Assembly (NCBI GenBank): GCA_951804945.1
Contig: OX638155.1
Span: forward strand, 5,394,001-5,458,000
Origin: Podarcis cretensis
Lineage: Eukaryota
Direction of reading: 5' to 3'
Length of the DNA stretch: 64,000 bases
In this document: in pieces, positions 1 to 64,000 of the stretch
Numbering within the stretch: the first letter of the stretch is position 1
Layout of the letters: every line of letters begins with the position of its first letter
Position numbers and translations under genes: made by a program
The notes under the pieces: model-generated
What the model was told of the DNA's origin: nothing
Databases searched by the model: none
Seen by the model: only the letters and a program-made list of their open reading frames with translations

Positions 1-2312
1 CTAAGAGCTCCAAGCAGTATTTCCAGCTGGATCCTCATTCTGGGGATGTGACAGTAAAGGATAAAATAGATCGGGAGTCCCTGTGTGGTCAGAATGAACC
101 TTGTGTTCTACTCTCTGAAATAGTACTGGAAAAGCCATTGCAGCTACACAGAATTGAAGTTCAGATAGAGGACGTGAATGATAATTCCCCCAAATTCTCT
201 AAAAATCAATTCCTTCTTGAAATACCTGAGCAGACTCCTGTGGATATCAGATTCCCTTTGGAAAGTGCAGAAGATACAGACAAAGGAAAAAATGCTGTTC
301 AGAACTACACCCTTAGTCCTAACGAACATTTTAGGCTGGATGTGCAAAGTCACAGTGATGGTAGCAAATATGCAGAATTGGTGTTAGAGAAATCGCTAGA
401 CCGTGAGGTGAATCCACAGATTTCCCTTATTCTGTCAGCAATTGATGGAGGAATCCCAAAAAGAACTGGAACAGCACAAATAATCATTGATGTTCTGGAT
501 GCTAATGATAATTTGCCTCAGTTTCCACAATCTGAGTACAAAGTGAAACTAAAGGAAAATAGCCCATTGGATACGCTGGTCACCAAAGTTGAAGCCACTG
601 ACAGGGATCTTGGTTTCTATGCACATATCACTTATTCATTCAGCCAAGTGCCAGAAAATGTAGTCAGATTGTTCAAGTTAAACAAATATTCCGGGGAGCT
701 TACTACTGCAGGAAAAATTGATTATGAAGAAAATACAAATTATAAGATGAACATCAGAGCTACAGACGGAGGGGGCCTTTCTGCTTACTGTAAAGTCATT
801 GTAGAGATTGAGGATGAGAACGACAATGCTCCAGAGATTACCATCACATCCATCACCAGTCCCTTACCTGAGGACTCTCCCCCAGACACAGTGGTGGCCC
901 TATTCAGTGTCACAGATGTGGACTCTGGAGACAGTGGCAGAACTGCCTGCACCACTGAAGTCAACCTGCCATTTGTGCTCAAATCCACAGAGAACAACTA
1001 TTACCGGCTGGTGACCCAACAGCCACTGGACAGAGAACAAGCCTCTGAGTATAACATCACCATCACAGCCACGGACAGAGGCTCTCCCAGACTCACTTCC
1101 ACAAGAATACTTCATGTGCAAATCTCAGATGTCAATGACAACCCTCCAGTCTTTGAAAAGCCATTCTATGAAATGCAGTTAAGAGAAAACAATATTCCTG
1201 GTCTTCTGATCAATTCAGTCCATGCTGTTGATCTGGACACAGCGCAGAATGCCAAGGTGACCTACTCGCTTTTGCCTGGGAAGGCCAGTGATGGCCCCAC
1301 ATCCTCTTACATCTCCATCAACTCTGAAACGGGGAACCTGTATGCCATTCGGTCTCTGGATTATGAGGAAGTAAAAGATTTCCAGGTGACGGTGAGGGCT
1401 GTGGATTCAGGTTCCCCTCCACTGAGCTCAGAAGTTCCCATCCGCGTTCAGGTCGTGGATGAAAATGACAATGCCCCCTTCATCCTCTACCCTCTCCAGA
1501 ATGGCACTTCCCCCTCAAATGACCTGGTTCCCCGAGGGGCAGAGACTGGCTACCTGGTCACCAAGGTGGTGGCTGTGGACAGGGATTCTGCGCAGAACTC
1601 TTGGCTTTCCTACCAGCTGCTGAAGGCCACAGAGCCGGGTCTGTTCACGGTGGGGGCCCAGAATGGAGAAGTGACCACCCTGAGGCCGGTCAGCAACCGA
1701 GACAGCTTCAAGCAGAATCTGATTGTGGTGGTCCGAGACAATGGCCATCCTCCCCAGTCCACCTCTGCCACGCTCAGAATCCTGCTAGTGGACGGCTTCT
1801 CTGACCCTTATCTGAAAAGTGTGGCTCTCCCAAAGGAGGAAACAGTGGAGGAGGAAGACCCCAGCCTGACTATGTATCTGATCATCTGCTTGGCTGCCAT
1901 CTCAAGCATCTTTCTCTTTTCTGTGGTGGCGTTTGTTGTCATCAAGTTGCAGAAACGTGAAAAGTTCAAAGGAACTTACAACTCTGGAGCCAATTTCCCG
2001 GTGGGACCTGATTCCCAGGAGATTTCTGCGGATTCTGGTGCTGGATCTCTATCCCAGGCTTACAACTATGAGGTGTGCTTAGCTGGTGGGTCTCTGAACA
2101 GCGAGTTCCGGTTTCTCAGGCCCCTGTTTCCTGTTTTCTCTGTGGAGCCTCCTAACACTCAGCTGAATCCAAGGAGTTCCAATGATTCTGACGGAGTCCC
2201 CAGTCATGCAGGTGAAAGTCAAAACATTATCCAGGTGAGTTCAGCATTTGAATCCTTTGAGCGTGGTTTAATTTCATTTTCTCTCTCTAGTTTGGTCCCC
2301 TTGTATCTGTGA
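1..2312 (+). CDS. PCDHB: Clustered protocadherin beta-type variable exon, class A copy 1 (A1); 5'-truncated by the window edge
   Basis: Frame is open from position 3 (KSSKQYFQLDPHSG...). It has six cadherin repeats (DRE, DxNDN, AxDxG), a TM helix (MYLIICLAAISSIFLFSVVAFVVI) and the beta-type cytoplasmic motif YEVCLAGGSLNSEFRFLRP. Donor CAG|GTGAGT at 2234/2235. Family-level symbol only. Confidence 0.93.
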   Translation, partial: KSSKQYFQLDPHSGDVTVKDKIDRESLCGQNEPCVLLSEIVLEKPLQLHRIEVQIEDVNDNSPKFSKNQFLLEIPEQTPVDIRFPLESAEDTDKGKNAVQNYTLSPNEHFRLDVQSHSDGSKYAELVLEKSLDREVNPQISLILSAIDGGIPKRTGTAQIIIDVLDANDNLPQFPQSEYKVKLKENSPLDTLVTKVEATDRDLGFYAHITYSFSQVPENVVRLFKLNKYSGELTTAGKIDYEENTNYKMNIRATDGGGLSAYCKVIVEIEDENDNAPEITITSITSPLPEDSPPDTVVALFSVTDVDSGDSGRTACTTEVNLPFVLKSTENNYYRLVTQQPLDREQASEYNITITATDRGSPRLTSTRILHVQISDVNDNPPVFEKPFYEMQLRENNIPGLLINSVHAVDLDTAQNAKVTYSLLPGKASDGPTSSYISINSETGNLYAIRSLDYEEVKDFQVTVRAVDSGSPPLSSEVPIRVQVVDENDNAPFILYPLQNGTSPSNDLVPRGAETGYLVTKVVAVDRDSAQNSWLSYQLLKATEPGLFTVGAQNGEVTTLRPVSNRDSFKQNLIVVVRDNGHPPQSTSATLRILLVDGFSDPYLKSVALPKEETVEEEDPSLTMYLIICLAAISSIFLFSVVAFVVIKLQKREKFKGTYNSGANFPVGPDSQEISADSGAGSLSQAYNYEVCLAGGSLNSEFRFLRPLFPVFSVEPPNTQLNPRSSNDSDGVPSHAGESQNIIQVSSAFESFERGLISFSLSSLVPLYL

Positions 2313-3103
2313 GTTGGTAGCCTGAATTCAGCTGAGTGAACAAAATATGAATGTGGGTTTGAAATTCTACTTTAAAAATTCTGTTCCATTTACCTGTGAC
2401 CTTGTATTTTGATATTGTTGTTTCTGTCCTTGCATAGAGGAATATACACTTTCGTATTAATATTTTTGTGGTTTGATGTGCTATAGAATAACTTCATAAC
2501 CTCTTTAAACACTCTGTATGGGAGGGGGGTGTCACTCAAAAGCTGAGATACCGATTGTTTTCAGATGACCAGTTTATTACTTTTTCAAAAAGAAATAAAG
2601 TGATACAAAGAAAAAAAGAGGGGAATGAGGAAAAAGAAGAACAATGCTGTGTATAAGAATTTTTTTTTACAAAAAATCAATGTAATGCACTCCCATACTG
2701 TAATCCATACATACGTATTAATAGCCTGCTGCATTCTCTGTGTGCAGGGCATATAGCATCAAGCAAAAGTTATCATACACTTTCCAAGGTATTTTCGTGT
2801 CGTTTTCCTCACTGCAAACTGTTTGACTGAGGGCCAGGGAGGGAGACTGTTCCACAAGAGCACCATATGTACTGTGCATCTTGAATTTCCACGTATTAGA
2901 TTGAATCCCATGCACAACAATGTAGAACTATAGAAGGTAATTTTGTGATATTTGCATTCATTCATATGGAAAAGAGGCATCTTCCTAGTAATAAAACAGA
3001 CTTTTATGAACAGAGAAACAGTGAATCTGAAGCTTTCCTGTACAGTGTAATGTGCACTGCATTCAGTGTTATTTACTGAATCTTAGTGGCTTTTCTTTGC
3101 TCA

Positions 3104-3120
3104 GCCACACGGTGGTAGTA
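3104..3120 (+). promoter_or_regulatory. CSE / CTCF-like promoter element of B1
   Basis: GCCACACGGTGGTAGTA, ~247 bp upstream of ATG 3351; matches the CTCF core CCAC.AGGTGGC at the position of clustered-Pcdh CSEs. Confidence 0.65.
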
Positions 3121-3350
3121 CAGGCAAAGACATGAACTGGAATTCAGAATTTTGTGAAGGAACTCACAGGAAGCCATGAGCAAAAAGGTGGCTGGAACAA
3201 AGGACGGGTGACTTTCATATGTGATAAAGAGATAACATAAAGTACAGCAAAGCCATCAACACGGCAGCATCAAATTCCTTTCTACAGCAGCAGAGATTAT
3301 CACTGGAAGACTGTCAGAAACTTCATCTTTTGGCCAGAGATTCTTGAGCC

Positions 3351-5780
3351 ATGGGAGACGGCTACAGAAAGGAACAAGGTCTGTATTTTTTGCTTTTCCT
3401 TTGTCTTCCTGGAGCACTGAGTATTTCACTTCACTATTCTGTGCCTGAAGAAAAGAAAAGGGGGTCTTTGGTGGCTAATGTGCTGGAGGATTTGAAACTG
3501 GGAACAGGGGAGCTCTCTGCTCGCAGAGCCCAGCTGGTTTCTAAGAACACTAAGCATTATTTTCATCTTGATACCAAGACTGGGAATTTGTTGATAAATG
3601 ATAAAATAGACCGAGAAACATTATGTGGCCAGACTGATCCTTGCTTATTACAGTCTGAAATAGTGTTGCAAAATCCCTTAAAGATCTACAGTATTGAAGT
3701 CAAGATAGAAGATGTGAATGACAATGTCCCTAAATTCTCTAAAAAGGCATTTGATCTGGAAATTCCTGAAAATTTCTCACCAAATACTCATTTCCCTTTG
3801 GAATCTGCCCGAGATGAGGACCTGGGGATAAATAACATCCAAAACTACACTCTCAGTCCCAATGAATATTTCCGGCTTGATGTTAAAAGTGAAGAGGATG
3901 GAAACAAGTATGTGGATCTTGTCCTGGAGAAGCCGCTGGACAGGGAGAAGGACTCACACTTTAGACTGACTCTCACAGCTGTTGATGGAGGGGAGCCACA
4001 GAGAACAGGCACAGTTCAAATAAATATTGATGTTCTTGACAATAATGATAATTCCCCACAGTTTACTCATTCTGAATATAAAGTAAGGTTAAAGGAAAAC
4101 AGCCCACAGGGTGCTCTGGTCTTCAAAGTGGAAGCTACAGATTTGGATTTCGGTTCAAATGCACAGATCACCTACTCATTCCACCGGGTACCTGAAAAAA
4201 TATATGATTTGTTCCACCTAAATGAAATCACGGGGGAAATCACTCTTTCTGGTCAGCTTGATTATGAAAAAGAAACCAGCTACAGCATGAACATCAGAGC
4301 AACAGATGGAGGGGGACTTTTGGATCACTGCAAGGTCCTAGTAGAGACTGAAGACGTGAATGACAATGTCCCTGAAGTGTCCATCATATCCATCACTAGT
4401 CCTTTGGCAGAGGATTCTCCCCTGGAGACACTTGTGGCTCTCTTCACTGTCGCAGATCGAGACTCTGGAGACAATGGCAGAACCATGTGCTCTGCGGAGG
4501 CAAACCTTCCTTTTATGTTAAAACCCACTATGAATAACTATTACCAGCTTGTGGTCCAAAGTCCCTTGGACAGAGAGAAGGTCTCAGAGTATAATATCAC
4601 CATCACAGCCATTGACCGAGGCTCCCCCAGGCTCACTTCAACAAGAATGATTAATGTTCAGATCTCAGATGTCAATGACAACCCTCCAGTATTTGATAAG
4701 TCTTCATGTGAAATGCAGATACGGGAAAACAATATTCCAGGACTGCTCATTGGCTCAGTCCGTGCTGCTGATCTGGACACGGAGAAGAATGCCAAGGTCA
4801 CCTACTCCCTTTTGCCTGGGAAGGTCACTGATGGCCTTGTGGCCTCTTACATCTCGGTCAACTCCGAAAGCGGAAATCTGTATGCCCTCCGATCTCTGGA
4901 TTACGAGCAGATCAAAGATTTCACAGTGACGGTGAGGGCTACAGATGGAGGGTCTCCTCCCCTCAGCTCAGAAGTTACTGTCCGAGTCGTAATCCTAGAC
5001 GAAAACGACAACGCTCCCTTCTTCCTCTACCCTCTTCAGAACAGCACATCCCCCTGCAATGAGCTGGTGCCCAAGTCGGTGGAGGCCGGCTACCTGGTCA
5101 CCAAGGTGGTGGCTGTGGATGGAGATTCTGGCCAGAACTCGTGGCTTTCCTATGAGCTGCTGAAGGCCACAGACCCTGGTCTTTTCAGCATAGGAGCCCA
5201 GAATGGGGAAGTGAGAACCAGGAGAGCCCTGAGCGAGCGAGACACCAGCAAGCAGAGACTCCTGATAGTGGTCAGGGACAACGGGCTCCCTCCCCAGAGC
5301 AGCACTGCCATGCTCCATGTCCTTCCCGTGGGTGGCTTTTCGGATCCTTATATGAAGGCTGTGGAGGTCAGTAAAGAGGAACAGGAAGAAGATGGGAGCT
5401 TGACCTTGTACTTGGTGATCTGCCTGGCTGCCGTCTCCTTTGTGTTCCTTGTTTGCATTGTTTCCTTTGCTGCCATCAAGATCTGCAGGAGGGATCCCAG
5501 GGAAAGTTTTATCGCTGCCCCTCCTCACTTCCCACCTGCCAGACCCGACATCCCAGAGAACTGTGGCGATTCTCAGAGCGGGTCTCTTTCCAGGAGTTAC
5601 CACTACGATGTGTGCTTAACCGGTGGGTCCTTGAGCAGCGAGTTCAGGTTCCTCAGGCCCCTCATTCCTGTTTTTTCTGTGGGGGACCCAAACCTCAATG
5701 TGAACCACACCCCTCCTTCTGCTTCCCAAGATATTCCTGACCAGGTGGGGAAAGAAGAATCAGAGGAAAAGGTGAAATAA
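3351..5780 (+). CDS. PCDHB: Protocadherin beta-type variable exon, class B copy 1 (B1)
   Basis: 809-aa ORF with signal peptide, YSVPEE EC1 start, six EC repeats, TM and YDVCLTGGSLSSEFRFLRP motif; donor AAG|GTGAAA at 5771/5772. Confidence 0.93.
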   Translation: MGDGYRKEQGLYFLLFLCLPGALSISLHYSVPEEKKRGSLVANVLEDLKLGTGELSARRAQLVSKNTKHYFHLDTKTGNLLINDKIDRETLCGQTDPCLLQSEIVLQNPLKIYSIEVKIEDVNDNVPKFSKKAFDLEIPENFSPNTHFPLESARDEDLGINNIQNYTLSPNEYFRLDVKSEEDGNKYVDLVLEKPLDREKDSHFRLTLTAVDGGEPQRTGTVQINIDVLDNNDNSPQFTHSEYKVRLKENSPQGALVFKVEATDLDFGSNAQITYSFHRVPEKIYDLFHLNEITGEITLSGQLDYEKETSYSMNIRATDGGGLLDHCKVLVETEDVNDNVPEVSIISITSPLAEDSPLETLVALFTVADRDSGDNGRTMCSAEANLPFMLKPTMNNYYQLVVQSPLDREKVSEYNITITAIDRGSPRLTSTRMINVQISDVNDNPPVFDKSSCEMQIRENNIPGLLIGSVRAADLDTEKNAKVTYSLLPGKVTDGLVASYISVNSESGNLYALRSLDYEQIKDFTVTVRATDGGSPPLSSEVTVRVVILDENDNAPFFLYPLQNSTSPCNELVPKSVEAGYLVTKVVAVDGDSGQNSWLSYELLKATDPGLFSIGAQNGEVRTRRALSERDTSKQRLLIVVRDNGLPPQSSTAMLHVLPVGGFSDPYMKAVEVSKEEQEEDGSLTLYLVICLAAVSFVFLVCIVSFAAIKICRRDPRESFIAAPPHFPPARPDIPENCGDSQSGSLSRSYHYDVCLTGGSLSSEFRFLRPLIPVFSVGDPNLNVNHTPPSASQDIPDQVGKEESEEKVK

Positions 5781-7285
5781 TTTCCAAATACTCCAGTTAG
5801 TCACTTTGACATTGGTAATTCTTTTTGCTTGGTAATTAGGCGTATCAGATGTTCTTGTGTTGCTTTTGAAATATATTGACCATATATTTTACATTTTAGA
5901 GCATGCTTCAGTTTAAAAATGATCTGTTTATTTCAAGTCCATGTGAAACTTTTTTTCTCTTTTCCCTCTGTCTTCATCGCTGGTCCATCATCTGCATTTG
6001 CTATTTCCTCTCTCCTCCTCTCTTCTTCCACCCTTCCATTTCTCAGAGAGGCCACCTCTTCCCAGCCCATTGTTGAGTTCAGATTCTTTCCTTCAGCCCT
6101 CCTGCTATTTAGGTCCTCTGCCTTTGGACTTTCTGTATATTAAAACTCACTTAGAACATCATAGCCACTGCAGATACACCAATGTGTCCCAGAATATGCA
6201 TACCTCCAAGGTGTGGACGACATACCTGTAACTGCAGCTGCTGAAGTACCTGCACACAGGAGCCCTGGTTAGAGCAGGCTTCCCAGTTATATACATGGCA
6301 TTATTTAGAGGGTCTTCTTGCTGGTGGCACCCCACCTGTGGAATTGCCTAGGATCACTGAGTACCTTTTTCAGTGTTAGATGACCTTTTTATTTATCCAG
6401 GCCTTTAAACCATTGGCATTTTGAGCAAACAAATCTGGGTTCTCATAGTTTTCTGTTTTATAATTTGAACTGTTAATATGTTAAGGGCAGGTAGACTGAC
6501 TTGTAATCTGGCATTATAATAAACAATGTGGGAGAGGGGAACATAAGCAATATAGAAGTCTGTATTTTAATGAGTCAAACCATTGGTCCAGGTATCTTTT
6601 CAGACCTACTTGAGGATGCCAGGGTTTGAAGCTGGCATGTTTTGTATGCAGAGCAGTTTTTTACTACTGAACAACAAGCCCTTTGATGTAAGAATCAGGT
6701 TCTGCTGTTTATAGTTGCAAAATGGTTCAACAGACCAACTTGAAACCTGGCATTGTAAAGAAGTACCTTTGAGGATGGTCCATACCAAACCTAGGATAGA
6801 AATGATAAGGAATGGCTTGTTTTGAATGAGTTGTTTATGTAATGAGGGTGGCAGATTGGCAGGTGCTGTGCATTTTCTTCCATCTACTTCACTGGGGGGC
6901 TTTTTCTGGAATGGTTTCTCTTTTGGATTGTATCTTTTGTAAATGGTTTCTTGACTTCGGTCAACAGGAAAGTCTAGTATGTGTTTTAATCCAATGATAG
7001 TGAAACATATTCATAGTTTTTTTATTTAAAATACTTTTTTTGTCCAATGTTAGCCAATAGGATTTCATTATGGTGTACCCACCCTGAAAGAGATGGTCAA
7101 GTGGAGGGACATTTGTGCAGTTAGCAAGTGAGTTTCAGGTGAAGAGAATCTGTTTTACACTGACAGAGTGTGGCTGAGTGAGGGACAGAAAAGCGATGGG
7201 GGAAGGAGATAAAAACATGCTATATGTTCATAGCTGTGGCAACTTAGTCAAGGCTGATTTGGCTGAATCACATCCCCCCACTATA

Positions 7286-7527
7286 CAGTGGTACCTCGGG
7301 TTAAGTACTTAATTCATTCCAGAGGTCTGTTCTTAACCTGAAACTGTTCTTAACCTGAAGCACCACTTTAGCTAATGGGGCCTCCTGCTGCTGCCGCACG
7401 GCCGGAGCACAATTTCTGTTCTCATCCTGAAGCAAAGTTCTTAACCTGAAGCACTATTTCTGGGTTAGCGGAGTCTGCTACCTGAAGCGTATGTAACCTG
7501 AAGCGTATGTAACCTGAGGTACCACTG
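7286..7527. mobile_element. Tc1/mariner-type MITE
   Basis: TIRs CAGTGGTACCTC...GAGGTACCACTG flanked by TA target duplication; internal TAACCTGAAG repeats; second copy at 40579-40819. Confidence 0.88.
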
Positions 7528-7974
7528 TAATGAGAAATGAGGGGTGAAGGCATTAAGTTCTGTGGCTTATACTTTGAAACTTGGCAACATATGTTTTGTA
7601 TAGTGCCTTCCTGCAAGTGCAGGACATGATTAGACATGGTTAAGATTGTGCTGTAAGATCTGCTGAACAGAACACTCAGCCGTGCACAGACCCTGTAACC
7701 TGAGTTCCCACCAGACTGATGTCAGATCAAGCACATCAGAAGTCTTTACCATTGCTTGGAAGAGACTCTTGCTGTTCCCTGCATTCTCCATACCCTCGAC
7801 ACAAATTAAAGAAGCAACTTGTTCCTGTCCCCTGAGCCAACAAGCAAGAAAGAAAGCTGGGAATATGGGGTTTATTTCCACTGGGGTGGCTGTTCTCTTG
7901 CCTCTCCACATGGATGTTTACCAGCTCTTATTCTGGAAAATCTTTTGTTTTTTTGCAACGCCATAACATAGTCC

Positions 7975-7995
7975 AAACACAAGGTGGTGGTATTG
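7975..7995 (+). promoter_or_regulatory. CSE / CTCF-like promoter element of A2
   Basis: AAACACAAGGTGGTGGTATTG, ~262 bp upstream of ATG 8237; the same motif precedes all class A genes. Confidence 0.6.
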
Positions 7996-8236
7996 CACAA
8001 GATAAAGGAAGGAAATTGGGGAACAGCAGTTGCTCTCCTCAAGAGCTGAAGCCATTAGACAAAGGAATCAGCACAGGAAAAAGAGCAGATCCCTATTGCA
8101 AGCCAGTCTTCAGAAATTCAGTAGGAATAAGCAGGACACAGTGTCACATTCAGAAGAAAAATACAGTTAAGAAGATACACGCCTTGGAATAGAGAAGAGG
8201 ACAATGGCTTGCACTTCAGGAGGAGAGGCTGGGAGA

Positions 8237-10708
8237 ATGGAAATGCACCTCAAGATCAGGCAAGTTTGGTCTTTTTCCCTGTGTCTCTGTGCATGCATAG
8301 CAATGTGTGAGTCCTTGCTCTATTCAGTGCCAGAGGAGGAGGAAAGTGGGTCTCTGGTAGCGAATGTGCTAAAAGATTTGAGAGTGGATGCAAAGGAGCT
8401 GTCTGCTCGGAGAGCCCGGCTGGTTTCTAAGAGCTCCAAGCAATATTTCCAGCTGGATCCTCATTCTGGGGATGTGACAGTAAAGGATAAAATAGATCGG
8501 GAGTCCCTGTGTGGTCAGAATGAACCATGTATTCTACTGTCTGAAATTGTGCTGGAAAAGCCATTGCAGCTACACAGAATTGAAGTTCAGATAGAGGACG
8601 TGAATGATAATTCCCCCAAATTCTCTAAAGATCAATTCCTTCTTGAAATATCAGAGCAAATTGCAACAAATACCCGATTTCCTTTGGAAAAAGCTCAAGA
8701 CTCAGACAAAGGAGAAAATTCTGTTCAGAACTACACCCTTAGTCCTAATGAACATTTTAGGCTGAATTTGAAAAGTCATAGTGATGGTAGCAAATATGCA
8801 GAACTGGTGTTAGAGAAACCGCTAGACCGTGAGGTAAATCCACACATTCATCTTACTCTGTCAGCTATCGATGGGGGGATCCCAAAAAGAACTGGAACAG
8901 CACAGCTTCTCATCAATATTCTGGATGCTAATGATAATGTACCTCAGTTTCCACAATCTGAGTACAAAGTGAAAGTAATGGAAAACAGCCCATTGGATAC
9001 ATTGGTCGCAAAAGTGGAAGCCACTGACAGGGATTTTGGTTCCTATGCTCACATCACTTATTCCTTCAGTGAAGTTCCAGAAAATGTGTTGAGATCATTC
9101 AAGTTAAACAAACACACTGGGGAACTTACAGTTGTAGGGATGATTGACTATGAAGAAATCAGCAGTTATGAGATGCACATCAAAGCCACAGATGGAGGGG
9201 GGCTTTCAGCTTACTGCAAAGTAATTGTGGACATTGAAGATGAGAATGACAATGCCCCAGAGATATCAATCACTTCCATCACCAGTCCCTTACCTGAGGA
9301 CTCTCCCCCAGACACAGTGGTGGCCCTTTTCAGTGTCACAGACGTGGACTCCGGGGACAGTGGCAGAACTGCCTGCACCACTGAAGTCAACCTGCCATTT
9401 GTGCTCAAACTCACAGAGAACAACTATTACCAGCTGGTGACCCAACAGCCACTGGACAGAGAACAAGCCTCTGAGTATAACATCACCATCACAGCCACAG
9501 ACAGGGGCTCTCCCAGACTCACTTCCACAAGAATACTTCATGTTCAAATCTCAGATGTCAATGACAACCCTCCAGTCTTTGATAAGCCATTCTATGAAAT
9601 GCAGTTAAGAGAAAACAATATTCCTGGTCTTCTGATCAATTCGGTCCATGCTGTTGATCTGGACACAGCGCAGAATGCCAAAGTGACTTACTCGCTTTTG
9701 CCTGGGAAGGTCAATGATGGCCCCACATCCTCTTACATCTCCATCAACTCTGAAACGGGGAACCTGTATGCCATCCGGTCACTGGATTATGAGGAAGTAA
9801 AATATTTCCATGTGACGGTGAGGGCTGTGGATTCAGGTTCCCCTCCACTGAGCTCAGAAGTTCCCATCCGCATTCAGGTTGTGGATGAAAATGACAATGC
9901 CCCCTTCATCCTCCACCCTCTCCAGAATGGCACTTCCCCCTCAAATGACCTGGTTCCCCGAGGGGCAGAGACTGGCTACCTGGTCACCAAGGTGGTGGCT
10001 GTGGACAGGGATTCTGCGCAGAACTCTTGGCTTTCCTACCAGCTGCTGAAGGCCACAGAGCCGGGTCTGTTCATGGTGGGGGCCCAGAATGGAGAAGTGA
10101 CCACCCTCAGGCCGGTCAGCAACCGAGACAGCTTCAAGCAGAATCTGATTGTGGTGGTCCGAGACAACGGCCATCCTCCCCAGTCCACCTCTGCCACGCT
10201 CAGAATCCTTCTAGTGGACGGCTTCTCTGACCCTTATCTGAAAAGTGTGGCTCTCCCAAAGGAGGAAACCGTGGAGGAGGAAGACCCCAGCCTGACTATG
10301 TATCTGATCATCTGCTTGGCTGCCATCTCAAGCATCTTTCTCATTTCTGTTGTGGCGTTTATTGTAATCAAGTTGCAGAAACGTGAAAAGTTCATAGAAA
10401 CCTACAACTCTGCAGCCAATTTCCCGGTGGGACCGGATTCCCAGGAGAACTCTGTGGATCCTGGTGCTGGATCTCTATCCCAGGCTTACAACTATGAGGT
10501 GTGCTTAGCTGGTGGGTCTCTGAACAGCGAGTTCCGGTTTCTCAGGCCCCTGTTTCCTGTTTTCTCTGTGGAGCCTCCTAACACTCAGCTGAATCCAAGG
10601 AGTTCCAATGATTCTGACGGAGTCCCCAGTCATGCGGGTGAAAGTCAACATGGGGTTCAGGTGAGAGTACCATTTGAATGGTTTAATTTCAAATATTTCT
10701 CTCTTTAG
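8237..10708 (+). CDS. PCDHB: Protocadherin beta-type variable exon, class A copy 2 (A2)
   Basis: ORF 8204-10708; likely start ATG 8237 (MEMHLKIRQV, homologous to the A5 start); six EC repeats, TM, beta motif; donor CAG|GTGAGA at 10660/10661. Confidence 0.93.
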   Translation: MEMHLKIRQVWSFSLCLCACIAMCESLLYSVPEEEESGSLVANVLKDLRVDAKELSARRARLVSKSSKQYFQLDPHSGDVTVKDKIDRESLCGQNEPCILLSEIVLEKPLQLHRIEVQIEDVNDNSPKFSKDQFLLEISEQIATNTRFPLEKAQDSDKGENSVQNYTLSPNEHFRLNLKSHSDGSKYAELVLEKPLDREVNPHIHLTLSAIDGGIPKRTGTAQLLINILDANDNVPQFPQSEYKVKVMENSPLDTLVAKVEATDRDFGSYAHITYSFSEVPENVLRSFKLNKHTGELTVVGMIDYEEISSYEMHIKATDGGGLSAYCKVIVDIEDENDNAPEISITSITSPLPEDSPPDTVVALFSVTDVDSGDSGRTACTTEVNLPFVLKLTENNYYQLVTQQPLDREQASEYNITITATDRGSPRLTSTRILHVQISDVNDNPPVFDKPFYEMQLRENNIPGLLINSVHAVDLDTAQNAKVTYSLLPGKVNDGPTSSYISINSETGNLYAIRSLDYEEVKYFHVTVRAVDSGSPPLSSEVPIRIQVVDENDNAPFILHPLQNGTSPSNDLVPRGAETGYLVTKVVAVDRDSAQNSWLSYQLLKATEPGLFMVGAQNGEVTTLRPVSNRDSFKQNLIVVVRDNGHPPQSTSATLRILLVDGFSDPYLKSVALPKEETVEEEDPSLTMYLIICLAAISSIFLISVVAFIVIKLQKREKFIETYNSAANFPVGPDSQENSVDPGAGSLSQAYNYEVCLAGGSLNSEFRFLRPLFPVFSVEPPNTQLNPRSSNDSDGVPSHAGESQHGVQVRVPFEWFNFKYFSL

Positions 10709-10712
10709 TTTG

Positions 10713-11395
10713 ATAGTAATTTTTATTAAAGTTTCAATTTTACATTTTCAAATAAACATTTAAAATATCCCATGACTTCCCTTCTCCTTCCATGATTCAT
10801 TTTTCATATCCCTATTTTACTATAAGCATTCAAATAAGTTTTCCACTTTTACCTCCATCAAAAATTATTTTCTCTATTGTATTAATCATAGTGTGCCAGC
10901 ATTAACAGTCATTTTTCTTATATTCAGTAAATGTTTTCCACTCTTCTTTAATGTGTGTTCTTCTTGCTCTCTTATTCTCTGTGTTAAATCTGCACGTTCT
11001 GCACATCCTGTCAACTTAAGTTGCTGATCTTCTTTAGTTGGGACCTAGCACATTTTCCATTTTGGGGCTAAAAAAGCACAGACCACAATTGTTGCATACA
11101 TTAATAACCTTTTCTCACACCCAGGAATTTTAGTTTGGGTTTTTCCCAAGAAAAATGACACTGATGTGTGTATGTGTTTTTAAGTAGTTTTAAACATTTT
11201 TTTCAATTTTCAATTTCCCCATATACATGTCCCCATATACCTTTTTACATGTCCACCACATGTGAAAAAAGTTCCCTCCGTTTCTTTACACTTCCAACAT
11301 TTATCTGGTTCTGTTTTATAAATCTTAGCCAACCTACTCTGATTAAATAACAACTATTAATGATTTTCAAATAATTATCTTTCAGTTAATAGCCA
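10713..11395 (-). mobile_element. 5'-truncated L1-type LINE fragment (ORF2 C-terminus and 3' UTR)
   Basis: Minus strand reads CWKCKETEGTFFHMWWTC (L1 CCHC motif) and LMYATIVVCAFLAPKWK. Flanked by an imperfect duplication TTTCTCTCT(T)TAGTTTG (10696-10712 / 11396-11412). Absent from the homologous A1 flank. Confidence 0.8.
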
Positions 11396-12231
11396 TTTTT
11401 CTCTCTAGTTTGGTCCCCCTATATCTGTGATGTGCAAGCCTGAATTCAGCTGAGTGCAGGAAATCTGAATACGAATTTGAAATTCTTCCCATATTTTTCC
11501 TGTTCAGTTTCCCTGTGTTGTATTCTGATATTGTTCTTTCTGCACTTGCATAGAGGGATATAAACTTTCATATTTATAGTTTTGTGGTTTGATGTGCTAT
11601 AGAATAACTTCATAACCTCTTTAAACTCTCTGTATGGGAGGGGGGTGTCATGCAAAAGCTGAGATACAGGTTGCTTCCATATGACCTGTTTATTGATCAT
11701 TCATTCTTACTACTTAAAAGAAAGAAAGAAATAAAGTTTTAAAGGGGGAGGGGGGAGAAGTGAGGAAAAAAAGAACACAGCTGTGTATATAAATTGATAT
11801 AGTGTTATTATCCTAATACTTATGTAGATATTCATAGCCTGCTACATTCTCGGTGTGAAAACCATATGGCACTTGAATCAAGCAATAGTAACCCTACATT
11901 TTCCAAGGTGTTTTCCTGTCAATTTCTTTATTGCAAAATGTTTGATTGAGGTGGGAAGGAGGGAGATTGTTCCACAAGAGCACCATATGTGCTGTGCAAC
12001 CTGAATTCCCCGTATTAGATTGACTCCCATGCACAACAGTGTTCAAGAACTATAGAAAGTAATGCATTGTTTTGTGATATCTGCATTCATTCATATGGAA
12101 AAGAGGCATCTTCCTAGTAAAAAAACAGTTTTTATGAACAGAGAAACAGTGAATCTGAACCTTTCCTGTTCTGTATAAAGTGTTCTGCATTCAGTGTTAT
12201 TTACTGAATCTTAGTGGCTTTTCTTTGCTCA

Positions 12232-12248
12232 GCCACACGGTGGTAGTA
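12232..12248 (+). promoter_or_regulatory. CSE / CTCF-like promoter element of B2
   Basis: GCCACACGGTGGTAGTA, identical to the B1 element, 247 bp upstream of ATG. Confidence 0.65.
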
Positions 12249-12478
12249 CAGGCAAAGACATGAACTGGAATTCAGAATTTTGTGAAGGAACTCACAGGAA
12301 GCCATGAGCAAAAAGGTGGCTGGAACAAAGGACGGGTGACTTTCCTATGCGATAAAGAGATAACATAAAGCACAGCAAAGGCATCAACACGGCAGCATCA
12401 AATTCCTTTCTACAGCAGCAGAGATTATCACTGGATGACTGTCAGAAACTTCATCTTTTGGCCAGAGATTCTTGAGCC

Positions 12479-14935
12479 ATGGGAGACGGCTACAGAAAGG
12501 AACAAGGTCTGTATTTTTTGCTTTTCCTTTGTCTTCCTGGAGCACTGAGTATTTCACTTCACTATTCTGTGCCTGAAGAAAAGAAAAGGGGGTCTTTGGT
12601 GGCTAATGTGCTGGAGGATTTGAAACTGGGAACAGGGGAGCTCTCTGCTCGCAGAGCCCAGCTGGTTTCTAAGAACACTAAGCATTATTTTCATCTTGAT
12701 ACCAAGACTGGGAATTTGTTGATAAATGATAAAATAGACCGAGAAACATTATGTGGCCAGACTGATCCTTGCTTATTACAGTCTGAAATAGTGTTGCAAA
12801 ATCCCTTAAAAATCTACAGTATTGAAGTCAAGATAGAAGATGTGAATGATAATGTCCCCAAATTCCCTAAAAAGGCATTTGATCTGGAAATTCCTGAAAA
12901 TGTCTCTCCAAATACACATTTCCCATTGGAATCTGCCCGAGATGAGGACCTGGGGATAAATAACATTCAAAACTACACTCTAAGTCCCAGTGAACATTTC
13001 CGGCTTGATGTTAAAAGTGATGAGGATGGAAACAAGTATGTGGATCTTGTTCTGGAGAAGCCACTGGACAGGGAGAAGGACTCACACTTTGGTCTGACTC
13101 TCACAGCTGTGGATGGAGGGGAGCCACAGAGAACAGGCACAGTTCAAATAAATATTGATGTTCTTGACATCAATGACAATTCCCCACAGTTTACTCATTC
13201 AGAATATAAAGTAAGGTTAAAGGAAAACAGCCCACGGGGCACTCTGGTCTCCAAAGTGGGAGCCACAGATTTGGATTTTGGCTCAAATGCACAGATCACC
13301 TACTCATTCTACAGAGTGCCTGAAGAAATATATGATCTGTTCCACCTAAATGAAATCATGGGGGAAATCACCCTTTCTGGTCAGTTTGATTATGAAAAAG
13401 AAACCAGCTATGGCATGAACATCAGAGCAACAGATGGAGGGGGTCTTTCAGGTCACTGCAAGGTCCTGGTAGATGTCGAAGACGTGAATGACAATGTCCC
13501 TGAAGTGTCCATCATATCCATCACTAGTCCTTTGGCAGAGGATTCTCCCCTGGAGACACTGGTTGCTCTCTTCACTGTCACAGATCAAGACTCTGGAGAC
13601 AATGGCAGAACTCTTTGCTCTGTGGAAGTAAACCTTCCTTTTATGTTAAAACCCACTATGAATAACTATTACCAGCTTGTGGTCCAAAGTCCCTTGGACA
13701 GAGAGAAGGTCTCAGAGTATAATATCACCATCACAGCCGTAGACCAGGGCTCCCCCAGGCTCACTTCAACAAGAATAATTAATGTTCAGATCTCAGATGT
13801 CAATGACAACCCTCCAGTATTTGAAACGTCTTCATGTGAAATGCAGATACGGGAAAACAATATTCCAGGACTGCTCATTGGCTCAGTCCGTGCTGTGGAT
13901 CTGGACACCGAGAAGAATGCCAAGGTCACCTACTCCCTTTTGCCTGGGAAGGTCACTGATGGCCTTGTGGCCTCTTACATCTCGGTCAACTCCGAAAGCG
14001 GAAATCTGTATGCCCTCCGATCTCTGGATTACGAGCAGATCAAAGATTTCACAGTGACGGTGAGGGCTACAGATGGAGGGTCTCCTCCCCTCAGCTCAGA
14101 AGTTACTGTCCGAGTCGTAATCCTAGACGAAAACGACAACGCTCCCTTCTTCCTCTACCCTCTTCAGAACAGCACATCCCCCTGCAATGAGCTGGTGCCC
14201 AAGTCGGTGGAGGCCGGCTATCTGGTCACCAAGGTGGTGGCTGTGGATGGGGATTCTGGCCAGAACTCGTGGCTTTCCTATGAGCTGCTGAAGGCCACAG
14301 ACCCTGGTCTTTTCAGCATAGGAGCCCAGAATGGGGAAGTGAGAACCAGGAGAGCCCTGAGCGAGCGAGACACCAGCAAGCAGAGACTCCTGATAGTGGT
14401 CAGGGACAACGGGCTCCCTCCCCAGAGCAGCACTGCCATGCTCCATGTCCTTCCCGTGGGTGGCTTTTCGGATCCTTATATGAAGGCTGTGGAGGTCAGT
14501 AAAGAGGAGCACGAAGAAGATGGGAGCTTGACCTTGTACTTGGTGATCTGCCTGGCTGCCGTCTCCTTTGTGTTCCTTGTTTGCATTGTTTCCTTTGCTG
14601 CCATCAAGATCTGCAGGAGGGATCCCAGGGAAAGTTTTATCACTGCCCCTCCTCACTTCCCACCTGCCAGACCCGACATCCCAGAGAACTGTGGCGATTC
14701 TCAGAGCGGGTCTCTTTCCAGGAGTTACCACTACGATGTTTGCTTAACCGGTGGGTCCTTGAGCAGCGAGTTCAGATTCCTCAGGCCCCTCATTCCTGTA
14801 TTTTCTGTGGGGGACCCAAACCTCAATGTGAACCAGACCCCTCCTTCTGCTTCCCAAGATATTCCTAATCTGGTGGAAGAAAAAGAATCAGAGAAAAAGG
14901 TGAGGGATTGTGCCAGTGAGTTAACTTGTGATTAA
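12479..14935 (+). CDS. PCDHB: Protocadherin beta-type variable exon, class B copy 2 (B2)
   Basis: 818-aa ORF; signal peptide and EC1 identical to B1; donor AAG|GTGAGG at 14899/14900. Confidence 0.93.
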   Translation: MGDGYRKEQGLYFLLFLCLPGALSISLHYSVPEEKKRGSLVANVLEDLKLGTGELSARRAQLVSKNTKHYFHLDTKTGNLLINDKIDRETLCGQTDPCLLQSEIVLQNPLKIYSIEVKIEDVNDNVPKFPKKAFDLEIPENVSPNTHFPLESARDEDLGINNIQNYTLSPSEHFRLDVKSDEDGNKYVDLVLEKPLDREKDSHFGLTLTAVDGGEPQRTGTVQINIDVLDINDNSPQFTHSEYKVRLKENSPRGTLVSKVGATDLDFGSNAQITYSFYRVPEEIYDLFHLNEIMGEITLSGQFDYEKETSYGMNIRATDGGGLSGHCKVLVDVEDVNDNVPEVSIISITSPLAEDSPLETLVALFTVTDQDSGDNGRTLCSVEVNLPFMLKPTMNNYYQLVVQSPLDREKVSEYNITITAVDQGSPRLTSTRIINVQISDVNDNPPVFETSSCEMQIRENNIPGLLIGSVRAVDLDTEKNAKVTYSLLPGKVTDGLVASYISVNSESGNLYALRSLDYEQIKDFTVTVRATDGGSPPLSSEVTVRVVILDENDNAPFFLYPLQNSTSPCNELVPKSVEAGYLVTKVVAVDGDSGQNSWLSYELLKATDPGLFSIGAQNGEVRTRRALSERDTSKQRLLIVVRDNGLPPQSSTAMLHVLPVGGFSDPYMKAVEVSKEEHEEDGSLTLYLVICLAAVSFVFLVCIVSFAAIKICRRDPRESFITAPPHFPPARPDIPENCGDSQSGSLSRSYHYDVCLTGGSLSSEFRFLRPLIPVFSVGDPNLNVNQTPPSASQDIPNLVEEKESEKKVRDCASELTCD

Positions 14936-15493
14936 TAATGCCTTTTGCTTGGTTATTAATAACATCAGATGTTCTTCTGTTGCTCTTTGTTGATAAAATA
15001 TACAGTGACTAGAGAGATAAGGCTTCAGTTTTTAATTTTATTTCAAATCCATGTCAGAATTGTTTCCTTCTTACTCTACATCCTATTCTTCTTCTGTTCC
15101 TTTGTTACCTTATTGTTGAGTCTTCTCTGTATTAAACTTGGCTCAAAATGCTATGTACTAATCACAGTTGCTGCATATACAGCTGTGTGTACTAGAATAT
15201 ACCCCTAATGTGTCTAAGATAGCTTACATGCACACAGGGGCCCTTTATGAGACGGACTGACCGGTTATATAAATTGTTTATAGGGACTCTTGGTAGTTGC
15301 ACCCCATTTGCAGAGTGGCCTCCTAAGGGAGACTTGCCCAGAACCATCTTCATTGCCTTTTTGGTGCTGGATTAAGAGCTTTTTATTGACCCAGACTTTT
15401 AAAACAGTTTTCATTTCAAACAAACTAAATCTGGACTCTCATTGTGTTCTGTTTTGCCATTTGAACTCCTAATATGTTAAGGGTTAGGGTTAG

Positions 15494-15981
15494 GATGCCC
15501 CGTCCATCCGTCTGGATTTCCCAAGCCACTCTGGGCTGCTTACAGAATATTTTAAAACATAATAAAACATCAAACATTAAAAACCTCCCAAAACAGGGCT
15601 GCTTTCACATGTCTTCTAAAAGTTGTGTAGTTCTTTATCTCCTTGACATCTGAAGGGAGGGCATTACACAGGGTGGGTGCCACTGCCAAGAAGGCCCTCT
15701 GCCTGGTTCCCTGTAACTTCAGTTCTCGCAGTGAGGGAACCAGCAGAAGACCCTCAGGAGGACCTCTGTGTCTGAGCTGAGCAATGGGGGTGGAGACGCT
15801 CCTTCATGTATACTGGGCCAAGGCCATTTAAGGCCTTAAAGGTCAGCACCAACACTCTGAATTGTGCTCAGAAACACACTGGGAGCCAGTGAAGATCCTT
15901 TAGGACCAGAGTTATATGATTCCGGCGGCCAGCCCCTGTCAACCAATCTAGCTGCCGCATCCTGGATTAGTTGTAGTTTCC
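15494..15981 (-). mobile_element. L2-type LINE 3' fragment
   Basis: Squamate L2-like 3' sequence (CCAAGCCACTCTGGG...AAGGCCCTCTGCCTGGTTCCC...AAAGGTCAGCACCAACAC); related tails at ~49890-49975 and ~63030-63590. Confidence 0.65.
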
Positions 15982-16237
15982 AAGATATGATGTATAAATG
16001 GTAATGGGGTGGAGACTACATACTGTGAAGGTTGCAGCAGCCTGAAAAAATGTAAACATAATAATTCTGAGAGCAGGATTGAAGTTCCAATGCTTGTATT
16101 CAACTCCTTCATACTCAGAGTAGACCCATGGGAATCATTGATTTAAATGAGTGTACTCCAAGTATGACTTAGCTGCATATAAATCCTACAACCCATATAT
16201 GGTTCCCATTTTAAGGTTTTTCTGATCAGCAGCCAGC

Positions 16238-16580
16238 AGGTGTGCCAACTCTATAGGGCCAAGGTGTCTTCTGCCCCCTCAAAATCTGTTGACAGGGGGC
16301 TAGACCCCCTCAATGTTTAGGCGGCAGAGGAAGTTTAGTGTGGAGCCAAGCATGGCGTAAATTCCTTCTGAGTGTGAGAGAGGTGGAGCTGCCAGCTATT
16401 GAAGCCGCACCACACTGGGCTCCATGCTTTGACTCCTCCTGATGATGCAACGTTGTGCACGAGCTGCACATATGATGTCACACACGAACAATGTGCACCC
16501 GTTGCATGATATCACACGTGCTACATGTGTCATGTGCATGATGTCACACACACACATCATGCAGTGGTGCCCCTCAGTTT
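16238..16580. mobile_element. Degenerate non-autonomous DNA-transposon-like repeat
   Basis: Begins CAGGTGTGCCAACT, the same start as the element at ~62895; internal ATGATGTCAC/GCACA repeats. Confidence 0.4.
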
Positions 16581-16599
16581 TGGGTGCAAGAAGGAAGGT

Positions 16600-17420
16600 T
16601 GCGCAAGAGCAATGGCCAAGGACACAGGAACAAGAAGGGAGAAAAACAAAGAGGAGCAGGGGCAGTTTTAATCAGCAGAACGGTTTGAGTAAAGCATGGA
16701 TGGAGGGACGCTGGAAAATCGTGGTTTTATGCAACAGCAGACATTTCAATAAAGCAGGAATGGGGAAAAACTGAGAGGGGGAGAGTGGTGATTTTAAACA
16801 ATGGCAGAGGTTTGAGTAGCCTGAGCAGGCGTGACCCTGAAGGTGGGTGAAGTGGTGGTTTAAACCAGGGTTTGACTACAGTGAGAAGGGAGTTGGGATG
16901 GCTCTGTTGTGTTAGCTTTTTGCTGTTAGATTCTGTCTTGTCCCCTGCGTTGGTGGCTTCATAATGGGAGAGAAGGTGAAAAAGATGCACAGTAGCTGGA
17001 AGAAGATGTAGCAAGTTAGTAAGGGAGTGGTTTGTGTGAAGGGGGTGTTGCACAAAAGTAGGGGGGAGGCATGGATATGGGGATAAGATAAAAAGTGGAT
17101 TACAATGTTGGCTACAGATTGGGACTGCAGAAGAGGAGTGACCCCAGAAATGGAGTTGGAAGGTGAAAGGCAAGCTTAATCGTTGCATTGAGAAGGGGAA
17201 GCTCTTGGGGGTTAATGTTGGGGAAATGTAAGGGCATTGGCAAGCAGAATGAGCAAGGGGCACAGCCCCTGGTATATAACACAGGTGAAGGGAGTATACA
17301 TTCTGAAATATTGTAATCTTTGCCAGTTGGTTGTGCACAGGATTTTTTCAGGTGGGCAGGAGTAAGGAAAACACTTAAAGGAGGAAATAGGTAACATCTC
17401 ACAAAAATGGGAAGACATGG
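16600..17420 (-). mobile_element. Old LINE (L2-like) ORF2 fragment
   Basis: Purine-rich + strand; minus-strand ORF 16727-17338 resembles the L2 ORF2 linker region (HPNSLL...KPPLHPPS). Confidence 0.45.
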
Positions 17421-17590
17421 GGTCTGTACATTTTGTTTCCTATCTCAGGTTCTATAAGTTCTAAAAAGAAAGAAAGCTGGGAATATGGGGTTTATTTCCA
17501 CTGGGGTGGCTGTTCTCTTGCCTCTCCACATGTTTACCAGCTCTTATTCTGGAAAATCTTTTTGTTTTTTGCAACGCCATAACATAGTTC

Positions 17591-17611
17591 AAACACAAGG
17601 TGGTGGTATTG
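17591..17611 (+). promoter_or_regulatory. CSE / CTCF-like promoter element of A3
   Basis: AAACACAAGGTGGTGGTATTG, 230 bp upstream of ATG 17821. Confidence 0.6.
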
Positions 17612-17820
17612 CACAAGATAAAAGAAGGAAATTGGGGAGCAGACAAAGGAATCAGCACAGGAAAAACAGCAGATCCCTATTGCAAGCCAGTCTTCAGAAA
17701 TTCAGTAGGAATAAGCAGGACACAGTGTCACATTCAGAAGATAAAGACAGTTAAGAAGATACACGCCTTGGAATAGACAAGAGGACAATGCTTTGCATTT
17801 CAGGAGGAGAGGCTGGGAGA

Positions 17821-20316
17821 ATGGAAATGCACCTCAAGATCAGGCAAGTTTGGTCTTTTTTCCTGTATCTCTGTGCATGCATAGCAATGTGTGAGTCTTT
17901 CCGCTATTCAGTGGCAGAGGAAAAGAAAAGTGGGTCCCTGGTAGCGAATGTGCTGAAGGATTTGAGAATGGATGCAAAGGAGCTGTCTGCTCGGAGAGCC
18001 CGGCTGGTTTCTAAGAGCTCCAAGCAGTATTTCCAGCTGGATCCTCATTCTGGGGATGTGACAGTAAAGGATAAAATAGATCGGGAGTCCCTGTGTGGTC
18101 AGAATGAACCTTGTGTTCTACTGTCTGAAATTGTGCTGGAAAAGCCATTGCAGCTACACAGAATTGAAGTTCAGATAGAGGACGTGAATGATAATTCCCC
18201 CAAATTCTCCAAGAATCAATTTATTTTTGAAATAGCTGAGCAGACCCCTGTGGATATCAGATTTCCTTTGGAAAGAGCAGAAGATACAGACAAAGGAAAA
18301 AACACAGTTCAGAACTACACCCTTAGTCCTAATGAACATTTTAGGCTTGATGTGAAAAGTCACAGTGATGGTAGCAAACATGCGGAATTGGTGCTGGAGA
18401 AACCGTTGGACCGTGAGGAGAATCCACAGATTGCCCTGATTCTGTCAGCTATTGATGGAGGAATCCCCAAAAGAACTGGAACAGTGCAAATTATTATTGA
18501 TGTTCTGGATGCTAATGATAATTTGCCTCAGTTTCCACAATCTGAGTACAAAGTGAAGCTAATGGAAAATAGCCCATTGGATACACTGGTCACCAAAGTT
18601 GAAGCCACTGACAGGGATCTTGGTTCCTACGCACATATCACTTATTCATTCAGCCAAGTGCCAGAAAATGTTGTCAGATCATTCAAGTTAAACAAATATT
18701 CCGGGGAGCTTACTACTGCAGGAACAATTGATTATGAAGAAAACACAAATTATGAGATGAACATCAGAGCTACGGATGGAGGGGGACTTTCGGCTTACTG
18801 CAAAGTCATTGTAGAGATTGAGGATGAGAACGACAATGCTCCAGAGATTACCATCACTTCCATCACTAGTCCCTTACCTGAGGACTCTCCCCCAGACACA
18901 GTGGTGGCCCTTTTCAGTGTCACAGACATGGACTCCGGGGACAGTGGCAGAACTGCCTGCACCACTGAAGTCAACCTGCCATTTGTGCTCCAACCCACCG
19001 AGAACAACTATTACCAGCTGGTGACCCAACAGCCACTGGACAGAGAACAAGCCTCTGAGTATAACATTACTATCACAGCCACGGACAGAGGCTCTCCCAG
19101 ACTCACTTCCACAAGAATACTTCATGTTGAAGTGTCAGATGTCAATGACAACCCTCCAGTCTTTGAAAAGCCATTCTATGAAATGCAGTTAAGAGAAAAC
19201 AATATTCCTGGTCTTCTGATCAATTCAGTCCATGCTGTTGATCTGGACACAGCGCAGAATGCCAAAGTGACCTACTCACTTTTGCCTGGGAAAGTCAATG
19301 ATGGCCCCACATCCTCTTACATCTCCATCAACTCTGAAACGGGGAACCTGTATGCCATCCGGTCTCTAGATTATGAGGAAGTAAAAAATTTCCATGTGAC
19401 AGTGAGGGCTGTGGATTCAGGTTCCCCTCCACTGAGCTCAGAAGTTCCCATCCGCGTTCAGGTCGTGGATGAAAATGACAATGCCCCCTTCATCCTCTAC
19501 CCTCTCCAGAATGGCACTTCCCCCTCAAATGACCTGGTTCCCCGAGGGGCAGAGACTGGCTACCTGGTCACCAAGGTGGTGGCTGTGGACAGGGATTCTG
19601 CGCAGAACTCTTGGCTTTCCTACCAGCTGCTGAAGGCGACAGAACCGGGTCTGTTCACGGTGGGAGCCCAGAATGGAGAAGTGACCACCCTGAGGCCGGT
19701 CAGCAACCGAGACAGCTTCAAGCAGAATCTGATTGTAGTGGTCCGAGACAACGGCCATCCTCCCCAGTCCACCTCTGCCACGCTCAGAATTCTTCTAGTG
19801 GACGGCTTCTCTGACCCTTATCTGAAAAGTGTGGCTCTCCCAAAGGACGAAACAGTGGAGGAGGAAGACCCCAGCCTGACAATGTATCTGATCATCTGCC
19901 TGGCTGCCATCTCAAGCATCTTTCTCATTTCTGTTGTGGCGTTTGTTGTCATCAAGTTGCAGAAACGTGAAAAGTTCTTAGGAACCTACAACTCTGCAGC
20001 CAATTTCCCGGTGGGACCTGATTCCCAGGAGAACTCTGCGGATTCTGGTGCTGGATCTCTATCCCAGGCTTACAACTATGAGGTGTGCTTAGCTGGTGGG
20101 TCTCTGAACAGCGAGTTCCGGTTTCTCAGGCCCCTGTTTCCTGTTTTCTCTGTGGAGCCTCCTAACACTCAGCTGAATCCAAGGAGTTCCAATGATTCTG
20201 ATGGAGTCCCCAGTCATGCAGGTGAAAGTCAACATGGGGTTCAGGTGAGAATATACTTTTCTTCATTTTTAACATTGCAAGGTATGCATATGATTATTTC
20301 CCTCTCTGTACGATAG
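17821..20316 (+). CDS. PCDHB: Protocadherin beta-type variable exon, class A copy 3 (A3)
   Basis: ORF 17788-20316, likely start ATG 17821; six EC repeats, TM, beta motif; donor CAG|GTGAGA at 20244/20245. Confidence 0.93.
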   Translation: MEMHLKIRQVWSFFLYLCACIAMCESFRYSVAEEKKSGSLVANVLKDLRMDAKELSARRARLVSKSSKQYFQLDPHSGDVTVKDKIDRESLCGQNEPCVLLSEIVLEKPLQLHRIEVQIEDVNDNSPKFSKNQFIFEIAEQTPVDIRFPLERAEDTDKGKNTVQNYTLSPNEHFRLDVKSHSDGSKHAELVLEKPLDREENPQIALILSAIDGGIPKRTGTVQIIIDVLDANDNLPQFPQSEYKVKLMENSPLDTLVTKVEATDRDLGSYAHITYSFSQVPENVVRSFKLNKYSGELTTAGTIDYEENTNYEMNIRATDGGGLSAYCKVIVEIEDENDNAPEITITSITSPLPEDSPPDTVVALFSVTDMDSGDSGRTACTTEVNLPFVLQPTENNYYQLVTQQPLDREQASEYNITITATDRGSPRLTSTRILHVEVSDVNDNPPVFEKPFYEMQLRENNIPGLLINSVHAVDLDTAQNAKVTYSLLPGKVNDGPTSSYISINSETGNLYAIRSLDYEEVKNFHVTVRAVDSGSPPLSSEVPIRVQVVDENDNAPFILYPLQNGTSPSNDLVPRGAETGYLVTKVVAVDRDSAQNSWLSYQLLKATEPGLFTVGAQNGEVTTLRPVSNRDSFKQNLIVVVRDNGHPPQSTSATLRILLVDGFSDPYLKSVALPKDETVEEEDPSLTMYLIICLAAISSIFLISVVAFVVIKLQKREKFLGTYNSAANFPVGPDSQENSADSGAGSLSQAYNYEVCLAGGSLNSEFRFLRPLFPVFSVEPPNTQLNPRSSNDSDGVPSHAGESQHGVQVRIYFSSFLTLQGMHMIISLSVR

Positions 20317-20554
20317 TCTAGTTATTACAGAGGCATTTAAGCATGAGCGCAATGGATTGCAAACGGGGGGAATGTTGTTCTCCTTTTTTTTCATTCATCC
20401 ATTGATATTGGAAATTCTTAATGATCTTATGTATATATTAGCTGCTGACATTTAAACCAACTAACAGATTATTAGGAGAAAAATTGAGATTTCCACACAA
20501 GTGTATCACTTGTTTAAGTGCATAATTCGGAAATATTGGTTTTATTTTTATTTA

Positions 20555-20570
20555 GCCACAAGGTGGCAGA
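20555..20570 (+). promoter_or_regulatory. CSE / CTCF site of B3
   Basis: GCCACAAGGTGGCAGA, a near-consensus CTCF core, 231 bp upstream of ATG. Confidence 0.75.
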
Positions 20571-20785
20571 ATTGGCCAACATATTGTATTGTTGCCTTTG
20601 TTGAAACCTTCAAGAGGCAGTTTAATAATGATACGGGAGGTAGATGCTGGTGTGAAGATATGAGGCTCAGGAGAATGAAAAACAATAAAAATCGCAGCAC
20701 AAAGTTTATTTATCAAGCTGCAAAGATGGTCAGAGGATGAAAGAAGCTTGGCCAGTGCTTTAACACTCTGGAAGAGGGGGAAACC

Positions 20786-23215
20786 ATGAACGATAGCTTC
20801 AGAAAGATGAAAGGTCTGTATCTTTTGCTTCTTCTCTTTGTGTTGAAAGCAGTCTGCATTTCATTTCGCTATTCTGTACCTGAAGAAAAGAAAAAGGGGT
20901 TTTTGGTGGCTAATGTGCTGGAGGATCTGAAACTGGGAAAAGGGGAGCTCTCTGTTCGCAGAGCCCAGCTGGTGTCCAAAAGCACAAAGCAATATTTCCA
21001 CCTTGATACTCACTCTGGGAATTTGCTGATACATGATAAAATAGACAGAGAAGCTTTATGTGGCCAGACTGATCCTTGCATGCTGCTGTCCGAAATTGTG
21101 CTTCAAAACCCCTTAAATATCTACAGTATAGAAATGAAGATAGAAGATGTGAATGACAATACTCCCAAATTCTCTAAAGATAAATTTGATCTGGAAATTC
21201 CAGAGATTGTACCTACAAACACACAGTTCCCCTTGGAATCTGCCCAAGATGAGGACTTAGGAGAAAACAGTATCCAAAACTACACACTCAGTCCCAATGA
21301 GCATTTCCGACTATATGTGAAAAGCAACAAGGATGGAAGGAAATATGTGCATCTTGTTCTGCAGAAGCCACTGGACAGGGAGAATAACTCACACTTTGGA
21401 CTGATCCTCATGGCTGTGGATGGAGGGGTGCCACAGAGAACAGGCACAGTTCAAATAAATATTAATGTTCTTGACAATAATGACAACTTTCCTCTGTTTA
21501 CCCAGCCTGAATACAAAGCTAGGTTAAAAGAAAATAGCCCACAGGGCACTCTGGTCTTCAAAGTGGAAGCCACAGATTTGGATTTTGGTTCGAATGCACA
21601 GATCACCTACTCATTCCACCAGGCACCGGAAAAAATATACAGTTTCTTTTATTTAAATGAAATAAATGGAGAAATCACTCTTTCTGGTCAGCTTGATTAT
21701 GAAAAAGAAACCAGGTATGACATGAACATTAGAGCAATAGATGGAGGGGGTCTTTCAGGTCACTGCAAGGTCCTGGTAGAGATTGAGGATGTGAATGACA
21801 ATGTCCCTGAAGTGTCCGTCATATCCATCACTAGTCCTTTGGCAGAGGATTCTCCCCTGGAGACACTTGTGGCTCTCTTCAGTGTCGCAGACCGAGACTC
21901 CGGAGACAATGGCAGAACTCTGTGCTCTGTGGAAGTAAACCTTCCTTTTATGTTAAAACCCAGTATGAATAACTATTACCAGCTTGTGGTCCAAAGTCCC
22001 TTGGACAGAGAGAAGGTCCCGGAATATAATATCACCATCACAGCCGTAGACCAAGGCTCCCCCAGGCTCACTTCAACAAGAATAATTAATGTTCAGATCT
22101 CAGATATCAATGACAACCCTCCAGTATTTGAAAAGTCTTCATGTGAAATGCAGATACGGGAAAACAATATTCCAGGACTGCTCATTGGCTCAGTCCGTGC
22201 TGCTGATCTGGACACCGAGAAGAATGCCAAGGTCACCTACTCCCTTTTGCCTGGGAAGGTCACTGATGGCCTTGTGGCCTCTTACATCTCAGTCAACTCT
22301 GAAAGCGGAAATCTGTATGCCCTCCGATCTCTGGATTATGAGCAGATCAAAGATTTCACAGTGACGGTGAGGGCTACAGATGGAGGGTCTCCTCCCCTCA
22401 GCTCAGAAGTTACTGTCCGAGTCATAATCCTAGACGAAAACGACAACGCTCCCTTCTTCCTCTACCCTCTTCAGAACAGCACATCCCCCTGCAATGAGCT
22501 GGTGCCCAAGTCGGTGGAGGCCGGCTACCTGGTCACCAAGGTGGTGGCTGTGGATGGAGATTCTGGCCAGAACTCGTGGCTTTCCTATGAGCTGCTGAAG
22601 GCCACAGACCCTGGTCTTTTCAGCATAGGAGCCCAGAATGGGGAAGTGAGAACCAGGAGAGCCCTGAGCGAGCGAGACACCAGCAAGCAGAGACTCCTGA
22701 TAGTGGTCAGGGACAACGGGCTCCCTCCCCAGAGCAGCACTGCCATGCTCCATGTCCTTCCCGTGGGTGGCTTTTCGGATCCTTATATGAAGGCTGTGGA
22801 GGTCAGTAAAGAGGAGCACGAAGAAGATGGGACCTTGACCTTGTATTTGGTGATCTGCCTGGCTGCCGTCTCCTTTGTGTTCCTTGTTTGCATTGTTTCC
22901 TTTGCTGCCATCAAGATCTGCAGGAGGGATCCCAGGGAAAGTTTTATCGCTGCCCCTCCTCACTTCCCACCTGCCAGACCCGACATCCCAGAGAACTGTG
23001 GTGATTCTCAGAGCGGGTCTCTTTCCAGGAGTTACCACTACGATGTTTGCTTAACCGGTGGGTCCTTGAGCAGCGAGTTCAGGTTCCTCAGGCCCCTCAT
23101 TCCTGTTTTTTCTGTGGGGGACCCAAACCTCAATGTGAACCAGACCCCTCCTTCTGCTTCCCAAGATATTCCTGATGCTTTGGAGAGCAGGAAGCCAATG
23201 GAACAGGTGAGATAA
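20786..23215 (+). CDS. PCDHB: Protocadherin beta-type variable exon, class B copy 3 (B3)
   Basis: 809-aa ORF, start context ACCATGA; donor CAG|GTGAGA at 23206/23207. Confidence 0.93.
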   Translation: MNDSFRKMKGLYLLLLLFVLKAVCISFRYSVPEEKKKGFLVANVLEDLKLGKGELSVRRAQLVSKSTKQYFHLDTHSGNLLIHDKIDREALCGQTDPCMLLSEIVLQNPLNIYSIEMKIEDVNDNTPKFSKDKFDLEIPEIVPTNTQFPLESAQDEDLGENSIQNYTLSPNEHFRLYVKSNKDGRKYVHLVLQKPLDRENNSHFGLILMAVDGGVPQRTGTVQININVLDNNDNFPLFTQPEYKARLKENSPQGTLVFKVEATDLDFGSNAQITYSFHQAPEKIYSFFYLNEINGEITLSGQLDYEKETRYDMNIRAIDGGGLSGHCKVLVEIEDVNDNVPEVSVISITSPLAEDSPLETLVALFSVADRDSGDNGRTLCSVEVNLPFMLKPSMNNYYQLVVQSPLDREKVPEYNITITAVDQGSPRLTSTRIINVQISDINDNPPVFEKSSCEMQIRENNIPGLLIGSVRAADLDTEKNAKVTYSLLPGKVTDGLVASYISVNSESGNLYALRSLDYEQIKDFTVTVRATDGGSPPLSSEVTVRVIILDENDNAPFFLYPLQNSTSPCNELVPKSVEAGYLVTKVVAVDGDSGQNSWLSYELLKATDPGLFSIGAQNGEVRTRRALSERDTSKQRLLIVVRDNGLPPQSSTAMLHVLPVGGFSDPYMKAVEVSKEEHEEDGTLTLYLVICLAAVSFVFLVCIVSFAAIKICRRDPRESFIAAPPHFPPARPDIPENCGDSQSGSLSRSYHYDVCLTGGSLSSEFRFLRPLIPVFSVGDPNLNVNQTPPSASQDIPDALESRKPMEQVR

Positions 23216-24057
23216 TTTTAAATAACCTTTTGCTGAATATAGAGGGGGGGTAGAGAGGGAAAGATTCAAATATGATCTCTGCAATGATATTCTGTGAAAC
23301 ACCTCAGCAACCTGGCTGTACTATTTGGTAAAGTGAGGCGACTATATGTGGGAGCTGGTTAGGGCTCAGTGGGGCTTTGATTGCATTTACCCTCACACAT
23401 CCATTGTGGATCAGTGACAGTTCTCTGCCTGTAGTTATTCCACTGATGCAGGTCTTAACTGTCCCATTGCACCTGTTTCAGGATCCTGCTCTTTCCTTTC
23501 AGGCATCCTTGTGCCCTTATTAGGGAGGTTGCACTCAGAGACCTTGTTTCAAATCCCTGTTGAGTCCCTGTTGAGACCACTCACTGGGTGGTCTCTGAAA
23601 TCTATTGTATCTCAGTCTTAGTCCATCAAGGCATTGAAACCTTGGAGAGTGACTTCTAATCAGACATTACTGGCATAGATAAACCAATGATAGGATTTTG
23701 TATTATGACCTTTTGGGAGGGAAAAAGGAATAAAAATGTAACAACCCGCAAGGGCGATGGTGCAGGATAGGAACCATAAGCACAAAAGTATAAATGTATG
23801 GAAGCCGGTCAAATATTGAGTAAGTCCCAAATCCCCGCTGGCAACACCTTCAGATCCTGCAACATTTTAAAGTAATGTAGAGAGAATGGGATGACTCGAT
23901 GCCACCACAAGCTATTGCTTCTCTGCCCACCGGATATCCCTTCCCTGAATGCTTTACATTATGGAGGTGTTTTACATGAGGCCACCTTCCTTTATCCTTC
24001 TCACATCACCTCTCTGGCTCCCCTTTCCCAATGTCTCTGTCTACTCTTGGTCCAGGT

Positions 24058-24126
24058 TTCTCTTCTCTTCTCTTCTCTTCTCTTCTCTTCTCTTCTCTTC
24101 TCTTCTCTTCTCTTCTCTTCTCTTCT
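24058..24126. repeat. (TCTTC)n pentanucleotide microsatellite
   Basis: Direct reading, about 13 units. Confidence 0.95.
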
Positions 24127-25818
24127 CCCAACAGCACATATCTTCCTTTTCAGTTTATACTCAACCAGATTCCTTAAAAGTGCAGGCTGAAATGGAGGCC
24201 ACATCAGCACCATATATTTATAGCACATCTGAAGCTTTATGAGAGATAAACTGCAGTTCCTATTATTATTTGGAGGAAGCCTTTAAATGTATGGTTAGGA
24301 TGTGTTCAGAGTTTTAGTTGAGGTTTTGAGTTAAGATTGCAAGTACTGATTCAAATAATTAAACAGGGTGATTTGTTTGTGTGTGTTTAAATTGCTTGTC
24401 TCTATTACTAATCATATGTTTTATCGTCCAAATCTGATATGGTATATGCAGAAGCAAGACAACAGTGTGTTGTATCTAACACGTTCAGTGATCTTCATCA
24501 CATTTGAGAGCAAGAGCTTAATGTGTAAATGTGGAATATTTTAAACATATGGAATTGGTTGTTGGCTGAATAGCTTTCATGTTTAAACAAACGCTGAAAA
24601 TATATGAATTCTAATAGAGCAAATGCAGGAATCATACAGGAAAAATATACCACCTGATATTGATCCCTGTTTGACAACTTTTCCAGAACTTTGTTGAAAC
24701 ATATTTAATTATGTTAAATAATCTGTCTCACAGTTGGTCTTTCTTGCTCTAGCTAACAGTATATTTCTTCACTCAAAATCCAGCCCCTCACACCATTCAG
24801 TGCAAAGCATGTTATTTGTAAACAGCTGCAGGTCACAGTTGCAACCTGTAAGTTCACTCATGTTCCCAAAAGCTTAGAAACGGTATCTTGCAAGCCGTGT
24901 AAAGCCGATGTAGAGTCACATTTTGTGCTTCTTAAAACTTAGCCTGTGTGTACCAATACTTAGTATTTGTCTTTCAGCCCCAATACTCTCCTTCAGCAGG
25001 CGTGGGGCAGTACTAAAGCTGACAACAATATGGGGGCTGTGGGCACTCAGGTGCTGCCACTCACTTGACTTCCTGACGCTTACTTTATATTCCTTTATTT
25101 CAGTTTGGGAGAGTGGTGATCAAGGCTGACAGATGATGCAGGATGTGGAGAGGGAGTTGAGACTGAGGCAGGCAGGAAGTGGGGCAGCCAGGTGCTTAGG
25201 GCCTTTTCGGGGGAAGAAGTCTACTGTCATAGGGTTAGGTATAGGCACTGAGAGCTGCAAATATTAGGGGTAGCATTGCAAAACGTTAGGTGCTTTATTC
25301 AGCTCCGAAGTCTGCAAGGCAACTGAAAGTGCATATACATATTTATGGGAAGTGAGTATTGCAGCATTATACAGTACATCAGCCCAAGAATAGGGAAGAG
25401 GACTCAAGATTTTAGGGTTAAATAAGGGCTGGAGCTATATTATTTTGTAAGACTGCAGTGAGATACATTCTTCTTCATGGTAGTTGCCCAGGGCAGGTAT
25501 TTTTTTAAAAAAACCCACTTGGGTGAAATGGTGGATACACTAGTCAGGAAGACCCCATCCTGCTCCTCCCTGCCCACAGAGCCAAAGACTTGCCAAGGCA
25601 GACCAGATCAGAGTCACACCTTCTCTGAGCTCAACTTTTGTGTAACTGAGCAGAGGATTCTGACTTTTCAAGCCCAGGACCCCTGAAAGGCTTGTTAGAA
25701 GAAGCCCCCTTTACTCATCTAAACAACCCAAATAGTGACTCAGGGTGTTCACCAAGTTACATCTCTTTACTTCCTCTCCCATCATTATTAGCAAGCCACT
25801 GCCTTTTTAGTTAGATAG

Positions 25819-26179
25819 TAAAGGTAAAGGTACCCCTGCCCGTACGGGCCAGTCTTGACAGACTCTGGGGTTGTGCGCCCATCTCACTTAAGAGGCCAGG
25901 GGCCAGCGCTGTCTGGAGACACTTCCGGGTCACGTGGCCAGCGTGACATCGCTGCTCTGGCCAGAGCCAGAGCCGCACACGGAAACGCCGTTTACCTTCC
26001 CGCTGGTAAGCGGTCCCTATTTATCTACTTGCACCCGGAGGTGCTTTCGAACTGCTAGGTTGGCAGGCGCTGGGACCGAGCAGCGGGAGCGCACCCCGCC
26101 GCAGGGATTCGAACCGCTGACCTTTCGATCGGCAAGCCCTAGGCGCTGAGGCTTTAACCCACAGCGCCACCTGCGTCCC
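25819..26179 (-). mobile_element. Sauria SINE, full length, young subfamily
   Basis: (TAAAGG)n tail; body TTTACCTTCCCGC...CTATTTATCTACTTGCAC...TGCTTTCGAACTGCTAGGTTGGCAGG; tRNA-like head GGGATTCGAACC; TSD TTTTAGTTAGATAG at 25805-25818 / 26180-26193. Confidence 0.92.
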
Positions 26180-26645
26180 TTTTAGTTAGATAGCCAAATG
26201 TAATTAACACCAGTCCCATTCATCAAAGCAGGCTGCCTCCCACCACTGCAATGCAGACTAGGTGTGGTGGCCTTTTCTCCAGAGCCAATTGGTGTGTGTG
26301 TCCTACCTGGCCACAGTGGTGGTGGGCTTACTAGCGGGGACCAAGTGAGAGCTACAGCTGCTCTATTTCGCCTTTCATTGCATCATCAGCAACAGGAACT
26401 TCTAGATCTCAGTCAGAGATTCATAGCAAAGCAGCATGGCTTGGGTGAGAAGGTTAAAGGCCATCTTAAATGAAGTAATGAGAGTACACATAAACTCCAT
26501 CGGGAGTTCAGCGGGGGAAAACGCAAATTGTATTCTTAAATTCTTCAGAGCACAAGGGGGCTTCTTCGTCCCCGCAGCTCTAAAATTATACAAGTAATGA
26601 GAGTTCCTTGCCAGGGTCACTTCCACAAAGGGATGCTGGAGACAT

Positions 26646-26756
26646 TTTACTAATGGAATTTCAATTCCTGAATCTCTGTGAATTTACTAATGGAATTTCA
26701 ATTCCTGAATCTCTGTGAATTTACTAATGGAATTTCAATTCCTGAGTCTCTGTGAA
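26646..26756. repeat. 37-bp tandem repeat, three copies
   Basis: TTTACTAATGGAATTTCAATTCCTGAATCTCTGTGAA three times with one mismatch. Confidence 0.95.
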
Positions 26757-27062
26757 TGGAACTGTGAACTTTCTGATGATAGGTCTAGATGAGGGCTGGA
26801 CATCTTCATGGTTTTCCCTGGGCATCCTAAACATTATCAGATGAAGAGGGACCTTAAAGATCAGTGTTCATCTTACACTTCTTTTTCCTTGGTCTCCCTG
26901 CACACCTTAAATAGTCATGGCAATGTTGTTCTATTCATATTCTAAACATCTCACTGAGTTTTATGGTGAAGAAATGTGTTTGTGTGTATGTATGAGTATA
27001 ATTATTTACTGTTTATAAAATGTAAATGTAACAGGCATTAAATATCGAAGAATATTCTATGC

Positions 27063-27448
27063 TAGGGGTTTCCAAACTGTTGCCTGTAGACCACCAGTGG
27101 TCTGCAAGCTTTATTCAGGTCATCCCTGGAGACCAGCACCTATGAATGGTGGGTTTAGCACATTAGCTTCCCATTGTACTTTTATTGCTTATTTTACTTC
27201 TTATGTTGAATTTTACTTTTATTACAGTATTTTGTATTTTGTCTATGGAAATCAGATGGGAATATAATAAAATACAATATAGGAAATAAAAAAGCAATAC
27301 AAATACAACATATACAAATACAATCTAGCAACAGCTCATTACAGTTGCTACAACAAGCTAAAAGATCATTAGGTGGTTCACGAAGACACTCAGCTATTTG
27401 GCAGTGATCAGTCTTGGTGCAGGGGGTGGAAAGAGTTTGAGAAGAACC
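27063..27448. mobile_element. Degenerate hAT-like MITE
   Basis: Ends TAGGGGTTTCCAAACT... and ...AGTTTGAGAAGAACCT with an AT-rich internal quasi-palindrome; no clean TSD. Confidence 0.4.
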
Positions 27449-27504
27449 TTTTTGTGCTTATCAACAATGTCTGAGTGCTCTTACAGCTGCTGCATTTAAC
27501 TTCT

Positions 27505-27525
27505 AAACACAAGGTGGTGCAATTG
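27505..27525 (+). promoter_or_regulatory. CSE / CTCF-like promoter element of A4
   Basis: AAACACAAGGTGGTGCAATTG with an upstream TGCATTT module, 281 bp before ATG 27786. Confidence 0.62.
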
Positions 27526-27785
27526 CACAGGCAGTAGAAATCAGAGCTGCTGCGCCGTGCCAGAAAGCTGTGACCATTAGAAGAAAGGAATCTGAAAAAA
27601 GGGTAGCAGCTCTTGATTGCAACAAAATCTGCAGAATCTGTAGGAGGCAAGCACTGCTGCATCTACTTCATGAAACAAGGACAACAAAGGGATCTCATAA
27701 CAGAGAAAAGGGCAATTCTGGCAACTGCTTTACAAAGAGGCACCTTGGATTCCAATCTGCCTTGAGAACAAAGCTGGGAAAGAAA

Positions 27786-30233
27786 ATGAAAACCCTCCAT
27801 TATAGCAGGCAAGTTTGTCTCTTCTTTATCTGTCTCTGTACCTGTGGTGTGGTGTGTGAGTCCTTCCGCTATTCAGTGCCTGAGGAAAAGAAAAGTGGGT
27901 CTCTGGTGGCTAATCTGCTGAAAGATTTGAAAATGGAGGTAAAGGAGCTGTCTGCTCGGAGAGCGCAGCTGCTTTCTAAGACTGCCAAGCAGTATTTTGA
28001 GCTGGATCCCCAGTCTGGGGATGTGATAATAAAAGATAAAATAGACCGGGAGTCCCTGTGTGTTCAGAATGACCCTTGTGTTCTGCTTTGTGAAATGGTG
28101 CTGGAAAAGCCATGGCAGCTGCACAGAATTGAGATTCAAATAGAAGACGTGAATGATAATTCCCCCAGATTCTCTGAAAAACAATTTGTCTTGGAAATAC
28201 CTGAGCAGACACCCACAAATACCCGATTCATTTTGGAAAAAGCTCAAGATTCAGACAAAGGACAAAATGCTGTTCAGAACTATACTCTTAGTCCAAATGA
28301 ACATTTTAGACTGGATGTGGAAAGTCACACTGATGGTAGCAAATATGCAGAACTGGTATTAGAAAAGCCTTTGGACCGTGAGGAGAAGCCACAGGTTGCA
28401 TTAATGCTGTCAGCTGTTGATGGAGGGATCCCAAGAAGAAGCGGAAGTACACAAATTATTGTTCGGGTTCTGGACACCAATGACAATGCTCCTCACTTTA
28501 ATAAATCTGTATATAATGTTCAACTACTGGAAAACCTTCCACCAGGTACACTGGTCACCAAAGTTGAAGCCACAGACAGGGATCTTGGTTCCTACGCACA
28601 TATCACTTATTCATTCAGCCAAGGGTCAGAAAATGTGTTGAGAATGTTCAAGTTAAATAAACACACCGGGGAGCTTACTACTGCGGCAACAATCGATTAT
28701 GAAGAAAACACAAATTATGAGATGAACATCAGAGCTACAGATGGAGGGGGCCTTTCTGCTTACTGCAAAGTCATTGTAGAGATTGAGGATGAGAACGACA
28801 ATGCTCCAGAGATTACCATCACATCCATCACCAGTCCCTTACCTGAGGACTCTCCCCCAGACACAGTGGTGGCCCTCTTCAGTGTCACAGATGTGGACTC
28901 TGGAGACAGTGGCAGAACTGCCTGCACCACTGAAGTAAACCTGCCATTTGTGCTCAAACCCACCGAGAACAACTATTACCGGCTGGTGACCCAACAGCCA
29001 CTGGACAGAGAACAAGCCTCTGAGTATAACATCACCATCACAGCCACGGACAGGGGCTCCCCCAGACTCACTTCCACAAGAATACTTCATGTTGAAGTGT
29101 CAGATGTCAATGACAACCCTCCAGTGTTTGAAAAGCCATTCTATGAAATGCAGTTAAGGGAAAACAATATTCCTGGTCTTCTGATCAATTCAGTCCATGC
29201 TGTTGATCTGGACACAGCGCAGAATGCCAAAGTGACCTACTCGCTTTTTCCTGGGAAGGTCAATGATGGCCCCACATCCTCTTACATCTCCATCAACTCT
29301 GAAACGGGGAACCTGTATGCCATCCGGTCTCTGGATTATGAGGAAGTAAAAGATTTCCAGGTGACGGTGAGGGCTGTGGATTCAGGTTCCCCTCCACTGA
29401 GCTCAGAAGTTCCCATCCGCGTTCAGGTCGTGGATGAAAATGACAATGCCCCCTTCATCCTCTACCCTCTCCAGAATGGCACTTCCCCCTCAAATGACCT
29501 GGTTCCCCGAGGGGCAGAGACTGGCTACCTGGTCACCAAGGTGGTGGCTGTGGACAGGGATTCTGGCCAGAACTCTTGGCTTTCCTACCAGCTGCTGAAG
29601 GCCACAGAACCGGGTCTGTTCACGGTGGGGGCCCAGAATGGAGAAGTGACCACCCTCAGGCCGGTCAGCAACCGAGACAGCTTCAAGCAGAATCTGATTG
29701 TGGTGGTCCGAGACAACGGCCATCCTCCCCAGTCCACCTCTGCCACGCTCAGAATCCTGCTAGTGGACAGCTTCTCTGACCCTTATCTGAAAAGTGTGGC
29801 TCTCCCAAAGGAGGAAACCGTGGAGGAGGAAGACCCCAGCCTGACGATGTATCTGATCATCTGCCTGGCTGCCATCTCATGCATCTTTCTCATTTCTGTT
29901 GTGGCGTTTGTTGTCATCAAGTTGCAGAAACGTGAAAAGTTCATAGGAACCTACAACTCTGCAGCCAATTTCCCGGTGGGACCTGATTCCCAGGAGAACT
30001 CTGCGGATTCTGGTGCTGGATCTCTATCCCAGGCTTACAACTATGAGGTGTGCTTAGCTGGTGGGTCTCTGAACAGCGAGTTCCGGTTTCTCAGGCCCCT
30101 GTTTCCTGTTTTCTCTGTGGAGCCTCCTAACACTCAGCTGAATCCAAGGAGTTCCAGTGGGTCCCAAGAAGTGCCTTGTAATGAAGAAGAAACGCGTCTG
30201 AGATGTCAGGTGAGGATAATTAGTATAATATGA
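27786..30233 (+). CDS. PCDHB: Protocadherin beta-type variable exon, class A copy 4 (A4)
   Basis: The ORF track starts at a non-ATG codon (27570); first ATG is 27786 (MKTLHYSRQV signal peptide); donor CAG|GTGAGG at 30209/30210. Confidence 0.93.
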   Translation: MKTLHYSRQVCLFFICLCTCGVVCESFRYSVPEEKKSGSLVANLLKDLKMEVKELSARRAQLLSKTAKQYFELDPQSGDVIIKDKIDRESLCVQNDPCVLLCEMVLEKPWQLHRIEIQIEDVNDNSPRFSEKQFVLEIPEQTPTNTRFILEKAQDSDKGQNAVQNYTLSPNEHFRLDVESHTDGSKYAELVLEKPLDREEKPQVALMLSAVDGGIPRRSGSTQIIVRVLDTNDNAPHFNKSVYNVQLLENLPPGTLVTKVEATDRDLGSYAHITYSFSQGSENVLRMFKLNKHTGELTTAATIDYEENTNYEMNIRATDGGGLSAYCKVIVEIEDENDNAPEITITSITSPLPEDSPPDTVVALFSVTDVDSGDSGRTACTTEVNLPFVLKPTENNYYRLVTQQPLDREQASEYNITITATDRGSPRLTSTRILHVEVSDVNDNPPVFEKPFYEMQLRENNIPGLLINSVHAVDLDTAQNAKVTYSLFPGKVNDGPTSSYISINSETGNLYAIRSLDYEEVKDFQVTVRAVDSGSPPLSSEVPIRVQVVDENDNAPFILYPLQNGTSPSNDLVPRGAETGYLVTKVVAVDRDSGQNSWLSYQLLKATEPGLFTVGAQNGEVTTLRPVSNRDSFKQNLIVVVRDNGHPPQSTSATLRILLVDSFSDPYLKSVALPKEETVEEEDPSLTMYLIICLAAISCIFLISVVAFVVIKLQKREKFIGTYNSAANFPVGPDSQENSADSGAGSLSQAYNYEVCLAGGSLNSEFRFLRPLFPVFSVEPPNTQLNPRSSSGSQEVPCNEEETRLRCQVRIISII

Positions 30234-30511
30234 TTATATTCTGAATGAATAAAAATAATTATATTCAATCAATGATACTTGGTTGATGACTTAAGCTCAC
30301 TGAAAGAACAGGATACGTGGAAATGTAAGTAAGGTTTGAAATGTAGTGTACTTATCAATTTATTTTTTTCCTATTTATTGGTATGATTAAGAAAATTATT
30401 ATCGCATGTACACATGAGCTAACAGTTAAATGAGCATGAATCTAAACTCAATTTTCACTGGGCTGGTATTAAATAGACTTTATAGGCTATTAATGCATTT
30501 TTCTTAGATGA

Positions 30512-30527
30512 ACCACAAGGTGGCATT
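30512..30527 (+). promoter_or_regulatory. CSE / CTCF site of B4
   Basis: ACCACAAGGTGGCATT with upstream TGCATTT, 275 bp before ATG 30787. Confidence 0.7.
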
Positions 30528-30786
30528 ATTGGCAAGCACATTATTTTTTATTCACAATATTGCATTGTAGCAGCACTGAGGGGAAGCTATGAACAGACAA
30601 AACTGAACTAGAGAGGTGCAGGCTCCTTTTCTAGAAAGGAAATACAAAATTCAAGGGAGCAAGCATTGACCACGACAGGGGGAAAAAGAAACAATTTACA
30701 CAACAGCACAGGGAGCCACTGGAGAAAACCTAAAGATTGGTCTTTTGGCCAGAACCTATATATCTTATCAAGAAGGGAGAGAAACC

Positions 30787-33219
30787 ATGAAAGACTGCAT
30801 CAGGAACAGGCAAGGTCTGTATCTCTTCATCTTATTCTCTGTGTCTAGAGTGATGTGTATCTCAATACGTTATTCTGTGCCTGAAGAAAAGAAAAGTGGA
30901 TTTCTGGTGGCTAATATGCTGAAGGATTTGAAACTGGGAACAGGGGAGCTCTCTGCTCGCAGAGCCCAGCTAGTGTCCGAAAGCACAAAGCAATATTTCC
31001 ACCTTGATACCCACACTGGGAATCTGCTGATAAATGATAAAGTAGACAGGGAAGCTTTGTGTGGTGAGACTGATCCTTGCTTGCTGCTCTCTGAAATTGT
31101 GCTTCAAAACCCCTTAAAGATCTACAGTATAGAAATGGAGATAAAAGATGTAAATGACAATACTCCCAAATTCTCAAAAAAGGAATTCAAGATAGATATT
31201 CCAGAGAATGTCCCTATCAATACCCAATTCCCTTTGGAATCTGCACAAGATACAGATTTGGATAAAAATAGCATCCAAAACTACACTCTCAGTTCCAATG
31301 AGCATTTCTGGCTCCAAGTAAAAAGTGATGAAAGTGGAAACAAATATTTGGACCTTGTTTTGGTGAAACCTCTAGATAGGGAAGAAGCAGCGGAGTTTGG
31401 ACTGACTCTCACAGCTGTGGATGGAGGGGAGCCACAGAGAACAGGCACAGTTCAGATAAATATCAAGGTTTTGGACATCAATGATAATTTCCCTCAGTTT
31501 ACTCATTCTGAATATAAAGTAAGGTTAAAGGAAAACAGCCCTAGGGACACCCTGGTCTCCAAAGTAGAAGCCAGAGATTCAGATTTTGGTTCAAATGCAC
31601 GAATAACATACTCATTTGATCGGGTACCTGAAAAAATACACCGTTGCTTCCACTTAAATGATCTCACTGGGGAAATAACTGTTTTGGGACAAATAGATTA
31701 TGAAAAAGAAACCAGCTACAGCATGAGCATCAGGGCAACAGATGGAGGGGGTCTTTCAGGTCACTGCAAGGTCCTGGTAGAGATTGAAGACGTGAATGAC
31801 AATGTCCCTGAAGTGTCCGTCATATCCATCACTAGTCCTTTGGCAGAGGATTCTCCCCTGGAGACACTTGTGGCTCTCTTCAGTGTCGCAGACCGAGACT
31901 CCGGAGACAATGGCAGAACCGTGTGCTCTGCGGAGGCGAACCTTCCTTTTATGTTAAAACCCACTATGAATAACTATTACCAGCTTGTGGTCCAAAGTCC
32001 CTTGGACAGAGAGAAGGTCTCAGAGTATAATATCACCATCACAGCCGTTGACCAGGGCTCCCCCAAGCTCACTTCAACAAGAATTCTTAACGTTCAGATC
32101 TCTGATGTCAACGACAACCCTCCAGTATTTGAAAAGTCTTCATGTGAAATGCAGATACGGGAAAACAATATTCCAGGACTGCTCATTGGCTCAGTCCGTG
32201 CTGCTGATCTGGACACCGAGAAGAATGCCAAGGTCACCTACTCCCTTTTGGCTGGGAAGGTCACTGATGGCCTTGTGGCCTCTTACATCTCGGTCAACTC
32301 TGAAAGCGGAAATCTGTATGCCCTCCGATCTCTGGATTACGAGCAGATCAAAGATTTCACAGTGACGGTGAGGGCTACAGATGGAGGGTCTCCTCCCCTC
32401 AGCTCTGAAGTTACTGTCCGAGTCGTAATCCTAGACGAAAACGACAACGCTCCCTTCTTCCTCTACCCTCTTCAGAACAGCACATCCCCCTGCAATGAGC
32501 TGGTGCCCAAGTCGGTGGAGGCCGGCTACCTGGTCACCAAGGTGGTGGCTGTGGATGGAGATTCTGGCCAGAACTCGTGGCTTTCCTATGAGCTGCTGAA
32601 GGCCACAGACCCTGGTCTTTTCAGCATAGGAGCCCAGAATGGGGAAGTGAGAACCAGGAGAGCCCTGAGCGAGCGAGACACCAGCAAGCAGAGACTCCTG
32701 ATAGTGGTCAGGGACAACGGGCTCCCTCCCCAGAGCAGCACTGCCATGCTCCATGTCCTTCCCGTGGGTGGCTTTTCGGATCCTTATATGAAGGCTGTGG
32801 AGGTCAGTAAAGAGGAGCACGAAGAAGATGGGAGCTTGACCTTGTACTTGGTGATCTGCCTGGCTGCCGTCTCCTTTGTGTTCCTTGTTTGCATTGTTTC
32901 CTTTGCTGCCATCAAGATCTGCAGGAGGGATCCCAGGGAAAGTTTTATCGCTGCCCCTCCTCACTTCCCACCTGCCAGACCCGACATCCCAGAGAACTGT
33001 GGCGATTCTCAGAGCGGGTCTCTTTCCAGGAGTTACCACTATGATGTGTGCTTAACCGGTGGGTCCTTGAGCAGCGAGTTCAGGTTCCTCAGGCCCCTCA
33101 TTCCTGTTTTTTCTGTGGGGGACCCAAACCTCAATGTGAACCAGACCCCTCCTTCTGCTTCCCAAGATATTCCTGACCAGGCGGGGAAAACAGAATCAGG
33201 GAAAGAGGTGAGCAATTAG
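30787..33219 (+). CDS. PCDHB: Protocadherin beta-type variable exon, class B copy 4 (B4)
   Basis: First ATG 30787 (ACCATGA; MKDCIRNRQG); six EC repeats, TM, beta motif; donor GAG|GTGAGC at 33207/33208. Confidence 0.93.
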   Translation: MKDCIRNRQGLYLFILFSVSRVMCISIRYSVPEEKKSGFLVANMLKDLKLGTGELSARRAQLVSESTKQYFHLDTHTGNLLINDKVDREALCGETDPCLLLSEIVLQNPLKIYSIEMEIKDVNDNTPKFSKKEFKIDIPENVPINTQFPLESAQDTDLDKNSIQNYTLSSNEHFWLQVKSDESGNKYLDLVLVKPLDREEAAEFGLTLTAVDGGEPQRTGTVQINIKVLDINDNFPQFTHSEYKVRLKENSPRDTLVSKVEARDSDFGSNARITYSFDRVPEKIHRCFHLNDLTGEITVLGQIDYEKETSYSMSIRATDGGGLSGHCKVLVEIEDVNDNVPEVSVISITSPLAEDSPLETLVALFSVADRDSGDNGRTVCSAEANLPFMLKPTMNNYYQLVVQSPLDREKVSEYNITITAVDQGSPKLTSTRILNVQISDVNDNPPVFEKSSCEMQIRENNIPGLLIGSVRAADLDTEKNAKVTYSLLAGKVTDGLVASYISVNSESGNLYALRSLDYEQIKDFTVTVRATDGGSPPLSSEVTVRVVILDENDNAPFFLYPLQNSTSPCNELVPKSVEAGYLVTKVVAVDGDSGQNSWLSYELLKATDPGLFSIGAQNGEVRTRRALSERDTSKQRLLIVVRDNGLPPQSSTAMLHVLPVGGFSDPYMKAVEVSKEEHEEDGSLTLYLVICLAAVSFVFLVCIVSFAAIKICRRDPRESFIAAPPHFPPARPDIPENCGDSQSGSLSRSYHYDVCLTGGSLSSEFRFLRPLIPVFSVGDPNLNVNQTPPSASQDIPDQAGKTESGKEVSN

Positions 33220-35700
33220 TAATTATAGTCGAAGAAAGCATATTACATCATAAGTGACTTTTCTTATCTGTTTCTTCACATCATCCTAATTTGGTTCAGT
33301 CTTTATGTTGCAGTTTGTAAATTTTAAAATTCATCTTTTATAGCCATTTAATAATATTTGTTCTTGCCTTTCTTTTTTAACCCACGTACTCTCTTCACTT
33401 GGAGTTATTTTAGTTCCCTTGAACCTCTCTTTGATCTTCTGTTATTTTTTCCCCCCAGGGCATTATTGTTTTTACTTCTCTGTAGAACAGGGGTTGGGGA
33501 CCTTCCAGTCAAGGACCACATTCTTCTCTGGCCAACTCTCCAAGGCCAAAGTGGGTAGGACTAATATCCAAATACGTAGGACCAAGTGACCTAGAACCCA
33601 ATGATTTCTCCATTTCTCTCCTGAACATCAGTCTTATGATCCCACCTTTTCTGAATGCTTACAAGCTTCTCTTAAACTTTAAAAACTCTTGCCTTGTTTA
33701 CTAGGAAAGTGCAGTAACATCTCTCTCAATCCTAGAACTGTGCCAGAAATTCAGACATTTTTTTTAAAGTGTTTCAGTTCTTCCAAACTGTCAATATCTA
33801 GAATTTAATTGGTTGACCTCACTGCCTACTTGATATCAAAGAAGATATTTAATTTATATCTGGTTAATGAAGAATCTGACCACATCTAATAACCTGATAT
33901 GAAAAGGAAAATATTAAATTTAGGTATTAAGATATAAAGGAAGTTTCTAGATTACACTTACTTTTTAACCAGATTAATTTATGAATTAATGCTTTGTTTC
34001 TGTAATTGATTTAAGCTTCTGCATGTTACTAGCAGTGCTTGGAAAGTTCTACTTTATCCTGTCCAAAAAGGGATTAGTTCTAGTTCCAGTTTGTCCCTTT
34101 ACAAAATGAATTTGTCCAGTTCAAGTCCCAATTCAGTCTCAACATGTTTTCAGCATTCTTAATGTCACAAGCTGCTGTTCTTAAGTAAAAGGTTCAGAAG
34201 TATATCACACAGGTAATAAGTTGCTTGAAAGACAGAATGTCTAAGGGTGAAGCTGTATCCATAATTGTATTTCCATAAAAGAAAAGGCTTGCCTTAATCA
34301 ATATTTGTAAGATAGACATACTGTATACTAAAGGTGCTAGCCATAATTTGCTTTATTCCCATTGCTGTACCTCTCACTGCAGGCTGTTCCTGTTGAAAGA
34401 AAGCAAAGATTGAGATAATGCCTCCCGATTCCTTCCTTCTGATTGCATAGCAACGTAACAAAGTGACCTTAGCAATTGCAACACCTCCATATCTGCCTAA
34501 TAAACCCTAGAACATTCCCTCAACATTTTGCTTTATAGATGACTAAGTTACTGACTTCTTCTTTAAAAAAAAACAACACAAAAAACAAAGTAGCAGTCTA
34601 AGACTCAGGACTTTAAGCAGCTCTGCTCCAACTCCAGACACCTTGTTAATGACACAATCAAGGGTGTGAAAATCTCACCCAAATCACCCACGAACACCTC
34701 AGAATTTGTGCTTCATGCAGAGCCAACATACAGCTCTAGTGGTTAGTCATTCTCTCTTAATTTCTAAAGTAGTTTTTTGTGGGGTAGGGTTCCAGTCACA
34801 TATACCTCTAGGATGTTTGAATCTAGATAGCACATGAAGGGGTTAAACCATAGAGTAAGCTTTCCTGCCAGGCTTTGCCTACGTCATCACTGCTCACCTT
34901 GAGAGGAAATGGGTCAATAAGCCTTTGTTGTAAGGAGGTCATTCTACCCTCATGGTTTTAACCAGCCTTTTTTGTTTCATACCAGAACAGAGGCTCAAAC
35001 TAGTGTTTTTGTCTATCAATATTTAGAAACTTGTACCTTTTATAGCTAAGCAATGTTTTAACTGATTGTGCATCTTTTCTGGCTGCTGTATGGAAAAACA
35101 CATGAATCTGACCTCTGAAGAGTTTTGCTAGTAAACCATGTTATGGCTTGCAAAGCATGTGGTTGATATGCTAGGGAAATGGGATACAGTGAAAAGAACT
35201 TTGAAAACTGGGCATTTGGGGACTTACTTGAAGGGCACATTTTAAGGTTTACCTTAAATTTCCATGTTTTTCTCTGCTGCTTGTTGTGTGATGTTAAATC
35301 TCTGCTGAGGTTTCTCTCACCAAAGAGTGCTTGCCCAGAACTGGGGTCTTGGCTTCTAGGATTCCAACATTTTTAAAGGATCTTTAGCTGTTCCTGAAAA
35401 GTAGATGTGGTACAGGCATTTTCCTGGGCAACCTCCACCAGAATGCTTTACTCTGCAGAAGGACCCAACCCCTTCTGAGAGCAAAATAAAGTCGAAGTAG
35501 AAGCCTTTAGCTTCCTGTACAATGAAGTTGGGGTCACTTTGACACCTGCACCATAACAATTTTAAATTCAATTGAAAGCTCTCCCAAGACAATGGAGAGC
35601 TCATTCTGACCATTACCAATGGCTCCCAGGTGGTCTTTTTGGAGAACCAGTGCTATGATGTGTTTAGAACAGCACACTGCAGCATAATGCCCCCTTTTCT

Positions 35701-36305
35701 AAAAAAGCCAATGCAATTCTGGGCTGCATCAATAGGAGTATAGCATCTAGATCAAGGGAAGTAATAGTGCCACTGTATTCTGCTCTGGTCAGACCTCACC
35801 TGGAGTACTGTGTCCAGTTCTGGGCACCACAGTTCAAGAAGGACACTGACAAACTGGAACGTGTCCAGAGGAGGGCAACCAAAATGGTCAAAGGCCTGGA
35901 AACGATGCCTTATGAGGAACGGCTAAGGGAGCTGGGCATGTTTAGCCTGGAGAAGAGGAGGTTAAGGGGTGATATGATAGCCATGTTCAAATATATAAAA
36001 GGATGTCACATAGAGGAGGGAGAAAGGTTGTTTTCTGCTGCTCCAGAGAAACGGACACAGAGCAATGGATCCAAACTACAAGAAAGAAGATTCCACCTAA
36101 ACATTAGGAAGAACTTCCTGACAGTAAGAGCTGTTTGACAGTGGAATTTGCTGCCAAGGAGTGTGGTGGAGTCTCCTTCTTTGGAGGTCTTTAAGCAGAG
36201 GCTTGGCAACCATATGTCAGGAGTGCTCTGATGGTGTTTCCTGCTTGGCAGGGGGTTGGACTCGATGGCCCTTGTGGTCTCTTCCAACTCTATGATTCTA
36301 TGATT
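35701..36305 (+). mobile_element. CR1 LINE 3' end (5'-truncated, young)
   Basis: Open [22 protein letters not shown]...[16 protein letters not shown]...LEKRRLRGD (CR1 ORF2 C-terminus); terminal TTCCAACTCTATGATTCTATGATT repeat. Confidence 0.95.
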
Positions 36306-37749
36306 GTCTTCTTGCTGTACGGTGACTTGCCACACTAAGGGCAGTCTTTGGGTTACCTGCTGTATTCCTTCCCTTTGCCAGGTTAACATCACATGAGTTA
36401 GTTTGTAGTGTCTAGGTCTGCAACCTCCTGCTGACTCCCAAGTTTTCTTTCTCTGACCATCCTGCTTGTGAGAGTGGAATTAGACCGGCTCAAAAATTAC
36501 TTTGCAATGAGGTAAAAAGTGCTTCTCTAGCTCTTCTTTGTCTGTTTTAAAACAGTTTCATCTGGACATTTGTGAGTCTCCTTGGAAGGATTATATTTCC
36601 TACTGCTGGCTCCATAGTGCACAAAAGAGTGTTTACTTGCTGTTCCTGTGTCCAGATGTCTGGAAGAACCTTTGGAATCTGCTTATCTAAAGTGGCCAGC
36701 CTTCAGAGTGCTGGAAATCAAATTATTTGTGCAATGTGGAAATCAACCAGGGATGGAGTAGCCCTGTTCAGAGGGGTCATAGATGGCTTGGACTCACCTT
36801 TATGGGTCATTGTAGACTCTCTTAGTTCCAGGTCTCGCCTCTCCCTCTGTTTTCTTTCCTCCTTTTCTGGAGTGATACCCCATCAGTAGCTGCACCAGCA
36901 GAGCCTTCCTGCAGGTACTCTTGGTTTCCAGGCCTCTCTTTCGCCTGTTATTTTGAGAGATAAACACTGTGGCTGCAGTAGGTGGGCCTCCTAGTATTCT
37001 CTGAGTGTTAACCTGTGACTACCTTTCTGTTTTGTGAGGCTGTCAGAACACTGCAGGGAACATAGATAGTCTCCATTCTGACACCATGTGGGATTGACAG
37101 AGCACCAGGTAAAGCATGACTAACTTAAATTTCCTGCTTGCGACCTCTACCCTCCTTGCACGGTGCCACCCATATATACAGCTAACACCCCCATATCTAT
37201 TGGGACTGGTAGGGCAGAAGGCAGGGAGACCAACAGTAGGTGGAGCCAGAACTAATGATAGCAAGATCCAGACTCCATTCTGAGGTCTGCAAGGGCAACA
37301 CTGAAACTAAGTGGGGAGAATGTGAGGAGCAGTGCCACCTCCAGAACTGGTAGTATGTAAGAATCAAGACAGAGAGATGGATGGGACAGTACCTCATTTG
37401 CCTTAACACGCCAGCCTCCATTATTGGCAATTGTTTGTATTTTTCAGATATTGTCTCATTAATGTGTGAAATGTATCCAGAGGTTAGTTTACATTATCTG
37501 GCTTTAGTTGAGTGATGGCCTGAGCTGTGTGCAAAATTCCATGTTCATATAATGAATTTGTATACACATTCCATATCTTCCAGTTAATATGGGGTCAATG
37601 TTATTTATTCACCTTCACAAACAGGCTCACATTAACGGCAAACCCCAAGATCTGCATCCATATCTTTCTCTATAAGGAACTTTGTATAGATATTAATAGT
37701 AAGGCGTGAGGAACAGCTAACTGACAAAGATTGCAGTTATATGTGTTTC

Positions 37750-37770
37750 AAACACAAGATGGTGCCATTG
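37750..37770 (+). promoter_or_regulatory. CSE / CTCF-like promoter element of A5
   Basis: AAACACAAGATGGTGCCATTG with an upstream TTGCAGTT module, 238 bp before ATG 37988. Confidence 0.62.
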
Positions 37771-37987
37771 CACAGCACATATTCTTAAAGAAAAGATTAA
37801 TGTTTGGAAAGCATAGACAAGGGCAAAACAATCTGGAAGCAAAAGAGATACAGTTCTTCATTGCAAAAAAATCAGGAGGAGGGAGACAGCAGTATGCATT
37901 TTCAGGAATAAATACAGCAAAGGGATACAGCTAAGTACAACAACATATTTTTCTGTTGTTCAATCTGTCTTGAGTGAATCTGGAACA

Positions 37988-40456
37988 ATGGAAATGAATA
38001 ACTGGAACAGGCAAGTGACTTTTTTCTTTCTGTCTCTCTGCATGTATGGGGCAATATGCAATTCCATCCAATATTCAGTGCCAGAGGAAAGGAAAACAGG
38101 GTCTCTGGTGGCTAATGTGCTGAAAGATTTGAAAGTGGATGTAAAGAACCTTTCTGCTCGGAGAGCCCGGCTGGTTTCTAAGAGCACCAAGCAGTATTTC
38201 CAGCTGGATCCCCATTCTGGGGATTTGATATTAAAGGATAGAATAGATCGAGAGGCTCTCTGTGGTCAGAATGACCATTGTGTTCTGCTCTCTGAAATTG
38301 TGCTAGAAGATCCATTGAAGCTATATATAATTGAAGTTCAAATAGAGGATGTGAATGATAATTCCCCCAAATTCTCTAAAGATCAATTTATTTTTGAAAT
38401 ACCTGAGCAAACTCACATAAATACTGTATTCCCTTTGGAGAGAGCTCAAGATTCAGACAAAGGAAAAAATACTATTCAGAATTACACGCTTAGTCCTAAT
38501 AAGTATTTTAGGTTGGATGTGCAGAGTCACAGTGATGGTACTAAATATGCAGACCTAGTACTGGAGAAACCATTAGACCGTGAGGTGGAAGCACAGCTTT
38601 TCCTAATTCTGTCAGCTGCTGATGGAGGAATACCCCACAAAACTGGAACAGCACAAATCATCATAGATGTTCTGGACAACAATGATAATGCTCCTCTATT
38701 TAATAAATCCGTGTACCAGGAAAAACTGATGGAAAACAGCCCATTGGGTACATTAGTCACAAGAGTTGAAGCCAGAGACAAGGATATTGGTTCCAATGCT
38801 GAAATCACTTACTCATTTAGCCAAGTGCCAGAAAATGTGCAGAGATCATTCAGGTTAAATAAAAATACTGGGGAACTTACTATCTCAGGTATAATTGATT
38901 ATGAAGAAAGCTCAAATTATGAAATAAAAATCAGAGCTACAGATGGAGGGGGCCTTTCTGCTTACTGTAAAGTTATTGTAGAGATTGAGGATGAGAACGA
39001 CAATGCTCCAGAGATTACCATCACATCCATCACCAGTCCCTTACCTGAAGACTCTCCCCCAGACACAGTGGTGGCCCTCTTCAGTGTCACAGATGTGGAC
39101 TCTGGAGACAGTGGCAGAACTGCCTGCACCACTGAAGTAAACCTGCCATTTGTACTAAGACCGACGGAGAACAACTATTACCAGCTGGTAACCCAACAGC
39201 CACTGGACAGAGAACAAGCCTCTGAGTATAACATCACCATCACAGCCACAGACAGGGGCTCTCCCAGACTCACTTCCACAAGAATACTTCATGTTCAAAT
39301 CTCAGATGTCAATGACAACCCTCCAGCGTTTGAAAAGCCATTCTATGAAATGCAGTTAAGAGAAAACAATATTCCAGGTCTTCTGATCAATTCGGTCCAT
39401 GCTGTTGATCTGGACACAGCGCAGAATGCCAAAGTGACCTACTCGCTTTTGCCTGGGAAGGTCAATGATGGCCCCACATCCTCTTACATCTCCATCAACT
39501 CTGAAACGGGGAACCTGTATGCCATCCGGTCTCTGGATTATGAGGAAGTAAAAGATTTCCAGGTGACGGTGAGGGCTGTGGATTCAGGTTCCCCTCCACT
39601 GAGCTCAGAAGTTCCCATCCGCGTTCAGGTTGTGGATGAAAATGACAATGCCCCCTTCATCCTCTACCCTCTCCAGAATGGCACTTCCCCCTCAAATGAC
39701 CTGGTTCCCCGAGGGGCAGAGACTGGCTACCTGGTCACCAAGGTGGTGGCTGTGGACAGGGATTCTGCGCAGAACTCTTGGCTTTCCTACCAGCTGCTGA
39801 AGGCCACAGAACCGGGTCTGTTCACGGTGGGGGCCCAGAATGGAGAAGTGACCACCCTGAGGCCGGTCAGCAACCGAGACAGCTTCAAGCAGAATCTGAT
39901 TGTGGTGGTCCGAGACAATGGCCAACCTCCCCAGTCCACCTCTGCCACGCTCAGAATCCTGCTAGTGGACGGCTTCTCTGACCCTTATCTGAAAAGTGTG
40001 GCTCTCCCAAAGGACGAAACAGTGGAGGAGGAAGACCCCAGCCTGACAATGTATTTGATCATCTGCCTGGCTGCCATCTCAAGCATCTTTCTCATTTCCG
40101 TAGTGGCGTTTGTTGTCATCAAGTTGCAGAAACGTGAAAAGTTCATAGGAACCTACAACTCCGCAGCCAATTTCCCGGTGGGACCTGATTCCCAGGAGAA
40201 CTCTGTGGATCCTGGTGCTGGATCTCTATCCCAGGCTTACAACTATGAGGTGTGCTTAGCTGGTGGGTCTCTGAACAGCGAGTTCAGGTTTCTCAGGCCC
40301 CTGTTTCCTGTTTTCTCTGTGGAGCCTCCTAACACTCAGCTGAATCCAAGGAGTTCCAATGATTCTGAAGGTGTAGCCGGTCATGCAGGTGAAAGTCAAC
40401 ATGGGGTTCAGGTGAGAACACTGTTGGGAATTTGTTTTCTAATATTTAATTTTTAA
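37988..40456 (+). CDS. PCDHB: Protocadherin beta-type variable exon, class A copy 5 (A5); last beta gene
   Basis: First ATG 37988 (MEMNNWNRQV); six EC repeats, TM, beta motif; donor CAG|GTGAGA at 40411/40412. Confidence 0.93.
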   Translation: MEMNNWNRQVTFFFLSLCMYGAICNSIQYSVPEERKTGSLVANVLKDLKVDVKNLSARRARLVSKSTKQYFQLDPHSGDLILKDRIDREALCGQNDHCVLLSEIVLEDPLKLYIIEVQIEDVNDNSPKFSKDQFIFEIPEQTHINTVFPLERAQDSDKGKNTIQNYTLSPNKYFRLDVQSHSDGTKYADLVLEKPLDREVEAQLFLILSAADGGIPHKTGTAQIIIDVLDNNDNAPLFNKSVYQEKLMENSPLGTLVTRVEARDKDIGSNAEITYSFSQVPENVQRSFRLNKNTGELTISGIIDYEESSNYEIKIRATDGGGLSAYCKVIVEIEDENDNAPEITITSITSPLPEDSPPDTVVALFSVTDVDSGDSGRTACTTEVNLPFVLRPTENNYYQLVTQQPLDREQASEYNITITATDRGSPRLTSTRILHVQISDVNDNPPAFEKPFYEMQLRENNIPGLLINSVHAVDLDTAQNAKVTYSLLPGKVNDGPTSSYISINSETGNLYAIRSLDYEEVKDFQVTVRAVDSGSPPLSSEVPIRVQVVDENDNAPFILYPLQNGTSPSNDLVPRGAETGYLVTKVVAVDRDSAQNSWLSYQLLKATEPGLFTVGAQNGEVTTLRPVSNRDSFKQNLIVVVRDNGQPPQSTSATLRILLVDGFSDPYLKSVALPKDETVEEEDPSLTMYLIICLAAISSIFLISVVAFVVIKLQKREKFIGTYNSAANFPVGPDSQENSVDPGAGSLSQAYNYEVCLAGGSLNSEFRFLRPLFPVFSVEPPNTQLNPRSSNDSEGVAGHAGESQHGVQVRTLLGICFLIFNF

Positions 40457-40578
40457 GGATGGGATTCAACAAAGTGCTAAGTGAGTTATGCTTGTGTGGA
40501 ATGAGGTTCAGTCACACAATGAATGAATGAGTCTTCATTTGTGTCAGCCATCGGCCATAGCAATAAAACAATATGATA

Positions 40579-40819
40579 CAGTGGTACCTCAGGTTACTAA
40601 CACTTCAGGTTACAAACACCTCGGGTTACAAACTCCACTAACCCAGAAGTAGTACCTCAGGTTCTGAACTTTGCCCCAGGATGAGAATGGAAACCATGCG
40701 CCGGCGGCATGACGGCAGCAGGAGGCCCCATTAGTGAAAGCGCGCCTCAGGTTAAGAACTGTTTCGGGTTAAGAACGGACCTCCAGAACGAATTTAGTTC
40801 GTAACCTGAGGTACCACTG
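40579..40819. mobile_element. Tc1/mariner-type MITE (same family as 7286-7527, opposite orientation)
   Basis: TA-CAGTGGTACCTCAGGTTAC...GTAACCTGAGGTACCACTG-TA. Confidence 0.88.
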
Positions 40820-43814
40820 TATACAAAGAATAGAAATGAAAAGTCAATTATATAAAATACATTTTAGGGGTTTGGATCAATAGTCAAAACACTCACACAA
40901 TATACTTCCCTCCTTTTGTTGCACTGCACATTCCCCAAACTTTTAATATTACATATATGGGAAAGACAAAAACCAGTTTACATGTCATTTGTGGAAATGG
41001 ATTGCAGTATTTCGTTGCAGATTCTTCAAATATAATGTCTTTCCATTGACTACCAAACTTCATTAATCACATTTACCCAGAAATTCATTCTTTCCACTTC
41101 TGAAAATAACTCTTAGTTCGGGTATTTTACCTAAGGGAAGCCTTTTTGAAATGAGAGAATGCTTTAAGTTGGAGGCTTAATTTGCAAATCAATTGGGCTT
41201 TTGCTATATATGGCTTAAATAGGGTAGTAAATTGAGAATCCAATATATTCATCACTACATAGTAAATATTATTTCAGAGAAATGTAAGACAGATTGTGAA
41301 TTAATGAAACTGGAATACATTATTGGCAATGAGACTTTTTTATGAATATATTCCGAATGCTCTGTGTAAATGATGTTCTTGCTAAAGGGGAGGAGAATAT
41401 ACAGTGAGTGGAAGAATGATAATTATGGGGAGTTATTGAAGATATGTCATTCCTTGGTGTGAATATGGGGATTAGACCATACAATAAATCTTCCGGAAGG
41501 AAGTCCCAATTTCCAACAGCACCATGGAAGACTAAAATTGGCTGAACAGAAACCGGGTAAGAGAACCATTTGGGAAACAAAAGATATATATTTTTTTAAA
41601 TGGTGAGAGTTATGAAGCTAAAAACTCATTAATAAAGTATGGTGTAAGACTCAGAAGAATCATGAAAACAATTATGAGGAGTCATTCGTTTGGTGCTAAG
41701 GTGCGCAGTAACTAGAGCAGTAAGTTCACATCTTTCATTCAGCCATTTAAACTCCATGAGTGATACTGGAGAAAGTAGAGGCGTATAGAGATAGAACGAA
41801 AGTTGAAACTTCATCTAGATAACAAGAAAGTACTGTCAGCCAGGTAATCATATGATCCAGGATCATAACTTGTTTGTGATGGCATTGTGCTCCTCCCTCT
41901 TAGGAACCGGGGCCTATTTGGGAGGAGGCTCCTGGATCTCCAGGTGGCAGTCTGAGCAGGAGAACCTCTTCATTAACTCTGACCAGTGTGCCAGCCATGC
42001 CCCTTCTGGCAACAGTGACCCACGTCAAAGTAATACCCACATTAGACTGCTATAATGTGAATTAAACTGGGGCTGTCTTTGCAGAGCACTTGAAAACTTC
42101 AGTTGGCCCATAGAAAGCTGCCTTATACCAAGCCAGACCATTGGTCCCTCTAGCCCAGCATTGCAAACACTTTTTAGGGTTTCAGGAAGGAATCATTCCC
42201 TGCCATAGCGGTCAAAATATGGCTGATAAAATATGTTGAACATTGCTTGCATGCCTTAAGGGTTGTGTCCTCCCGTGCATATTTGCCTGCACATCTAGAT
42301 CAGCTGCTATGCTCCATTTTCCTCCACCATCTAAGCCAAACCTTGGCTTAGCTGTAGATGATTTTTTTGGGTGATTGTTGGTAAGTAATTGTGGCGTAAG
42401 TCTCTTAGCTGGTGTGTTTAGTTTGAGCTGGGCTGCTTTCCTGATTTTGGATTTTATTCTTGTTTTATTGAAAATGTTGTGAGCTGCCTCATAGAAAAGT
42501 AGGGTACAGATTGTGTGAACAAGCTAACAACTATTTGTGTCACTCTAATGAAGGAAAGAAGGCTTGGGAATGGAGGTTAGTAGCAAATGTTAATGCTACA
42601 AAGCTGCTGCTGGACAAAAGGTATAGTTGTTTTTGGTATAATGAGTGCCCTGCTATGATCTCAGGCATTGTATTGAGTTTGTTCAAGCTGAAAAGAAACG
42701 GGATTGTCACCAAACTCATAGTACTACCATCCTTGGCAGTATAACGTTGTTGTATCGCACAGTCACAGTTCATATTTTGGGTTTTCAGAAAACGTTTGCT
42801 ATGTTCCTATCTGGTAAGCATGGCATGTCATTACACTCTTCTTACTGCAGCTTAATGCCTTGGCAGCATTTATCTAATGAAAACCACATCAGCTTTCAGA
42901 AAATTACAATGCACTTTTTTATGTCCTTTGCAGGCCAGAGCATCTCTCTCTGAAGACACTGCTCCCAGATCTGGAGCCCCGGGTTGCATTGTTAATCAGG
43001 CAACTGGGGCAAATATAAACTGTGGTCAAAATGACTGGCTTACCTATCAATAGATGAGGACGACCAACTCCATCCATCTTTCTTTCTCTGAAGACAAATA
43101 ACCAAATGATCAAGTCTCATGCAAGAAACTTGACCCCTGGCCTAAAAAAAAAATGGGTCCTCTGCCTAAAGGAGAAAGATACCAGGAAACTCTCTTGTGC
43201 AAGCAAATAGATAAGAACAAAAATGCTCTTGTGCTGTTCTCATTCATTTCGATGGAGCTTATGTAGGAGAATGTGTAGCTGGATTGTCCACATACATTGA
43301 CCTAGTAGACAATTATATTTATGCTTTGTAGGATTTTACAATAGCCCACTGCTCTTTTGATCTAGCTGGTTAAAGAAATGTAGGTGACTTTATTGCATGC
43401 TCATTGTTGTAATTATTCCTTAGTTTGTTTTTATGCTAGCTTTGCTGCTTTCCTTCAAATATTTTCAATGGTTATAGCAATTTCTCAGAAATTCTGTTTG
43501 CTGGTTGTAATGCAGCTGTTAGTAGTATCCAGTAGCTTCATTTGAAGACCTAGCGAGACAAATGAATGAATATAATCAGTTAGGGGGGAGAAGTCTGGAC
43601 ATAGTCCACTGGGACATTGAAAGGAATGGGAGCTTTGTAAGAGAATATTTCTCCCATTTATTTCAGCAAAGCTTGCACATAGGACTTCCATTTCTCAGTG
43701 AATTTACACTTTATTTTCTAGTCATAGTTACACTGTGTGTGCACTTTCCTGTCTAAAGGCTCAATTCTACCGTTTCCTGTAGTTATATTTGTGTTAGCAA
43801 CTTCTCTTTCATTG

Positions 43815-44140
43815 GCCTAGTTTGCACATAACACTGAACTAAATCTAGATGCTCACTTGATTATTATATCACAGAACAGTTAAAAGCACAAGCAAGAGCA
43901 GTCAAGCCTAGAGAACAGTTTGAATTTTTTGCCACTTGCAGCTCTGTAGTTTTTGGAAGAGGTCTGGGCTGACATGTAGCGCTTACATTGTGGTTAATAC
44001 TAAGATATATAAACCAGCTACAAATTTTGGTTAATGAACCATAGTTAAACTGTTGAGCTGGGTTCACACATAACAGTCAGCTGCAGTTTAATGAACCATA
44101 AATTAATAAACCATAGCTTAGTGCTATGTGCAAACCAGGC
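43815..44140. mobile_element. MITE-like element with ~20-bp terminal inverted repeats
   Basis: GCCTAGTTTGCACATAACACT / AGTGCTATGTGCAAACCAGGC are reverse complements with 2 mismatches. Confidence 0.55.
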
Positions 44141-45544
44141 TGTCGAGTCCACATACACACACTGCAAGTGTGCATACACATACATGTGCACATGTTTTCT
44201 CTGAAATTTAACTATTCCTGTTTTCCTGCAATTGATCCCCCAATCTGCGGCCAGTGTTAAAAATTGAGATATGAAAGCTAGGAGCTAAAAGGAACCTTAA
44301 ACCTAGGTTATGGGCGCAACAATGAAATGTCTAGGTGTGCTTTTTTATAGGAAGAATACAAAACTGAAAATGAACTGCAGATAAAATATTATGTTCATTT
44401 TTCACATGGTCTAGTCCTTCTCTTGCCCAACCCCCTAATATTCTTAAGATAGTTTCTTCTCCAGTCTTCAGAGAGTAGCTGGAAGTAGGGAGACAGAAAA
44501 AAGGTCATATTTTCCTTCCACTCTGCAGTTTTAATCTGAAATCTTAGTCACAGAAGTGCACCCAGAGCTCTGAAACTGCTCGCGCTAATGAAATTCCCTG
44601 CCGCAAAATGTGCCTAGAAAAATGGGAGTTTCAAACACTGCGGCTGATGCTGAGAATTTTTTTGCAAGCTAATCAATACTTCTTTCCAGCAATGGGATAA
44701 TGAAGCATACTGTATTTGAAAAGAACAATGTAAACTATGCTAAATCACATTATTTAAAGCTGGCCTTTAATGTTGGTTTATTTATGGTGTTTGGAACTAC
44801 TCCGGTGGTAACTAGATGGACTTAACACCAAATTGATTCCAATCTCCATTCTCTACAGTGACAGGGACAATTTAGTGTTAAACCGAGCTGTCAGCCTATG
44901 ATAAACTGCCACTGTAAACACTCTAAAACAGGAATTATAGATTATATTATAACAGTGTGGTTTCACAGTTATGTGGTTATGTAGTTGTGCAGTTTGGAAT
45001 AGAATTTTCAGTAAACCTTTGTGTTTTGGGAATTGTATTATATTCTTACAATGACAAAAATTCACAATAGTGAAGCATTTTTAAGTCTGTGGATGAAAGG
45101 AAGTGGCAAGTAGTCTTATAGTGAAACAGGATAGGAAAGAGTGCAATTTATATACAACTGGAATCAGCAGGGAAACAGATATAGAATGCACATATTTCTT
45201 TTATGCACTGTCAATGTCATCTTTTTGTTATGAGAGGATGAAAAAGATGCTGTGTACTTTTACATATTGTTTGCTAGATTTGAATATCATTTTTGTATGT
45301 TCATAAAATAATAAAATCACTTTCTAAAATCTATGGATGGAAATGCTTTGTGAAACAGGATCCCTGGGGTGGGGCAGCAAGCATCAGCAAGGCAAACTGC
45401 CAAGGCCACAAACCATAGCCTGCTTTACAGACCAGGCATGGGCCAGAGGGAGGAAATTCTCCCTGATCTGCTTTACCAACCAATTGTAGTTGCAATAATT
45501 TAGAGCCATTTCCTTTCAATAAACATTGGGATGGGAGTTTAGAG

Positions 45545-45680
45545 CAGTGTTCCCCAACCTTGGGCCTCCAGCTGTTTTTGGACTACAATTCCCATCATCC
45601 TTGACCACTGGTCTTGCTAGCGAGGGATGATGGGAGTTGTAGTCCAAAAACAGCTGGAGGCCCAAGGTTGGGGAACACTG
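45545..45680. mobile_element. hAT-type palindromic MITE
   Basis: 136-bp near-perfect hairpin CAGTGTTCCCCAACCTTGGG...CCCAAGGTTGGGGAACACTG with a perfect 8-bp TSD GTTTAGAG (45537-45544 / 45681-45688). Confidence 0.93.
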
Positions 45681-47797
45681 GTTTAGAGGACACCTGGAGA
45701 ATGAAGGCATTCTGTCAATTTCCCTCAGCTTGACTATATTATTCACTACTTGTATTACTAACTGCTGGGATACTTTATAGCTTACCCTGCTGCCTTTATA
45801 GCTTACCCTGTATACACATACATACACTTTAAATAAAAAGCACAAAATTACAAGTGCACAGAATAAGATAAAACACAAAAAAGAAGGAAGTGAAAAGCCT
45901 TCAAACATTTGAAGACAGATATCATGTCCTCTTAATCTTCTCTTCTCCAGATTATATATACCTTCAAACTTTCACCATATAACTTGGTCTTCAAACAATC
46001 AAACATAAGAAGACAACAACAAAGTCACAGTTAAGTCCTTGGAACATTTCCCAGATTGCTACCTAGTCCCTTATCAGTCTCCTAATTTCTTGTGCTTTCC
46101 CTGATGCCTTTTAAGGTAATGTAACATAGCTTCTAAGTGTGAGGGTGTTAAAATAAGCTGAGACCACATTGGTTATGAAACAAATAAAGTGTTTAGAAAG
46201 ACGGAGGGAAATATGGAGTTTTAAAAGAAAGATGTGTAATGCAAAAGTTACTGAAAACCACCCCCCTTGGAGCAAAATAGCAAAATAAAGCCACTTAAAG
46301 CACCATCTACTTTCCTGGGACTAAGCACTCCTTCAACTCACCAGACTCTCAGGAGAATCTTACTCCTAAGTAGCAGCCCTCTGTTTGCCTATCTCCCAGG
46401 CTTACAAAGATTTTCCTTTATTATGCTGGATTCCACATTGAACTAAAGAACCTCCACAATGGCTCCCCTTGTCAACCACAGGTTAAGAGATGTGCCAGTT
46501 CTAACATAAGGTATTCACTACCTTAATATTTAAGCCTTAGGATATTTGCTGGGTTTCCAAGTTAATTCCATAAGCCCCTCCAAAGAAGAGACAGGTAAAA
46601 ATATACATTCCCAAACAAATAAAATATGCAGCAGCCCGTATAAGTAAGGATCGTGCCATCAGTTTCGGAAAGCAAAGTTTATTTCATTTTCTGGTTTGAC
46701 ATGTGAATTCTTTGATTAAAGCCATTTTCCAGACACACCTATGAGTTTAGGAATATACCCTCCAGAGTCCACCATTTGTGTTCTGCTTCCAAGTACAGTA
46801 TGTAGCCACTAGTAGGAGTATTAGATCTTTAAACCACACATCTTGATTAGGACTATCAGAAAAGTTTAACACAGCTAAAACTGGTGCCATCTTCAAAGGT
46901 TAACCTGTGCTAAGAATAATCTCTGAAAATACACTTGACGAAAAGATTTGTTCCACTGGACAGTGCCATCACATATGAAGGTAAGTCCCAAGTTCACCAC
47001 ATAATCTCCTTCAATGTGAGCTTGCTGTATTAGTGATTCTGAAAAGTTTAATGGGAGTAAGACACCATTTAGGTATCAGTTTTAAAGAATTTCTCATATA
47101 TGGACTGACAAGGAGCAAAAAGTTTTTTTTCACCCACAATTTCATCTTCTGTGGCTGCAATGTCTAGTTCACATAGTCTTGGTTCCCAACAAAAACATCA
47201 TATTTCCCACAAAACCTCAGGTTGCCTGGGCTGCTATCCCCAGATCTAACAGGAAGTGCATTAATTGATTATACTGAAACCAGTTTTTAGTGCACTTCTG
47301 GGATCTGTTTCTCCTTGATAGGTAAGTTGTTTACACAGAAATAGTAAAGGCAAAGGGATTTAGCTGTAATAAGTTCCAGATCTTGAGAGCCACCTACAGG
47401 GACGGGTTAGAAAGTTGTAAGGAAATTGGTTCTCTTCGGAGAAATGGAATTGCTCTGTAAGATGGGTGCAATAACACTATCCCGACACAAGGTTTGCCAT
47501 CTTCATTATTGATTAAGGAACATAAATGTCTAATCTGAACTGCATCAAAGTAAGGGCTGTAAATTTGGAATCTACAGAATCTGATTGTTGACTCTGGGCT
47601 TTTTACCCCCATGCATATATTTACTTGGCCAGATCTTAAATTGTTTGGGAGAGATCGAGGTTGGCCAGTTCTGGAACAGGTACAGGAATTTTAACAATAA
47701 CATTATTCTAACAATTGCTAGGTGTCCAAGTCGATATAAATTCTGTTTTGTCCAATTCCTGAGCTCCTATTGCATTTGATTCAACAAGGGGCTTAAC

Positions 47798-48152
47798 TAA
47801 AGGTAAAGGTAAAGGTACCCCTGCCCGTACGGGCCAGTCTTGACAGACTCTGGGGTTGTGCGCCCATCTCACTTAAGAGGCCAGGGGCCAGCGCTGTCCG
47901 GAGACACTTCCGGGTCACGTGGCCAGCGTGACAAAGCTGCATCTGGCGAGCCAGAGCTGCACACGGAAACGCTGTTTACCTTCCCGCTGGTAAGCGGTCC
48001 CTATTTATCTACTTGCACCCGGAGGTGCTTTCGAACTGCTAGGTTGGCAGGCGCTGGGACCGAGCAGCAGGAGCGCACCCCGCCGCAGGGATTCGAACCG
48101 CCGACCTTTCAATCGGCAAGTCCTAGGCGCTGAGGCTTTAACCCACAGCGCC
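47798..48152 (-). mobile_element. Sauria SINE, same young subfamily as 25819-26179
   Basis: Shares the diagnostic CCCTGCCCGTACGGGCCAGTCTTGACAGACTCT segment; (TAAAGG)3 tail. Confidence 0.92.
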
Positions 48153-48359
48153 AACTAGTCTTCTTTAAATATGATATCACCTTTTTCGGGCGCTACACAA
48201 ATCCTGATATGGCAGATATGCCAATAAATGTTTGGGTATTTCCGACTTTTATCAGGATTTGAACTGTGCCCCAAGAAGGTTAAATATCAACCCGGTATTC
48301 TTCCCTTGTTTTGGGGGGAAACTAAAATTCATTTTCTTTCTCTTATTTGAATGTATTAT

Positions 48360-48585
48360 TCATTTATTTCATTTGTATCCCACTTTCCTCCAAAGAACGC
48401 AAGGAGCTCATATATAGGTCTCTTCCTTCCTATCTTGCCTTCACAACAACCCTGTGAGGTAGGGTAGGCTGACAGACTGAGAATGGCCAAGGTCACACAG
48501 TGAGCTTCAAGGCCAAGTGGGGATTTGAACCTGCATCTCCCAGGTCCTAGTCTGACACTCTAACCACTGCACCACACTGGCTCTC
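48360..48585 (-). mobile_element. tRNA-derived squamate SINE (Squam3/MIR-like), older copy
   Basis: CACAACAACCCTGTGAGGTAGG...CCAAGGTCAC...GGGATTTGAACC...TAACCACTGCACCACACTGGC. Confidence 0.75.
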
Positions 48586-49160
48586 AGAGAACAAATAGTA
48601 ATACATAGGCAAGGTTAGGGTTAGGGCAATCCTATACATAAAAACCTGGTGTGAAGTTAAGCTGGGGTAAAATATGCCAGAGCCAAACTCCATTCTGAAG
48701 CATGTCTAAGCCTGGCGGAGGGAAAACAAGCCTTGAAAATGGGTTTTTGGGTTACATCACCCTCCTTGCCAACCTACTTTGCTAACCTGGGTTATCTGAC
48801 CATTCTCAATGAGCTTAGGATCCAGCATAAGTCCTCCCCGGCTCCTCCCCCACTATGTCTACTTTTGAGGACTTAAACCAGCTTAAGATCTGTCTGGCTT
48901 GGCTCAGCTGCCTGGGTCCCAGCTGGTATCCAAACAAACCCCTGTGTTGCAAAGAGAACGCCAACAATGTCTAGGCAACATGATGACCATATACATACGT
49001 AATAGACAATCTCTATAGAATTCCTTCAAATAATAAAAACTTCAAAATGAAATCTTTAGTCTCAAAGTCTCTGAAAATCTTTAAATAAAGCGAGGTACCA
49101 AACTTTGTATGGTGGAAGACAAGCTGTGAAGCTTTGTGTATTCAACAATGATGTCCAATA

Positions 49161-49513
49161 AAAAGGTAAAGTGACCCCTGACCATTAGGTCCAGTCGTGG
49201 CTGACTCTGGGGTTGCGGCGCTCATCTCGCTTTATTGGCCGAGGGAGCCAGCGTACAACTTCCAGGTCATGTGACCAGCATGACTAAGCCGCTTTTGGTG
49301 AACCAGAGCAGCGCACAGAAACGCTGTTTACCTTCCCGCAGGAGCGGTACCTATTTATCTACTTGCACTTTGACGTGCTTTCGAACTGCTAGGTTGGCAG
49401 GAGCAGGAACTGAGCAACGGGAGCTCACCCTGACGTGGGGATTCGAACCGCCGACCTTCTGATCGGCAAGTCCTAGGCTCTGTGGTTTAACCCACAGCGC
49501 CACCCACGTCCCT
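49161..49513 (-). mobile_element. Sauria SINE, second subfamily
   Basis: Typical body; perfect 13-bp TSD ATGATGTCCAATA at 49148-49160 / 49514-49526. Confidence 0.92.
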
Positions 49514-49817
49514 ATGATGTCCAATACTGAACAGTAATTCCAGATATTGGCTACTGTTTCATAGAATTCTTCATCAGCATGGTGGGTGGATATAGAATGC
49601 TTCATAAACCCATCTTATTTCGAATGAATGTATATAAATAATGTGGAACAGTGCTCATGTAATAATGTAGTCACTGCAGTCATGCATTGTACAACACTTA
49701 AAAATTCACTGTTTTACTAAGCATACTCCCCTTCTACAACTGATAATGAAAATAGAAAATTTAAAAAGATTGTTTACATAGTTCAAAATCTGTCCCCTCT
49801 CACTTGCTTTCTCCCAG

Positions 49818-49820
<3 letters not shown>

Positions 49821-49877
<57 letters not shown>
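49821..49877. repeat. Compound (TA)n(GA)n microsatellite
   Basis: Direct reading. Confidence 0.95.
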
Positions 49878-49878
<1 letters not shown>

Positions 49879-49944
49879 ATGCTCAGTGTTTATTTTCAAC
49901 ACTCTGGGGCAAGCTATCTAGATCAGTGGGGTATAAATAATAAA

Positions 49945-49976
<32 letters not shown>

Positions 49977-50320
49977 TGATGAAAAATAGGAACAATAGGG
50001 AAACATATTCAGAGGGCTAGTCATCTTAGCTTGTTGCAGAAAGAAACAACAGTTTTCTGGCCCAGTTCATCAGATGTAAGAAAACTTGAACATCATAGGC
50101 ATGAAATTGGGAGATAGATCAGAACAATTAACATAACAGCATCTTTCCATAGGTTGACTTAAAAATTGTAAAGCAAATTGGTACACATGACTAGTTGCTA
50201 TTTGATGTTCCTTAGGAATAGACTATTATCTAAAATTAATTGGGTTTTGCTTGAAGTCTCTCCCCCCCCCACCCCGAAAACACTGAGGAAGGACTAAAAC
50301 TGGTGTAATTATTCATTGAA

Positions 50321-50340
50321 CCTCTAAGTGTCGCTGTTTG
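50321..50340 (+). promoter_or_regulatory. Canonical CSE (CGCT box / CTCF site) of the first gamma gene
   Basis: CCTCTAAGTGTCGCTGTTTG contains the CGCT core of clustered-Pcdh CSEs, 199 bp upstream of ATG 50520. Confidence 0.8.
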
Positions 50341-50519
50341 CTCATAAGCCAAAAACTACAAATCCCTGTTCTGCTCTCATTCTTCAAACAATACACAAAG
50401 CTCACATTCGCGTTCAGCAAGTCTGGATTTGCAGGAGGAAATATCTAGGGAGCCTTTGGAACCTTTGTAAGGTCCAAACTGGACAATAAGGGCACAACAA
50501 TCTGACAGTCTACCTGGAA

Positions 50520-53033
50520 ATGGCTGGAAGGATTCTATGCTATCAAAAGAATAGTGTGCTTTGCTTTGTGCTGGCGATGGTCTGGGAGGCAGCTTCTGGG
50601 CAAATAAATTATTTGATTCCTGAGGAAATGGAGAGAGGTTCTTTTGTAGGAGATATTGCAAAGGATCTTGGACTGAGCGTAAAGGAGTTATCAAGTGGAG
50701 ACACCAGGATAATTTCCAGAGGTATGAAGCAATATTTTTCACTTGATTTGAGAAATGGACATTTGTTCATCAAGGAGGTAATTGACAGGGAGCAGATTTG
50801 CCACCAGATAGAAAAATGTCTGTTAAATTTTGAGATTCTTGTGAAGGATAAAGTGAAGTTTTTTATGGCTAAAGTTGAAATAACTGATATTAATGACAAC
50901 TCACCCAGCTTCCCTGTAGAAGAGTTTGAATTAACAATTGCTGAAAACTCGGGTCTTGGGGCAAGGTTTCTTTTACCAGCGGCTCAGGATCCAGATCTAG
51001 GGACGAATTCTCTCCAGAGCTACCATCTCAGTAGCAACAGACACTTTTCCTTGGACGTACAAACTGGAGTTGATGGGATCAAATATGCAGAACTAGTCCT
51101 TGAAAAGCTGTTAGATCGAGAAGAACAAAAAGTGCACCAACTAATTCTCACTGCTGCTGACAAAGGAGAACCTGCCAGGTCTGGTACGGTGCAAATCCGT
51201 GTCGCTGTTGCAGATGTAAATGACAATGCTCCTATTTTCAGTAAGTCTCTGTATGAAGCGGATGTTATGGAAAACATGCTTAAAGGGTCGCATGTGTTAA
51301 TTCTGAATGCAACTGACCTTGATGAGGGAATAAACTCAAAGGTAATGTATTCATTCAGAAAAATTTCAGACAAAGCTTCCAAAATATTCCACTTGGATTC
51401 CGCAACAGGGCAGATATCAGTCATTGGGAATATTGACTTTGAAGAATCTATAGCACATGAAATGGAAGTCCAAGCACAAGATGGGGCTGGCTTGTCTACT
51501 CGCGCTAGAGTAGTCATAAGAGTCACGGATGCGAATGACAATCCACCAGAGATTGCAATTACACCACTTTTCAGCAAGGTTGAAGAAAGTTCTCCTCCAG
51601 GAACTGTAATAGGTCTTATAAATATAAATGATAGAGATGATGGGGAAAATGGAGAGGTCTCATGTTCTATACCAGCAGGACTTCCGTTTCTGTTGAAGAA
51701 AGCATTTGACAACTATTACAACTTGGAGATTGCAAGTGTCCTTGACAGGGAGAGGGTCTCAGAATATAACATCACAATAATAGCAAGTGACCAAGGGATT
51801 CCTTCTCTCTCAACAACTGCTTACTTCCCACTAGAAATATTAGATGAAAATGACAACCCACCCACCTTTAAAAATACAGCATTCACTTTTTATCTTGAGG
51901 AGAATAACCACAGAAGTGAATTCATTACTATTTTGAAGGCACATGACTCTGATTGTGAGGAAAATGGCAGACTAATTTACTCTATCATCGAAAGAGATAT
52001 TGTGCAGCCCAATGCTAAGAAAGTCTACGCAGAAGTGAATTCCAATGAGATCAATGGGACTTACTCTCAAATAAGTGAGCATGAGACTAAAGTCAGAAAT
52101 ACCTTCCATCCTACCTACCTCTCAATTAACTCTGAAACAGGAGCAATCTATGCCCTACACTCCTTTGATTATGAAGAGATCAGGGAGATTAATTTCCTGG
52201 TCAAGGCTCAGGATGGAGGTTCTCCACCACTCAGCTCCAACGTCTCAGTGACTCTCTTCATCCTGGACCAGAATGACAATGCTCCCCAAATCCTTTACCC
52301 CTCCCCTCCCACTGACGGCTCCACAGGGATAGAGCTGGCCCCTCGCTCCTCTGAGCCAGGCTACCTGGTCACTAAGGTGGTGGCCGTGGATGCAGACTCT
52401 GGCCAGAATGCCTGGCTCTCCTACCAGCTGATCAAGGCCACCGAGCCAGGGCTCTTCACTCTGGGGCTCCACACGGGAGAGATCAGGACAGCCCGATTCT
52501 TTCTGGAGAAAGATGCCCTCAAGCAAAGCCTGGTGGTTTTAGTCAAGGACAATGGGCAGCCTCCAATGTTGGCTTCAGCCACTCTGACTGTGGTGCTGGC
52601 TGACACCATCCCTGCAGTCCTCTCAGACCTTAGCAGCATCTCAGTATCTGAAGACCCACAATCTGATGGTGAGCTCACTTCGTACCTGGTGACTGCAGTA
52701 GCTGCTGTCTCCTGCTTGTTCTTCACCTTTCTGCTTTTGTTACTAGCTTTTAGACTTTATAGGTGGAGAAACTCACAATTGTGTGACTCAGGATTTGGAA
52801 ATTTCAATGGAGTACCTGTTTCACAGTTTGTGGGCATTGATGGTGTCCGGGCTTTTCTTCAGTCTTACTGCCCTGATGGCTCACTAACTACCTGCTCCCA
52901 AAACAATAAAATTGTTTTTCCAATTGGAAGTTGTACAGATATTCTCTCATCTCATCCAGCTGCCGATAATTTAGGTCCTTTATTAACTATGGAAGATCCA
53001 AGCACTGATACAGTACGACAAAACTCTGAGCAG
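50520..53033 (+). CDS. PCDHGA: Protocadherin gamma-A-type variable exon 1 (expected to splice to constant exons outside the window; unspliced ORF ends at 53051)
   Basis: Gamma motifs [10 protein letters not shown]...[38 protein letters not shown] and the gamma-A cytoplasmic [14 protein letters not shown]; donor CAG|GTGAGT at 53033/53034. Confidence 0.92.
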
Positions 53034-53646
53034 GTGAGTTTCATTTTCTAAAATTAAGATTGCTCACATTTTCCAATGTACAAAGCAGAAACAAGTTGAA
53101 TGTGATACAGTCTGCAGAGCTCATTGGGCACTGAGCTAAGAATTGTGCAAAGTGGATTTGTATTTATTTTATAAGTGTTTACCCATGTATTTTCAGTAAT
53201 ATCCCACCAAACATTAGTTGATTTGCACTTCATAAATTCAGAAAGTGAGTGGCATTATGCCCCCCCCCCCCGCTTTCTTTGCACTTTATTTGCTGTCTAG
53301 GGACCATGGCTGAATTTTTCAGTGGCAAGTAATGGGAAAGAAATGGGCATAAAGAAACAAATACTATATATTAGTGAACTGGGTTTAGTTAGTAGGTGGT
53401 TGTACCTTAGGTCAGGTCAGACCAGGCAATGACCAGAAGGCTATCCTGTCCTTTCCGGCTTGGGGGAAAGCAGTAGTACCTGGTGATTATGGGAGTGGGG
53501 AGCAGGTGGGCTTACTGAGCAAGGTCCTGCCCAAGAGCCCTCCAAAACCTGAAGCTGAGACTGACCACCAAACCTGAATCTACTTGCACTCCACTAGCCA
53601 TTTGACAGCAATGCAACACAATATAAAAATGGATTCTTTCCCACTA

Positions 53647-53892
53647 TGAAGAAGAAGAGTTTGGATTTGATATCCCACTTTATCACTACCCTAGGGAGTC
53701 TCAAAGCGGCTAACAATCTCCTTTCCCTTCCTCCCCCACAACAAACACTCTGTGAGGTGTGTGAGGCTGAGAGACTTCAGAGAAGTGTGACTAGCCCAAG
53801 GTCACCCAGCAGCTGCATGTGGAGGAGTGGGAATGCGAACCCGGTTCACCAGATTACAAGTCCACCACTCTTAACCACTACACCACACTGGC
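53647..53892 (-). mobile_element. tRNA-derived squamate SINE (Squam3-like)
   Basis: (GAA)n tail on the + strand, CACAACAAACACTCTGTGAGG core, GCGAACCCGG B-box-like segment, TAACCACTACACCACACTGGC head. Confidence 0.82.
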
Positions 53893-55319
53893 TATGATTC
53901 TTAAGATGAGATGCCTGTGCTTGGGTAGAAAGGACACTGAGGGAGGGAAGGGCAGATTGCTATTCACCCGGGTACTAGTGAATTTTATACCATCCTTGTT
54001 TGCCATGCCTTTCTGTTGGTGTACACTAAGGCTATGTAAACACTAGCAGCTTAAAACACAACGAGGTAGATTTTCCTAGCTACATTTCAAGTCACATTTG
54101 CACATTGCTTGCACACACCAGAGAGGGGACAGGGTCCAAGATGTCTTCACTGGTGCACTTTATCAATGGTACTGAAAGCTGCTGAGATATCACGCAAAAG
54201 AATCAAGGATTGTCATCCGTCAGAGAGACCAAGGCTTATTCAGTCCTGAACTCAGGCATCAACCAGACTGGAATGGATCCAGAAAATCATTCTCATCCAG
54301 GAATGTTGCAGTTGTTCCACCACAACTCTTTCAATCATCTTCCCCAGAATGAAGCTACTTGTGACTTGGTAATAGTTGCTGCAAGCCAATTTGTCCAGGG
54401 CTGGCTTTTTCAGTAGTGCCCACACTAACTTCTTTAAGTCAGCAAGTGCCACTCCTTCATGCAAAAATAAAAATAAAGACTTTTGCCGCTTGGACCCATC
54501 CAGTCAACCCACAGGCTCAATTTCAACAGCCAAGATGGGCAGGGATTGAGAGGGTATCCCTGCAAGCACCCTGTCCATGTCTTCAGGCTGCAGAAGCTGA
54601 AACTGACCCCACAAAGTTGTAGACAAAATAGCATTCAACGCATTGTTGTACATGAGTGGAAGGGCTAGTCAAGCACAATGACCCAGAGGGCAAAGGTGGC
54701 CCAACAAAATTCAGATTCAAAGGTGTTACAAAAGAAAAGAAAAAACTAAAAGTGTATGCAAGCAAGTGGTTCCAAATAAGATAACTTATGACCGTCAAAT
54801 ACACATAGGACACCTACAGTACATGCAGCATGTTTAACTGATTGTCAATTTTATAAGCCCTCCTTCAGAACAGGACTGTCAAAGAGGCTAGAGGCCCCAT
54901 TTTACAAAGAAGGAGAAGCAAAGCATAATAATAAAGGACTAGTCCAATATCAGCCCAACTCGCTGGCCATTCCTCATTTTCCCTCCTCTAGTAACTCCCT
55001 CTTTCTTTCTAAGGCAAACTATTCTTGCCTCTGTTTTCCCTGACTTAATTTGTGTAAGGACTCTCCAGAACGTAGTCTAAGAATCTGTCTTCAATAGCAG
55101 ACCTGAACCTGTAATATGGGAAGAAAAGCATGTCTGAGCAGGTGCAGAGTGCTTTCCCCTCACTATTAAATGACTGCTGTCTTCTACCACCCTTGTTGTT
55201 GTTGTTTAGTTGTTTAGTTGTGTCCAACTCTTCGTGACCCCATGCACCAGAGCACGCCAAGCCCTCCTGTCTTCCACTGCCTCCCGCAGCTTGGTCAAAC
55301 TCATGCTGGTAACTTCGAG

Positions 55320-55560
55320 TTACAGATAGGTAGCCGTGTTGGTCTGCCATAGTCAAAACAAAAAAAATTCCTTCCAGTAGCACCTTAAAGACCAACTAAG
55401 TTAGTTCTTGGTATGAGCTTTCGTGTGCATGCACATGAAGTATCTGAAGAAGTATCTGAAGAAGTGTGTATCTGAAGAAGTGTGCATGCACACGAAAGCT
55501 CATACCAAGAACTAACTTAGTTGGTCTTTAAGGTGCTACTGGAAGGAATTTTTTTTGTTT
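55320..55560. mobile_element. Penelope-like-element-derived palindromic insertion
   Basis: TSD TGGTAACTTCGAG at 55307-55319 / 55561-55573; ~80-bp inverted arms; pLTR-like GTAGCCGTGTTGGTCTG...GCACCTTAAAGACCAAC...GAGCTTTCGTG. Confidence 0.75.
55468..55505 (+). ncRNA. Minimal type I hammerhead ribozyme motif
   Basis: Stem I GTAT/ATAC, core CTGAAGA, stem II GTGTG-CATG-CACAC, GAAA, palindromic stem III AGCT, cleavage triplet CTC. Confidence 0.7.
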
Positions 55561-56127
55561 TGGTAACTTCGAGAACACTGTCCAACCATCTTGTCCTCTG
55601 TCGTCCCCTTCTCCTTGTGCCCTCCATCTTTCTCAACATCAGAGTCTTTTCCAGGGAATCTTCTCTTCTCATGAGGTGGCCAAAGTATTGGAGCCTAAGC
55701 TTCAGGATCTGTCCACTCTACACACTAAATATTCACCAGCAGTTTACCTCTGAGTGAAGGCGTAGGCAAGGCTATGTAGCAAAAAATCTGAGCCCACATC
55801 TCCGAACACACACACGACTTCCCTCCCTCATTCCAGCAACCCTACTCCCACATTGGGAGAAGACACTTCAAAAAAAAACCATGTGATTGTACTTTGAATT
55901 AGGTTGATTAAATATATATCTAAGATGGAAATTGTCATTAGATCAATAGTCACTGATTACTTTTGACACAATCCTGTTGATGAGGAGGTACACTGTGTAA
56001 TCTCCATTGAGCTTTCTAGACAGGGTGCAGTATGTTAATGGAAGTTTGTTTTTATACCTATTATTAAATAAAAAGGAATGAAATGTTATTTTTGCAGTTT
56101 TTTAAAACACTGCATTTACTGACTGAT

Positions 56128-56145
56128 CCATTGGGTGTCACTGTT
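56128..56145 (+). promoter_or_regulatory. CSE of the second gamma gene (CGCT changed to CACT)
   Basis: CCATTGGGTGTCACTGTT with an upstream TGCATTT module, 228 bp before ATG 56356; aligns with the first gamma gene's GTGTCGCTGTT. Confidence 0.68.
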
Positions 56146-56355
56146 CACCAGTAAGGAGAGAAACTGGATTGAACCAGCTAGACCACCGAGATGCAAAAAC
56201 ACAAAAGGTTTATTATAATCTCTGACCTAAAAGAAAAAGGAGGATCTTGTTTGATGGAAAATAAAAGGAAGTCTTAAATAGGCACATTAGTCTGTTAAGA
56301 GAGCCTAGTTTGGTGCCTGTTATCTGTGGACTGATAGGACCTGGCAGAGGCTGAA

Positions 56356-58773
56356 ATGGCTTGTATACAGACACTCTTGGATAGAAGGAGACAGTCATCC
56401 TGCCTTGTGCTGCTGGCTGTTTTTCAGGCAGTTACTGGACAGATCCATTATTCAGTTCCTGAGGAACTGCAGGAAGGTTCTTTTGTTGGGGATATCTCAC
56501 AGGATCTGGGATTGGATATGAAGCAACTCTTGCCTGGTGGTGTCCAGATTATTACAGAAGGTAGGACACAATATTTTGCCCTCAATTTCCAAAATGGTCA
56601 TTTATATATTAATGAAAGACTAGATAGAGAAGAAATATGTGGACGTCTGTTAACTTGTATTTTGAAGCTGGAGATTCTTATTCAGGAGCAGCTAAAAGTC
56701 TATACAGTAGAAATTGAAATCGAAGATATCAATGACAATGCACCGGCATTCCAAGTGGAGACATTACAGCTAAATATCCGAGAAAATACAGCTGTGGGAT
56801 CTCGATTTCTTCTTCCAGATGCACAAGACCCAGACTTAGGAGCGAACTCTTTACAGAGCTATCAAATCAGCCCTAACAGACACTTCTTTCTTGATGTGCA
56901 AATGACAGCAAGTGGAGCCAAATATGCTGAGTTAGTACTGGAAAGGTCTATGGATCGAGAAGTAGAAGCTTTCCATGACTTAATCCTTACAGCCAGTGAT
57001 GGGGGGAATCCTGTCAAATCTGGAACTGCACACATCAAAGTTTCCGTTGAAGATGCAAATGACAATGCACCAGTTTTTTCAGAATCTGTTTATAAAGTGA
57101 CCACTGCAGAAAACATTCCTGTTAATTCCCTGCTTGTAACAGTCAATGCTACTGATCTGGATGAAGGCATTAATTCAGAGATAACATATGCATTCAGGCA
57201 GGTATCAGAAAAGGCTTCGAATAGTTTCCATTTGGATCCGAGAACTGGAGAAGTAAGGGTGAGGCAGGAGATAGATTTTGAAGAATGTGCTTTGTATGAA
57301 ATGGAGGTTCAAGCTCGTGATGGAAGAGGGTTATCAGGTCGAGCAAATATTTTGTTGGCTATTACCGATGTAAATGATAATGCACCAGAAATTGCAGTCA
57401 CATCTCTTACTAATGCTGTGAGTGAAGACTGCCCAGAAGGAACTATAATTGCACTGTTAAAAGTAATAGACAGGGATTCAGAAGACAATGGGCTGGTTAC
57501 ATGCTCCATCTTTGGCAACCCGCCATTTCATTTAGAGAAAACGTTTGATAATTATTACAGTTTAGTGACTAGCGGAACCCTGGACCGAGAAGATGTATCT
57601 AATTACAATGTTACAGTTATTGCAACAGATAAAGGAAATCCTCCTCTCTCCACAACCACCACTATTCAGCTGAAAATATTAGATAAAAATGATAATCCAC
57701 CCACCTTTAAAAAGAGGTCCTATGTTACTTCAATTACAGAAAATACTTCAGCTGGATCCTCTCTTTTAACACTAAAAGCAACTGATCCTGACTGGGAGAT
57801 GAATGGCAAAATTACTTATTCAATCACTGAAGGTGAGATGAGTTATTCCTACTTCTCATCCTGCCTTTCTATAAACTCTGAGACTGGAGTAATCTATGCC
57901 CTACGATCCTTTGATTATGAAGAGATTAAAGAGATTAATTTCCTGGTCAAGGCTCAGGACGGAGGGTCTCCACCACTCAGCTCCAACGTCTCAGTGACTC
58001 TCTTCATCCTGGACCAGAATGACAATCCTCCCCAAATCCTTTACCCCTCCCCTCCCACTGATGGCTCCACAGGGATAGAGCTGGCCCCTCGCTCCTCTGA
58101 GCCAGGCTACTTGGTCACTAAGGTGGTGGCCGTGGATGCGGACTCTGGCCAGAATGGCTGGCTCTCCTACCAGCTGATCAAGGCCACCGAGCCAGGGCTC
58201 TTCACTCTGGGGCTTCACACGGGAGAGATCAGGACAGCCCGCTTCTTTCTGGAGAAAGATGCCCTCAAGCAAAGCTTGGTGGTTTTAGTCAAGGACAATG
58301 GGCAGCCTCCAATGTCGGCTTCAGTCACTGTCACTGTGGTCTTGGCTGACAACATCCCTGACATGCTGACTGATTTGGGCACCATCTCAGCTCCTATCAG
58401 TCTTGAGTCTGACCTCACCTTCTACCTGGTGACTGCAGTGGCTTTTGTTTCCTGCTTGTTCTTCACTTTCCTCCTTGTATTATTGGTACTAAGGCTTCGC
58501 AAGTGGAGACATTCTCAGTTGTGTGACACTGGAAGTGCAAATTTAAATGGGGTTCCTGTTTCACAGTTTGTAGGCGTTGATGGAGTCAGGGCATTTCTTC
58601 AGACTTATTGCCATGAGTTTTCACTGACTTCGGGCTCTCGGAAAAGTCAGATTTTTTTCCCCATTGAAAGCTGTACAAACACGCTGGCAGGACATCAGGC
58701 TTCTCAAATCTCTGGACCTTTGTTTACTACAAATGATTCAAATATCAATAAGGAAGGGCAGAGCTGCGAACAG
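56356..58773 (+). CDS. PCDHGA: Protocadherin gamma-A-type variable exon 2 (unspliced ORF ends at 58800)
   Basis: 814-aa ORF with [10 protein letters not shown], six EC repeats, TM and [21 protein letters not shown]...SRKSQIFFP; donor CAG|GTATGT at 58773/58774. Confidence 0.92.
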
Positions 58774-60223
58774 GTATGTTTTGCTTTCACTAAACTTTGA
58801 AAAGTTTTTATAAAACCTTATGTCAGTATATTGATCTAGTTGAATTATTTTTACCTTTTATTTGATGTTCAAGAATAACTTCACTGCAACTAAACAAGTG
58901 TTTCTGTAAGAATCACTGTAAGAACTAAAACATTTAAAAATCTTGATCATCTTGAAGATAATTTTGCCCTTTTTGACTTAATTCACACTGTAATTTGCTG
59001 TTTCTCATTTAATCTAAGTTTAACTCACTTCTTAAGAAACCTCTCCTTTGTTTAATGTTTTGGTTTAAATAAAAGTGGATTGTTGCCACCCCAATCTCCA
59101 AGCAATGTAAGATTCCATGGATTCCAGGTGCTTACCTTTTGGAATGAGGGACAGTGGAGATTGTGGTGTCTTTATGATATATTGTTTATTTACACATATA
59201 TGCAACCTGAGCCTATGATGGAGGGGTTTTGCTTCCACCATAGCCAAACCTTGGATTCAACCAGAAATCAGACGTAACTCTGTATCCCAACTTCCCAGCC
59301 TGCAGACTCTCTTCTACCTTCCAGCTCACATAACTAAACTCTCCATTCTGGCCTTTATCCTTCTAACTACTGGTTTGTTGAGGGAGGAAAGCCCACCCTT
59401 TGTCATGCGGCACAGAGACACTTCCTTTGTTACCTTAAAGGTCCATACTTAGAGGGCCATTATCTCATCAGGAAGTTAGCCTAGCTATTCCAGGAATTGA
59501 ATCCATGCTGGATTCATGAATTAGAAGGGAGGCAAGACATACAGCCTTTCCCTTCCTCCAAACTCATAACAGTATTTAAATAAGAAGAAGAAACAGGGAG
59601 GTCTTCATCTGCTTCAAAGTCCAAGCCAGAGAGTAAAGCATAGCAGTATTCAAGGTGGGAGATGCCTAGAGAATTTTAGGTAAGGGAATAGATAGCTGAA
59701 TCAGTTGTAGGGGAAAGTGGTGGACTGAATATGGGAAGCACCGGAGTAGGGGCTCAAGAATAAAGCAACATTCATATGTGGTCAGCAAGCTGGTTGGTGA
59801 AATTGTCGATTTGGTATGTGCTTTGGCTATTCAAAAAAAAAATCTCCGGACTCTCTAATAAGACCCTCTTAAAATGCAGCTGAGCTTTTGTGTATCTGCA
59901 ACACTAAAGTTCATTTTTTCATGATTGTAGATGATTCCTCACATTCTACTCTATCACATGCTTTTTCGGGAAAGTAAAAGAAGACTAGTTCCACTGCCTG
60001 TATCTTAATCGAGAGTTTTAAAAGTTCCAAACTTTTAAATCTTTAACTCCATGTTGGACTAAACTGACGTGCCCAGGCACTTCATTGCCCAATTTCTCCC
60101 TATCATAATGATCATGTGACAGAAGAGCAATCCAACCACAGGGAGCACCCCTAGTAGCAGGGCAGGAATGAATATAAAAATTAATTTATTGTTGCAGTAT
60201 GCTACAGATTGTGAATGGCTGGG

Positions 60224-60288
60224 CACCAGAGTTGTATCTGAGAAATGCCATCCAGAGGAGCTGCTAAGTAGCAATGGAGCTTATTCAT
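60224..60288. repeat. 65-bp perfect inverted copy of 61690-61754
   Basis: CACCAGAGTTGTATCTGAGAAATGCCATCCAGAGGAGCTGCTAAGTAGCAATGGAGCTTATTCAT is the exact reverse complement of 61690-61754. Confidence 0.95.
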
Positions 60289-60859
60289 GGCTGGGTCAGC
60301 ATTTGTGGGATGGCAATATAAGCCTTGCTTTATAGCAAAAATTGCACCTCAGCTACATTGCAGTTGCACGTGGGGTTCCACTGGCAGACATCTTGCATCA
60401 ATTTATTTAGTGAATTTTATTCTATTTTACCATTGTTAAGTTTTATTGGTATCAAGGTTTGTGGATGGTGTTATTTCCATGTTATGGAGCTCTATTACTA
60501 TCATTTCGTAACAGCAAAATCAGTAGTGCTGTTCATAATGTCAGAGGCATGGAAGTTTTCCTTTATTTATATTCTATATTCTATTTTTTTTCCCCTACAC
60601 ATGAATGAAATGGTGTCAGTATTCTCACTCTCACCCCAGTCCCACCAGTAGTTTTCCCATCCTAATGCAGATATTTGGCGGGGGGGAGCAACTTTATACA
60701 AAACAGGATGAACACTGAATCACTAATCAACTTCATTGCCTTCCTACAGAACGTCTATCTTGTCTGGACTGAGCTTTGGTTTATTAGCCCATATCCAACG
60801 CATTACTATACTAAGCACCTTTTAAGAACATTCATTGTGTCATCTACACTAGACAAAGA

Positions 60860-61400
60860 GGAGAAATAGAGCTGGGTGTCGTTAGCATAGTGATGATGCC
60901 TCATTATCATCTCCAGATAATTTCCTCCTACAGCTGGGTACATGTTACTCAATAGAATAAATGTTGTGGAGTGAAATAGAAGTACTACAGTATAACTTTT
61001 TGGGACTAACCTGACAGAGAAGAACAGAACCAAAGGGACACAATGCCTCGAAACCAGAAGATGATTCAGAAGTATATTATAACTGATACATCAAATTGAT
61101 AGCATTTGAGAGATCCAGGAGAATCAACAGGACTGCACTCCATGTGTTCCTCTCCTAGCACATGTTTTCTGTGGGGGGTGACCAAAGTGCCCCCAAACCA
61201 TGACAGAATTCAGACTGAAATAGATCCAAATAATCCATTTCATCCAGGCATGTCTGAGGTTGAGAAGCCACTGTCTAGTAAAGCCACTTGCCCAAGAAAG
61301 GGGGATTAGCAATTGGCCAATTGCAGGGGGGGGGGGAATCATCCATATATTTTTAAGGAGTAGTCTCAGAGGTGCCTCCTTCAAGGCTGCTGGGATCTTC
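60860..61400 (-). mobile_element. Degraded L2 reverse-transcriptase fragments
   Basis: Minus-strand HHYANDTQLYFS (YADDTQLY RT motif) and IPAALKEA...LLLK; similar remnant near 54190-54420. Confidence 0.6.
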
Positions 61401-62442
61401 TCTTCTTTAAGGAAGTACTTATTGCCACCTGAACCCAATTTACTACCCCTTCTGGGTTGACGCTGTGGTGGGCAACAAGAGTTGAACATAGAGGGGGAAC
61501 ACCTCTCCGATAATATTAAGCTGCAAACAACATTAAGTTGCAATAGTAAAAATTCATTCCAGCAAAAGGGTCTGGATGGGGCCACAGGAACTTCCAGTCC
61601 TATAAGCAATCCATCACTCAAGTCGTTTTTATATGAAATGCTTTGGGAATAAGTCACACTGGATCATTGAAGATTCTTATAAATTGCAGATGAATAAGCT
61701 CCATTGCTACTTAGCAGCTCCTCTGGATGGCATTTCTCAGATACAACTCTGGTGGATGTGAAGGAATCTCTGTTCACCACAATCATTACCATGACTGAAC
61801 ATGTAAAACAGGCTCTAGCCTGTGTGCAGTAACATTGCTTCTACACCCTGTGTTTTAGACATTTCATTCATGATTCCTGTGATCTTTTTATTTTAAAAAA
61901 GGATGGAGAAATCAGCATTATCTAATAAATGTGGGTGGAGATACACCAGCATTTCTACTTTTTTAAATGTCTGAATGAGATGTAGAACCATATTTTAAAG
62001 GCAGTGCTTTAAATGCTCACAATTATATGGTTAGTAAAGGTAAAAATTATTTCTGTTACACAACAAAGCAATATTTTAACTGTAAGGAGTTAAACTATAA
62101 GCAGCTAGTAAGAAGGAAATGACATAATCAGATAATTGCTTCTGATGCATAACTTAATAAAACCAAGGTATTTGGATTTAAACTGAAACAAACTAAAAGA
62201 CTGTAGCCCAGCATATGCTTTGTGTGCAAAAGATTTCAAGTATAATCCATAGAATTTCAGAAAAGCTTGGAAAGTCTCGTCTCTGAAGAAACCCTGGAGA
62301 AACCCACAGTATCTCAGGCAATGTTAGCTGTTTGCAGGTGAAGTGGGAATCTTTTGACTCTCATTCCCTGATCAGCCTTGAAGGGAGTTATTTTTGTCAA
62401 CTTGTTCCAAATTAAGCAAGTCATTTTCTTAAGCATCTAGAC

Positions 62443-62628
62443 CAGGGATAGTCAACCTTTTTATACCTACCGCCCACTAGTGCATCTTTCTTGATGGTAA
62501 ACTTTCCTTACCTCCCACCAGTGCTCAATGGAAGGAGTATTCACCTTGTGCCGTAGAACACCCTATGGCCCACCTAGAATCCTGAAATGCCCACTAGTGG
62601 GTGGTAGGGACCAGGTTGACAACCCCTG
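62443..62628. mobile_element. hAT-type MITE
   Basis: TIRs CAGGGATAGTCAACC / GGTTGACAACCCCTG; 8-bp TSD ATCTAGAC / ATCTAGAT. Confidence 0.85.
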
Positions 62629-63072
62629 ATCTAGATAATTAGATATGACCAGCAGATCCAGTGAAGGTGGAAATCAAAAACACCCAAAGCATTAAGAATT
62701 GCTTATCTAACCCAGCCTTCCAGTGACTTGTGGGGACCTCAGATGAGTGGCACTCTAGGACAATGCTTGGGCTCATTCACACACACACCCTAAAAAAAAA
62801 ACCCTTACAGGCAGATGGCCCTGGCGGAATCTTCCCAGCACACTTTGAATGTGCATAGGCAAGAAACAGCAAGCTTCTTCAGTTGATCAGAGGTCAGGTG
62901 TGCCAACTTGAATAAAATACTGTGAGGGTTCAGGTAGGCCCTGCCCCGCATAATTGATCACATGATGCAGAACCCCCACATTTGAATGGGAATGCCCATC
63001 AACTTTGTGGGGGTCCAGCCCCCTCCAGCATTTCCCCCAGAGTGGCTGGAGAAACGCAGCCAGATGGGCGGG

Positions 63073-63539
63073 TGTGGCGTTTGCCCTCCTAGGTGTGTGA
63101 CATCATACTGGGTTCAACAGGAAAGCGTTAACTAATTGTAAAATGACTAACCTATAGGAACCCAAGGAGAGGAGTTAGAGTTGTTAAGAAGTCAGTCTGG
63201 AGTCAGAGAAGAGAGAGGGAGGATTAGTCTGTGGGTTGGGCTAGTCTGATGTGAGAGAGTGAGAGAAACTGTTAAGTTGAGATAATCAGTCAGAAGGTAT
63301 TAGGAAGGTATAGGCCGGTAAAGAAACTAAGGATAAGAAACTGACAAGAAAATTAACTGAGAAACCATACTTGTTAATGTTTACAAAATAAACTTGTTTA
63401 TTTGATTTAATTTTAACAACTGTCCGGACTCAGTGTGTACCTGAGAGTAACGGGTTGGTGGCAGCGGGGAAGCGAGCACAGTGGTGGCACTTGGATCAAT
63501 AGATCGTCAAACGTCCGGGGACCCTGTGTGATTGCCACA
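63073..63539 (+). mobile_element. Solo LTR (Gypsy/ERV-like), 467 bp
   Basis: TGTGGC...GCCACA termini, 5-bp TSD GCGGG (63068-63072 / 63540-63544), internal AATAAA; inserted into an L2-type tail. Confidence 0.85.
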
Positions 63540-63548
63540 GCGGGGTAT

Positions 63549-63549
63549 A

Positions 63550-63592
<43 letters not shown>
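63549..63592. repeat. (ATT)n microsatellite (LINE tail)
   Basis: Direct reading; similar tract at 49945-49975. Confidence 0.9.
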
Positions 63593-64000
63593 TTTATTGT
63601 GGGGGCCAAAGGCCTGTAGGAGTTGGCTCCTATGGCCAGAGTCAAGGTAAGGTTGTCCAACCAAGGTAGGTAGCAGAAAATTCTTTTCCAGCTCCTACAG
63701 TTGTAGACTGTAAGGGAGGCTGTCAGTTAAGTAGTTAACCATGTTGCATATAAACTCTTTCACTTAGTGAAATTGTGGCCGAAATTGTGGCCCTACTTCA
63801 GTCTTCATTTTGTTGTCCTCCTGGTATGCTCATTCTAGATATGGAAGCAAAATGCTTATTATCTTTTAAATTCAAGTCCTTTAGTCTAACTGGGTAGAGG
63901 TTTTAAAGACAAGATGGCAATAAAATCAGATATATTTCTAATTTCTAGAAGTTATTTGTGGTAAGAAATGAAAAAATATATAAATATATATATGGCTTCT

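Follow-up and report, generated by a model that had tools for sequence, protein, structure and literature searches.

Two interleaved classes of protocadherin-beta genes and a predicted shared constant exon in the lizard Podarcis cretensis

The beta array and its surroundings

The window analysed here, 64,000 nucleotides of contig OX638155.1 (positions 5,394,001 to 5,458,000) from Podarcis cretensis, covers the 3' portion of a clustered protocadherin-beta array of a lacertid. It contains nine intact beta-type open reading frames in the order A, B, A, B, A, B, A, B, A, where a first-pass annotation had placed them (Table 1), and gamma-type frames lie 3' of the array at 50520 and 56356. The site is the clustered protocadherin locus, between alpha and gamma. 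Searches with the C-terminal regions gave Podarcis, Lacerta and Zootoca as the best named protein matches (92-99% identity), and the relatives are named protocadherin beta in the databases. Each beta gene encodes a signal peptide, six EC repeats, a transmembrane segment and a short cytoplasmic part in one large exon, and the exons stand in tandem, all on one strand. A1 is truncated by the window edge, its start lying at about -189. The frame ends first annotated, past the splice donor, are probably intronic read-through.

With 90 kb of sequence upstream of the window added, the whole beta array comprises 16 genes: A A B A B A(pseudo) B A B A B A B A B A, or A-(A-B)7-A, with a single A-A junction. 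The perfect alternation first reported is confirmed for the nine frames of the window, and there are 14 class changes over the full array. At least 14 changes among nine A and seven B genes would arise by chance with probability 8/11440 (7e-4), and perfect alternation of the window genes alone with probability 1/126. The sixth gene, of class A and about 11.3 kb upstream of the window, has an in-frame TAG in EC5 at codon 461 of the mature protein; apart from the TAG it is intact, and its EC5-6 is still about 97-99% like class A. In the window, stop-to-ATG gaps from A to B are short (1038, 1770, 469 and 553 nucleotides) and those from B to A long (2423, 2852, 4570 and 4768), as had been noted, but the rule fails upstream, where an A-to-B gap of 3.66 kb exceeds two of the B-to-A gaps.

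A de novo motif search found a shared motif 211-300 bp upstream of 16/16 beta genes, in one orientation, and also before both gamma exons. We take it to resemble the CTCF core. CGCT-type elements were not found before the beta exons. The motif would thus be a conserved CTCF-type promoter element and putative binding site, one per gene. Two further features were seen at the locus. The first gamma exon (50520) carries a 30-residue EC5 insertion (51978-52090) absent from every other gene here, and the alpha-to-beta interval has a 486-aa open frame at contig positions 5329736-5331193, presumably a LINE ORF2 fragment.

Table 1. Beta exons, promoter motifs and predicted shared 3' end, in window coordinates
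Feature	Position	Strand	Remark
Beta variable exon, class A (A1, 8th of 16; 5' end upstream of window)	1..2234	+	phase-0 GT donor end
CTCF/CSE-like promoter motif of B1	3098..3121	+	motif search
Beta variable exon, class B (B1)	3351..5771	+	to donor AAG/GTGAAA
CTCF/CSE-like promoter motif of A2	7970..7993	+	motif search
Beta variable exon, class A (A2; alternative ATG 8204)	8237..10660	+	to donor
CTCF/CSE-like promoter motif of B2	12226..12249	+	motif search
Beta variable exon, class B (B2)	12479..14899	+	to donor
CTCF/CSE-like promoter motif of A3	17586..17609	+	motif search
Beta variable exon, class A (A3; alternative ATG 17788)	17821..20244	+	to donor
CTCF/CSE-like promoter motif of B3	20549..20572	+	motif search
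Beta variable exon, class B (B3)	20786..23206	+	to donor
CTCF/CSE-like promoter motif of A4	27500..27523	+	motif search
Beta variable exon, class A (A4)	27786..30209	+	to donor
CTCF/CSE-like promoter motif of B4	30506..30529	+	motif search
Beta variable exon, class B (B4)	30787..33207	+	to donor
CTCF/CSE-like promoter motif of A5	37745..37768	+	motif search
Beta variable exon, class A (A5, last beta gene)	37988..40411	+	to donor CAG/GTGAGA
Polypyrimidine tract and CAG acceptor of the constant exon	42904..42933	+	in frame like LYPLQ segment at beta EC6 start
Predicted beta constant exon, coding: 39 codons + TAG, phase 0	42934..43053	+	single copy (genome search)
Predicted shared 3' UTR, to ~44800	43054..44800	+	AATAAA first at 44105, next 45310

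Age and distribution of the two classes

For comparison, 248 squamate proteins were classed by similarity from EC5 to the tail, a redundant set (isoform and annotation versions) in which Anolis is over-represented. Trees were built from no more than three rows for each taxon label and class (48 A and 48 B, together with five mammal or bird pieces and two gamma exons). A and B are reciprocally monophyletic in the EC1-3, EC4 and EC5-6 trees (support 0.62-0.96), and jointly they group with mammal and bird beta, apart from gamma. Inside each class the EC5-6 tree clusters by species. Both classes are found in geckos, skinks, lacertids, an amphisbaenian, an anguid, iguanians and snakes. By these trees, A and B are old, squamate-wide clades.

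The gene order, on the other hand, is not conserved across squamates. In the anole the alternation is absent, an outcome that the first-pass annotation had named as counting against its idea: 15/15 published beta genes are of class B (numbers 6-9 being assigned from the accession series). Anolis sagrei retains at least one class A gene, and in Phrynosoma five consecutive locus tags (017123-017127) are all class B. Gene models that fuse neighbours run from A to B in seven cases, from B to A in three or four, A-A in one and B-B in one or two, so that 10-11 of about 14 unite A with B (in vipers, a cobra, a gecko and Phrynosoma), although fusions can skip genes. These mixed models across taxa suggest that A/B adjacency is old and widespread outside lacertids. 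Given such old pairing, there may be some selection for keeping both classes. One Hemicordylus beta protein (P0266) is 62-63% identical to A and B alike and carries the shared constant tail described below; it possibly represents a third beta class, of which this genome shows no member.

Homogenisation within classes

Mean amino acid identity within A, within B and between the classes is 0.97, 0.98 and 0.75 in EC5, 0.99, 1.00 and 0.71 in EC6, and 0.90, 0.91 and 0.44 in the cytoplasmic part. EC4 is homogenised in part (0.95 within A, 0.89 within B) and EC1 is without homogenisation (0.84 and 0.83). The first-pass claim of near-identity within a class and contrast between classes from EC4 to the cytoplasmic region therefore holds from EC5 onwards and only partially for EC4. 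Within-class dS (A/B) is 0.28/0.39 in EC1, 0.58/0.49 in EC2 and 0.51/0.43 in EC3, and 0.14/0.22 in EC4, 0.059/0.036 in EC5 and 0.037/0.014 in EC6; GC3 climbs from 0.33/0.42 in EC2 to 0.72/0.73 in EC6. Comparing genes from the two extremes of the array gives 77-82% identity in EC2-3 (77-87% in EC1-3) versus 98% in EC5-6, a pattern that favours conversion over recent duplication.

Identical tracts reach at most 33 nt between classes, compared with maxima of 111-316 nt within A and 257-578 nt within B, so that present homogenisation appears restricted to the class. No A-B conversion tract was found at 512 near-fixed sites, where each gene shows at most three consecutive states of the other class. 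Tract lengths and near-fixed sites thus uphold the earlier proposal that each class is homogenised only with itself. The A-versus-B dS has its minimum in EC6 (0.52, versus 1.86 in EC2), consistent with ancient cross-class exchange or a shared GC bias. The anole beta genes, all class B, are weakly homogenised (amino acid identity about 0.77 in EC4-5 and 0.91 in EC6). Judged from these identities, conversion is much stronger in this lacertid than among anole beta genes.

Class marks and the interfaces

Class-diagnostic columns (101 A and 127 B rows) number 3 in EC1, 2 in EC2, 4 in EC3, 3 in EC4, 2 in EC5, 10 in EC6 and 7 in the cytoplasmic part. Outside the linker and transmembrane segment, 27 class-specific columns are conserved across squamates, and neutrality of gene order leaves these unexplained. 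EC1 position 36 is R in 69/101 A rows and Q in 124/127 B rows, and EC4 positions 319/321 are mostly T/T in A and S/I in B. By end-point offsets to the alpha7 chain they map to alpha7 residues 36/322/324, which are described as specificity determinants whose swaps alter alpha7/alpha8 specificity (Goodman 2016, PMC5106212, in the part available). A class mark at EC1:EC4 specificity positions is thus plausible from residue patterns. For mouse, specificity of subfamilies at EC1:EC4 has been published, and the available text of the same paper has EC1:EC4 adding to isoform specificity. The two-tier code first proposed, with class set by EC1/EC4 and isoform by EC2/EC3, survives as far as the class marks at EC1/EC4 positions go; its clean division does not, since variation of EC1 among isoforms almost reaches that of EC2/3 and class-diagnostic columns are most numerous in EC6. 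The gammaB-type charge switch (E41/K338/R340) does not separate A from B: at the corresponding positions 40/341/343, assigned by hand, both classes of this genome have mostly K, S/T and T/A.

At the cis interface, the core residues Y532, L555, K558, V560, V562 and S570 (PMC8901172 numbering) are the majority state in both classes, with L555 and V560 in 101/101 A rows and 126/127 B rows. The impaired EC6-only face (R560, V555) of the carrier-dependent cPcdhs (alpha, gammaC4) is absent from A and B. As the core residues are common to both, neither class looks carrier-dependent. Position 595 is T in lacertid A and R in lacertid B, and K in both classes in most squamates; in the accessible part of PMC8901172, R595 is the residue conserved there and S595 acts against the EC6-only side. 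Position 544, close to the EC6 start, is a conserved Cys in class B and Ser in class A.

How the alternation may have arisen

Among the three central cassettes the A-to-B spacers match at 82-89%; two of the B-to-A spacers have blocks of 87-96% in common, and a third does so in part. The remaining spacers, which are the majority, have in common only the promoter block or transposon pieces. Duplication of two-gene units is shown by the homologous spacers of the central cassettes. That the amplified unit was an A+B cassette, as gap lengths had suggested, is not borne out: gap length does not set the phase, and EC1-3 distances favour B-then-A, tracking such pairs with a Mantel rho of 0.71 (p 0.022) versus 0.46 (p 0.11) for A-then-B, a comparison of seven pairs of each kind in which neighbours are not independent.

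The array can be pictured as follows. By the trees, the A/B split predates the divergence of geckos, skinks, lacertids, iguanians and snakes. DNA identity between A and B is now about 55-81% along the gene, and at this distance misalignment would pair A only with A and B only with B. Unequal crossover in register would then gain or lose whole two-gene units, and gene conversion would even out the part from EC4/5 to the cytoplasmic end inside each class, while EC1-3 would remain diverse and supply isoform identity. Such like-with-like misalignment would produce both the alternation and the class-limited conversion with no need for selection on order. The alternating order and the class-only homogenisation are thus likely by-products of homology-dependent recombination, and the A/B alternation by itself is a clean case of known tandem-array dynamics.

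A predicted beta constant exon

In 16/16 beta exons a phase-0 GT donor is present at the homologous position, 117 nt past the RPL motif (114 in the first gene). Among the squamate beta models, which are automated NCBI gene models, one shared tail of 36-40 residues ends 118/248 (49 A and 69 B, from 18/25 taxon labels); it is absent from 130/248 models, and 7/25 taxon labels are without it. The tail maps to 42934-43050 with 37/39 identity, preceded by a pyrimidine tract and CAG and followed by TAG. A genome search found no second copy of this exon. No match to alpha or gamma constant exons was found, the own-genome search, with E up to 1, returning the exon itself and EC6 segments. Splicing to the gamma constant exons had also been considered and was dropped, as the tail maps to 42934. 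The search with the tail (57/63 candidates) gave squamates for all named matches and missed gecko tails, and a search of representative sequences gave one direct match, a 74-aa piece; both searches are uninformative on turtles, crocodiles, birds and tuatara. Bird beta models (P0035, P0040) have C-termini like each other and different from the squamate tail save for a short acidic patch.

Four public runs were compared over 40290-44800, three of which, from three organisms and three studies, we guessed to be RNA. In 3/3 of these putative RNA runs a contig begins at 42931-42932 with no loose end, that is, exactly at the acceptor. Contig starts alone are a weak hint, and depth at the acceptor is 57/109/15 against 7/2-4/0 in the intron in the three runs. 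In the fourth, genome-sized run, a contig (42239-44289) passes straight over the acceptor. No joint of donor to acceptor was found among the matches listed for the putative RNA contigs; a start at the acceptor is the pattern expected if many donors fork onto one acceptor. In one run, depth reaches 663 on the contig that covers the 3' end common to class A genes, versus 64-100 for unique contigs; this depth is not a copy number. Contigs of the three putative RNA runs also cover most of the predicted 3' UTR. High-copy repeats, under very deep multi-contig cover, lie in the intron and predicted 3' UTR at 40570-40825, 42110-42160 and 44250-44640.

These features suggest that all beta exons likely splice onto one shared tail exon, unlike the textbook single-exon beta gene. 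A neuron would pick promoters gene by gene through the observed motifs, and the donor of the chosen exon would join the acceptor at 42934, so that A and B isoforms alike would get the same short tail and 3' UTR. The shared tail would likely standardise trafficking or mRNA handling, and the shared 3' end would stop the transcript before the gamma exons. Beta genes are described without a constant exon in what was available of the anole paper (PMC2764143), a 2020 review (PMC7811963) and a mouse study (PMC3431597), and constant exons only for alpha and gamma in the corresponding part of PMC4978886. No published reptile beta constant exon was found among openly available papers by title or abstract start. 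As far as found, the exon is present in automated NCBI models and apparently unremarked.

Proposed origin of the predicted constant exon

The constant exon with its flanks aligns without gaps to the start of class A EC6 over 50 codons and to gamma exons over 37 codons. Ungapped scores of 81, 68 and 59 compare with highest shuffled scores of 38, 47 and 39, and tblastn against EC6 gives an E of about 2.5e-6 within the 10 kb spacer. At the DNA level the constant exon region aligns to variable exons with scores of 194 and 191 against shuffle maxima of 202 and 191, which is not significant. A profile of the tail scores 22 bits on gamma and 9-10 on beta exons. The acceptor CAG coincides with the Gln of the beta LYPLQ segment, whose codons form a pyrimidine run ending in CAG in 15/16 living beta exons (CAA in the seventh gene); one relative has LFLYSLQ at this position. 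The same latent acceptor at the EC5/EC6 junction could also allow in-frame splicing into the EC6 of a downstream gene.

In protein sequence, the constant exon resembles an exonised EC6 relic of beta or gamma type. A splice-acceptor-like stretch at the EC6 start of a decayed variable exon would have been recruited in frame. The near-invariant DWLxY end suggests a putative short binding motif.

Alternative explanations

Could neighbouring A and B genes be co-regulated or preferred cis-dimer partners, with selection keeping the alternation? Heterologous partners are favoured in cPcdh cis dimers in the portion of PMC8901172 available, and EC6, the cis domain, is richest in class-diagnostic columns (10), but the core cis residues are alike in A and B and neither class looks carrier-dependent. 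The T/R contrast at position 595 is lacertid-specific. A-to-B adjacency recurs in vipers and other lacertids, but A-A and B-B neighbours are also known (this genome; models P0001 and P0293), the anole is 15/15 B, and Phrynosoma has its five consecutive B tags. Further, every gene has its own promoter motif, and one A pseudogene stands next to an intact B gene. A selected partnership is thus rather unlikely, and so, on residue and motif evidence, are the co-regulation and cis-partner roles that the first-pass annotation had raised and any paired A/B function. By analogy with gammaA/gammaB, A and B likely function as separate subfamilies rather than in linked pairs. Very recent duplication or mis-assembly might also produce near-identical 3' halves and a repeat pattern; the spacer DNA of the three central cassettes is 82-96% alike, and such repeats led to mis-assembled Pcdh scaffolds in fugu, according to the part of that report at hand. 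We regard this as very improbable, because similarity between most spacers is confined to the promoter block or transposon pieces, same-class genes differ by 15-25% in EC2-3, both classes occur in other lacertid assemblies (92-99% in the searched C-terminal regions), and the window has no N.

The exon at 42934 might instead be a decayed variable-exon fragment or a minor cryptic exon, beta mRNAs being mostly single-exon as in mammals. Its homology to EC6 fits such a fragment, but the frame, stop position and DWLxY end are kept from geckos to vipers while EC6 core residues are lost. The anole paper (PMC2764143), where splice sites were checked by RT-PCR, reports no beta constant region in its available text, yet the same anole genes have the tail in later NCBI models. 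The models and taxon labels without a tail (130/248 and 7/25), and the lack of a donor-acceptor joint among the matches listed, favour this reading; an at least 8-fold step in contig depth exactly at the acceptor, in three studies, and donors kept in 16/16 genes oppose it. On balance it is distinctly unlikely, and splicing of the beta exons onto a shared constant exon is preferred.

Comparison with known systems

The gammaA/gammaB genes of mammal, anole and coelacanth likewise form two interspersed paralog classes through block or pair duplication, as published in what is available of PMC2764143 and PMC3283317. Pair duplication and subgroup-limited conversion are found in lizard A/B too, as are subfamily-level marks at EC1:EC4. 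In contrast, the lizard interspersion is in the beta subcluster and its alternation is nearly perfect; the consulted part of the anole paper (PMC2764143) calls interspersion apparently unique to gamma. The gammaB charge switch, as mentioned, has no counterpart between A and B. Mammalian and anole Pcdh-beta genes have the same place between alpha and gamma, one large exon and own promoters, but are described as one paralog group of single-exon genes with no constant region, whereas the lizard array has two classes and a predicted constant exon. The single paralog subgroup holds for the 15 anole genes only, and donors, tail exon and contig starts predict that the lizard genes depart from the single-exon plan as well.

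Conversion among fugu and zebrafish Pcdh genes, in the available descriptions, gave the same near-identical 3' halves, EC4/EC5 boundary, raised GC3 and divergence between subgroups. There, the converting paralogs lie in local subclusters, unlike the lizard, where two converting sets are interleaved gene by gene. The alpha and gamma clusters also have many variable exons with phase-0 donors to a shared downstream coding sequence. They use three constant exons, whereas lizard beta would use one 39-codon terminal exon with a stop and only EC6 matches in the genome.

Implications

Our overall reading, which we consider probable, is that this lizard has two old beta classes, that their alternation and homogenisation are likely recombination by-products, and that the exons are likely expressed from their own promoters onto one shared constant exon. 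With somewhat less assurance, we favour the view that squamates rebuilt a variable-plus-constant architecture in beta, in which a dead EC piece became the shared tail, from geckos to vipers, of two ancient subfamilies that differ in their EC1:EC4 and EC6 surfaces. The constant exon is the more novel part, compared with the alternation. The 2020 review (PMC7811963), in its available part, allows two routes to beta, descent from variable exons of gamma or duplication of a complete gamma cluster; retained donors and a tail without match to other constant exons fit an origin from gamma variable exons, followed by a new gain. If true, the constant exon overturns the rule that beta protocadherins are single-exon genes. 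It would offer a traceable example of a piece of ectodomain taken up, in frame, as an intracellular motif, and would provide a new signalling or trafficking motif common to both beta subfamilies. Through this one small exon, the whole lizard beta cluster could then be tagged or knocked out.

Follow-up and report, generated by a model that had tools for sequence, protein, structure and literature searches.

A candidate shared terminal exon for the protocadherin beta array of squamate reptiles

The 64,000-nt window analyzed here comes from a lacertid lizard and covers, within its clustered protocadherin locus, the 3' part of the beta subcluster and the beginning of the gamma one. Eleven variable-exon ORFs lie on its plus strand, nine of them beta-like (b1 to b9) and two gamma-A (g1 and g2), and the proteins that they encode are 93-96% identical to Podarcis models. 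The nine beta exons alternate between two subtypes, A (b1, b3, b5, b7 and b9) and B (b2, b4, b6 and b8), with 64% identity between subtypes. The positions of these exons and of a putative short terminal exon, which we call the tail exon, are collected in Table 1; the start of b8 was taken as the ATG at 30787 rather than the TTG of the ORF list.

Table 1. Features of the beta/gamma border in the window (a slash marks the predicted splice junction)
Feature	Position	Strand	Detail
b1, type-A beta variable exon, 5'-truncated at window start	1..2234	+	donor CAG/GTGAGT at 2235
b2, type-B beta variable exon, 807 aa	3351..5771	+	donor AAG/GTGAAA at 5772, weakest of nine
b3, type-A beta variable exon, 819 aa	8204..10660	+	donor CAG/GTGAGA at 10661
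b4, type-B beta variable exon	12479..14899	+	donor AAG/GTGAGG at 14900
b5, type-A beta variable exon	17788..20244	+	donor CAG/GTGAGA at 20245
b6, type-B beta variable exon	20786..23206	+	donor CAG/GTGAGA at 23207
b7, type-A beta variable exon	27786..30209	+	donor CAG/GTGAGG at 30210
b8, type-B beta variable exon	30787..33207	+	donor GAG/GTGAGC at 33208
b9, type-A beta variable exon, last of beta array	37988..40411	+	donor CAG/GTGAGA at 40412
Predicted 3' splice site of tail exon, cacttttttatgtcctttgcag/	42914..42933	+	descends from DNAPFxLYPLQ (EC5/EC6 linker) coding sequence
Predicted beta terminal "mini-constant" (tail) exon, 39 codons (ARASLSEDTAPRSGAPGCIVNQATGANINCGQNDWLTYQ) + TAG, phase 0	42934..43053	+	EC6-start relic
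Candidate 3' UTR to first AATAAA (44105-44110), then GT-rich stretch	43054..44110	+	
g1, first gamma-A variable exon	50520..53033	+	donor CAG/GTGAGT at 53034, phase 0
g2, gamma-A variable exon	56356..58773	+	donor CAG/GTATGT at 58774, phase 0

The beta ORFs (807-819 aa) encode a signal peptide, six EC repeats, a TM segment and a short variable cytoplasmic domain, and in b2 and b3 the Pfam domains Cadherin_2, Cadherin (five stretches) and Cadherin_C_2 all lie in one large exon. Against mouse EC1-4 constructs, the beta exons score 417-427 bits with Pcdhb8/b6, compared to 390-407 with gamma and 360-386 with alpha; among mouse EC1-3 constructs, Pcdhb1 is their top match. When only constructs of equal length are compared, the top PDB matches of the beta exons are mouse Pcdhb6/b8/b1, while those of the control exon g2 are gamma-A1/A8. 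Identity to the anole beta proteins of Jiang et al. 2009 is 71-76% for the type-B exons and 59-63% for the type-A exons, versus 42-44% for the gamma-A exons. The gamma-A exons, at 50520 and 56356, come after the beta array, of whose two sides the window covers the gamma side only. Together, these sequence comparisons indicate that b1-b9 belong to the beta subfamily, closer to beta than to gamma or alpha variable regions.

An earlier note on this DNA had proposed that all nine beta genes end in a splice donor of the same phase as the gamma donors. We found GT exactly between codons at the end of 9/9 beta exons, and phase 0 at 11/11 donors (nine beta, two gamma). The last exonic codon of the type-B genes had been placed 2418 nt after the ATG, in agreement with a donor 2421 nt past the ATG in 4/4 of them. 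By a rough log-odds measure, the donors fall between the 96th and 99.9th percentile among the 3347 plus-strand GT dinucleotides of the window, the b2 donor (GTGAAA) being weak. Averaged over pairs of paralogues and counted from the donor, identity is 98-100% at -150 to -61, 70-76% over the last 30 exonic nt, 90-100% at +1 to +5, and about 50%, the random level, from +6 onward. Because the conserved +1 to +5 stretch stands between a variable exon end and an unalignable intron, the donor forms an island of conservation at the true end of the exon.

Past the donor, the ORFs run on for a variable 2-25 codons, as the earlier note had described, and these codons are unconserved between paralogues. 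They differ in number and sequence even between 95%-identical copies in which GTGAG is kept, and the last 10 exonic codons likewise vary freely while GTGAG persists. With paralogue similarity collapsing just beyond GTGAG, the donor, and not the stop codon, is the conserved end of these genes, which upholds the earlier reading. Conservation extends to squamate orthologues: models that run on through the junction mostly begin with V-R/S/K/C there, and since these residues correspond to GTNAGN, GTNAAN or GTNTGY, the donor is conserved in the orthologues as well. That every beta exon has its conserved functional end at the donor argues that these are not single-exon genes of the mammalian kind.

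From the tail exon, it is 2.5 kb back to the last beta donor and 7.5 kb on to the first gamma exon. The sequence at its start reads ttttttatgtcctttgcag/GCC, followed by the remainder of its 39 codons and a TAG at 43051-43053, and its acceptor (42933/42934) is in phase 0. By an ad hoc score, this acceptor ranks first among the 689 AG dinucleotides in 40412-50519 and first among the 4708 AG dinucleotides of the window, and an AATAAA at 44105 lies downstream of the stop. A tblastn search of the window with the tail shared by squamate gene models (described below) gave one match, at 42931-43050 (E 4e-24). A search for sequencing runs returned none recorded as RNA; in 17 small contig sets whose RNA origin is a guess, 41-51% of sampled words of 42934-44130 are present, which is suggestive only. 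No recognised motif was found in the 39-aa tail peptide. Judged by its sequence, the beta array appears to have the parts of a variable/constant arrangement, namely common-phase donors, a phase-matched acceptor, a stop codon and a 3' UTR.

A search with b6, run separately from those with the tail exon, returned many squamate models named "protocadherin beta-16-like isoform X..", 840-858 aa in length, in which the variable exon stops precisely at the donor and a common tail follows; b6 itself is 95% identical to a tail-bearing Podarcis muralis model (P0006). The tail is joined to the donor in 101 of the 216 squamate beta models fetched, from at least 21 species, these being predicted gene models that are not fully independent between species. 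The carriers span Gekkota, Scincoidea, Lacertoidea, Anguimorpha, Iguania and Serpentes, and their models come from two annotation pipelines, RefSeq and Ensembl/UniProt. Both A and B exons bear the tail in P. muralis, P. raffonei, Lacerta agilis and Zootoca vivipara, and so do the current RefSeq models of Anolis carolinensis (isoforms X1-X12). Run-on single-exon models of some beta exons coexist in the same annotations, the b4 orthologue of P. raffonei being one of them, and a few models pair the same donors with other acceptors. A search for transcript contigs among the members of the protein clusters yielded none, all members being genome-derived models.

The earlier note had further suggested that beta transcripts may normally take up the gamma constant exons, so that beta plus gamma would form one splicing unit. 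The phase-0 donors of both arrays would permit such a join in frame, and low-level inter-cluster splicing has been described in mammals, reportedly by Tasic et al. 2002. Among the 216 fetched squamate proteins, all of them database models, none joins the gamma constant domain to a beta exon or has the length or C-terminus expected of such a product: the lacertid matches measure 810-858 aa, while a gamma-joined product, to which the gamma constant domain would add about 125 aa, is expected at about 930 aa. Going 3' from the beta donors, one reaches the first-ranked acceptor, with its stop codon and poly(A) signal, after 2.5-41 kb. In mouse, no beta product joined to a constant exon was detected, and RT-PCR detected no beta-gamma product (PMC3431597). 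What survives of the suggestion is that the beta exons are spliced rather than single-exon, as their conserved donors indicate; its target is not supported, the gene models having the tail exon in place of the gamma constant exons (101/216 versus 0/216). Nor is the single beta-plus-gamma unit supported, with a nearer phase-0 acceptor and terminal exon at 42934-43053 and 0/216 gamma joins. We thus regard routine splicing to the gamma constant exons as very improbable, although a minor product of this kind may accompany the tail form. The gene models and the sequence of the locus instead argue that the beta array is probably its own variable-plus-constant splicing unit, joined to a shared 39-aa terminal exon.

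Alternatively, the lizard genes could resemble those of mammals, which Vanhalst 2001 reportedly described as single-exon and without a constant domain: the donor would be read through to the run-on stop codon, polyadenylation would be local, and the tail form would be minor or spurious, propagated by annotation pipelines. Run-on models of 805-822 aa are indeed found in every species and include the anole proteins of Jiang et al. 2009, and mouse beta mRNAs are unspliced and polyadenylated (PMC3431597). AATAAA or ATTAAA hexamers 38-750 nt past each beta donor would make local polyadenylation possible, but they are as frequent after the gamma donors, which are certainly spliced, so that hexamer counts do not discriminate. 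The run-on codons, moreover, vary while GTGAG stays and the last 10 codons change freely. Nor would a neutral relic be expected to hold a 39-codon frame, a stop codon and an acceptor across all major squamate lineages, whose divergence makes the retention of the tail exon span roughly 200 million years. We therefore consider single-exon beta genes unlikely in squamates, and favor the array with a shared terminal exon.

The tail is 39 aa long in nearly all carriers (36 in Rhineura, 40 in Eublepharis), with the common end DWLxY(Q/H). In a comparison that left out b9, identity to the window for the tail versus the variable exon is 95 versus 93% in Podarcis, 74 versus 75% in Anolis and 62 versus 75% in Heteronotia; tail identity thus tracks variable-exon identity across species, which indicates that the tail is conserved at about the same rate. 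Word searches with the tail, whose matches need shared 5-mers, returned squamates only. A low-power phmmer search of the tail exon against 1.84 billion representatives, uninformative on outgroups, returned one true tail, in a 74-aa ORF that enters from the intron and lies on a Logan contig of 2258 nt, and the remaining matches were EC6 starts of long cadherins.

The tail exon has no homology to the alpha or gamma constant exons and is homologous to the start of EC6, with a tail-to-EC6 Smith-Waterman score of 82 versus 31 +/- 4 for shuffled sequences (0/1000 shuffles reach it). As acceptor it has the pyrimidine-rich stretch, ending in CAG, that codes for ...PFxLYPLQ and is still found in every live variable exon, and its stop codon stands in place of the Leu of ...SYQL. 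The recognisable remnant of the dead variable exon is confined to 42916-43068 and coincides with the tail exon. From this alignment, we conclude that the tail exon preserves, as a fossil, the opening 39 codons of EC6 from a dead variable exon.

Such an origin raises the possibility that gene predictors simply attached a scrap of pseudogene to the beta exons: the tail exon truly is a pseudogene relic, and the junction evidence all comes from predicted models. However, the tail is absent from curated proteins, which means that prediction from homology could not by itself have brought it in, and two pipelines give the identical junction. Frame, length, stop codon and first-ranked acceptor were also kept while the rest of the dead exon vanished. 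An annotation artefact is thus, in our view, extremely unlikely.

Under the favored model of a beta array with its own terminal exon, and by analogy with the alpha and gamma clusters, transcription would start at the chosen beta promoter and continue across the beta exons that follow it. The first exon, nearest the cap, would then have its donor joined to the sole available acceptor, at 42933/42934, and the spliced product would gain the common 39-aa C-terminus, closed by a stop codon. The transcript probably ends at a putative poly(A) site about 1 kb beyond the tail exon, a location that we infer. The squamate beta subcluster would in this way be insulated from the gamma constant exons. On the basis of the gene models, conservation and splice-site anatomy, the junction between donor and 42934 is presumably the main product in vivo.

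A more far-reaching reading is that the 39 residues form a selected beta constant domain, and that capture of the dead exon at the beta/gamma border made beta an independent unit. We offer it tentatively and think it more doubtful than not. If it is true, the dead exon was exonised through its latent EC5/EC6-linker acceptor, this capture, which brought a stop codon and a poly(A) site, separated the beta exons from the gamma constant exons, and mammals lost both the donors and the tail exon. It would also decide between two origin scenarios left open in a 2020 review (PMC7811963).

Reviews and the only reptile study present the beta cluster as lacking a constant exon, with each beta exon a single-exon gene (PMC7811963, PMC2764143), and they leave open how the beta exons lost splicing to the gamma constant exons. 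No paper describing the beta-to-tail junction was found in the searchable literature, where papers call beta, anole included, constant-less; the junction is already present, unremarked, in RefSeq and Ensembl models. If such splicing is routine, reptile beta proteins share a common cytoplasmic end that mammals lack, a tail that would be common to about 11,000 reptile species. The absence of constant exons from beta would then be a mammalian trait rather than a feature of the family. It would also provide a testable mechanism of insulation, in which an acceptor within a dead variable exon, being the nearer one, captures a block of variable exons.

Mammalian Pcdh-beta genes are single-exon and without a constant domain (Hirano 2012, PMC3431597; review PMC7811963). 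The lizard array resembles them in its one-large-exon protein architecture and in its place directly upstream of the gamma variable exons, but its exons keep an in-frame donor, strong in all save b2, and the array is followed by a shared terminal exon. As predicted here, the lizard beta exons therefore do not fit the mammalian definition of "single-exon, no constant exon". With Pcdh-alpha and Pcdh-gamma they share tandem variable exons, common-phase donors and a downstream exon with an acceptor, stop codon and 3' UTR; unlike those clusters, they would have one constant exon of 39 codons, compared to three exons of about 125-150 aa, and one that derives from variable-exon EC6 coding sequence. 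In the anole, Jiang et al. 2009 (PMC2764143) used phylogeny to define beta, described it as having no constant region and submitted run-on ORFs; their RT-PCR confirmation of variable-to-constant splicing was confined to delta, alpha and gamma. The lizard array presumably lies between alpha and gamma, like the anole beta subcluster of that study (PMC2764143), although, unlike its description, the current RefSeq anole models bear the tail. Finally, the tail exon is reminiscent of pseudogene exonisation as a terminal exon, in which the latent acceptor and the open frame come from a dead copy and a nonsense change creates the stop codon. It would differ from the usual exonised relic in having a full array of alternative first exons spliced to it and in its conservation throughout a reptile order.

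The ORF listing gave eleven long ORFs on the + strand of the window, and every ORF examined with Pfam carried Cadherin_2, five Cadherin stretches and Cadherin_C_2, which identifies them as clustered-protocadherin variable exons. By pairwise identity they formed three groups: type A (b1, b3, b5, b7 and b9; 84-95% mutual identity), type B (b2, b4, b6 and b8; 87-95%) and the downstream g1 and g2 (62%), with ~64% identity between types A and B and ~42% between either and g1/g2. Against mouse PDB constructs of equal length, types A and B scored highest with Pcdhb6, b8 and b1, beta constructs leading gamma by 15-40 bits, while the control, g2, preferred gamma-A1/A8 by >60 bits. The anole beta proteins that Jiang et al. 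2009 described shared 71-76% identity with type B, 59-63% with type A and only 42-44% with g1/g2. Together, the construct scores and anole identities indicate that the labels "beta" and "gamma-A" hold. The two beta types alternate strictly along the array as a two-gene unit of ~10 kb; this unit, type A then type B, is repeated 4.5 times across positions 1-40411. The b6-b7 spacer contains a (TTCTC)14 microsatellite (24058-24127) and a 37-nt x3 tandem repeat (26646-26757), and the spacer before b5 (16001-18000) has a strong positive GC skew (0.26).

Positions of exon starts, splice sites and the terminal exon in the window
Feature	Position	Strand	Detail
Type-A starts	8204, 17788, 27786, 37988	+	
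Beta donors	2235, 5772, 10661, 14900, 20245, 23207, 30210, 33208, 40412		GT
Gamma donors	53034, 58774		GT
Latent 3' splice sites	1467-1499, 5007-5039, 9893-9925, 14135-14167, 19477-19509, 22442-22474, 29442-29474, 32443-32475		linker DNAPFxLYPLQ
Tail exon	42934-43053	+	acceptor cacttttttatgtcctttgcag/GCC AGA GCA...; 39 codons; TAG at 43051-43053

An earlier note on this DNA had placed the end of each beta exon at a splice donor and proposed that these exons may be routinely joined to the gamma constant exons, making beta and gamma one splicing unit. Its donor coordinates were all correct, with a GT between codons at the nine beta and two gamma sites, as were the type-B donor position (2421 nt after the ATG in 4/4) and the 2-25 unconserved codons of run-on ORF beyond the donors. 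Eight of the nine beta donors read GTGAG. Ranked by a rough log-odds score against the 3347 GT of the strand, the donors reach the 96th-99.9th percentile. Identity among paralogues, 98-100% from 150 to 61 nt before the donor, falls to 70-76% over the last 30 exonic nt, recovers to 90-100% at donor positions +1 to +5, and from +6 onward is ~50%, the random level; the profile holds even between copies with 95% protein identity. On this profile, selection keeps the donor while both flanks change. In run-on models of other species, the residues directly past the donor are mostly V-R, V-S, V-K or V-C (GTNAGN, GTNAAN or GTNTGY), indicating that the donor is conserved in orthologues too. The note's observation is confirmed: the donor is the real end of the beta exon.

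The 3' parts of the beta exons are homogenised, with 99-100% identity among the five type-A copies from -150 to -61 relative to the donor, and the DNA directly beyond the donor is unalignable even for copies with 95% protein identity, a pattern suggestive of gene conversion restricted to coding DNA. At their ends, type-A exons may resemble PPNTDWRFS, the start of the gamma constant domain, within their final 35 residues (...VEPPNTQLNPRSSNDSDG..., e.g. 10560-10660).

A word search with b6 matched thousands of squamate proteins, whose C termini fell into two classes. Run-on models (805-822 aa) end ...EQ/VR and a stop (slash, donor or exon junction), like the window ORFs; that local read-through and polyadenylation yields the main product we consider unlikely. 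Spliced models, 840-858 aa long and annotated as "protocadherin beta-16-like isoform X1...X17", leave the variable exon precisely at the donor and all continue into one common tail, in Podarcis ARASLSEDAAPRSGAPGC(T/I)(V/A)NQATGANINC(G/S)QNDWLTYQ. The tail has a single match in the window (tblastn, 42931-43050, E 4e-24), a terminal exon lying 2.5 kb past the last beta donor and 40.7 kb past the b1 donor, with the first gamma exon 7.5 kb further on. Its acceptor is in phase 0, matching the donors; on an ad hoc score it outranks every other AG, both among the 689 that lie from the last beta donor to the first gamma exon and among the 4708 of the window. The first AATAAA beyond the exon, at 44105, is followed by a GT-rich stretch. 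We therefore predict a junction by which the beta exons are probably spliced to this terminal exon of their own. A gamma-joined beta product, expected at ~930 aa, was not seen among the C-termini of the squamate b6 matches, which argues against beta exons being routinely spliced to gamma constant exons and makes this quite improbable. The earlier note was thus right about the exon end, and its target gives way to a terminal exon within the window as the most likely partner.

Word searches with the tail region returned 13 and 58 proteins, all squamate, the window's variable exons and tail exon being searched separately. The tail follows both type-A exons (...GESQHGVQ/ARASL, 847/858 aa) and type-B exons (846 aa), and was present in 101 of 216 fetched proteins from at least 21 species: among Lacertoidea, Podarcis muralis, P. 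raffonei, Lacerta, Zootoca, Salvator and Rhineura; in Anguimorpha, Elgaria; in Iguania, two Anolis species, Sceloporus and Pogona; in Serpentes, Protobothrops; in Scincoidea, Tiliqua and Hemicordylus; and in Gekkota, Heteronotia, Euleptes, Eublepharis, Sphaerodactylus and Paroedura. Its length is 39 aa in almost every species, with 36 aa in Rhineura and 40 aa in Eublepharis, and its last residues are always DWLxY(Q/H). Species by species, its identity to the window copy follows variable-exon identity (95% and 93%, respectively, in Podarcis, 74% and 75% in Anolis, 72% and 72% in Tiliqua, 62% and 75% in Heteronotia, 56% and 71% in Protobothrops). Cluster members are all genome-derived models, and tail-bearing models come from both RefSeq and Ensembl/UniProt; a pure annotation artefact is a very remote explanation of the junction. 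The window tail (42934-43050) has two residues unlike both the P. muralis and P. raffonei tails. In a few models, P0207 (Anolis carolinensis X12), P0100 (Gekko japonicus) and P0200 and P0203 (Hemicordylus), the same beta donors are joined to other short downstream exons, e.g. ...KEQ/GPSYDEHQLPTSEFLD, which suggests that there are terminal exons other than the 39-aa tail.

The tail aligned in frame with live variable exons at residues ~566-606, where the first 39 codons of EC6 lie, with a Smith-Waterman score of 82 against 31 +/- 4 for shuffles (0/1000 reaching 82). Searched against 1.84 billion representatives, it matched a single unnamed 74-aa ORF that enters from the intron; all other matches were EC6 starts. 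Variable-exon likeness in the 10 kb separating beta from gamma is limited to 42916-43068, so that the sole surviving piece of a dead exon coincides with the annotated tail exon, whose TAG stands in place of the Leu in ...SYQL. The EC5/EC6 linker DNAPF(I/F)LYPLQ of each live exon has the coding sequence cccttcatcctctaccctctCAG, a pyrimidine tract then CAG, which is a latent acceptor; the tail acceptor (translated FLCPLQ/ARASL) is, by its sequence, a direct descendant of it. A beta exon end is joined to EC6-like sequence in models P0078 (Tiliqua) and P0007 (Crotalus horridus), and given these the latent linker acceptor may undergo cryptic use or repeated exonisation.

Our literature searches turned up no reptile beta constant exon. 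Jiang et al. 2009 (PMC2764143) delimited the anole beta subcluster by phylogeny only, described it as without a constant region, and gave RT-PCR proof of variable-to-constant splicing for delta, alpha and gamma only. The beta-to-tail junction is already in public gene models, without comment, and so is no new sequence object; as a reported element of the protocadherin locus, the tail exon appears to be new. Beta genes are called single-exon in the Xenopus paper and in a 2020 review (PMC7811963), and the review leaves unanswered the question of how the beta exons ceased to be spliced to gamma constant exon 1. Mouse beta mRNAs are unspliced, and none joined to a constant exon of alpha or gamma was detected (PMC3431597). 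The tail exon also offers a testable mechanism for the beta cluster becoming independent.
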